A DNA stretch of 64,000 nt from Hemiscyllium ocellatum (taxonomy: Eukaryota), in NCBI RefSeq assembly GCF_020745735.1, contig NC_083438.1:24572068-24636067 (forward strand), in the 5' to 3' direction. Each line of letters starts with the position of its first letter. Positions within the stretch are counted from its first letter, which is position 1. Positions 1-64,000 of the stretch are shown here, in pieces. The notes beneath the pieces were generated by a model. The model was not told the origin of the DNA. It did not search any database and worked only from the letters and a program-made list of their open reading frames with translations. A program made the translations under genes and the position numbers.

Positions 1-805
1 CAACTGGAGAGGGGGGCAATTGCACAATGGATTCGACGTGTTTTCTTTCTCAATTTCACGCTTGTTTTGAGTTATTACAGAGGCTAAGTACACCATTGGA
101 GTTTCTGGCAAGATGACCATGCAGTGGGGCTTCTGAGCCTGAGGCTTGCTCACTTCATCTGTTGTTTGAAAATTTTCTCTTCTCTTCTTTCTCTTTTTTG
201 CTTCTTTGATTCATATTACATTCTACTTAGGTCTTGTTGAAGAGCTCAGTCATGACCATGTCATCGGAGGTATGGAGTCAGCCTAGCAGAGATGTGAATG
301 GGCTCTGCAGTGTGGACTTCAGTGGGTCATGCGTGGGTCGAGTGCGGAGTCGTTGTGACAGTGTCAGAGGTGAGTTTGTGTCCTTGGCGGTATCTCCATC
401 CGACAACGAGGCCCGCGCTCCAAGTCAATGCTAGTGCAGCAGAAGCCAGCTTGTGTGCCTGGCAGAGTCTGCATCCAATGCAGATTCACAGAGGTGATGG
501 CAACAAACTTCAACCCAGAAGAAAACCCGGCAGAATCAGCAGCAGCTGTATCAGCGAGTTGGGCAGGAAGTAGATTTATGACAAAAATGGAATTGAGTTT
601 GGACCTTCGTAGTACACGGTAGCATCGGTGACTTCTGCAATGGCGAGGTCCATCGAGGATGTTGTGATATTACTGAAAAAGTATCTATCGGGAAAGCATT
701 GTTGGCATATAAAACTAATTTTATCAATATGCACATGCACGTATTGATGAAATTACATAATTGATACCAGATCATTTTTTTTATTTGCGTTATATTTTGT
801 TCATG

Positions 806-1107
806 GGGCGGCACGGTGGTGCAGTGGTTAGCACTGCTGCCTCACAGCTCCAGAGACCCGGGCTCAATTCTCACCTCAAGAAACTATCTGTATGGAGTTT
901 GCACATTCTCCCTGTGTCTGCGTGGGTTTCATCCCACAGTCTAAAAATGTGCAGGTTAGGTGAATTGGCCAGGCTAAAATTGACCGTAGTGTTAGGTGAA
1001 GGGGTAAATGTAGGGGAATGGTTCTGGGTGGGTTGTTCTTCGGAGGGTCGGTGTGGACTTGTTGGGCCAAAGGGCCTGTTTCCACACTGTAAGTAATCTA
1101 ATCTAAA
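806..1107 (+). mobile_element. tRNA-derived HE1/V-SINE-like SINE (orthologous copies 31298-31582 and 61167-61469)
   Basis: A-box (TGGTGCAGTGG) and B-box-like head, conserved GGAGTTTGCACATTCTCCC core, (AATCT)n tail. Confidence 0.9.
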
Positions 1108-1708
1108 ATTAAATGCACACCAATAAAGGTTTAGGATGGAAAACAAGACAAGAGTTAACTTGGATACATCACATTTGCTCGCTGATGTGGGGAGAATGTG
1201 ATGTGTACAATTTCTCATCTCCATACATCAGGTCACTGGATCACAATCAGTACTCTTTGGAAATTTGAAACAACGCAGATCAATATTCAAATCTGTAAAT
1301 AAATCTGTTTAACCAAATTGGCAGTTGAAATTATTTTGGGGAATGTGTTTAAAGAAGAAAACAGTTACATGTTGTAGAGAAAAATATCATAATTTTCTTG
1401 AGCTACCATATGAAATACATACCGTACAGCATGCTTCTTTAGCTACTGAGTCAGTACAACGGATTGTTTAATGCTTTTCAATCTGCATTAAAGCAGATGA
1501 ATATTGCTTGTGGTTAAAGCAGTGTAACATGAGACTCCTGTAGTGTAATGGAATCACTCACTTATTGACCATGGAAGCCGATATTGAAGTCCAATTATTC
1601 AGGTTTTAATAATGTGTCTGAGCAAGTTTTATTTTAAATATATGTTCTTTTTTTAAAAAAAGTAATGTAATAGCAAAACCAGATTTTGACTGGCAACATT
1701 CTAACTAT

Positions 1709-1771
1709 CTGGGATACCCCCAGCAGCAACAAATGGATAGTAAATTGCAGAAGAGATGGTGGCTCATGTAT
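1709..1771 (-). pseudogene. Dead exon-1 cassette psi1, unit 1
   Basis: ATG to ATA, 7-nt deletion, donor GT to AT; TATA-like run (1828-1840) and CCAAT (1909-1913) retained. Confidence 0.85.
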
Positions 1772-3122
1772 GTTGTTTCACAAATAATAATCTCTCTGCA
1801 ACTTCAAACCAATCAAAAGATGCAGCCATTATATATATTACAAAATGCCACACAAACACTATTAGGTTACAGCTTTCATAGTGCCAGTAAAATTCCTGTT
1901 TTACAGTGATTGGGAGCATTGTTTTCCTTCTATTCCTTGAAATGAGTTATCACAATGTCATCAAGCAAAGGAAATGAACCAAAAGGTTTCTTTGGAAAGA
2001 GGCAACCTATTTATTTCTTCACACTCTAGAGTAAACAAAAGTAAACTTTGCAACTGGCGTGATACGTTTTGAAAAAAATGTCTGTCCCCTGTTTATAAGA
2101 TCCTTGGTTAAGTCCACGCTCCACTGAGGAACACATTATCTTTCATCACTGTTACCAGTCCAAATGTATAGACTTGAACGCAGTTCTTCCGGTTATAGAA
2201 TGGAGTAAATAACAAGGACTTACGTATTACAAATGATAAAAGCAATTTGACAATTCAGATTTTGGAATGTTTGCCTTATTGACAACTCGCATTGCAGTTT
2301 CTGTACTCGTCATAATTCTTTAACGTTTCAACCAATCTGTGCCTCTTTTGGGGGGCAAATTAGGATCGGAAATATAGTTTCCTTTTCCAACTCTGAGGAT
2401 ATGACGCTCTCGATATAATAACAGAGCTTAAATGATCACGTGACGTTTGCTAAAGTTAAACTGAAAACATGCTTCCATGATCTTATGGCGTTTAATACAT
2501 TTTGAATGAGACTATGGGATGTGGAACGATGACGCCCCAAATTTGTGTTGATGGAGTGCTTTGGAACATAAGGACAGCATGCATGTACAGTAAATATCGA
2601 AACTGAGCAACTCTGGTCCTGATTGTTAAAGATTTGGAATACAAGCATCAATATGAGTTGTTGTGATCATGGCTTTACCTCATCAACACTTAAAATAACC
2701 CGCACAGGTGTACAATCCAATGGGAGCATGGATGCATTGACATAATTATTGTGAATGCAAGTATTGATGTCACTTGTGGAATGTATTTGGTGGAGAAGTT
2801 ACATTTTAGCTGAGAGATAGTGGATTGTCAGGAAACTAGAGTGGATCGTCTGAAGCACGAAGACATATGAGCAAAGGTGCCGTGATGAGAACTGATTGTT
2901 TGGCTCCAGAATGTAGAATTGCAATTTGTTTTGGGGCAACAGAGAATCTCAGAGTCAGAGTTGGTCAATGTCAAAATCTCTTTATCCAGAACATGCAGGT
3001 GAAATATCTAAACTCTTCAATCCTTCCCTTTCAAGGTCTTCCTCTTTCTCTCAACCGCCCCCTCTTGCTTTCTCTGAAAAATGGACAACACGCACAACAA
3101 CCTCATAAAGTGTGCTCACCAA

Positions 3123-4009
3123 CTAAGAATTAGTTACAATTTTACTCACTGGATATTTCACTATTTTCAGTAACTCCTGTCTGAATTTCGCCTGAGTTAC
3201 TGCATAAATGAATGTATTAGTGCAGCAACTCAAAAGCACTAGCATGTATCCACTTTCTTGAAGGATATATATGGGGTCATTGTAACCCGTATAAGAATAA
3301 GCATTAGCAACTCTAAAATACACACAATGGATTGCGAATGTCAACCATAATAACGGAAAATTGCCAGATATACTGAAGAGTAAAATTATAGACTTTCTTC
3401 TGTTCTTCATCTCGGGATCAAACTTATTTTCAGCTCTGGTGTTAACACAAAGTGCTTTACGAACTTTGCTCACCACTATTATATATCTCACAGTGAGAGT
3501 ATTCAGCACCAAAACGATAAAACATGGCAGAAATGGAGTTGCAATATGACCAAAATAAGAAAATGCGAGCCACAGGGGTGAAATATAAAAGATTGATCTT
3601 ATCTGGCAATACCAAGGAAAGTTGTTAATTATGTACATCGGTTCATACACAAAGTACCAGGGAATGTTCATAACACAACTCAGAGTGAGTACCAGAGTTG
3701 CAATTTGTTTTGTGCAATAGTGGGTCTTCAGTTTTTGAAAACAGATAGCTATAAACCGATCGAAAGTGAATGCCACAGTAAACCACACAGAGCAGTCTCT
3801 TGTTAAATAAACCAAGGCACTTTTGGTTCGACACAGCGGAGTCAGTGATAGATAATTTTTGGGAAAGTAAATGCCAATTATCCGATTGAGTATCACACTA
3901 GTAATGACAACTGAGAGGTCCGCTGCAGCCATAGCCATCAGATAGTAAGTGATAAATTTAGAAAGACCACACCTTCTCTGGGCCAAAATCGCAATTGCCA
4001 TGATGTTAC
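3123..4009 (-). CDS. GPR139/GPR142-like orphan class A GPCR, paralogue A copy 1, exon 2 (about 318 aa if spliced to 15596-15665); carries a 12-bp in-frame TM4 deletion
   Basis: 7TM pattern: GN in TM1, MAAADL in TM2, TM3 Cys (TPLC), FTFDRFIAIC, ECL2 PWYC, NTFIY in TM7. Acceptor ttttccaacag|GT AAC at 4010/4009 (phase 1); TAG at 3123-3125. Confidence 0.88.
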
Positions 4010-4958
4010 CTGTTGGAAAAGTAAACAGATGAGACACTTGATTAGCTAGATGCTAAGAAAAGTAAACATCCTTTTCAATCAATATGCATTACTTTCAGTG
4101 TATGTTTATTGCAGGCCTTACAGAATTGTGGAATTTGGGTAGGGTAGGCTTTCTCAGACACCAAGCGATGTGCAAACAATATTAGACAGACAATCTTCAA
4201 TGTCTGGGTATATATCCTACTTCAAATGGTGATCATATTCTTTTGACTGGAAGATCAACTATGTGCAAAGTGTTTCGATTCCAATTGCCCTGGTCTACAT
4301 TTCTTCTTTAATAATTTTCATGAAACCAAATAATCATGAATCACAGAAGGGCAGTAGTATAGAAGGGGACCATTCATCCAATTGTGCCTGCACCAATCCT
4401 CAAATGTACATGCTGACTTAGAGTCAGTCTCTTGTTTTCATTTCCTTGCCATAAACTTGCACAATGATTCTATTTTTATAATCATGTAGCACCATCCTTA
4501 CTGTGTCAATTGAAACTTCCTCCAACCCACTTTCAGACTTTGCATTCCAAGATAGTATGTTTGATGTTATTTCTGGAAGCTGTCTGTCGCTACATCACTG
4601 CTGTACTCATGTTATGCTGAAACACCTCCTGATAAATAAAAATGATTCCAAACTACATGCATGCAACCTGTGATTCTGAAAGTTGTTACAATATTTTTCT
4701 TAAAAATGTAATAATAAGAAAGTCATGAATTGTTAGAAGTCATAAGGAGAAGCATCAGAATTGGCCATGATTCTGGTAGATCCACGCCTTAGCATGAAAT
4801 TTGCAAACCTTTTTCATGATAGTATAGGTTTGGTACCACAAATCAACTTGAATAATTAACTTCTACATAGCTAGCACACTAAACACAAATGGGTTCGTTA
4901 AGACCCGACGTGCATTTCACTTGAAAAACATTTGAGAGTAATGAACTATTAAGATGGA

Positions 4959-5584
4959 GCATAGAACATGGAATAGAACATAGAAAAATACAGCGCAGTA
5001 CAGTCCCCTCGGCCCTCGATGTTGCGCCGATCCAAGCCCACCTAACCTACACTAGCCCACTTTCCTCTGTATGCCTATCCAATGCCCGTTTAAATGCCCA
5101 TAAAGAGGGAGAGTCCACCACTGTTACTGGCAGGGCATTCCATGAACTCACGACTTGTTGAGTACAGAACCTACCCCTAACATCTGTTCCATACCTACCA
5201 CCCCTTAATTTAAAGCTATGCCCCCTCGTAATATCTGACTCCATACATAGAAAAAGGTTCTCACTGTCAACCCTATCTAAACCCCTAATCATCTTGTACA
5301 CCTCTATCAAGTCACCCCTAAACCTTCTTTTCTCCAATGAAACCAGCCCCAAGTGCCTCAGCCTTTCCTCATACGATCTTCCTACCATACCAGGCAACAT
5401 CCTGGTAAACCTCGTCTGCACCCGTTCCAGTGCCTCCACATCCTTCCTATAGTATGGCGACCAAAACTGCACACAATACTCCAGATGCGGCTGCACCAGA
5501 GTCTTATACAACTGCAACATGACCTCAGGACTCCAGAACTCAATTTCTCTCCCAATAAAAGCCAGTACACCATATGCCTTCTTA
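4959..5584 (-). mobile_element. 5'-truncated young CR1/HER1-like LINE present only in unit 1
   Basis: ORF2 C-terminus (LVQPHLEYCVQFWSP) still open; (TTCTATG)-like tail; empty site near 35428. Confidence 0.92.
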
Positions 5585-6274
5585 TTTCCAGTAGTTGTCC
5601 AGTAGTTTTTAAGTTCATTCTAACTTGCAAGTTGGTTTTAGAATGAATTATTTTGCTGATGATAGTGCACACCTGATTATGGGAATTTCCAATAAACGCA
5701 GAAAATGTGAAGCAGGTTGAACAGCAGTGTCCATCGAGTCTGGCAATGCAAGTGAACCATTCAGAAAGTCTAACTATCTAAATGGGCTGAATTCAATTAA
5801 TTAGAATTTAACTTGTTTGTGGCTTTAGACATACATTTGAATGACAACAGGTATTGACTGGCCTGATGAAAATTGTGCGCAACACTGAATATTCCAATAT
5901 GCAATTGAAATCAAAATACTGCAGCTGTTGGAAATTTGAAACCAACTGGGAAAATGCAAGGGACATTCTGACCACTTGAGAACTAGATGCATTTTACAGA
6001 AATCGGAATGTTAACTCTGCTTCTCTCTCCTCAGTTGCCCTCAGACCAGCTGAGGTTTTCCAGTAGTTTGTATGTTCATTCTAACTTGCAATCTGGTTTT
6101 AGAATGAATTATTTTGCTGATGATAGTGCACACCTGATTATAATGGATTACTTTGTATATGATGACTTTCCTTTTGAAATTTTAAAGAATAAAGTCATAA
6201 TTTGCGAAACACATTATTAGACAGTGTGCAACTAAACATTATCAGTGACTTCAAAGGCCAAGAGCACACAGTTA

Positions 6275-6585
6275 GAGAGGCACAGCGGCTCAGTGGTTAG
6301 CAGCTGCCTCACAGTATCTGGGTTCCAGGTTCAAGTTCAACCTCGGCCAACAGTCTGACTGGAGTTTGCACTTCTCTCCGTGTCTGCGTGGGTTTTCTCC
6401 GGGTGCTCTGGTTTCCTCCTATAGTCCGCAGATGTGCAAGTCAGGTGAATTGGCAATGCTAAGTTGCCCATAGTGTTAGGTACATTAATCAGAGGGAGAT
6501 GGGTTCTGGGTGGATTGCTCTTCGGAGGGTCAGTGTGGTCTTGTTGGGCTGAAGGGCCTGTTTCCACACTGGAGGGAATCTAATT
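6275..6585 (+). mobile_element. HE1/V-SINE-like SINE (copy 35872-36176)
   Basis: Same head, core and tail motifs. Confidence 0.88.
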
Positions 6586-7289
6586 CAGTGGCACTGAATA
6601 ACAGATTTATGGAATAGGTGCCTTTGTGATTCAGCTGGTCAACAACCTGAGAAATATTGACTTCAGCGTGAGTCTTTAGTATGACCAAGAGTTGTTAAAG
6701 AAATGCATACCTATATTGAAGCAAATATTTAAAGCTTCATTTTGTCAATATTCAGAATGTTTCACAGATGTCAAACTGACAGCTAATATCAGCATTTAGA
6801 CAAGTTGGACATTGCAGATTAACAGGTTTACACAATAAATGCAATTGGAATTTAATGAAAATAACTTTCAAATTTGGGGTGTTGCTGTCTCGGAAATACG
6901 GATCAGATGGAATGAAACTTGGCTGGTTCAATGCCTTCCATTCATTGGTTTTCCTTCAACATGTAGTTGATGTTTATCATCCATAAGAAACTGAGTAAAC
7001 TTCTCTGACTGAAACATACTATCATTTTAAACGAGATTCTCATACCTCACTGACGTTTTGGAATGAAAATAAAGTGTCACTATTCACTGAGCCTCACAAA
7101 ATACAAGGGTTTCATTATTTTTCGCAAAATCACAGAATTTCCTTCTTTATTAACACAAGGTTGACAGGATATCTGACTGAGGTATCTGCACTTATCCATA
7201 ATGGCTATTTCTCTCAAATAAATTAGTTTCATCTACAAGTGAATAATTATGTACCTTCGACACATAATCCTACCTCTCCATTTATCTCT

Positions 7290-7455
7290 CCACCCTGGAG
7301 GCTCCCTGCCTCCATTCCTGATGAAGGGCTTTTGCCCGAAATGTTGATTTCTGATGAAGGGCTTTTGCCCTGCTCCTCGGATGCTGCCTGACCTGCTGTG
7401 CTTTTCCAGCACCACTCTGACCTAAACACTGGTTTCCAGCATCTGCAGTCCTCAA
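7290..7455 (+). repeat. PLE-associated repeat with minimal hammerhead-like core (copy ~36870-37015; related opposite-strand fragments 14832-14945 and 44340-44450)
   Basis: CTGATGA-A-GGGC-TTTT-GCCC-GAAA at 7318-7341. Confidence 0.65.
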
Positions 7456-7494
7456 TTTTGCTTATGTAACCCTATGAGTTCATGCCCAGACAGA

Positions 7495-7725
7495 AATATA
7501 GAAAATAGTCAGGCTTCAGTTATTTGGCTCTTCGAGATTCCTGCTCCATTCAACTCGATCATGGCCAGTTGTCCAACTCAGGAACTTTTGTTCTGCCCTC
7601 TGTATCAATGCACTTTTATCTCTTGAATTCGTAGAGCTATATATCAAAATCTTTCTTGAAAACAATTAATGTTTTGGCCTCAACCACTTTCCGTGGCAAT
7701 GAATTCCATAGACTCGTCACTCAAT
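7495..7725 (-). mobile_element. Old CR1-like LINE 3' end fragment (copy ~37065-37295); similar old fragments at ~4330-4550 and ~12040-12410
   Basis: Similar to the LINE tail at 24635-24870 (ggcaatgaattccatagactc). Confidence 0.6.
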
Positions 7726-8535
7726 GGTTCAATGCAAATACATGGTTTTATGAGTGACAGTTAAAACTAGAAATAAACTTCATTGTCCTTGTCCATTGCA
7801 TTCACTGAGATAAGCATTTGTAATGTGAGACCTTCTTTCTCCTCTATCTCTCTTGGACACATACTTTCCGTCTTGCAGGAAGGGACAAGGGATTGTTTCA
7901 CAACGTGTAAAGTGCCATGTTAAGAGCAACAGCTTATAACAAATAATCCAAACCGGTAAGTTGCCTTTCTTCAGGCTGTGGTTCTGTTTTAGTGCAGAGA
8001 ATGGGACAGCAGCTCTATTTCCAGCTGCCTGGCTATCTTATTCGTATCTAAAAGCTCTTCAGCTACTTGGAAGGAAATCACATAGCTTGCAGCCAGAAGC
8101 TGTTTGTCACTAACAGCACCGATTCTCCACAGGTCAATCAACTAATTTATGATGGCCATATCTCATTTTGTGCATATTTCATGCTGCTTTTGCATCTGCA
8201 ACTAAACCTGTCATATTATGAAACAATGAACATCGTAAACTAAATGCTGGTTAATTAAAACAATTGTTAGTTAAGTTGCAAATCATTCCACAATTAGTTT
8301 TAAATCAGACCTCTTCCTATTTCTGCCTGCAATCAAAAATAAGCAATTGCAATCGAACATTCTGTACATATTAAATATGGCATCGATATTACAAGAAATT
8401 GGAAGAGATAAAAACAGAGAGAAAACAAGTGAATGCGAACCAGGGAAAGAAAACCAGCCAAGTGACACAGAAGCAGAAAAGTGGAAGGGAAAAGGTACAG
8501 ATCTTGGCGGAAGTCGATCAAAGAATATTTCGAGT

Positions 8536-8760
8536 AAAAGCAAAATCTGCTGGAGAAAATCAACAGGTCAGCCAGCATCTGTAAGAAGTGAAACAAAATT
8601 AACATTCCAACTCAATGACCATTCTTCAGAATGGATCCGTTCTGATGAGAGATCACTGACCTGGAAAGCTACCTTTTTTTCTCTCTCTCGACAGATGATG
8701 CATGACCTGCAGAACTCAGCGTTTTCTGCTTTGTTTCAGATTTCCGGCATTTGCAGTTGT
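8536..8760. repeat. Degenerate inverted-repeat PLE-type element with hammerhead-like cores on both arms (copy 38110-38340)
   Basis: Centred on gaatggatccgttc; CTGATGA...GAAA at 8642-8667 (+) and CTGAAGA... on the minus arm. Confidence 0.6.
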
Positions 8761-9493
8761 TCACATTTATCTTAAAGGATGTCTGATATTATTGAAACAA
8801 ATACCTGTGAAATCAACTTGATTGATACATATAACTAGTGCATGAACGCTGGCATTGATAAAACTAAATCGTACATAGAATATTATTTTGGATTCATGTT
8901 ATACACTGTTTATAAAGTGCACACAAATAAAGGGTTAGGATTGAAAACATCAGAACAGTTCAGTTGGAGAGATCACAGTTGCTCGCTGAATTGGGAGAAT
9001 GTGAAGCGCATAGTATTTCTCACCAACATACAATACTGGAACACAGTCTGTGTACCCTTTGAAAGTTGAAAGACATATCGATAATCAAATCTGCAATTAA
9101 ATCTGTTTACCCAAATTGTCGATTGCAAAAAGAATTGCAGTTGCATGCTGAAGCAAGGAACAGCCAAATGTCCGCACAATGTTGTTTGATAAAAATAATA
9201 GAAGTTAGGCTTGTTTAGCTTCTGAGTCATTGCCACAGATTGCATGATGATTTTCCATGTGCATTAGTCCAAGTGAATCATATAGTAGAAATGTGGCAAA
9301 ATCAGCGTAACATGGGGCTCCTGTGGTGTCGGGGTGGTTCACTCGCTTCTTGGCCATGGCAGCTGAGGTTGAAGTCCCACTTATTCAGATGGTGTGTAAT
9401 CAGTTGCCTGAGCATTTTGGTTTAGAAACGTCGGTCAAACAAAAAAAACACAATGTGAATGCAACACAGGATTTAACTTACAAATCAATTTAC

Positions 9494-9563
9494 CTGGGAC
9501 ACCCACAGCAGCAAGAAATGGATCGTAAATTGCATATACCAAACCAAATGCTGGTTAATGCAT
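9494..9563 (-). pseudogene. Dead exon-1 cassette psi2 (ATG CAT TAA: stop at codon 3) between the intact cassette and exon 2A, copy 1
   Basis: Reads MH*PAFGLVYAIYDPFLAAVGVP; donor G|gtaaat still intact; TATA degraded. Confidence 0.88.
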
Positions 9564-11534
9564 GTTGTTTCAGAAATGATAACCTCTCTGCAACTTCAAA
9601 ACGATCAGATAGTGTAGTATTTAGAACACAAAATCCCACACGGATACCATTAGGAAACAGGTTTCGCAGAGTCAGTACCACTCCTCTTTAACAGTGATTG
9701 GGAGCATTGTTTTTATTCTATTCCTCTATATTAATCATCCGAGCACCATCAAGCCAAGGAAACGAGCAATCTTTCTTTGGAAAGATGCAACTTATTTGTA
9801 AATTCGCATTGCAGAGTTAACAAAAGTGAACGGTGCAAATGAAGCGGTGCATTTTGAAAACAAAATAAATTCTGTCCTCTGTTTATTTTATTCCGTATTT
9901 AAGTCAGCACTCCTGAAGGACACATTTACTTGCGCCACTATCACCAAGTCAAATGGTATAAATTTGATCAGCATTCTGTGTTTTATGGAGAGGAACAAAT
10001 AAACAGGGCTTACCTCATATAAATGATAAAACAAACAACTTGACAATTCAAATATTAGCATGTTTTTTCTTGTCTACAACTCACAGTATAGCTGGTGTGC
10101 TGCACATCTGTTTTAAAGGTTTCAACCAAGGAGCAATCTGCCTTTTCTGGACGTCACATTGCAGTTGCACATTGGTTCTGCTGTTCAAAATCTAAGGACC
10201 TTATAATCTCAATATAGCAACAGAAGGATCACGTTGCGTTTGCTAAATTTCAATTGGAATCATAATTCCAGAATCTTACAATGTTTAATATGTTTTGAAT
10301 TTGATGTCAGAATGTGGGAAGATGCATCGTAACAGTATCAATGTGCTCCGGCAACAACAAAAATCTTGTAAGTGTGGGGTAGCTATCAAAGAAAGATGTT
10401 TTTGCATTCAAACGCCCTTGACATGTTATCTTTCCCAAATCGATGGCAAAGTGAAGAGGAAATGCAGTGAATTTCCATAAAATCTGGCAGCCTCGGCATA
10501 AGTTTATATCAATATCAGCACAAACACTATGGGGACCACTATTTCTCTTCTATGTTTCTCATTTCTGCTGTGGATCTGTGTTTTGAATTTAGCTTAGAAA
10601 TTTGAAGAGAAGCTTGCTAAAAAAAAAGGACGGAACAAAATACTGCTGTTTACTGCGTGGAACTGACTTGGAAAGGTATTGCCGGTTAATTATTTGTCTG
10701 AAGAAAATGTAAACGATTCAGCACTTAGATGCTGTTAGGCTCAGGGTGTGGCAGCTGGTGGGTGTTGCATTGGTCTCTCAAGTGAGAACCGGTAATGGCC
10801 AACCAATAATAGTGAATGTTGAAAAAGAAAGACAAGAAAAGATGGAACTGGTTTCATCTGAATTACAAGCCGGAGGTGGATTTACCTCGGAAGTTGCCAG
10901 TTTGGGATGTACTTCTTTTTCTTGTTTTGTTTTCTCCTCTTATTCCCATCTATTGTCTTGTTGAAGGTTTCTAAAAAGAAACCCAATCTATTAGGAGGAA
11001 GTAAAACTCTCCACAATACCGTGGAAGTTGTTTGCATTGACCAGTGATGCCAGAATTTAAGTTCAATATTCAGCTTGCATGTTTGTTAAACATTTCACAA
11101 AGGCCTGGTATCCTTTGACGACAACGTTATGGAATTGGCAAATTATGATTATTTAATTTTCATTTTAAGTTATTCTTAACTGCATCCGTTTGTCTGTCTA
11201 TCTGTCTGTCGGTGTGTGAATGGGTGTTTATGATCCAAGAATGTTGCATTTATCTCAAAATTAATTAGATTGCCTTTGTCCAACGATAGTTACATTTTTC
11301 ATTATAGCTTGTTCCTGATTCTTCCAATTATATAGTTGGTCCTCTGGTTTGTAAAGTCTGGTTGGGAACAATTGTTGACGTCACCAAATGCTCTCATTTC
11401 ATTGTGTTGCAAATCCAGTGATTGCGAGGCTGAATTGATTTTTATTGTTATCCCTGTGCCCTATATTTCTACCTATTTATATATAAATTGAGAAACGAAA
11501 CTGTTGTATCAGAATATATGAAATGGTTTAATTT

Positions 11535-11826
11535 ATAGATTAGATTACTTACAGTGTGGAAACAGGCCCTTCGGCCTAACAAATCCACACCGACCCTCCA
11601 AAACGCAACCCACTCCCCTATCTTTAACCCTTCACCTGACGCTAGGGGCAATTTAGCATGGCCAAATCACCTCACCTGCACAGTGAGACAAAACCACAGC
11701 ACCCGGCGGAAACCCACGCAGACATGGGGTGAACGTGCAAACTCCACACAGACAGTCGCCTAAGCCGGGAATTGAACCCACGTTTACTGGCACTGTAAGG
11801 CAGCAGTGCTAACCACTGTGTCACCC
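11535..11826 (-). mobile_element. HE1/V-SINE-like SINE (copy 41097-41332, internally deleted)
   Basis: Reverse complement of the same family, starting with an AGATTAGATTAC tail. Confidence 0.88.
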
Positions 11827-12871
11827 ATCTGGGCCCCAAGAATGTTGAAGTTGCTACCTAGAGATATGCGAAACAAATTTGTCAGCTGAATCATCATCTG
11901 CACACATTGAAATAATGACCAGAGCATAATCTATTTAAATAATATAATAGGTGCTCGTATTTTATTGGAAAGTAGGAAGCCATTTAACTGATGTATTATA
12001 ACATACCATTGAACAAACACCAGATACTGTTTTGCCCACCCGGTGTTTTGCCCACAACAGTTTCTTGTGACTGAAAATTCCCCCGACTCACTAACCTCTG
12101 GATAGGAACATCATCCTCCTCCTGATCAGTCCTAAATGGCCTGCCCTACATCCTATGCTGTGAGCTTCTTGTTCTGGAATTTATAACCACAGAGGTTCTT
12201 TCTTTTTATCGGCTCTCTTTAATTATACTAGAAATTTATAGATTTCTATGAGATTTCTATGAGATCCTCCACTCATTCCTCCAAACTTCGATGAAGACAG
12301 TATTAACAGAGCCAATATTTCTTCATACATCAGGATTGACATTCCACGTCTCAGTCTGATAAACCTTCATTGTTCTCCTTCAAAGGTCAGTACATCCTTC
12401 CTCAAATACTCTGATGTATTGTTACAAATAATTAATGATGCTCATGCTGAAAGGACAAATAGTAGAGTGGTGGAGATGCTGAGGAAGGGAGTTCCAGAGC
12501 CGTGATCATCAACTATGGAGAATACGCTCATCAGCATTGCAACAAAAGAATTGCTCATTCGCAAATGTTAAAATAAGCGTCACGTAACTTTCCTGTTCCG
12601 ATATAGAGATGTAAAAGCTTTTATAGACCAAAGTGGATGGGAATTTTGCATATTCAAAACAAACTATCAGAAATTTAATTGTGACACCGTTCTCCAGCAC
12701 GCTTAACTGCAGTTACACATAATGAATAAATTGACTTCATGTGATTTAGGCTATGGACAAAGGAAATTTGGGTGAGATTAAGTCCCGTAATCGTGAAGGT
12801 CGCAGCCTGATGATACCAGCATTGAAACAGTGATACTTCACAGTAAAACATGGAAATTCAGCCATGACGGC

Positions 12872-13502
12872 TGTGATAATGCTGTTCTTTTAACAAGGTG
12901 ATGTTGTCCTTGGTTTCTTTCTCAGAGATCATAAAAGACACAGACTCTGAGAAGTCTAAGTTGAAGGGTTTTAGGGCCAATTTGATTACAGCTAATAGAT
13001 ACTGCCTTTTAAGGCAAAAAGCTTTTAAGTTAAAAAACAAACTTGTACAATGAAAAGGGAGTGGCCAGTACTTCCGACTCAGCTACTCACTGGTTCGGTT
13101 TTTAATTGTAACAGTCCTGTTGTGAAGCTGCTGTACCAAAAGAAGAAGGTACTGGCTGATACTCTCTCTCTGTCTGACATCTCTCCTGTATAGCCCTGTG
13201 TTTGACATTATATTTTGTACAAAATGGTGCTTGTGGGCATTGTTGCCAGCAGTTGAAACAGCGTTATTAATTTGGGGTAATGTGTTGGGCTTTTGGATCG
13301 TTTAAGTTATTCAGTATTCTGTTCACTTTTGTTTGTGTTTCATTTGGTCATCTTGGAAATAAATTCTGTACTGTTTAAAACTACGTGGTTTTTTCAACTG
13401 CATCCTTCCTGGAATATTCACGTTACTTAAAAGAATTAGCAAAGTTAGGGTCTGGGCTACTTTCTTCAAATGTTTTGAGGGGGGCTGGGTTGGTCCATAA
13501 CA
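12872..13502 (+). mobile_element. Candidate solo LTR in the A intron (copy 42388-42993)
   Basis: TGT...ACA termini, AATAAA near 13358, about 630 bp; target-site duplication imperfect (cggc/ctgc). Confidence 0.45.
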
Positions 13503-15595
13503 CTGCTGAAGATCCTTGTTTTTAAAACTTCCTCACTCATTATTCTATACCTGTGTAGCCTTTCAATTGACCAATATTGCATCAATTTGTTATTTCTGCT
13601 CTTTCTCAAACCATTCTTAACTACACCATTTGCTAATTGCATTTCTTTGACTTCTGAAAACTTATTTTTTGTTCAGGCATTTAATGAGATGAATTTCCGT
13701 TCTCGTTCTTGACCATGTTAATCCTTTAGCAATCAATTTAAATGTACTTTGGATTTCCTGTGAGTATATCATGAACTGAGACTTCATTCTTGAATTCTCC
13801 TTTTCATTTCCACGTTGGAACAACTTGCAGAAGTAATATTTAATTAATGTATTTGCTGGGCTCTACATACGTTAGCCCATTAGTAATTCACAGATTATGT
13901 CTTTCCAGTGAATGTACAATCTGTAACTATCTTTTCCATGGTGGCTTTTTATAATTCCACTTGTGTCATCTCGTGTCTAGATTTTAATTGACATACCGAC
14001 ATCACTTTGGATGCTTGCATCAAAAGTGGGCTGCGTGCTCCTAATCATGGTTCTCTACACATATATATCTGAAACATTGACCCATGAAGTTCTGATATCA
14101 AACTGAGAACAGGTAAGGGGAAAAAAACAACAAGCCAATGAATTCGACCAGCTGCTACACTGAACGGATATCCAATTTTTCCACACTAATTTTCTATGCA
14201 TTTGAACGAGCTGACCAATTGATATACCAATTGTGTAGAGTAATCACTGATTGATCACATTAGCATATGCAGGAGACAACTAAATTGTATTTTGAACTGT
14301 TCTGATATTACCCGCCTTTTTGACAATTCATGACTTAGCTTGTTGGCGATTATCATTTTGTTCTCAGTAAAGTGCAGTCTCTCCCAAAGTATCAACTTTG
14401 TGGCTTCGACAGCTGCTGTGCACTGGCATTTAACATTTTTGTTATATTGAAACAGCCTTATAAAACATGTATCCTATTCAAATCCTTGCTCATCAATCTG
14501 ACATGAGTTCACAGTCATAACAAAACAATTGCTTTGCTTGATAGTTCAATTAACCTTCCCAAACCACTCCTTTGTATGCTTTGATTTGATTTTCTGAATG
14601 AAGTTGCAGATGATAAGTTGCATTCCAGAAGCAACTATTGTTGCTTCATCTCCATCTTCTGAAATGAGATGTACGATGGGCATTTAGTTTTCAGGTTCTG
14701 TTGGCCTTTATATTATTATATTATTATCAAGATAAAAATTGATAACATTTTTGCATTATGTTACGAAAATATACTGCTTTGTTTAACTTTATGGAATGTA
14801 AATGAATTAAAAATGCTGACTAAATAATAATTAGGAGAAAGTGAGGACTGTAGATGCTGAAGATATGAGCTGAAAATGTGTTGCTGGAAAAGCGCAGCAG
14901 GTCAGGCAGCATCTAAGGAACAGGAGAATCGACGTTTCGGGCATGACAAATTTAAAGTCGTTGTTCAATTCATCAACTCATAAATGTAGCATGACTGAAA
15001 AATTACCTTCAGAGCTGACAGCAGTTTAACAGTAACAATCAGAATGATGCAGAGAGGAGAACCAATGCAAGTGCATGGGTTTGCTCTTTCATTCCATCTA
15101 TTTCACTTCTGTTTGAATTTTTGCTTTATGAAATGGACAGAAATAAACCGTTAGGACAGAAAAACGGACAGTGATGCATTTAGATAGTCTGTAATATCTC
15201 GCCAAAGTGGCGAGGATATTCAAGGTATGATATTCTTCCCTACAATCGGATATTAATAACGGTATGCACCCCTTGGAAGTCTAAAGCAAGATAGATCAAC
15301 ATTCAAATGTAAAATGAAGCACCGTGCACACGATTCATTATCTTTAACTGACTAAATATATTTCATGGGGGACGAATTGAAAGAAAAGTTATTCACTGAA
15401 GCAGAAAAGAATATTTGAACAAAATATTTTAACTAAGTAACACAAATGATGCTTGTTTTCCCAAAGCCTAATTGCCACCGTTTATGTGACGATTTTGCAA
15501 ACACATTAACTTCGGGAAATTATACTACAGAGGTGCAGCAAGTACAATGAGATAGTCACACACAGTTTTACACAATTCTCGAGATTGCACATTAC

Positions 15596-15665
15596 CTGGG
15601 ATACCCACAGCAGCAAGAATTGGATAGTAAATTGCATACACTAGACCAGATGGTGGTTCATGCAT
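15596..15665 (-). CDS. Intact coding exon 1 MHEPPSGLVYAIYYPILAAVGIP(G), probable first exon of GPCR A copy 1 (11.6 kb intron); extra in-frame ATG at 15671
   Basis: ATG...CCA G|gtaatg; 70 nt gives phase 1, matching exon 2; supplies the missing first half of TM1; TATA at 15721-15729. The pairing with exon 2A is inferred. Confidence 0.72.
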
Positions 15666-15720
15666 GTTCATTCAGATGTAATAATCTGTCAGCAACCACA
15701 AAACGATAGGCTGGTGAAAT

Positions 15721-15729
15721 CTTTATATA
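15721..15729 (-). promoter_or_regulatory. Putative TATA box of the intact A-associated cassette (copy 2 at 45227-45237)
   Basis: TATATAAAG about 55 nt upstream of the ATG; same position in paralogous cassettes. Confidence 0.65.
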
Positions 15730-18631
15730 CAATCTAAAAACCATAAGGGGCACTATTTGTCAACAGTTCGAGATATCAGTACCAATTATTTTTAACTATT
15801 GTTGAGCAAATTGCTGTCATGCTATTCTTAGGATTGTGTTGCTCCACTGCTGACAATCACAGAAAAGGAAACAAACCAAAAATAAATCCCTCACTAGTCA
15901 TTATTCAGCTGAATAAATTCGCATTATACAGTAAACAAATGAAAAACGAAAACTCTCCTGTGTAAACTTTATTCAGGTATTTCCCACACCTCTCGAATAT
16001 TTCATGCAGACCAATGGACAAATTGCACTCCTTTTTGAGGAGAAGTCTGTATTGATTATTATTATTTTCTTAACGAATGCAACAGTCCTCAATCCGATCA
16101 CACTATTGAATAACTGTTTTGCCTATATTCAGTAGCAGCCCACTGCACTTTTTCAATGCCAAAGCAGCTGTTTTTTTTTTAAATATAACTCCTACTCTCT
16201 CAGTCTTGCCCATTACTGAGGCATAATTACCCTGTGACGCTCCAATTTGTCCATCTCTAATGAGGGAGTCTGATGTTACCCTGTCAATGTAATAAAATAA
16301 TTCTGAGAACGATATTGCACTGATTAAATTTCAACTGGCAACATCAAACCAGAACGTCTCAACTGCATCTAATAGGCTAGAGTAAGATGTTACACTGTGT
16401 AAAAATATAATTCTGTATCATGACCTATAGCGACATTTACACAGGTCACTCTAAAAGAATTGTTATTGTGAAAACATAATGAAATAATGAGAGTAACTTC
16501 TTTGTAGAAACTTTCACAGAACCATAACTTACAGCATCGTTTATAAAGCAGAAAGAAAGTGTTGAGAGAAAGGAATTTCTTTAAATTTATACAGAGATCA
16601 AGCCTTAATTAGTCTCAGTGAAACTATATGAAGCGACACTTGTTGAAATTAGAGAATTCCAAACAAATGTCAGTGTCACTGTTATTCGAGAGGATACTCA
16701 AAATCTTCGACTTAGCGTTTCTTCCTTTTTGTGACAGACAACACAGGGAGTGGGCTCAGGCTTTACTTCATCAAACCCACTTTAGTTAAGTTGGTAACTG
16801 CCAAAACTCAATGTAAGCATGCATTTGTTGCAACATTTACTTCTTTACATCTAAACAACTCCCATATATTGACACCAAGTCATAAACGGCCAAATTGCAT
16901 GCTCCATATCACATAATATGATGCCAGTGTGTTGAAGAGATTCATAGCATCATCTGCCTTTTCTAGTCAATACAGGAACCTGCAGGCCATAACTGACAGG
17001 ACAAATCATAGCATGTCCTGGCTGCAGAGTTATTTGAGGTCAAGGTTTAACCAACTTGACCAAAGCTCCCGTCATGCTTCATAATTTTTCTTAATTAGTC
17101 TCAACGCTGTTTCTGCTCCCATCCACCTGACCACAGTCCTTCCTCTTGATCTTGGAGTTCCAAGCGAAATGGATCGCAACCATGACCTAGTTCGAAGAAA
17201 AACCAAGTGTTAGCATATGATCAATATTATAATCTGACAAGTAGTTAACTTCTTGCACACAGAACATCAATTTCATCTTTACTTCTCATATTTATCTCTC
17301 TTTTCTATTTAACAAATTGAACTGTAAAATTATTAAACTACATAATATTTTTAACCCTGGAACATATGCTAAGGATGAACCAAGAATGTATCTGTATATA
17401 TTTACAAAACAGTAGAATCAGCCCTTTGAGGCGATGTCCTACAACTAGGCCTCTCTTCACCATTTTAAACACTATCCCAAGTTACGCATTTAAAGCTGTC
17501 TTTCCCATCTTGTACATATGTTTTACTCCAAGTCCCAAAATGTGCACAAAATAAATTTGATCATGTAAAACGACTCTAATCTGCATCAGACTGAACCTCA
17601 ACTATATCACAATGGGGGTTATTGTAACATCCAACAAACAAACTCCTACACATTGATATTGACACCTGATGATTATTGATGCATCAAATTCAACATTCAA
17701 GGGTCCATGTCCACAAGGAGTGAATATTGTGGAGTCAACCATAGATCACCCACATGCTTAAAGCAAAACACCATTGTCAACAATTGTGCGCCAATCATCA
17801 AACCAAGAAGAATCATTTCAATGATGAACTCCATCTTCAATCGCCCTATAATAGAATCAAGATAGTACTTTGTGGTATGTACTGTTTACAAACTATTACT
17901 TATTTATACTATTTATTTACCAGGCACAGTCGATAAACAACCTTTACAAACATGAGGGCATATTAATATAATTTTTCTGATATTTGTGAAGAATGAGAAT
18001 AATGATGAATAGCATTCAGATAAAAAGCATCTTGATGCGACAAGATTTCCTAGAAGAAGTGGTAGTTATATGTTTGGGCAAACATCAGAAAGAGAAATCT
18101 GGAGCTCTTTGAGTACTAGGAATTATGTCATCATGCAAAATTTGTGCAACAGCTTGATCAACAACTTTCAATGTATCATTCTTCAATCTACTTCCCTCTT
18201 CTAGAATCTGAACACCAATCAACTCGTAACCTGTTCTCATATTGACCTCTGCGAACCTCATTAAACAATTTTGATTATCTTGTGACCAAAGGACTTGTCT
18301 GGACCCCTGTGGCTCATTTAATAAATTTTAAATTCTGAAACAACCTAAGTGTGCTGTTCAGTCCACTGCCAAAGAACATTTTTCTTCCAAAGATCTGATA
18401 ATGAAGATGCTTTGGTAGAAAAACCACCAGCAATAGCCCACGAATCCCAAAAAAAGAAGATCAAAGGGAATTTTCGTCTGAAGATTAATTTTCATCTGCA
18501 AAATGGATCCAATGTGTCTTGTTCAATTTCACACTTCCTTTGGCTTACCACAGAATCGTAGTACACCATCGGTGTTTCCAGTGAGATGATGGTGCAGTAG
18601 GGTTTCTGAGCCTGGGGCTTCTCTGCTCCAC

Positions 18632-19326
18632 CTTCCCAGACATACTCCCTGAATTGCTGTGCAAGTTGGCATGATGTCTCCTCAATGTAGAGGAGACCAC
18701 CTCGACAGCAGTGGATGCAGTAGATGAGGTAGGTGGATGAGCAGTATAATCTCTGCCAGATGTGAAAAGATCCTTTGGGTCCTTAGATGGAAGCGACGGG
18801 GACGGTGTGGGTGCAGGTTTTGCACCTTGTGTGGTGTCAAAAGAAGGTGGCAGGTATGGAGGGTGGTTTTGTGGAATGTGTGGAACTAACAAGGGAGTCA
18901 TGGAGGAAATGGTCTCTATGGAGCGCAGATATAGGTGGGATGTGATATACATCTTTAGTGGTGTGGTTTGACTGTAGGTGGTGGAAATCGAGGAGGATAC
19001 CGCACTGAATATGGAAATTAGTGGGATGGAAGGTTTAGAGCAGGGGGATTCTATTCTTGTTGTTGTTGAAGGGATGGGGTTCGAGGATGGAGGTGCAGGA
19101 AGTGGAGGAAATGCACTGGAGGACATTGTTGATCACGTGGGAGGGGAAACTGCAGTCCTTGAAGCAAGAGGGAATCTGGGATCTCCTGAAGTGGAATTGC
19201 TCCTCCTGGGAGCAGTTATGGCCGAAGTGGAGGTATTTGGAGGACTGGATGCATTCTTACAGAGGAGTTGGAGGAGGTGTAGTCACCGTCGTGGAGAGAG
19301 TCCGTGGACAATTATAGTGATCAGTT
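18632..19326 (-). mobile_element. Penelope-like element remnant: RT thumb, linker and GIY-YIG endonuclease (copy ~48436-49131)
   Basis: Degenerate TDS..DYTSS, NKNRIPL..TFHPTN, RDHSLHDSL, CKTC and IYCIHC..GLLYI.ET motifs. Confidence 0.85.
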
Positions 19327-19327
19327 G

Positions 19328-22300
19328 TAGGACTCAAAGGTCGTGATCTCGGGATTTCTACCAGTGCCATGTGCAAGCCAGGGTAGAAATGAAATAATCG
19401 GCAGGATGAGCACGTAGCTTGAGGGATGGTGTAGGAGGGAGGGGTTCAGATTTGTGGAACCATGGGACCGGTTCTGGGGAAGGTAGAACTATTACAAATT
19501 GAACCAGACTGGAACGAAGTGCCCTTGGGGGAGTTTTTGTTACTGCTGTTGGGGAGGTTTTAAAGTAATGTGGTGGGTGCTGGGAATCAGAAGAGAAGAC
19601 TACTAGACAGTGAGATGGAAACTGGAGATGATAAGAATCAGGAAGTTAGCATTACCAAGGGGAAGAGTAGGTAGACAGCAGATGAATACAAAAGAACTGG
19701 TGGCCTGAAATGCATATACTTTAATGCAAGGTGTGTAGTGGGTATGTCAGATGAATTTAGGGCTTGGATTGGTGCCTGGGAGTATGACGCTATTGCGATC
19801 ACAAGAGACTTGGTTGAAGCAAGGACATGGAGGGCAGGGAGGAAAGTAAAAGTGGGAGAGGAGTTGCATTGCTGGTCAGGGATAATAACACGGCTGTGCT
19901 CAAGGAGGACACGATGGGGGCTTGAGCAGTGAGGCATTATGGGTAGAGCTGATAAATAAGAAGGATGCAGTTACATTGGTGGGGCTGTATTACACGCCTC
20001 CCAACCGTGAGTGTGAGGGAGAAGAACAAACAGGATATGGAATGGTGTAGAGGCAACAGGGTGGTGGTGATGGGAGATTTTAATTTTCCCAACGATTATT
20101 GGGATACACTTAGTGTCAGAGAAGTGGATGGGGCAGAATTTATTAGGAGCGTCCAGGGGTTTTCTAGAGCAGTTTGTCAATAGTCCGGCAAGGGAAAGGG
20201 GCTATATTGGACCTGGTGTTGGGGAATGATCCTGATCAGGTCGTAGAAGTTGCAGTGGGAGATTTCTTTGGGAATAGTGACCGCAATTCTGTAAGTTTTA
20301 GAATACTCATAGACTAAGATATGAATGGTGCTAAGGGGCAAGCACTAAACTGGGCCAAGGCCAATTATATCAAAATTAGGCAGGAGCTGAGAAATGTGGA
20401 TTGGACACAGCTATTTGAAGGAAAGCTCACATTTGATATGCGTGGGGCTTTCAAAGATAGGCATGTCCCTTTGAAAACAAGGGATAGTAAAGGCAAGATT
20501 CGTGAACCGTGGGTAAAGGAGAGATCGTGCGACTAGCCAAGAGGGAAAGGGAAGCATACATAAAGTCCAGGCAGATAAGAAGAAAATGGGCCTTGGCGGA
20601 ATATCGGGAGAGTAGGACCAATTTTCAATGAGGAATCAAGTGGGATGAAAGGGGTCATGAAATAACTTTATTGTGCAGAATGAAGGAGAATCCGAAGGTC
20701 TTTTATGCTTATATAAGAATCAAGAAGGTAACCAGAGAAAGGGTTGGCCCACCAAAGGGTAAGGAAGAAGCTTGTGTGTCGAACCTAAGAAAATGGGTGA
20801 GATTCTCAATGATTACTTTGCATCAGTGTTCACTGAGGAACGGGAGGTGATGAATGCTGAGATTAGAGATAGAAGTTTGTTTACCCTGGACCACATCAAA
20901 TAAGGAGGGAAGATGTGTTGGACAGGCTAAAGGATATCAAGGTGATCAACTCCCCAGGACTGGATGGGATCTATCCCAGGTTGCTGAGGGAGGCTAGCAA
21001 GGAAATAGCTGGAGCCCTGACAGATATCTTTGCAGCATTCTTGTACACAGGTGAAGTGCCGGAGGACTGGAGGGTTGCTCATGTTGTCCCCTGTATATGA
21101 AGAGTAGTAGGGATATTCCAGAAAACTACAGACCAGTGAGCCTGATGTCAGTGGTGGGAAAATTGTGGCAGAAGGTACTAAGCGATACAATCTTTTTATA
21201 GTTGGAAAAGAATGGGCTGATCAGTGAAAGGCAACATGGTTTTGTGCGTAGGAGACCGAGCCTTTCCAACTTAATAGAGTTCTTTCAGGAAGTGACTAAG
21301 TTGACAGATGAAGGAAGGGCTGTTGATGCAATATACTTGGACTTCAGAAAGGCTTTTGATAAGGTCACCTGTGGTGAACTAATGGAGAAAATGCAGTCAC
21401 ATGGTGTGCAAGGTGTTCCAGCTAGGTGGATAAAGAACTGGTTGAGCAACAGTAGACAGAAAGTCCTAGTTGAAGGGAGTTTCTCAAAATCAAGAAAGAT
21501 GACCAGTGGTGTTCCACAGGGACCATTGCTAGGGACACTGTCATTTGTAATATACACCAATGATCTGGAAGAGGGCATTGTTCGTCTGATCAGAAAGCTT
21601 GCAGATGAGACAAAGATTGGTGGAGGAGCAGAAAGCAGAGGGGATTGACAAAGAATACAGGAGAGTATAGACAGACTGGAGAGTTGGGTGGAGAAGTGGA
21701 AGATGGAGTTCAATCCAGGCAAATGTGAGGTGATGCATTTTGGGAAGTCTAATTCTAGAGCAGACTATACTGTAAACGGAACAGCCTTGGGAAAAGTTGA
21801 TGAGCAGAGAGATCTGGGAGTTCAGGTCCAGTGTACCCAGAAGGTGACTGCACAGATGGATAGAGTGGTCAAGAAGGCATATGGTATGCCTGCCTTCATT
21901 GAGTATAAGAGCTCAATAAAATGATAAAATTGTACAAGACATTGATTCGGCCGCATTTAGAATACTGCGTACAGTTCTGGTCGCCACATTACCAAAAGGA
22001 TATTGATGCTTTGGAGAGGGTGCAGAGAAGGTTTACAAGGATGCTGCCTGGTATGGAAGGTGTTAGCTATAAAGAGAGGTTGAGTAGGTTAGAAGTGTTT
22101 TCATGAGAAAAAATGAGATTGCGGGGGTACCTGATTGATGTTTGCAAAATCATGAAGAGTAGATAGAGATAAGCTTTTTCTCAGGGTGATAGATTCAATA
22201 ATGAGACATCACGCGTTCAAGGTGAGAGGTGAAAAGTTTAAGGGGGATATACGCAGCAAGTACTTTACACAGAGGGTAGTGGGCAGCTGGAGTGTGTTGC

Positions 22301-22500
22301 CAGCAGATGTAGCAGATGCAGGTACAGCAGATTCATTTAAGGTGCATCTGGACAGATACATAAGTAGGTGGGGAGAGCAGAGGGATACAGATGCTTAGGA
22401 ATTGAATGATTATTTTAGACAGTGGATTTGGATTGGCTCAGGCTTGGAGGGCCGAATGACCTATTCCTGGGCTGTAAACTTTCTTTGATCTTTATTCTTT
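19328..22500 (+). mobile_element. Degenerate CR1-clade LINE: ORF1 esterase end, APE endonuclease, RT and 3' tail (copy 49132-52340)
   Basis: CIYFNAR, MGDFNFP, YLDFRKAFDKV, SGVPQG, LADETK and PHLEYCVQFWSP fragments with stops and frameshifts; TTCTTT tail. Confidence 0.93.
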
Positions 22501-22627
22501 GTACACTACAAAGAGGCAGGCATAGCTGGCACTCATATGGGTGTTCGTGGCTACCTCTCTGGTCTGATGGAAGTGGCTGGATTCGAAGGAGAAATTGTTG
22601 AGGTTGAGGACTAGTTCTGCCAACCTG
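22501..22627 (-). mobile_element. Penelope-like RT fragment, the same element continuing on the far side of the CR1 (copy 52342-52468)
   Basis: RLAELVLNLNNFSFESSHFHQTREVA...SYA resembles the PLE RT GVAMG region. Confidence 0.8.
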
Positions 22628-23984
22628 TAGGTCACAGCTTACAGGACAGGTTGCAACATTGTGGCTGCCGGTCAGAGTTTACTGTAGCCTGACCAAAGTT
22701 GCCAGCATTTTTGATTGCATCTCTTAATTAATCTTCTTGCAATATCTGCTATTAGCCACCTGACCACGATGACATTGGATCAATGGTTCTCCTGTGTTGG
22801 AATTTTCCAATCAGGGCGGTGTTAACAGCGTTTCTCTGAATCATCTCAATTGTGCATTGAAACAATGACAAGGATGCAGCTTTGCAATGTTACAAATGTT
22901 GTGATGTTACTGACCACTCGAAAACTATTTCAAAGCGAACAATGACAAACTAAATAAATAATTTGCAGGTATTTCTTTCTCTTGTTTCACTTTGTCTCCA
23001 TCTTAAGCTATGTTGCAAATATCAGTATTTAAACCACACAACTGAATAAGCTTCATGATTTTCCTTGAGTAACCGGCAATTGTCACAAAATTGCCCAGTT
23101 CACTTTCTGTTCTGATGTTGCTAAATTTCTTCCAAGCACCTTTTCAGAGATTAACTATATTGCCTCTAGAATCCACAATAGAAAACTGAATGAATTTGAC
23201 TGTCATATTCATTTTCTTTCTGCTGAGTATATTTATTGTCGTCAAAATAACATGTTTCAAAATATTGGATTTGATATAAACTTATATCAAGTGTTTTGAA
23301 GATGTACTGCTTGCATGATACAACCAAGGACTTCTCCAGTTAGCACTGCAAACAGATTTTAACTGCTACTGTAGCATGCACTTAAAAAGTAAAGTGATGA
23401 AAACTAGTGAGCAAACATTTTGGGGAAAATTTAATTTTCTTAATATCAGCATGGAGATGTCCGTGCAGCAGCTGTATGAGGATGGCTTAGCAGTCTGTTT
23501 TCATGGAAACCATCAAGCAGATGTTATATCCTCGATTCCAAACACGGATAGAATCATGACTTGACTTGTTGGACATAATGTCTCCCGTAGTTATGTTTGA
23601 GTTATTAAATCATTGTCCAGCATGGTTGTTATCAGACTCTGCAATATGTTCAGCTGTTGCGTGATAGATCAAGAATCCATGAAGCCAAAAGTGACCTTAT
23701 GCTTGTGCATATTTGTTCTCCTTTGATGAACGTCCAGCAGTAAACCAGAAAATATTTTAACGTGTGGGATGATAAATGTCACATTACATTTCCCTGTACA
23801 GGTGCCAAACAATTACAATATTTAACCATGGAAAATGGTATGATGTTTAATAGGACAAAAAAAAACTCACTGAATTTCACATTGGCTCCCTAACTTGCCA
23901 CCTTCTGAAAACTATATGTCAGATGTGTGCTGGAGTAGTTGCCAATGCCCTGAATAGGTTCAAGGCGTTCAATAAATTTCTGCA

Positions 23985-25566
23985 TGGTAGACGAGTTAAC
24001 AAGGTTAGATCACATGGGATCGAGAGAGAACTTGGCACTTGGGTAGACGATTGGTTTGAAGGTAGGAGACAGCGGATTTCTTTTTGCATTGGAGGCCTGT
24101 GATTAGCGATGTACCAGAAGGAATGGAGCTGGGTCTACATTTCTTATCATTTATATAAATGATTTGGCTGTGAATGTGAGAAGTATGGTTAGTAAGATTA
24201 CAGATGAAATCAAAAGTTACTTTCGACGACAACAGGGCCATAATCAGATAGGCCAATTGACTGAGAAGAGGCAGGTGGAGTTTAATCTTGATAAATTTGA
24301 AATGTTACATTTTGGGAGGGCAAATCTGGTTGGGACTTATATGTTTAAAAAGATTGCCCTGGGGAGTGTTGCTGAAGTGCCGGATCATATTTCCTTGAAT
24401 GGGGAGATACAGGTCGAAAGGATAGTGAAGAAGGCATTTGGTCGGCTTACTTTTATTGATCAGTGCATTGAGTATAGGAGCTGGGAAGTCACTATGCGGG
24501 CAATTGCATTGGTTTGGCCTCTTTTTGGAATACTAGATTCAATTTTGGTCTTCCTATTGTAGGAAAAACGTTTTGAAACTTCAAAGGGTTCAGAAAAGAT
24601 TTGCAATGATGCTGCTAGGGTTGGAAGGTTTAAGACCATAAGACTATAAGACATAGGAGTGGAAGAAAGGCCATTCGGTCCATCGAGTCCACTCCGCCAT
24701 TCGATCATGGCTGATGTGCATTTCAACTCCACTTACCAGCATTCTTCCCGCAGCTCTTAATTCCTTGTGACATCAAGAATTTATCAATATCTGCCTTGAA
24801 GAAATTTAGCGTCCCGGCCTACACTGCACTCTGCGGCAATGAATTCCACAGCCCCAGCACTCTCTGGCTGAAGAAATGTCTCCGCATTTCTGTTCTAAAT
24901 TTACCTCCTCTAATTCTAAGCTGTGTACACAGGTCCCAGTCTCCTCGCATAACGGAAACGATTTCTCAGCCTCCACCCTTTCCAAGCCATGTATCATCTT
25001 GTAAGTTTTTATTAAATCTCCCCTTAATGTTCTAAACTCCAATGAATACAATCCCAGGATCCTCAGCCATTTCCCGTATGTTAGACCTACCATTCCAGGG
25101 ATCACCGTGTGAATCTCTGCTGGAGATTGAGCTATACGGAGAAACTGAACAGGTTAGGGCAATTTTCTCTGGAAGGTTGGAAGCCAAGGGGTGACCTTAT
25201 AGAAGTTTATATCATCATGAGGGGCATGGGTAGGGTGACTGGCCAATGTATCTTTCCCAGGGTAGGGGAGCCCTAAACTAGAGGACATGTGTTTATGTTG
25301 AGAAGGGAAAGGATTAAAAGGGACATAAGTGACAACCTTTTTAAATAGAGTGTGGTGCATTTTTGGAATTATTGCCTGGGGAAATGGTAGAGGTTGGTAC
25401 AAGTACAAAATGTAAGAGATAAATGGATGCATGCATTAATCGCAAGGGTGTAAAGGGATATTGGCCAAATGCTGACAAATGGGACAAAATTAATTTAGGG
25501 TACGTATTTAAAATACATGAGTTGTATCGAAGGTTGTATTTTCCATGTTAATGATCTGTATGACTG
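23985..25566 (+). mobile_element. Old CR1/HER1-like LINE 3' part (copy ~53820-55400)
   Basis: Degenerate RT/C-terminus: EFNLDKFEMLHFGR, IVKKAFG, IEYRSWEV. Confidence 0.85.
24635..25124 (-). mobile_element. Younger LINE 3' fragment nested antisense in the old LINE (copy ~54465-54958)
   Basis: (CATAAGA)n tail; LGLYSLEFR.LRGDLI; host LINE resumes after 25124. Confidence 0.85.
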
Positions 25567-26626
25567 AAACAATCTCGGTCTAAAGTCACCCAAGTAACAT
25601 GGCACCATTGAGGAAAAATATGTATGATTTATCGGCACTCCATATGACAGATTAATTAGACAAACCACAGTTCCCAAACCTCAGGAGGTTGGGTGGTAAA
25701 AAAAACCTGCACCTTCAACAAGAGGGACTTCAAAACCATTCAAGGCGTTGGGTCGTAAAAAAATTGCACCCTCAACAAGATGGACTCCACAACCATTGAA
25801 GGCTCCTTGGATAGCACCTTTCAAGGACCCGCCCTCCAATGCAAACAATCGTGCATGGGAACAACTGAAGCAAAGAAATTTAAAGCCATCCTAAAGTGGA
25901 AAGGATTGCCATTCCGATTGCTGAGGTTGAATCGAGAATTTTGATTGTTCCTACGCCACCCTTCCATCCAAGTCTCTTAATTGCATTGTATGATTATTCA
26001 AATTACATTATTGCAATAGTTCAAAAAGATTTTCAATGATACCTAATGCTTCCTGTCTTAAACTTGGGAAGCATGGTTACAGAACCACAGCACCTCTATT
26101 CACCAAGTAATACTCAAAGTCAATAATTGTGGCTGGATGTTGCATTCTTTGTTCAGTTCCACCTCAATATGATAATGCTTCAAATTCAGAAAGAAAAAAA
26201 GCTGTTTAATCTTGTAGGGCAGCGTGGTGCGGACTTCAGTTTTTGATTATATTAATATTATTTTAAAGATGAAAGAATTGCAGATTCTATAAGTCAGGAA
26301 CAAATACAGAAAATGCTGGAAAATCCGAGAAGGTCGAGCAGCATTCATGGAGAGTAATCAGAATGATTATTATGGGTCAATGTCCCGTCCTCAGTTCTAC
26401 CAGACTTGCTAAGTTTTTCCATTAATTTCTGTTTTATGTACCAAATAAATGTTCAGTGAGGGAATAAAAGCCTGAAGGCATGAGGCAAGAAAAATGAATT
26501 GAGCAAGTTACAGGAGCATACATTGTTATTTTTATTTTATGCCAGTCATGACAGCCTGTAACAAATTATCCTTATTCCTCACCTAAAATAAAAGGGGGTG
26601 CACAGTAACTTCATCAAATGTACTGA

Positions 26627-27543
26627 CTATCGACAGAAAATCAATTTGACAATTTCAACAAATTTACTCATTGGATATTTCACCATTTCCATGAGCTCCT
26701 GTCTGAATTTAGTCTGGGTCACTGCATAAATAAATGTATTTGTGCAGCAGCTCAAAAGCACAAGCATGTATCCAGTTTCTTGGAGGATATAAACGGGGTC
26801 ATTGTAGCCAGTGTAAGAATAGGCATTAACAATTCTATAATACATGTAATGGATTGTAAATATCAACCACAATAAGATAAAGTTGCCAGATATACTGAAG
26901 AGTAGAATTATTGACCGTCTCCTGTTCACCATCTCAGGATCAGGATTATTTTCAGATCTGGCATTAACACAAAGTTCTTTCCGAGCTTTGCTCACCACGA
27001 TTATATACCTCACAGTGAAAGCATTGAGCACCAAAACAACAAGAAATGGCAGAAAAGGAATTGTAATCTGGCCAAAATAAGAATATGTGATCCACACGAT
27101 TGAAGTATAAAAGCTTGATCTTATCCGGCAATACCAAGGCAAGTTGTTAATTATGTATAAAGGTTCAAATAAAAAGTAACAGGGAATGTTCTTCAAACAA
27201 CTAAGGGTAAACACCATCCCTACTACCGCCGCTGCTGTTTTCTGTGTACAAAATTTGGTCTTCAACTTGTGACAACAGATGGCTATAAAGCGATCTAAAG
27301 TAAATGCAACAGTAAACCATACAGAGCAGTCTCTTGTTATATAAACGAGGACACATTTTGTTCGACATACCGGAGTCAGCGATAGATAATTTCTGGGAAA
27401 GTAAATACCTATAATTCGATTGAGTATGACACTAGTGATAACAACTGATAGATCTGCTGCTGCCATCGCCATCAAGTAACAGATAATGCATTTCGAAAGG
27501 CCACATTTTCCCTGAGCAAGGATTGCAATCGCCAAAGTGTTAA
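26627..27543 (-). CDS. GPR139/GPR142-like GPCR paralogue B copy 1, exon 2 (328 aa spliced)
   Basis: Same motifs (MAAADL, TLDRFIAIC, PWYC, NTFIY); acceptor ctaaacag|TT AAC; TAG at 26627-26629; AATAAA at 26531-26536 on the minus strand. Confidence 0.92.
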
Positions 27544-28204
27544 CTGTTTAGAAACGAAAGTAAGTAAGAGGCCAAGAGAAAATAACAATTCGGTATCACC
27601 TAGAGATACTACTAGAAGTATTGAAGTCAACCATTTTGTTTTCACAATAGCTAATGCGCATAAATATCACTGAAGAACAGTGAATCCCAGTGAAAGCATG
27701 ATTTTTGTGATCAATAGCTTCAACCCACAAATCTGTTAATATTGCTTTATATACATTCATTTCTCAGTCAGCAATTCATGTTCGTGATCTAGCACCATTT
27801 CTGAACCAGAAAAGGTGAGAAAGGATACTTCCTTTCCAAAATGGATGCAAATGAAACAGAAATTTGTGAATGCATACAGTGAGGTGAGTGTTTCATTTTG
27901 ATTTTTGCTGAGTTACAAATCATCAACTGTCATGCTACAAGGTGAACCCACGTTCCCAAAACGTTAGCTGGCATTTAGTCCAGGGACATGACCATTGCAC
28001 TACTACCTGCCACCTGGATTTCCTTTACAGATTCGCAGAGGACACGTTTCCAATCATACTTTCTGCTAGAAGTCGGTAGTTGAAAAGCACTGCTTATAAA
28101 CTTGGATCAAATCATTGATATATTATTGACTATATAGCATTATACAAATCTCACATGCATACTCAACATGACTTGGCGGTGCCTGTGTTGGACTATGGTG
28201 AACA

Positions 28205-28379
28205 AAGTTAAAAATCACACAACACCTGGTTTATAATCCAAAGGGTTTATTTGGAAGCACTCATGTTTGGAGTGACTGTCCTTCATCAGATGGTTCCCTA
28301 ATGAAGGAGCTGCGTTCAAAATGCTAGTGTTTCCAAATAAGCCTGTTAGACTATAACTTGGTGTTTGAGATTTTTAACT
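28205..28379. repeat. Inverted-repeat (fold-back) element with degenerate hammerhead-like cores (copy 58051-58228)
   Basis: Arms agttaaaaatcacacaacacc...ccttcatcag and (c)taatgaagg...ggtgtttgagatttttaact. Confidence 0.7.
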
Positions 28380-28877
28380 AATTATCAATGTTAAGAGTCA
28401 TACAAAGTGGGCATTGCAGATTAAAACTACACATAGTAGCATAGTTTTGAACTGTGATATGAGCAACTTGCAAGGTTAATGAACAGATAAGGATTGGCAA
28501 ATCTTTGACACTAAATTGCATTAGTTAACTTATTTGTTTTCCCAGAAAATTGGCAATGCTTTCATGGTCATTATTAAACTTTAATTTTCAGATTATTGTT
28601 ACATTCCAATTCTGCCATCCACTCAGTCCGGGATTTGAACCCTGGTCTCTGATGAATAGACTAGTGATAATGCCAAAAGGTCATCGCCTCCCCTAATTTT
28701 GTTTGGCTTTATCAATGTGTCCTCCTCATTGTCCAAAAGTAGAAAGCATTTAATGAATCTGGCAGCAGTGAGAGAACGAGAAAGAAAACCAGACAAGTGA
28801 TGAAAAGCACATAAGCGAAAAATGGAGAAGAAATGTAACTATCATACCTGAGTCCATCAAGGAATTGTGTGGAACCT

Positions 28878-29032
28878 AAAGAGAAAATGCTGGAAAATCT
28901 CAGCCGGTCAGGCAGCATCTGTAAGGAGAGAAAAGAGCTGACATTTCGAGTCTAACTGACTTTTTATCAAAGCTCTTTTCTCTCCTTACAGATGTTGCCA
29001 GACCTGCTGAGATCTTCCAGCATGTTCTCTTT
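28878..29032. repeat. 62-bp-arm hairpin enclosing a hammerhead-like 31-nt loop, in the B intron (copy 58727-58881)
   Basis: Arms 28878-28939 and 28971-29032 with 5 mismatches. Confidence 0.9.
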
Positions 29033-29420
29033 TGGTTTTAGATTCCAGCATCCGCAGTAATTTGCTTTTATCAAGGATTGTGTGATATGTTTGAAAATAA
29101 TATGAAAGGTTAAAATGATTGACATATAAAATAATCATATAAATATGTAATGCTAAAGAAAATGTGCGCGATGTACAATATTTTTCTGGATTAATTTAAC
29201 ATTTGTTTTGAAATAGACGGAAGTCAAGCGTTAGCATGGAAAACACAACCAGAACACCCTTTGATCAGAATGATCTTTTATGCATCACCTCCCTAAAAGA
29301 GGACGCTAGATCAAAATTTGCGTTCTTTGGAGCTTTAACCTCTAAAAATAAAACAAAAACACTGTTTACCCGAGTCACTATTTATTTGAGAATGAAATTC
29401 ACTTTATTCGCAGAATCCCT

Positions 29421-29742
29421 ACCATTCAGCCCAACAGGTCCATACCAACCATTCAAAGAGTGACCCACCCAGACCCATTCCAAAACATTACTACTCTATG
29501 TTCACCCCTGACCATCGCACCTAACTTACACATCCTTGAACACTATGGGACAATTTACCATGGTCAACTCACCTACCTTGCACATCTTTGTGACTGTGGG
29601 AGGAAACTGAAGCACCCGGAGGGAACCCCGCAGACACGGGGAGAATATGCAAACACCACGCACACAGTCGCCTGAGGCTGGAATCAAACCTAGGTTGCTG
29701 GTGTTATGAGGCAGCAATGCTAACTACTGTACCTTCATGCCA
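29421..29742 (-). mobile_element. Older HE1/V-SINE-like SINE in the B intron (copy 59270-59608)
   Basis: Diverged reverse-complement match to the SINE core. Confidence 0.8.
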
Positions 29743-29896
29743 TCTACAATTTACTGCAGGACAGTTGAGAAAGTATATGTCAAGTAATTCACTGTAATTG
29801 AAATTACCCACATTTTAATGAAACCCGGCAGACGCTCAATAAGTCTAATGAGATCGTACCATGCAAATTTATACAATTCTCAAGATTGCAATTTAC

Positions 29897-29966
29897 CTGG
29901 GATACCCAGAACGGCAAGAATTGGGTAGTAAATTGCATACACCAGACCAGGTGGTGGCTCATGCAT
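29897..29966 (-). CDS. GPCR B copy 1 exon 1, MHEPPPGLVYAIYYPILAVLGIP(V)
   Basis: ATG...CCA G|gtaaat; phase 1; 2353-nt intron to 27543; ATATAAAG about 55 nt upstream. Confidence 0.9.
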
Positions 29967-30021
29967 ATTCAGTCAGAAGTGATAGTTTCTCAGCATTTCC
30001 AAACCAATTCGGTGGTGGCGT

Positions 30022-30110
30022 CTTTATATTGAGGTGAAAACCCCTCCGGGACTCCATTATGTAATGTATTTGCTTGTGTCAGGAACATTCATTGTTAACT
30101 ATTATTGGGA
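30022..30110 (-). promoter_or_regulatory. Putative core promoter of GPCR B: ATATAAAG and CCAAT box (copy 2 ~59886-59974)
   Basis: ATATAAAG at 30022-30029; AATGCTCCCAAT block at 30104-30115 also found at 1909 and 9697. Confidence 0.6.
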
Positions 30111-30132
30111 GCATTGCTTTCATCTTTCTCCT

Positions 30133-30197
30133 GAATTGAACTCGGCTCTCTAGCGCTGTGAGGCAGCAGTGCTAACCACTGTGCCACCGTGCCGCCC
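30133..30197 (-). mobile_element. SINE 5' head fragment next to the B promoter (copy 59997-60061)
   Basis: gctgtgaggcagcagtgctaaccactgtgccaccgtgccgccc is the reverse complement of the SINE tRNA head. Confidence 0.85.
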
Positions 30198-32170
30198 ACA
30201 GTGTGGGAATTGGTTGTGTAACTTCAGGTCGTCATCGGCAAGATTAATGTTGGAACTGCGAAATAGACTCAGATCACAAGCTCTTAGTTCAAACGAAATC
30301 AGTAGTGTACCTCAAATGCTGCTTCACAGAGGAATGCCCACTCTGCCGGTATGTCCATTTCCTTCCCTGTCAGAGCCTATTTCTCTGCCTTTTCCTATTT
30401 TCCTAAATCTTTTCTGCAAACGGTAATGGACATATTTTGGTGGCAAAACCACCAATGATCACTGACTCATCCCATTAAACATCAAACGGAATTGCCAACT
30501 GAAGAGAGGAGCAATTGCACAATGGATTCGAATTGTTTCCTTTCTCAATTTCATGCTTCTTTTGAGTTACCACAGAGTCTAGGTACACCATTGGAGTTTC
30601 TGGCAAGATGACCATGTAGTAGGGCATCTGAGCCTGAGGCTTGCTCTCTTCATCTGTTGTTTTAAAATTTTCTCTTCTCTTCTTTCTCTTTTTTTTCTTC
30701 TTTGCTTCATCATCCATTCTACTTAGGTCTTGTTGAAGAGCTCAGTCATGACCATGTCATCGGAGGTAGCGAATCAGCCTAGCAGAGATGTGAATGAGCT
30801 CTGCAGCGTGGACTTGAGTGCGTCATGCGCGGGTCGAGTGCGGACTCGTTGTGACAGTGTCGGAGGTGAGTTTGTGTCCTTGGCGGTATCTCCATCGACA
30901 ACGAGGCCCGCGCTCCAACTCAATGCTAGTGCAGCAGAAGCCAGCTTGTGTGCCCGGCAGAGTCTGCATCCAATGCAGATTCACAGAGGTGATGGCAACA
31001 AGCTTCAACCCAGAAGAAAACCCGGGAGAATCAGCAGCAGCTGTATCAGCGAGTTGGGCAGGAAGTAGATTTATGACAAAAATGGAATTGAGTTTGGACC
31101 TTCATAGTACACGGTAGCATCGGTGACTTCTGCAATGGCGAGGTCCATCGAGGATGTTGTGATATTACTGAAAAAGTATCTATCAAGAAAGCATTATTGG
31201 CATATAAAATTATTTTTATCAAGATGCACATGCACGTATTGATGAAATTACATAATTGAAATTATATGTTTTTTTTATTTGCGTTATATTTTGTTCATGG
31301 GGTAGTACGGTGGTACTGTGGTTAGCACTGCTGCCTCACAGCTCCAGAGACCCGGGCTCAATTCTCGCCTCAAGAAACTGTCTGTGTGGAGTTTGCACAT
31401 TCTCCCTGTGTCCGCATGGGTTTCCTCCCACAGTCTAAAAATGTGTAGGTTTGGTGAATTGGCCAGGCTAGAATTGCCCGTAGTGTTAGGTGAAGGGGTA
31501 AACGTAGGGGAATGGGTCGGGGTGGATTGCTCTTCGGAAGGTTGGTGTGGACTTGTTCGGCCTGTAAGTAATCTAATCTAAAATTAAATGCACAGCAATA
31601 AAGGTTTAGGATGGAAAACAAGTCAAGAGTAAACTTGGATCACAATTGCTCGCTGATGTGGGGAGAATGTGATGTGTACAATTTCTCATCTCCACACATC
31701 AGGTCACTGGATCACAATCTGTACTCTTTGGAAATTTGAAACAACGCAGGTCAATATTCAAATCTGTAAATAAATCTGTTTAACCAAATTGGCAGTTGAA
31801 ATCATTTTGGGGAATGGGTTTGAAGAAGAAAACAGTTACATGTTGTGGGAAAAAATATCAACATTTTCTTGAGCTATCAAATGAGATACATACCGTGCAG
31901 CATGCTTCTTTAGCTACTGAGTCAGTACAACGGATTGTGTAATGCTTTACAATCTGCATTAAAGCAGATGAATATTGCTTGTAGTTAAAGCAGTGTAACA
32001 CGAGACTCCTGGAGTGTAATGGAATCACTTATTGTCACTGCGAGCCGAGTTTGAAGTCCCACTTATTCAGGCTGTAATAATGTGTCTGAGCAAGTTTTAT
32101 TTTAAATATATGTTTTTACAAAAGCAATATAATAGCAAAACAAGATTTTGACTGGCAACATTCTAACTAT

Positions 32171-32233
32171 CTGGGATACCCCCAGCAGCAACAAATTGAT
32201 AGTAAATTGCAGAAGAGATGGTGGCTCATGTAT
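32171..32233 (-). pseudogene. Dead exon-1 cassette psi1, unit 2
   Basis: Same three lesions as 1709-1771. Confidence 0.85.
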
Positions 32234-33578
32234 GTTGTTTCACAAATAATAATCTCTCTGCAACTTCAAACCAATCAAATGATGCAGCCTTTATATATAT
32301 ATTACAAAATGCCACACAAACACTATTCGGTTACAGCTTTCATAGTGCCAGTAAAATTCCTGTTTTACAGTGATTGGTAGCATTGTTTTCCTTCTATTCC
32401 TTGAAATGAATTATCACAATGTCATCAAACAAAGGAAATGAACCAAAAGATTTCTTTGGAAAGAGGCAACCTATTTATTTCTTCACACTCTAGAGTTAAC
32501 AGAAGTAAACTTTGTAAATGGCGTGATACGTTTTGAAAAAAATGTCTGTCCCCTGTTTATAAGATCCTTGGTTAAGTCCACGCTCCACTGAGGAACACAT
32601 TATCTTTCATCACTGTTACCAGTCCAAATGTATAGACTTGAACGCAGTTCTTTCTTTTAAAGCATGGAGTAAATGACAAGGACTTACCTATTACAAATGA
32701 TAAATGCAATTTGACAATTCAGATTTTGGCATGTTTGCCTTATTGACAACTCGCATTGCAGTTTCTGCATTTGTCATAATTCTTCAACGATTCAACCAAT
32801 CTGTGCCTGTTTTGGAGGGCAAATTAGGATCGGAAATATATTTTTCCTTTTCCAACTCTGCGGATATGAAGCTCTCAATATAATAACAGATGTTAAATGA
32901 TCACGTGACGTTTGCTAAATTTAAACTAAAACATGCTTCTATGATCTTATGGCGCTTAATACGTTTTGAATGGGACTATGGAATGTTGAATGATGACGCC
33001 CCAAATTTCTGTTGGTATTGGAATATAAGGACAGCATGCAGGTACAGTAAATATCAAACTGAGCAACTTTGGTCCTGATTGATAAAGATTTTGAATATAA
33101 GCATCAATATGAGTTGTTGTGATCATGGCTTTACCGCATCAACACTTAAAATAACCCGCACAGGTGTACAATCCAATGGGAGCATGGATGCATTGACATA
33201 ATTATTGTGAATGCAAGTACTGATGTCACTTGTGGAATGTATTTGGTGGAGAAGTTACATTTTATCTGAGAGATAGTGGATTGTCAGGAAACTAGAGTGG
33301 ATCGTCTGAAGCACGAAGACATATGAGCAAAGCTGCCGTGATGAGAACTGATTGTTTGGCTCCAGAATGTAGAATTGCAATTTGTTTTGGGGCAACAGAG
33401 AATCTCAGAGTCAGAGTTGGTCAATGTCAAAATCTCTTTATCCAGAACATGCAGGTGAAATATCTAAACTCTTCAATCCTTCCCTTTCAAGGTCTTCCTC
33501 TTTCTCTTAACCGCCCCCTCTTGCTTTCTCTGAAAAATGGACAACACGCACAACAACCTCATAAAGTGTGCTCACCAA

Positions 33579-34477
33579 CTAAGAATTAGTTACAATTTTA
33601 CTCACTGGACATTTCACTATTTTCATTAACTCCTGTCTGAATTTCGCCTGAGTTACTGCATAAATGAATGTATTAGTGCAGCAACTCAAAAGCACTAGCA
33701 TGTATCCACTTTCTTGAAGGATATATATGGGGTCATTGTAACCCGTATAAGAATAAGCATTAGCAACTCTAAAATACACATAATGGATTGCGAATGTCAA
33801 CCATAATAACGGAAAATTGCCAGATATACTGAAGAGTAAAATTATAGACTTTCTTCTGTTCTTCATCTCGGAATCAAACTTATTTTCAGCTCTGGTGTTA
33901 ACACAAAGTGCTTTACGAACTTTGCTCACCACTATTATATATCTCACAGTGAGAGTATTCAGCACCAAAACGATAAAACATGGCAGAAATGGAGTTGCAA
34001 TATGACCAAAATAAGAAAATGCGAGCCACAGGGGTGAAATATAAAAGATTGATCTTATCTGGCAATACCAAGGAAAGTTGTTAATTATGTACATCGGTTC
34101 ATACACAAAGTACCAGGGAATGTTCATAACACAACTCAGAGTGAGTACCATCCCTACGACCAGAGTTGCAATTTGCTTTGTGCAATAGTGGGTCTTCAGT
34201 TTTTGAAAACAGATAGCTATAAACCGGTCAAAAGTGAATGCCACAGTAAACCACACAGAGCAGTCCCTTGTTAAATAAACCAAGGCACTTTTGGTTCGAC
34301 ACAGCGGAGTCAGAGATAGATAATTTTGTGGAAAGTAAATTCCAATTATCCGATTGAGTATCACGCTAGTAATGACAACCGAGAGGTCCATTGCAGCCAT
34401 AGCCATCAGATAGTAAGTGATACATTTAGAAAGACCACACCTTCTCTGGGCTAAAACCGCAATTGCCATGATGTTAC
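33579..34477 (-). CDS. GPCR paralogue A copy 2, exon 2 (about 322 aa spliced)
   Basis: Open frame with full TM4 (LVVGMVLTL); acceptor ccaacag|GT at 34478/34477. Confidence 0.9.
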
Positions 34478-37400
34478 CTGTTGGAAAAGTAAACAGATGA
34501 GACACTTGATTAGCTAAGTGCTAAGAAAAGTAAACTTTTTTTCAATCAATACACATTAGTTTCATTGTATGTTTATTGCAGGCCTTACAGAATCGTAAAA
34601 TCTGGGTAGGGTAGGCTTTCTCAGACACCAAGCGATGTGCAAACAATATTAGACAGACAATCTTCAATGTCTGGGTATCTATATTCTACTTCAAATGGTG
34701 ATCATATTCTTTTAACTGGAAGATCAACTATGTGCAAACTGTTTGGATTCCAATTGCCCTGATCTACATTTCTACTACAATAAATTTCATGAAACCGAAT
34801 AATCATGAATCACAGAAGGACAGGAGCATCGAAGGGAACCATTCATCCAATTGTGCCTGCACCAAACCTTAAATGTACATGCTGACTTAGAGTCAGTCTC
34901 TTGTTTCCACTCCCTTGCCATGAACTTGCACAATGATTCTATTTTTATAATCATGTCGCACCATCCTTACTGTGTCAATTGAAGCTTCCTCCAAACCACT
35001 TTCAGACTTTGCGTTCCAAGATAGTATGGTTGATGTTATTTCTGGAAGCTGGCTGTCGCTACATCACCGCTGTGCTCATGTTATGCTGAAACACCTCCTG
35101 ACAAATAAAAATGTTTCCAAACTACATGCATGCAACCTGTGATTCTGAAAGTTGTTACGGTATTTTTTCTTAAAAATGTAATCATAAGAAAGTCGTGAAT
35201 TGTTAGAAGTCATAAGGAGAAGCATCAGAATTGGGCATGATTCTGGTAGATCCGGGCCTTCGCATGAAACTTGCAAACCTTTTTCATGATATTATAGGTT
35301 TGGTACCACAAATCAATTTGAATAATTAACTTCTACATAGCTAGCACTCTAAACACAAATGGGTTCGTTAAGACACGACGTGCATTTCACTGGAAAAACG
35401 TTTGAGAGTAATGAACTATTAAGATGGAAATTTCCAATAAACGCAGAAAGGGTGAAGCAGGTTGAACAGCAGTGTCCATCGAGTCTGGCAATGCAAGTGA
35501 ACCATTGAGTAAGTCTAACTATCTAAATGGGCTGAATTCAATTAATTAGAATTGTTTGTGGCTTTAGCCATACAGTTGAATGACAACAGGTATTGACTGA
35601 CCTGAAGAAAATTGTGCGCATCACTGAATATTCCAAAATGCAATTGAAATCAAAATACTGCAGCTGTTAGAAATCTGAAACCAACTGGGAAAATGCAAGA
35701 GACATTCTTGCAATCTGGTTTTAGAACGAATTATTTTGATGACGATAGTGCACATCTGATTATAATGGATGACTTTGTATATGATGACTTTCCTTTTGAA
35801 ATTAAACAATAAAGTCATAATTTGTGTCACTAAACATTATCAGTGACTTCACAGGCCAAGAGCACGCAGTTAGGGCGGCAGAGTGGCTCAGTGGTTAGCA
35901 GCTGCCTCACAGTATCAGGGTCCCGGGTTCAAGTTCAGCCTCGGGCAACTGTCTGACTGGAGTTTGCACTTGTGACTGCCTGGGTTTTCTCCGGGTACTC
36001 CAGATTCCTCCTACAGTCCGCAGATGTGCAGGTCAGATGAATTGGCAATGTTAAGTTGCCCATAGTGTTAGGTACATTAATCAGAGGGAGATGGGTCTGG
36101 GTGGATTGCTCTTTGGAGGGTCAGTGTGGACTTGTTGGGCTGAAGGGCCTGTTTCCACACTGTAGGGAATCTAATTCAGTGGCACTGAATAACAGATTTA
36201 TCGAATAGGTGCCTTTGTGATTCAGCTGGTCAACAACCTGAGAAATACTGACTTCAGCATGAGTCTTTAGTATGACCAGAGCTGTTAAAGAAATGCACAC
36301 CTATATTGAAGCAAATATTTAAAGTTTCATTTTGTCAATATTCAGAATGTTTCGCAGATGTCAAACTAATAGCTAATATCAGCATTTAGACAAGTTGTAC
36401 ATTGAAGATTAACAGGTTTACACAATAAATGCAATTGGAATTTAATGAAAATAACTTTCAAATTTGGGGTGTTGCTGTCTAGGAAATATCGATCAGATGG
36501 AATGAAACTTGGCTGGTTCAATGCTTTCCGTTCATTGGTTTTCCTTCACCATGTAGTTGATGTTTATCATCCATAAGAAACTGAGTAAACTTCACTGACT
36601 GAAACATACTATCATTTTAAGTCAGATTCTCATTACTCACTGAAGTTTTGGAATGACAACAAAGTGTCACTCTTCTAAATACAAGGGTTTCATTATTTTT
36701 CGCAAAATCACAGAATTTCCTTCTTTATTAACACAAGGTTGACAGGATATCTGACTGAGGTATTTGCACTTATTCTTAATGGCTATTTCTCTCAAATAAA
36801 TTAGTTTCATCTACAGGTAAATAATTATGTACCTTTGACACATAACCCTATCTCTCCATTTATCTCACAACCCTGGAGGCTTCCTGCCTCCATTCCTGAT
36901 GAAGGGCTTTTTCCCGAAACGTTGATTTCCCTGCTCATCGGATGCTGCCTAACCTGCTGTGCTTTTCCAGCACCACTCTGATCTAAACACTGGTTTCCAA
37001 CATCTGCAGTCCTCAATTTTGCTTATGTAACCCTGTGAGTTCATGCCCGAATCCACTTACGGACAGAAATATAGAAAATAGTCAGGCCTCAGTTATTTGG
37101 TTCTTCGAGATTCCTGCTCCATTGAACACGATCATGACCAATTGTCCAATTCAGGAACTTTTGTTCTTCCCTCTGTATCAATGCGTTTTTATCTCTTTAA
37201 TTCTCAGAGCTTTATATCGAAATCTTTCTTGAAAACAATTAACGTTTTGGCTTCAACCACTTTCCGTGGCAACGAATTCCATAGACTCGTCACTCAATTG
37301 TTCAATGCAAATACATGGTTTTATGAGTGACAGTTAAAACTAGAAATAAACTTCCTTGTCCTTGTCCATTGCATTCACTGAGATAATCCTTTGTAATGTG

Positions 37401-39064
37401 AGACCTTCTTTCTCCTCTATCTCTCTTGGACACATCCTTTCTGTCTTGCAGGAAGGGACAGGGGACTGTTTCACAACGTGTGAAGTGCCATGTTAAGAGC
37501 AACAGCTTACAACAAATAATGCAAACAGATAAGTTGCCTTTCTTCAGCCTGTGGTCCTGTTTTAGTGCAGAGAATGGGACAGCAGCTCTATTTCCAGCTG
37601 TCTGGCTATCTTATTCTTATCCAAAAGCTCTTCAGCTACTTGGAAGTAAATCATATAGCTTGCAGCCAGAAGCTGTTTGTCATCAATAGCATCAACTCTC
37701 CACATGTCAATCAACTAATTTATGATGGCCATATCTCATTTTGTGCATATTTCATGCTGCTTTTCCATCTGAAACTAAACCTGTCATATTATCAAACAAT
37801 GAACATCGTAATCTAAATGCTGGTTAATTAAAACAATTGCCAGTTAAGTTGCAAATCATTCCACAATCAGTTTTAAATCAGACCTCTTCCTATTTCTGCC
37901 TGCAATCAAAAATAAGCAATTGCAATCGAACATTCTGTACATATAAAATATGATATCGATATTACAAGAAATTGGAAGAGATAAAAACAGAGAGAGAAAA
38001 AAAGTGAATGCGAGCCAGGGAAAGAAAACCAGCCAAGTGAGACAGAAGTAGAATAGTGGAAGAGAAAAGTACAGATCATGGCGGGAGTCGATGAAAGAAT
38101 ATTTCGAGTTAAAGCATAATCTGCTGGAGAAAGTCAGCAGGTCGGCCAGCATCTGTAAGAAGTGAAACAAAATTAACATTTCAAGTCAATGACCCTTCTT
38201 CAGAATGGATCCGTTCTGCTGAGAGATCATTGGCCTGGAAAGTTACCTTGTTTTCTCTCTCTCTCTCGACAGTTGTTTCATGACCTGCAGACACCAGAGC
38301 TTTCCGCTTTGTTTCAGATTTCCAGCATTTGCAGTTCTTCACGTTTATCTTAAAGGATGTTGTGATATTATTGAAATAAATACCTGTGAAATAAACTTGA
38401 TTGATACATCTAACTCGTGCATGAACACTGGCATTGATAAAACAAAATCGTATATACAATATTATTTTGGATTCATGTTATACACTGTTTATAAAGTGCA
38501 CACAAATAAAGGGTTAACATCAGAACAGTTCAGTTGGAGAGATCACAGTTGCTCGCTGAATTGGAAGAATGTGAAGCGCATAGTATTTCTCACCGCCATA
38601 CAATCCTGGAATACAGTCTGTACCCTTTGAAAGTTGAAAACAAGACATATCGGCAATCAAATCTGCAATTAAATCTGTTTACCCACATTGTCAGTTGAAA
38701 AAGAAATGCAGTTACATGCTGAAGCAAGGAACAGCCGAATGTCCGCACAATGTTGTTTGATGAAAATAATAGAAGTTAGGCTTGTTGAGCTTCTGAGTCA
38801 TTGCTATATTTTGGATGATGATTTTGCATGTGCATTAGTCCAAGTGAATCATATAGTAGAAATGTGGCAAATCAGCGTAACATGGGGCTCCTGTGGTGTC
38901 GGGCTGATTCACTCGCCTCTTGGCCATGGCAGTTGTGGTTGAAGTCCCACTTATTCAGATGGTGTGTCATCAGTTGCCTGAGCAGTTTGCTTTAGAAACG
39001 TCGGTCAAACAAAATAAAACACAATGTGAATACAACCCAGAATTTAACTTACAAATCAATTTAC

Positions 39065-39134
39065 CTGGGACACCCACAGCAGCAAGAAATGGATAGTAAA
39101 TTGCATATACCAAACCAAATGGTGGTTAGTGCAC
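39065..39134 (-). pseudogene. Dead exon-1 cassette psi2, copy 2
   Basis: GTG CAC TAA: start codon lost and the same stop present; donor intact. Confidence 0.88.
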
Positions 39135-42100
39135 TTTGATTCAGAAATAATAACCTCTCTGCAACTTCAAAACGATCAGATAGTGCAGTTTTTATCTAGA
39201 ACACAAAATCCCACCCGGATACCATTAGGAAACAGGTTTCGTAGAGTCAGTACCACTCCTCTTTAACAGTGATTGGGAGCATTGCTTTCATTCTATTCCT
39301 CTATATTAATCATCCGAGCGCCATCAAGCCAAGGACAAGAACAATCTTTGTTTGGAAAGATGCAACTTATTTGTAAATTCGCATTGCAGAGGTAACAAAG
39401 GTGAACGGTTCAAATGAAGCGGTGCATCTTGAAAACAAAATAAATTCTGTCCTCTGTTTATTATATTCCGTATTTAAGTCAGCACTCCTGAAGGACACAT
39501 TTACTTGCGCCACTATCACCAAGTCAAATGGTATAAATTTGATCAGCATTCTGTGTTTTATAGGAACAAATAACAAGAGCTTACCTAATATAAATGATAA
39601 AACAATCAAACAACTTGACAATTCAAATATTAGCATGTTTTCCTTGTTTTACAACTAAGTGCAGTTGTTGTGCTGCACATCTGTTTTAAAGGTTTCAGCC
39701 AAGGGGAGGGCACATTGCAGTTGTACATTGGTTCTCCTATTCAAAATCTAAGGATCTTATGATCTCAATAAAGCAACGGAAGGATCACGTTGCGTTCCCT
39801 AAATTTCAATTGGAATCATAATATGCTTAATATGTGTTGAGTTTGATGTCAGAATGTGGGAAGATGCATCACGTGTGTGATGGTAACAGTATCAATGTGC
39901 TCCGGTAACACCAAAAATCTTGTAAGTGTGGGGTAGCTATCAAAGAAAGATGTTTTTGCATTCAAACGTCTTTGACATGCTATCTTTCCCAAATCGATGG
40001 CAAAGTGAAGAGGAAATGCAGTGAATTTCTATAAAATCTGCCAGCATCGGCATAAGTGTATGTCAATATCAGCACAAACACTGTGGGGATCACTACTTCT
40101 CTTCTGTGTTTCTCATTTCTGCTGTGGATCTGTGTGCTGAAGTTATGAAGTGAGCTTAGAAATTTGAAGAGAAGCTTGCTGAAAAAAAAGGACGGAACAA
40201 AATACTGCTGTTTACTGCGTGAAATTGACTTGGAAAGATATTGCAGGTTTATTATTTGTCTGAAGAAACTGTAACTGATTCAGCGCTTAGATGCTGTTAG
40301 GCTCAGGGTCTGGCAGCTGGTGGGTGTTGCATTGGTCTCTCAAGTGTGAACCGGTAATGGCCAACCAATAATAGTGAATGTTGAAAAAGACAGACAAGAA
40401 AAGGTGGAACTGGTTTCATTTGAATTACGAGCGGGAGGTGGATTTACCTCGGAAGTTGCCAATTTGGGATGTGCTTCTTTTTCTTGTTTTGTTTTCTCCT
40501 CTTATTCCCATCTATTGTCTTGTTGAAGGTTTCGAAAAAGAAACCCAATCTATTTTGAGGAAGTAAAACTCTCCAGAATACCGTGTAAGGTATTTGCATT
40601 GACCAGTGATGCCAGAATTTAAGCTCAATATTCAGTCTGCATATTAGTTAAACATTTCACAAAGACCTTGTATTCTTTGACAACAACGTTATGGAATTGG
40701 CAAATTACGATTATTTTATTTTCATTTTATTTTATCCCTTAACTGCATCCGTTTGTCTGTCTATCTGTCTATCGGTGTGTGAATGGGTGTTTATGATCCA
40801 GGAATGTTGCATTTACCTCAAAATTAATTAGATTGCATTTGTCCATTGAAAGTTACGTTTTCATCATAGCTTGTTACTGATTCTTTCAATTATATAGTTG
40901 TTCCTCTTGTTTGTAAAGTCTGGTTGGGAACAATTGTTGACGTCACCAAATGCTCTCATTTCATTGTGTTGCAAATCCAGTGATCGCGAGGCTGAATTGA
41001 TTGCTATTGTTATCCCTGTGCCATTTTTTCTACCTATTTATATATACATTGAGAAACGAACCTGTTGTGTCAGATTAGATGAAATGGTTTAATTTATAGA
41101 TTAGATTACTTACAGTGTGGAAACAGGCCCTTCGGCCCGACAAATCCACACCGACCCTCCAAAGCGCAACCCACCCAGACCCCACTCCCCTACATTTACC
41201 CCTTCACCTAACGCTAAGGGCAATTTAGCATGGCCAAATCAACTCACCTGCAGATTTTTGGACGGTGAGACAAAACCAGAGCACCCGAAGGCAACCCACC
41301 CACAGTGCTAACCACTGTGCCACCGTGACGCCCATCTGGCACCTAGAACATTGAAGTTGCTACCGAGAGATATTCGTAAGAAATTTGTCAGCTGAATCAT
41401 CATCTGCACACATTGAAATAATGACCAGAGCATAATTTAATTACAAAATATAACAGGTGCTAGTATTTTATTGAAACGTAGGAAGCCATTTCACTGATGT
41501 ATTATAACAGACCATTGAACAAACACCAGATACTGTTTTGCCCACCCAGCGTTTTGCCCACAACGGTTTCTTGTGACTGAAAATTCCCCCGACTCACTAA
41601 CCTCTGGGTAGGAACAACATTCTCCTCCTGCTCAGTCCTAAATGGCCTGCCCTACATCCTATGCTGTGAGCTTCTTGTTCTGGAATTTATAACCACAGAG
41701 GATCTTTCTTTTTATCGGCTCTCTTTAATTATATTAGAAATTTATAGATTTCTATGAGATCCTCCATTCATTCCTCCAAACTTCGATGAACATAGTATGA
41801 ACAGAGCCAATCTTTCTTCATACATCTGTATTGACATTCCATGTCTCAGTCTGATACACCTTCATTGTTCTTCAAAAGTCAATACATTCTTCCTCAAATA
41901 ACGAGACCAGAACAGCACAAAATACTCAGATGTATTGTTACAAATAATTAATGATGCTCATGCTGAAAGGACAAGTGGTAGAGTGGTGCAGATGCTGAGG
42001 AAGGGAGTTCCAGAGCCGTGATCATCAACTATGGAGAATACGACGATCAGCATTGCTTCAAAAGAATTGCTCATTCATAAATGTTAAAATAAGCTTCATG

Positions 42101-45100
42101 TAACTTTTCTGTTACGATACAGAGATGTAAAAGCTTGTGTAGACCAAAATGGATGGGAATTTAGTATATCCAAAACAAAGTATCAGAAATTTAATTGTGA
42201 CACCGTTCTGCAGCACGCTTAACTGCAGTTACACATCATGAATAAATTGATTTCATGTGATTTAGGCGATGGACAAAAGAAATTTGGGTGAGATTAAGTC
42301 CCGTAATCGTGAAGGTCGCAGCCTGATGATACCAGCATTGAAACAGTGATACTTCACAGTAAAACATGGAAATTCAGCCATGATGGCTGTGATAATGCTA
42401 TTCTTTTAACAAGGTGATGTTGTCCTTGGTTTCTTCTCAGAGATCATAAAAGACACAGACTCTGAAAAGTCTAAGTTGAAGGGTTTTAGGGCCAAGTTGA
42501 TTACAGCTAATAGATACTGCCTTTTAAGGCAAAATGCTTTTAAGTTAAAAAACAAACTTGTACAATGAAAAGGGAGTGGCCAGTACTTCCGACTCAGCTA
42601 TTCACTGGTTCGGTTTTTAATTGTAACAGTCCTGTTGTGAAGCTGCTGTACCAAAAGAAGAAGGTCCTGGCTGATACTCTCTCTCTGTCTGACATCTCTC
42701 CTGTATAGCCCAGTGTTTGACATTATATTTTGTACAAAATGGTGATTGTGGGGATTGTTCAAGCAGTTGAAACAGCGTTATTAATTTGGGGTAATGTGTT
42801 GGGCTTTTGGATCGTTTAAGTTATTCAGTATTCTGTTCACTTTTGTTTGTGTTTCATTTGGTCATCTTGGAAATAAATTCTGTACTGTTTAAAACTACGT
42901 GGTTTTTTCAACGTTACTTAAAAGAATTAGCAAAGTTAGGGTCTGGGCTACTTTCTTCAAATGTTTTGAGGGGGTCTGAGTTGCTCCATAACACTGCTGA
43001 AGATCCTTGTTTATAAAACTTCCTCACTCATTATTCTGTACCTTTGTAGCCTTTCAATTGACCAATATTGCATCAATTTGTTATTTCTACTCTTTCTCAA
43101 AACATTCTTAACTATACCATTTGCTAATTGCATTTCTATAACTTCTGAAAACTTATTTTTTGTTCAGGCATTTAATAACATGAATTTCCGTCCTTGTTCT
43201 TGACAATGTTCATCCTTAAGCAATCCATTTAAATGTACTTTGGATTTCCTTTGTGAGTATACCATGAACTGAGACTTCATTCTTGAATTCTCCTTTTCAT
43301 TTCTACTTTGATACAACTTACAGAAATAATATTTAATTAATGTATTTGTTGGGCTCTACATACATTAGCCCAGTAGTAATTCACAGATTATGTCTTTCCA
43401 GTGAATTTGTAACTATCTTTTCCACGATGGATTTTTATAATTCCACTTTTGTCATCTCGTGTCTAGATTTTAATTGACATACTCACATCACTTTGTATGC
43501 TTGCATCAAAAGTGGGCTGTGTACCCCTAATCATGGTTCTCTACACGTATCTATCTGTAACATTGACCCATGAAGTTCTAATATCAAACTGAGAACAGAT
43601 AAGGGGAAGAAAACAACAATCCAATGAATTCGACCAGCTGCTTCACTGAACGGATATCCAATTTTTCCACACTAATTTTCTATGCATTTGAACTAGCTGA
43701 CCAATTGATATACCAATTGTGTAGTGTAATCACTAACTGATCACATTAGAATATGCAGGAGACAACTAAATAGTAGTTGATACACAAAAATGTTTTGAAC
43801 TGTTCTGATGTTATCCGCCTTTTGACTATTCATGACTTAGCTTGTTGGCGATTATCATTTTGTTCTCAGTAAAGTGCAGTCTCTCCCAACGTATCAACTT
43901 CGTTGCTTTGGAAGCTGCTGTACATTGGCAGTTAACATTTTTGTTACATTGAAACAGCTTTATAAAACATGTATCCTATTCAAATCCTTGCTCATCAATC
44001 TGACATGAGTTACCAGCCATAACAAAACAATTGCGTTCCTTGATAGTTCAGTTAACCTTCCCAAACCACTCCTTTGTATTGCTTTGATTTGATTTTCTGT
44101 ATGAAGTTGCAGATGATAAGTTGCATTCCAGAAGCAGCTATTGTTGCATCATCGCCATCTTTTGTAATGAGATGTACGATGAGCATTTAGTGTTCAGGTT
44201 CTGTTGGCCTTTATATAATTATTATATTATTATCAAGATAAAAATTGATAACATTTTTGCATTATGTTACAAAAATATACTGCTTTGTTTAACTTCATGG
44301 AATGTAAATGAATTAAAAATGCTGACTAAATAATAATTAGGAGAAAGTGAGGACTGCAGATGCTGGAGATCAGAGCTGAAAATGTGTTGCTGGAAAAGCG
44401 CAGCAGGTCAGGCAGCATCTAAGGAACAGGAGAATCGACGTTTCGGGCATGACAAATTTAAAGTCGTTGTTCAATTCATCAACTCATAAATGTAGCATGA
44501 CTGAAAAATTACCTTCAGAGCTGACTGCAGTGTAACAGTAACAATCAGAATGATGCAGAGAGGAGAACCAATGCAAGTGCATGGGTTTGCTCTTTCATAC
44601 CATCTATTTCACTTTTGTTTGAACTTTTACTTTTTGAAATGGACAGAAATAAACCGTTAGGACAGAAAAACGGACAGTGATGCATTTAGTTAGACTGTAA
44701 TATCTCGCCAAAGTGGGGAGGATATTCAGTGTATGATATTCTTCCCTACAATCGGATATTAATAATGGTATGCACCCCTTGGAAGTCTAAAGCAAGATAT
44801 ATCAACATTCAAATGTAAAATGAAGCACTGTGCACCTGATTGATGATCTTTAACTGACTAAATATATTTCATGGGGGACGAATTGAAAGAAAAGTTATTC
44901 ACTGAAGCAGAAAAGAATATTTGAATAAAATATTTTAACTAAGTAACATAAATGATACTTGTTTTTCCAAAGGCTAATTGCCACCGTTTATGTGACGATT
45001 TTGCAAACACATTAACTTCGGTGAATTCTACAGCAGAGGTGCAGCAAGTACAATGAGATAGTCACACACAGTTTTACACAATTCTCGAGATTGCACATTA

Positions 45101-45101
45101 C

Positions 45102-45171
45102 CTGGGATACCCACAGCAGCAAGAATTGGATAGTAAATTGCATACATCAGACCAGATGGTGGTTCATGCAT
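45102..45171 (-). CDS. Intact exon 1 MHEPPSGLMYAIYYPILAAVGIP(G), probable first exon of GPCR A copy 2 (10.6 kb intron)
   Basis: ATG, GT donor and TATATATAAAG (45227-45237) all intact. Confidence 0.72.
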
Positions 45172-47018
45172 GTTCATTCAGATGTAATAATCTGTCAGCA
45201 ACCACAACACGATAGGCTGGTGAAATCTTTATATATAATCTAAAAACCATAAGGGGCACTATTTGTCAACAGTTCGTGATATCAGTACCAATTATTTTTA
45301 ACTATTGTTGAGCAAATTGCTGTCATGCTATTCTTAGGATTGTGTTGCCCCACTGCTGACAATCACAGAAAAGGAAACAAAACAAAAATAAATCCCTCAC
45401 TAGTCATTATTCAGCTGAATAATTTCGCATTATACAGTAAACAAATGAAAAACGAAAACTCTCCTGTGTAAACTTTATTCTGGTATTTCCCACACCTCTC
45501 CAATGTTTCATGCAGACTAATGGACAAATTACACTCCTTTTTGAGGAGGAGTCTGTATTGAGTATTATTTTTTTCTTAACGAATGCAACGGTCCTCAATC
45601 AGATCACACAATTGAATAAGTGTTTTGCCTATATTCAGTAGCAGCCCACTGCACTATTTCAATGCCAAAGCAGCTTTTTTAAAAAAATATAACTCCTACA
45701 TTCTCACTCTTTCCCATTACTGAGGCCTAATCACCCTCTCACACTACAATTTGTCTACCTCTAATGAGGGAGTCTGATGTTACCCTGTCAATGTAATAAA
45801 ATAATTCTGAGAACGATATTGCACTGATTAAATTTCAACTGGCAACATCAAACCAGAACGTCTCAACTGCATCTAATATGCTAGAGTAAGATGTTACAAT
45901 GTGATAATATATAGTTCTGTACCATGACCTATAGCGACATTTACACAGGTCACTCTAAAAGAATTGTTATTGTGAGAACATAATGAAATAATGAGAGTAA
46001 CTACTTTGAAATAACTTTCACAAAACTTCAACTTACAGCATCGATTATAAAGCAGAAAGAAAGTGTTGAGAGAAAGGAATTTCTTTAAATTTATCTAGAG
46101 ATCAAGCCTCTATTAGTCTCAATGAAACTACATGAAGCGACACTTGTTGAAATTAGAGAATTCCAAACAAATGTCAGTGTCACTGTTATTTGAGAGAATA
46201 CTCAAAATCTTCGACCCAGCTATTCTTCCTTTTTGTGACAGACAACACAGGGAGTGGACTCAGGCTTTACTTCATCAAACCCTCTTTTTTAAGTTGGTAA
46301 CTGCCAAAACTCAATATAAGCATGCATTTGTTGTAACATTTACTTCTTTACATCTAAACGACTCCCAAAGATTGACACCAAGTCGTAAATGGCAACATTC
46401 ATGCTCCATATCACGTAATATGATGCCAGTGTGTTGAAGAGATTCATAGCATCACTTGCCTTTTCTAGTCCATACAGGAACCTGCAGGCCATAACTTACA
46501 GGACAAATCACAACATGCCCTGGCTGCAGTGTTATTTGAGGTCAATGTTTAACCAACTTGACCATAATAATGCTTCATAATTTTTCTTAATTAGTCTCAA
46601 CGCTATTTCTGCTCCCATCCGCCTGACCACAGTCCTTCCTCTTGATCTTGAGTTCCAAGCGAAATGGATCACAACCATGACCTCGTTCTAAGAAAAACCA
46701 AATGATTAATTTTATATTCCGACAAGTAGTTAACTACTTGCACACAGAACATCAATTTCATCTTTACTTCTCATATTTATCTCTCTTTTCTATTTAACAA
46801 ATTGAACTGTAAAATTATTAAAGTACACAATATTTTTAACCTTGGAACATATGGTAAGGATGAACCAAAGAATGTATCTGTATATATTTACAAAACATGA
46901 GAATCACCCCTTTGAGGCGATGTCCTACAACTATGCCTCTCTTCACCATTTTAAGGATTATACCAAGTTACGCATTTAAAGCTGTCTTTCCCATCTTGTA
47001 CATATCTGTACATGATAT

Positions 47019-47337
47019 GGGCAGCATGGTGGCACAGTGGTTAGCAGTGTTGCCTCACAGCACCCGAGACCTGGGTTCAATTCTCGCTTCAGGTGACTGT
47101 GTGGAGTTTGCACGTTCTCCCCGTGTCTGCGTGGGTTTCCTCTGGGTTCTCTTGTTTCCTCCCACAGTCCAAAAATGTGCAGGTTAGGTGAATTGGCCAT
47201 GCTAAATTGCCCGTAATGTTTGGTGAAGGGTAAATGTAGGGGAATGGGTCTGGGTGGGTTGCGCTTCAGTGGGTCGGTGTGGACTTGTTGGGCCGAAGGC
47301 CCTGTTTCCACTCTGCAAGTAATCTAGTCTAATCTAA
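47019..47337 (+). mobile_element. Full-length SINE present only in unit 2
   Basis: Empty site at 17511-17530 in unit 1 (tgtacatat|gttttactcc). Confidence 0.92.
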
Positions 47338-50300
47338 TGTGTTTTACTCCAAGTCCCAAAATGTGCACAAAATAAATTTGATAATGTAAAAGGACTCTGA
47401 TCTGGATCAGACTGAACCTCAACTATACCACAATGGGGGTTATTGTAATACCCAACAAAAAATCTCTTACACATTGATATTCACATCTGATGATAATTGA
47501 TGCATCAAATTCAATATTCAAGTGTCCATTTTCGCTAGGAGTGAATATTGTGGAGTCAACCATAGATCATCCATCTGCTTAAAGCAAAACACCATTTTTA
47601 ACAGTTGTGTGCCAATCATCAAACCAAGAAGAATCATTTCAATGATGAACTCCATCTTCAATCGCCCTATAATAGAATCAAGATAGTACTTTGTTTACAA
47701 ACTATTACTTTATTTATTATATTTATTTACCAGGCACAGTCGGTAAACAACCTTTACAAATATGAGGGCATATTAATATAATTTTTCTTATAGTTGTGAA
47801 GACTGAGAATAACGATGAATAGCATTCAGATAAAAAGCATCTTGATGCGACAAGATTTCCTGGAAGAAGTGGTAGTTATAAATATGGGCAAACATCAGAA
47901 AGAGAAATCTGGAGCTCTTTGAGTACTGGGAATTATGTCATCATGCATAATTTGTGCAACAGCTTGATCAACAACTTTCAATGTATCATTCTTCAATCTG
48001 CTTCCCTCTTCTAGAATCTGAACACCAATCAACTCATCACCTGTTCTCATATTGACCTCTGCAAACCTCATTAAACAATTGTGATTATCTTGTGACCAAA
48101 GTACTTGCCTGGACTCCTGTGACTCATTTAATAAATTTTAAATTCTGAAACAACCTAAGTGCGCTGTTCAGTCCACTGCCATGGAACATTTTTCTTCCAA
48201 AGATCTGATAATGAAGATGCTTTGGTAGAAAAAACACCAGCAATAGCCCACGAATCCCAAAAAAAATCAAAGGGAATTTTCATCTGAAGATTAATTTTCA
48301 TCTGCAAAATGGATCCAATGTATCTTGTTCAATTTCACGCTTCATTTGGCCTACCACAGAATCTAAGTGCACTATCGGTGTTTCCAGTGAGATGATGGTG
48401 CAGTAGGGTTTCTGAGTCTGGGGCTTCTCTGCTCTATCTTCCCAGAGATACTCCCTGAATTGCTGTGCAAGTTGGCATGATGTCTCCTCAATGTAGAAGA
48501 GACCACCTCGACAGCAGTGGATGCCGTAGATGAGGGAGGTGGATGAGCAGTATAATCTCTGCCAGATGTGAAATTATCCTTTGGGTCCTTAGACGGAAGT
48601 GACGTGTGCGGTGTGGATGCAGGTTTTGCACCTTGTGTGGTGTCAAAAGAAGGTGGCAGGTATGGAGGGTGGTTTTGTGGTATGTGTGGAACTAAGAAGG
48701 GAGTCATGGAGGGAATGGTCTCTATGGAGCGCAGATACAGGTGGGAAGGGACATACATCTTTAGTGGTGTGGTTTGACTGTAGGTGGTGGGAATCGAGGA
48801 GGATACTGCACTGAATATGGAAATTAGTGGGGTGGAAGGTTTGGAGCAGGGGGATTCTATTCTTGTTGTTGTTGAAGGGATGGGGTTCGAGGGTGGAGGT
48901 GCAGGAAGTGGAGGAACTGCACTGGAGGACATTGTTGATCACGTGGGAGGGGAAACTGCAGTCCTTGACGCAAGAGGGAATCTGGGATCTCCTGAAGTGG
49001 AATTGCTCCTCCTGGGAGCAGTTATGGCAGAGGTGGAGGTATTTGGAGGACTGGATGCATTCTTACAGAGGAGTTGGAGGAGGTGTAGTCACCGTGCTGG
49101 AGAGAGTCAGTAGGCAATTATAGTTATCAGTCGGAGGACTCAAAGGTCGTGATCTCGGGATTTCTACCAGTGCCATGTGCAAGCCAGGGTAGAAATGACA
49201 TAATCGGCAGGGTGAGCACGTAGCTTGAGGAATGGTGTAGGAGGGAGGGGTTCAGATTTGTGGAACTTGGGACCGGTTCTGGGGAAGGTAGAACTATTAC
49301 AAATTGAATAGTCTACACCCGAACCAGACTGGAAAGAATTGCCCTTGGGGGAGTTTTTGTTACTGCTGTTGGGGAGGTTTTAAAGTAATGTGGTGGGTGC
49401 TGGGAATCAGAAGAGAAGACTACTAGACAGTGAGATGGAAAATGAAGACTATAAGAATCAGGAAGTTAGCATTACCAAGGGGAAGAGTAGGCACACAGCA
49501 GATGAATACAAAAGAACTGGTGGTCTGAAGTGCATATACTTTAATGCAAGGTGTGTAGTGGTTAAGTCAGATGAATTTAGGGCTTGGATTGGTGCCTGCG
49601 AGTATGACGTTATTGCAATCAAAAGAGACTTGGTTGAAGGAAGGACGTGGAGGGCAGGGAAGAAAGTAAAAGTGGGAGAGGAGTTGCATTGCTGGTCAGA
49701 GATAATATCACTGCTGTGCTAAAGGAGGACACGATGGGGGCTTGAGCAGTGAGGCATTATGGGTAGAGCTGATAAATAAGAGGGATGCCGTTACATTGGT
49801 GGGGCTGTATTATAGGCATCCCAACCGTGAGTGTGAGGTAGAAGAACAAACAGGTTATGGAAAGGTGTAGAGAAAACAGGGTGGTGATGATGGGAGATTT
49901 TAATTTTCCCAACGATTACTGGGATACACTTCGTGTCAGAGGACTGGATGGGGCAGAATTTATTAGGAGAGTCCAGGATGTTTCTAGAGCAGTATGTCAA
50001 TAGTCCAGCAAGGGAAAGAGGCTATATTGAACCTGGTGTTGGGGAATGAGCTAACCAGGTAGTAGAAGTTGCAGTGGGAGATTTCTTTGGGAATAGTGAT
50101 TGCAATTCTGTAAGTTTTAGAATACTCGTAGACAAAAATGAGAGTGGTCCTAAGGGGCGAGTACTAAATTGGGCCAAAGCCAACTATATCAAAATTAGGC
50201 AGGAGCTGAGAAACGTGGATTGGACGCAGCTATTTGAAGGAAATAGCTATTTGATATGTATGGGGCTTTCAAAGATAGTGCAGGATAGGCATGTCCCTTT

Positions 50301-53300
50301 GAAAACAAGGGATAGGAAAGGCAAGATTCGTGAACCGTGGATGACAGGAGAGATCGTGCGACTAGCCAAGAGGAAAAGGGAAGCATACATAAAGTCCAGG
50401 CAGATAAGAAGAGAATGGGCCTTGGAGGAATATCGGGAGAGTAGGACCAATTTTCAATGAGGAATCAAGTGGGCTGAAATGGGTCATGAAATGACTTTAT
50501 TTTGCAGAATGAAGGAGAATCCCAAGGTCTTTTATGCTTATATAAGAATCAAGAAGGTAACCAGAGAAAGGGTTGGCCCACCAAAGGGTAAGGAAGAAGC
50601 TTGTGTGTCGAACCTAAGAAAATGGGTGAGATTCTCAATGATTACTTTGCATCAGTGTTCACTGAGGAACGGGAGGTGATGAATGCTGAGATTAGAGATA
50701 GAAGTTTGTTTACCCTGGACCACATTAAATAAGGAGGGAATATGTGTTGGATAGGCTAAAGGATATCAAGGTGATCAACTCCCCCGGAGGGATGGGATCT
50801 ATCCCAGGTTGCTGAGGGAGGCTAGCAAGGAAATGGCTGGGGCCCTGACAGATATCTTTCCAGCATTCTTGGACACAGGTGAAGTGCCGGAGGACTGGAG
50901 GGTTGCTCATGTTGTCCCCTGTATATGAAGGGTAGTAGGGATATTCCAGAAAACTACAGACAAGTGAGCCTGATGTCAGTGGTGGGAAAATTGTGGGAGA
51001 AGGTACTAAGCGATACAATCTATTTATAGTTGGAAAAGAATGGTCTGATCAGTGATAGGCAACATGGTTTTGTGCATAGGAGACCGCTCCTTTCCAACTT
51101 AATAGAGTTCTTTCAGGAAGTGACTAAGTTGACAGATGAAGGAAGGGCTGTTGATGCGATATACTTGGACTTCAGAAAGGCTTTTGATTAGGTTACCTGT
51201 GGTAAACTAATGGAGAAAATGCAGTCACATGGTGTGCAAGGTGTTCTAGCTAGGTGGATAAAGAATTGGTTGAGCAACAGTAGACAGAGAGTCCTAGTTG
51301 AAGGGAGTTTCTCAAAATCAAGAAAGATGACCAGTGGTGTTCCACAGGGACCATTGCTAGGGACACTGTCATTTGTAATATACACCAATGATCTGGAAGA
51401 GGGCATTGTTCGTCTGATCAGAAAGCTTGCAGATGAGACAAAGATTGGTGGAGGAGCAGAAAGCACAGGGGATTGACAAAGAATACAGGAGAGTATAGAC
51501 AGACTGGAGAGTTGGGTGGAGAAGTGGAAGATGGAGTTCAATCCAGGCAAATGTGAGGTGATGCATTTTGGGAAGTCTAATTCTAGAGCAGACTATACTG
51601 TAAACGGAAGAGCCTTGGGAAAAGTTGATGAGCAGAGAGATCTGGGAGTTCAGGTCCAGTGTACCCAGAAGGTGACTGCACAGATGGATAGAGTGGTCAA
51701 GAAGGCATATGGTATGCCTGCCTTCATTGGTCGGGATATTGAGTATAAGAGCTCAATAAAATGATAAAATTGTACAAGACATTGATTCGGCCGCATTTTG
51801 AATACTGTGTACAGTTCTGGTCGCCACATTACCGAAAGGATATTGATGCTTTGAAAAGGGTGCAGAGAAGGTTTACGAGGATGTTGCCTGGCATGGAAGG
51901 TGTTCGCTATGAAGAGAGGTTGAGTAGGTTAGAAGTGTTTTCATGAGAAAAAATTAGATTGCGGGGGTACCTGATTGAGGTTTACAAAATCATGAAGAGT
52001 AGATAGAGATAAGCTTTTTCTCAGGGTGATAGATTCAATACTGAGACATCACGCGTTCAAGGTGAGAGGTGAAAAGTTTAAGGGGGATATACGCAGCAAG
52101 TACTTTACACAGAGGGTGGTGGGGAGCTGGAGCGTGTTGCCAGCAGACGTAGCAGATGCAGGTACGGCAGATTCATGTAAGGTGCATCTGGACAGATACA
52201 TAAGTAGGGTGGGGAGAGCAGAGGGATACAGATGCTTCGGAATTGAATGATTATTTTAGACAGTGGATTTGGATTGGCTCAGGCTTGGAGGGCCGAAGGA
52301 CCTATTCCTGGGCTGTAAACTTTCTTTGATCTTTATTTTTTGTACCCTCCAAAGAGACAGGCATAGCTGGCACTCATATGGGTGTTCGTGGCTAACTCTC
52401 TGGTCTGATGGAAGTGGCTGGATTCGAAGGAGAAGCTATTGAGGTTGAGGACTAGTTCTGCCAACCTGTAGGCATAGCTTACAGGACAGGTTGCAACATT
52501 GTGGATGTCGGTCAGAGTTTACTGTAGCCTGACCAAAGTTGCCAGCATTTTTGATTGCATCTCTTAATCAATCGTGTTGCAATTTCTGCTATGACCCACC
52601 TGACCATGATGACAATGGATCAATTGTTCTCCTGTGTTGGAATTTTCCAATCAGAGCAGTGTTAACAGCATTTCTCTGAATCATTTCAATTGTGCATTGA
52701 AACAATGACAAGGATGCAGTTTTGCAATGTTACAAATGTTGTTATGTTACTGACCACTAGAAAACTATTTCAAAGCGAACAATGACATACTAAATAAATA
52801 ATTTGCAGGTATTTCTTTCTCTTGCTTCACTTTGTCTCCATCTTAAGCTATGTTGCAAATATCAGTATTTAAAACATACAACTGAATAAGCTTCATGATT
52901 TTCCTTGAGTAACCAGCAATTGTCACAAAATTGCTCAGTTCACTTTCTGTTCTATGTTACTTTCTTCCAAGCACCTTTTCAGAGATTAACTATATTGTCT
53001 CTAGAATCCACCATAGACAACTGAATGAATTTGACTGTCATATTCATTTTTTTCTGCTGAGTATATTTATTGTAGTCAAAATAACATGTTTCAAAATATT
53101 GGAATTGATATAGACTTATATCAAGAGTTTTGAAGATTACTGCTTGCATGATACAACCAAGGACTTCTCGAGTTAGCACTCTAAACAGATTTTAACTGCT
53201 ACTGTAGCATGCACTTAAAAAGTAAAGCGATGAAAACTAGTGAGCAAACATTTTGGGGAAAATTTAATTTTCTTAATATCAGCATGGAGATGTCCGTGCA

Positions 53301-64000: not shown

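Follow-up and report, generated by a model that had tools for sequence, protein, structure and literature searches.

In the UGT1A and clustered protocadherin loci, long first exons encode the variable domain; the majority are intact and in use, and every one is spliced to the same set of constant exons. The locus described here, a 64,000-nt stretch (the window) of contig NC_083438.1 of Hemiscyllium ocellatum, shares with them multiple first exons that have their own promoter, a donor but no acceptor, and the same phase as the downstream exon. Unlike in those systems, exon 1 contributes 23 conserved residues, and each exon 2 is a terminal, variable exon encoding the full receptor body. Tandem receptor arrays evolving by birth and death offer a second comparison, to which the window conforms in having paralogues on one strand, block duplication, dead or partial members with independent lesions, and orphan pieces, which are first exons here and an exon-2 relic in Amblyraja L006. 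The relics found here differ in being promoter and first-exon cassettes rather than whole pseudogenes, and one of them seems to be re-used by a neighbouring paralogue. Mammalian olfactory receptor genes, finally, use upstream foreign or shared 5' exons, giving rise to chimeric transcripts (PMC3566163). There, as may be the case here, the promoter and exon of a neighbouring upstream unit can drive a receptor coding exon. In the olfactory receptors a single exon contains the whole receptor ORF, and the upstream exons either do not code or are out of frame with it, whereas a captured exon in the window has to provide, in frame, both the start codon and half of TM1. The extra cassettes of the window are best read, with a probability of roughly 0.7, as birth-and-death relics in a tandem array of two-exon GPR139-like genes and not as a regulated variable-first-exon system.

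Two-exon receptor genes of a GPR139-like family

Judged by homology, the genes of the window are two-exon members of a GPR139-like GPCR family expanded in sharks and rays. Pfam 7tm_1 is matched at E 3e-12 and 5e-16, and the best relative of solved structure is GPR139 (7vug, 9m42; E 2.7e-6), a distant similarity. A homologue search returned 2015 hits at E<=1e-10, the best 120 of which all belong to sharks, rays and skates, with up to 77% identity; homologues are named 'probable GPR139' in the source databases. While GPR139 is the nearest solved relative, the window genes form part of a large cartilaginous-fish expansion and carry the label by similarity only. Literature searches found no papers on a GPR139-like expansion in cartilaginous fishes.

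The 23 residues of exon 1 are near-invariant across the family and conserved also in homologue N-termini, whereas exon 2 contains nearly the whole 7TM body together with the divergence (the 2A and 2B proteins are 75% identical). Genes in the window follow the family motif, MHEPxxGxVYAIYYPxLAAxGxP followed across a phase-1 junction by an exon 2 starting xNxxAIxIL, and the exon-1/exon-2 split is identical in all compared homologue loci (skate, thorny skate, zebra shark). The phase-1 compatibility reported by the first-pass annotation is indeed present, intact exon-1 donors and the exon 2 acceptors at 4009, 34477, 27543 and 57372 being in frame, but it is not special to this locus, because the intron position is inherited family-wide. 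Throughout 141 kb from three other species, each exon 1 has an exon 2 located 1.9-5.6 kb downstream or runs off the locus; none of the first exons in this sample is an orphan, and its single orphan exon-2 relic lies in Amblyraja L006. A strict pattern match did not find the canonical first-exon motif in 78 of the best 120 public homologue models. Some motif-less models deviate by one residue, and others begin within exon 2 or carry an N-terminus of unrelated sequence; at least one of them, P0094, misses an intact first exon lying 3.7 kb upstream.

Cassette types, their lesions and their duplication

An nhmmer profile of the module core, which spans some 240 nt of promoter together with exon 1, located exactly nine copies of the promoter and 70-nt exon-1 module, all on the minus strand (E 1e-69 to 1e-78, with the tenth-ranked match at E>1), and the exon-1 peptide used as a tblastn query identified the same nine sites. 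Modules were found at all nine of the starts proposed at first pass (1709, 9494, 15596, 29897, 32171, 39065, 45102, 59761 and 62066), arranged in the proposed transcriptional order of C (intact), psi2, exon 2A, psi1, D (intact) and exon 2B (Table 1). The proposed anatomy held as well, in that a TATA box (TATATAAAG) and a CCAAT motif precede exon 1, and in each of the four cassette types collinear homology extends into the intron for 0.6-1.1 kb. A promoter block common to the family occurs in all nine cassettes; Rfam and tRNA scans gave no matches.

These nine modules amount to four independent cassette types (C, D, psi1 and psi2), because an arrangement of four cassettes spanning ~30 kb was later copied in tandem at least twice. 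The block is repeated 2.1 times with 94.8% ungapped identity (~95%). The count of four cassettes per two exon 2s is thus correct, but it reflects one historical arrangement that was copied and no recurring design. An assembly artefact is ruled out by the divergence of about 5% among units and by insertions confined to one unit, unit 1 carrying 725 nt of its own (4959-5683) and unit 2 carrying 335 nt (47005-47339).

Table 1. Cassettes, coding exons and introns of the window
Feature	Unit	Position	Strand	Description
Cassette psi1	1	1700..1943	-	dead first exon 1709-1771; about 1.35 kb downstream of exon 2A stop
Exon 2A	1	3123..4009	-	gene A 7TM coding exon; phase-1 acceptor 4009, stop 3123-3125
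Gene A intron (putative)		4010..15595	-	11,586 nt; would run between the donor of C and the acceptor of exon 2A; psi2, a SINE-like repeat and a LINE fragment lie within it
Cassette psi2	1	9485..9730	-	dead first exon 9494-9563
Cassette C	1	15587..15835	-	core promoter and intact exon 1; coding 15596-15665, ATG 15665, donor GT 15595-15594
Exon 2B	1	26627..27543	-	gene B 7TM coding exon
Gene B intron (predicted)		27544..29896	-	2,353 nt; D donor, exon 2B acceptor
Cassette D	1	29888..30135	-	core promoter and intact exon 1 29897-29966; predicted gene B first exon
Cassette psi1	2	32162..32408	-	same three lesions as unit 1 psi1; 2.2 kb upstream of D of unit 1
Exon 2A	2	33579..34477	-	coding exon
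Cassette psi2	2	39056..39305	-	ATG to GTG; codon-3 TAA as in unit 1
Cassette C	2	45093..45341	-	intact, exon 45102-45171
Exon 2B	2	56456..57372	-	coding exon
Cassette D	2	59752..59999	-	intact; exon 59761-59830 identical to unit 1
Cassette psi1	3	62057..62300	-	same lesions as other psi1 copies
Exon 2A	3	63472..64000	-	3' part only, cut by window end

The four intact copies (15596, 45102, 29897 and 59761) read from ATG to a terminal CCAG followed by the donor GTAA, and their product is MHEPP(S/P)GL(V/M)YAIYYPILA(AV/VL)GIP plus one base. Cassettes C and D differ at 7 of 70 positions, at least three of which are by inspection silent third-codon positions, and both peptides are of the canonical family form. 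Chance alone could well have left C intact since the block was duplicated. Promoter conservation of C and D is significant in a Poisson test, yet ranked empirically among non-exonic windows it stands at the 8th to 13th percentile, short of significance, and it is not relied on here as evidence of cassette use.

The remaining two types are damaged. Both copies of psi2 have TAA as their third codon; the psi2 TATA box is eroded, in unit 1 by a 4-nt deletion, while the GT donor is kept and a possible AG lies upstream; in all three copies of psi1 the first ATG has become ATA, a 7-nt deletion shifts the frame and the donor GT is replaced by AT, with the TATA box retained. Since every copy of a type carries its lesions, these predate the block duplication, and since the lesions differ between psi1 and psi2, the two died independently. 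Gene conversion acts at the array, as judged from a low-divergence tract between units of roughly 1 kb (2680-3700), and the shared psi2 stop could alternatively have been copied between units in this manner rather than inherited.

A fallback offered at first pass, that the extra cassettes are debris of lost genes, fits psi1 and psi2. In addition to their independent lesions, divergence of psi2 between units matches the background (5.9% vs 5.4%), and the psi1 exon of unit 3 differs from its two counterparts by 11-13%. No credible exon-2 remnant lies behind the orphan first exons, tblastn (E up to 10) and an nhmmer profile finding none beyond the five exon 2s; the best candidate was a 27-residue tblastn match at 43482-43402 (E 1.2) without a unit 1 counterpart. 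In the cassette tree psi1 and psi2 group together against C and D with support of 100/100, and they share 1.4 kb at 67% identity. These sister cassettes flank exon 2A, an arrangement consistent with loss of gene copies and not with local promoter duplication. Partial tandem duplication in place was rejected as a simple model, as it would pair neighbours (C with psi2, psi1 with D) and the sisters are not adjacent. We infer deletion rather than partial duplication, with breakpoints that are not mappable because intron homology among the paralogues fades past about +1.1 kb in all cassettes.

It is conceivable that the dead cassettes keep a non-coding regulatory role, psi1 as a promoter or enhancer of gene B and psi2 as a poison or decoy exon in the gene A intron. 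The donor and possible upstream AG of psi2 and the TATA box of psi1 are consistent with such a role, as is a psi1 promoter block that evolves more slowly than its flanks (pairwise 2.9-5.1% vs 6.2-9.2% among the three units; Poisson p 0.057 for unit 1 versus unit 2). However, the psi1 promoter window, at 2.9%, falls at the 17th percentile of non-exonic windows and that of psi2 at the 59th, psi1 has a degraded O/E-like part in its promoter block, and the divergence of the unit 3 psi1 exon also speaks against retention. Relics free of function are preferred, and a non-coding role appears unlikely.

The first exon of gene A

Purifying selection acts on exon 2A, as estimated from dN/dS values of 0.15-0.25. 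Comparison of units 1 and 2 gives 0.25 overall with a synonymous excess (p 0.003), and 0.15 for the diverged 5' third, where 10 changes are synonymous and 5 are not (p 4e-4). Its sole indel is in frame, none of the three copies has a frameshift, and the 3' UTR is conserved. If the psi2 stop was inherited, all divergence between the unit 1 and unit 2 exons postdates it. The nearest first exon, psi2, carries its TAA in both units, and the sole intact in-frame first exon upstream is C. Because exon 2A stays selected though psi2 died before the block duplication, gene A is probably spliced from cassette C across an 11.6-kb intron, which would represent one fixed first-exon swap. An intron of this size is two to five times the 2-5.6 kb usual for the family in the loci compared here.

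Alternatively, gene A may be dying, exon 2A having no usable first exon, C being a mere orphan and the ORFs persisting because too little time has elapsed. The 12-nt deletion of unit 1 (near 3690, in predicted TM4) could be taken as a sign of decay, as could the C-terminal half of the unit 3 exon, which differs from the other copies by 8 non-synonymous and 0 synonymous changes. Such a course is at odds with the synonymous excess accumulated since the block duplication, with three copies free of frameshifts and with the conserved 3' UTR, making it improbable and leaving splicing from C as the preferred explanation.

An orthology test for the native first exon of exon 2A did not discriminate, homologues from other species being equidistant from 2A and 2B. 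Searches of sequence runs, conducted with 5.7 kb containing D, psi1 and exon 2B and with exon 2A alone, matched only runs of unrecorded kind that include intron as well as exon and are thus probably genomic DNA; two small runs guessed to be RNA contained next to none of the query words.

Array history and its implications

The preferred history would begin with four ancestral gene copies. Each would have had a promoter, a coding exon 1 of 70 nt and an intron of which no less than 1 kb is represented, and two of the four would have lost everything from mid-intron through exon 2. Cassette psi1 would then have decayed, its first ATG, 7 nt and donor disappearing, and psi2, the closest first exon to exon 2A and probably the one it was originally joined to, would have acquired the codon-3 stop and an eroded TATA box. 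While D would still serve exon 2B across its 2.35-kb intron, the orphan C, with intact ATG, frame and donor, would be spliced to exon 2A over a distance of 11.6 kb, with the dead psi2 passed over. This would make gene A a chimera, taking its promoter and exon 1 from one paralogue and its exon 2 from another, and the 30-kb arrangement would afterwards have been copied in tandem at least twice.

A bolder extension, in which orphan cassettes are a working currency of this very large shark family, genes deprived of their own first exon being re-driven by a neighbour's cassette and some 'dead' ones still firing as alternative promoters, is improbable, to about the same degree as the dying of gene A. 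Were it true, promoter choice and expressing cells would be reshuffled by deletion and splicing and not by promoter mutation, and the proposed capture of C by exon 2A would be the first documented case. As for the interchangeable cassettes and promoter swapping envisaged by the first-pass annotation, what survives, weakly, is one fixed historical replacement (C for exon 2A), and regulated interchangeability is unsupported; the likeness to UGT1 and the protocadherins fails, as exon 1 is short and conserved, exon 2 is variable, half of the cassettes are dead and pairing is 1:1 in other species. A regulated architecture, with several cassettes in competition for any one exon 2 or acting across gene boundaries, accommodates the two promoter-bearing cassettes upstream of each exon 2 (C and psi2 before 2A, psi1 and D before 2B), all on one strand and in phase 1, as well as the family-wide promoter block in every cassette, the consensus donor of psi2 and the TATA box of psi1, but is very improbable, given that one cassette per pair is unable to encode the N-terminus (psi2 by its stop, psi1 by its frameshift and missing donor) and hence the alternative first exons are not all intact and productive, that psi2 changes at background rate with its TATA box eroded, that diversity resides in exon 2 and not in exon 1, opposite to UGT1A and the protocadherins with their variable first and constant downstream exons, that splicing from D to exon 2A, such as the 29897 to 4009 junction proposed at first pass, would have to pass terminal exon 2B and its AATAAA signals, and that exons pair 1:1 in the three other species.

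The window reveals ordinary gene-family turnover and no new regulatory architecture. It illustrates how a fast-growing receptor family of cartilaginous fishes may shed and re-use gene parts, and it carries a warning for annotation, since the closest first exon on the upstream side may be defunct, with the functional one possibly over 10 kb distant. If the splice from C to exon 2A is real, it would constitute a clean natural swap of a coding first exon and its promoter between paralogues.

The receptor genes and their exon-1 cassettes

The five long minus-strand ORFs of the window are all rhodopsin-class 7TM bodies (Pfam 7tm_1), with GPR139 as their closest solved relative (E 2.7e-6). A protein search returned 2015 matches at E<=1e-10, the best 120 of which come from sharks, rays and skates only, reach 77% identity and mostly bear the name 'probable G-protein coupled receptor 139'. 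The N-terminus of full-length homologues reads MHEPxxGxVYAIYYPxLAAxGxPxN, the canonical family peptide for which the 70-nt exon-1 module codes, and the codon split between exon 1 and exon 2 is restored in phase 1 at the exon 2 acceptors (4009, 34477, 27543 and 57372); the predicted spliced proteins comprise 318-328 residues. By strict pattern match this first-exon motif is absent from 78 of the best 120 public homologue models, some of which deviate by one residue only, so that truly truncated models number fewer than 78; truncated annotation is nevertheless common. The Stegostoma tigrinum model P0094, for example, covers just exon 2 (298 aa), and an intact canonical exon 1 sits 3.7 kb upstream.

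The first-pass annotation had described nine such modules, each with a promoter and the start of an intron, in the transcriptional order C, psi2, exon 2A, psi1, D, exon 2B (C and D denoting intact cassettes, psi1 and psi2 dead ones). This anatomy is borne out: all nine are present on inspection of the sequence, a ~240-nt profile covering promoter and exon 1 recovers exactly nine copies (E 1e-69 to 1e-78; next match E>1), the order is as described, an upstream TATA box (TATATAAAG) and CCAAT motif are both found, and in each of the four types the homology remains collinear over the first 0.6-1.1 kb of the intron. The nine copies represent four independent cassettes multiplied by block duplication. 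C and D are intact in each copy, whereas psi2 has additionally lost its ATG in unit 2 and shows an eroded TATA box, with an extra 4-nt deletion there in unit 1. Lesions are common to all copies of one type and none is common to psi1 and psi2, indicating that each type died once, independently, before the block duplication.

Coordinates of features in the window and in related loci of other species (L004, L005, L006)
Feature	Coordinates	Remarks
Exon 1, C	15596-15665; 45102-45171	Minus strand; reads ATG...CCAG/GTAA (slash, donor boundary)
Exon 1, D	29897-29966; 59761-59830	Minus strand; reads ATG...CCAG/GTAA
Exon 1, psi2	9494; 39065	TAA at codon 3 in both units; GT donor kept
Exon 1, psi1	1709; 32171; 62066	ATA for first ATG, 7-nt deletion, AT for GT donor in all three units
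Receptor ORFs	3123-4037; 26627-27535; 33579-34505; 56456-57367; 63472-63999	Last cut by window end
Block matches	1-4958 = 30496-35428; 6085-17519 = 35707-47005; 17516-34107 = 47337-64000; 1-3651 = 60365-64000	BLAST, 91-94% identity
SINE-like copies	806-1106; 6282-6549; 11527-11842; 29511-29730; 31307-31561; 35873-36175; 47019-47332; 61169-61470	
Ser/Pro/Thr-rich ORF	18545-19126; 48372-48932	
CR1/L2-like fragments	21202-21648; 24806-25105; 5047-5520	Reverse transcriptase
Palindromic element	28872-29058; 14847-14995; 8536-8593; 7345-7449; 6003-6090	First in D intron
Promoter block, other species	L005:6055-6284; L004:2237-2465; L006:9918-10074	
P0094 locus	L005:6207-6275; L005:10001-10897	Exon 1; exon 2 (Stegostoma tigrinum)
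Exon-2 pseudogene fragments	L006:15678-15848; L006:17700-17798	Amblyraja radiata

A promoter block with TAAT(T/G)G-like and TCCCnnGGGA-like motifs, alignable among Hemiscyllium ocellatum, zebra shark and skates, precedes the TATA box at a distance of ~90-150 nt from the ATG of each cassette. It resembles the homeodomain and O/E sites of olfactory receptor promoters, and its TCCC..GGGA part is degraded in psi1.

Tandem duplication and composition of the window

The window holds no N runs and is spanned by 2.1 tandem copies of a ~30-kb block. Units 1 and 2 are 94.8% identical without gaps in a global alignment, with 105 indel events, and each carries an insertion of its own (725 nt at 4959-5683 in unit 1, a CR1-like reverse-transcriptase fragment; 335 nt in unit 2). 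Such sequence divergence and unit-specific insertions rule out an assembly duplicate, and the block copies are therefore real paralogues.

A SINE-like repeat of ~300 nt is dispersed in both orientations with 70-87% identity among copies, one of which breaks up the psi1 intron remnant. Strong GC skew (~+0.3) marks intergenic 18000-22000 and 48000-52000, where a Ser/Pro/Thr-rich ORF of 186-193 aa, with no Pfam match, adjoins CR1/L2-like reverse-transcriptase fragments. A short palindromic element is common to the introns of D, C and psi2, with more copies within the gene A intron. An Rfam scan of the whole window at gathering threshold gave zero matches.

Selection on gene A and its probable first exon

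Exon 2A differs between units 1 and 2 by 10 synonymous and 9 non-synonymous changes (dN/dS 0.25), exon 2B showing a similar ratio (0.24), and the synonymous excess is significant in both (p 0.003 and p 0.004, respectively). Between 2680-3700 and 33140-34170 mismatches drop to ~8 per kb, compared with a background of 5.4%. This tract takes in ~440 nt of 3' UTR together with the 3' two-thirds of exon 2A, suggesting either gene conversion or strong constraint. Because divergence along exon 2A is thus uneven, the selection test was rerun on the diverged 5' third (pS 0.138), where 10 synonymous and 5 non-synonymous differences yield a dN/dS of 0.15 (p 4e-4). Indels are scarce, one being found in the exon 2s against 6.6 predicted from the background rate (p 0.011); it is a 12-nt in-frame deletion at ~3690 in exon 2A of unit 1 relative to unit 2, removing four residues (VVGM) of predicted TM4. 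The low dN/dS and scarcity of indels indicate that selection kept exon 2A while psi2, the first exon closest to it, already had its stop. In unit 3 the C-terminal 175 codons of exon 2A show 8 non-synonymous and 0 synonymous differences from both other copies, an odd pattern that by itself falls short of significance (p ~0.15).

No frame-extending ATG was found upstream of the 2A acceptor, and a start at a Met within exon 2 would cost the protein most of TM1. C is the sole intact, in-frame, donor-bearing first exon upstream of exon 2A in the unit. Selection on exon 2A, the psi2 stop and the availability of C alone together suggest that gene A probably splices C to exon 2A, across an intron that would enclose the dead psi2 and be 11,586 nt long in unit 1 (10,624 nt in unit 2).

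Promoter identity between units 1 and 2 is 97.9% for C and 98.3% for D against a non-exonic background of 94.6% (Poisson test, p 0.013 and p 0.005, respectively). Divergence along the block is very uneven, and among non-exonic windows these promoters lie at the 8th and 13th percentiles (psi1, 17th; psi2, 59th), so that their conservation is weak evidence and is not built upon here. The psi1 promoter has somewhat fewer changes than its flanks across the three units; the unit 3 copy of the psi1 exon has diverged by 11-13%. A residual regulatory role of psi1 has a low probability.

Origin of the unpaired cassettes

Beyond the five known exon 2s, none was detected in the window by tblastn (E up to 10) or an nhmmer exon-2 profile, the best other candidate being a 27-residue tblastn match (43482-43402, E 1.2) with no unit 1 counterpart. 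The own exon 2s of C and psi1, if ever present, would have been wholly removed. A tree built by maximum likelihood from all nine cassettes sets psi1 and psi2 apart from C and D (support 100/100). The alignable stretch is ~1.4 kb for psi1 with psi2 (67% identity, -830 to +585); for C with D it runs from -225 to +68 (73%), with further pieces of intron and upstream sequence. Sister cassettes are not adjacent, psi2 and psi1 flanking exon 2A and C and D lying outside them. This pairing is consistent with the copying of whole genes, two of which then lost their downstream halves. Simple in-place duplication of a promoter plus exon-1 segment predicts instead the pairs C+psi2 and psi1+D, and is rejected. 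Homology among paralogous introns fades past ~+1.1 kb in all cassettes, which makes the deletion breakpoints unmappable.

In the small sample from other species (141 kb around homologues; four loci of Leucoraja erinacea, one of Amblyraja radiata, one of Stegostoma tigrinum) there is no orphan exon 1: downstream of each, either an exon 2 follows at 1.9-5.6 kb or the locus sequence ends, so that, within these six loci, 1:1 pairing is the norm. Relics of either half do occur, as a single case in Amblyraja radiata has exon-2 pseudogene fragments without a nearby exon 1, mirroring the orphan exon 1s of the window.

UGT1A and the clustered protocadherins are variable-first-exon loci, in which alternative first exons are productive and the first exon is the variable part. 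The window resembles them in geometry, as a modular first-exon switch would have it; yet its alternative first exons, judged by sequence, are not all productive, and exon 1 is the constant rather than the variable part of the protein, making such a switch very improbable. A closer analogy is found in human olfactory receptor genes, where expression of the coding exon from a foreign exon farther upstream is reported (PMC3566163), with the difference that here the captured exon would have to provide, in frame, both the start codon and one half of TM1. Of the two interpretations first offered, interchangeable modules are supported to the extent of one putative fixed first-exon swap, and debris of lost genes fits the lesions and lack of exon-2 remnants of psi1 and psi2. 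Overall, with a probability of roughly 0.7, the locus would reflect birth-and-death evolution that left partial-gene relics and one probable chimeric gene.
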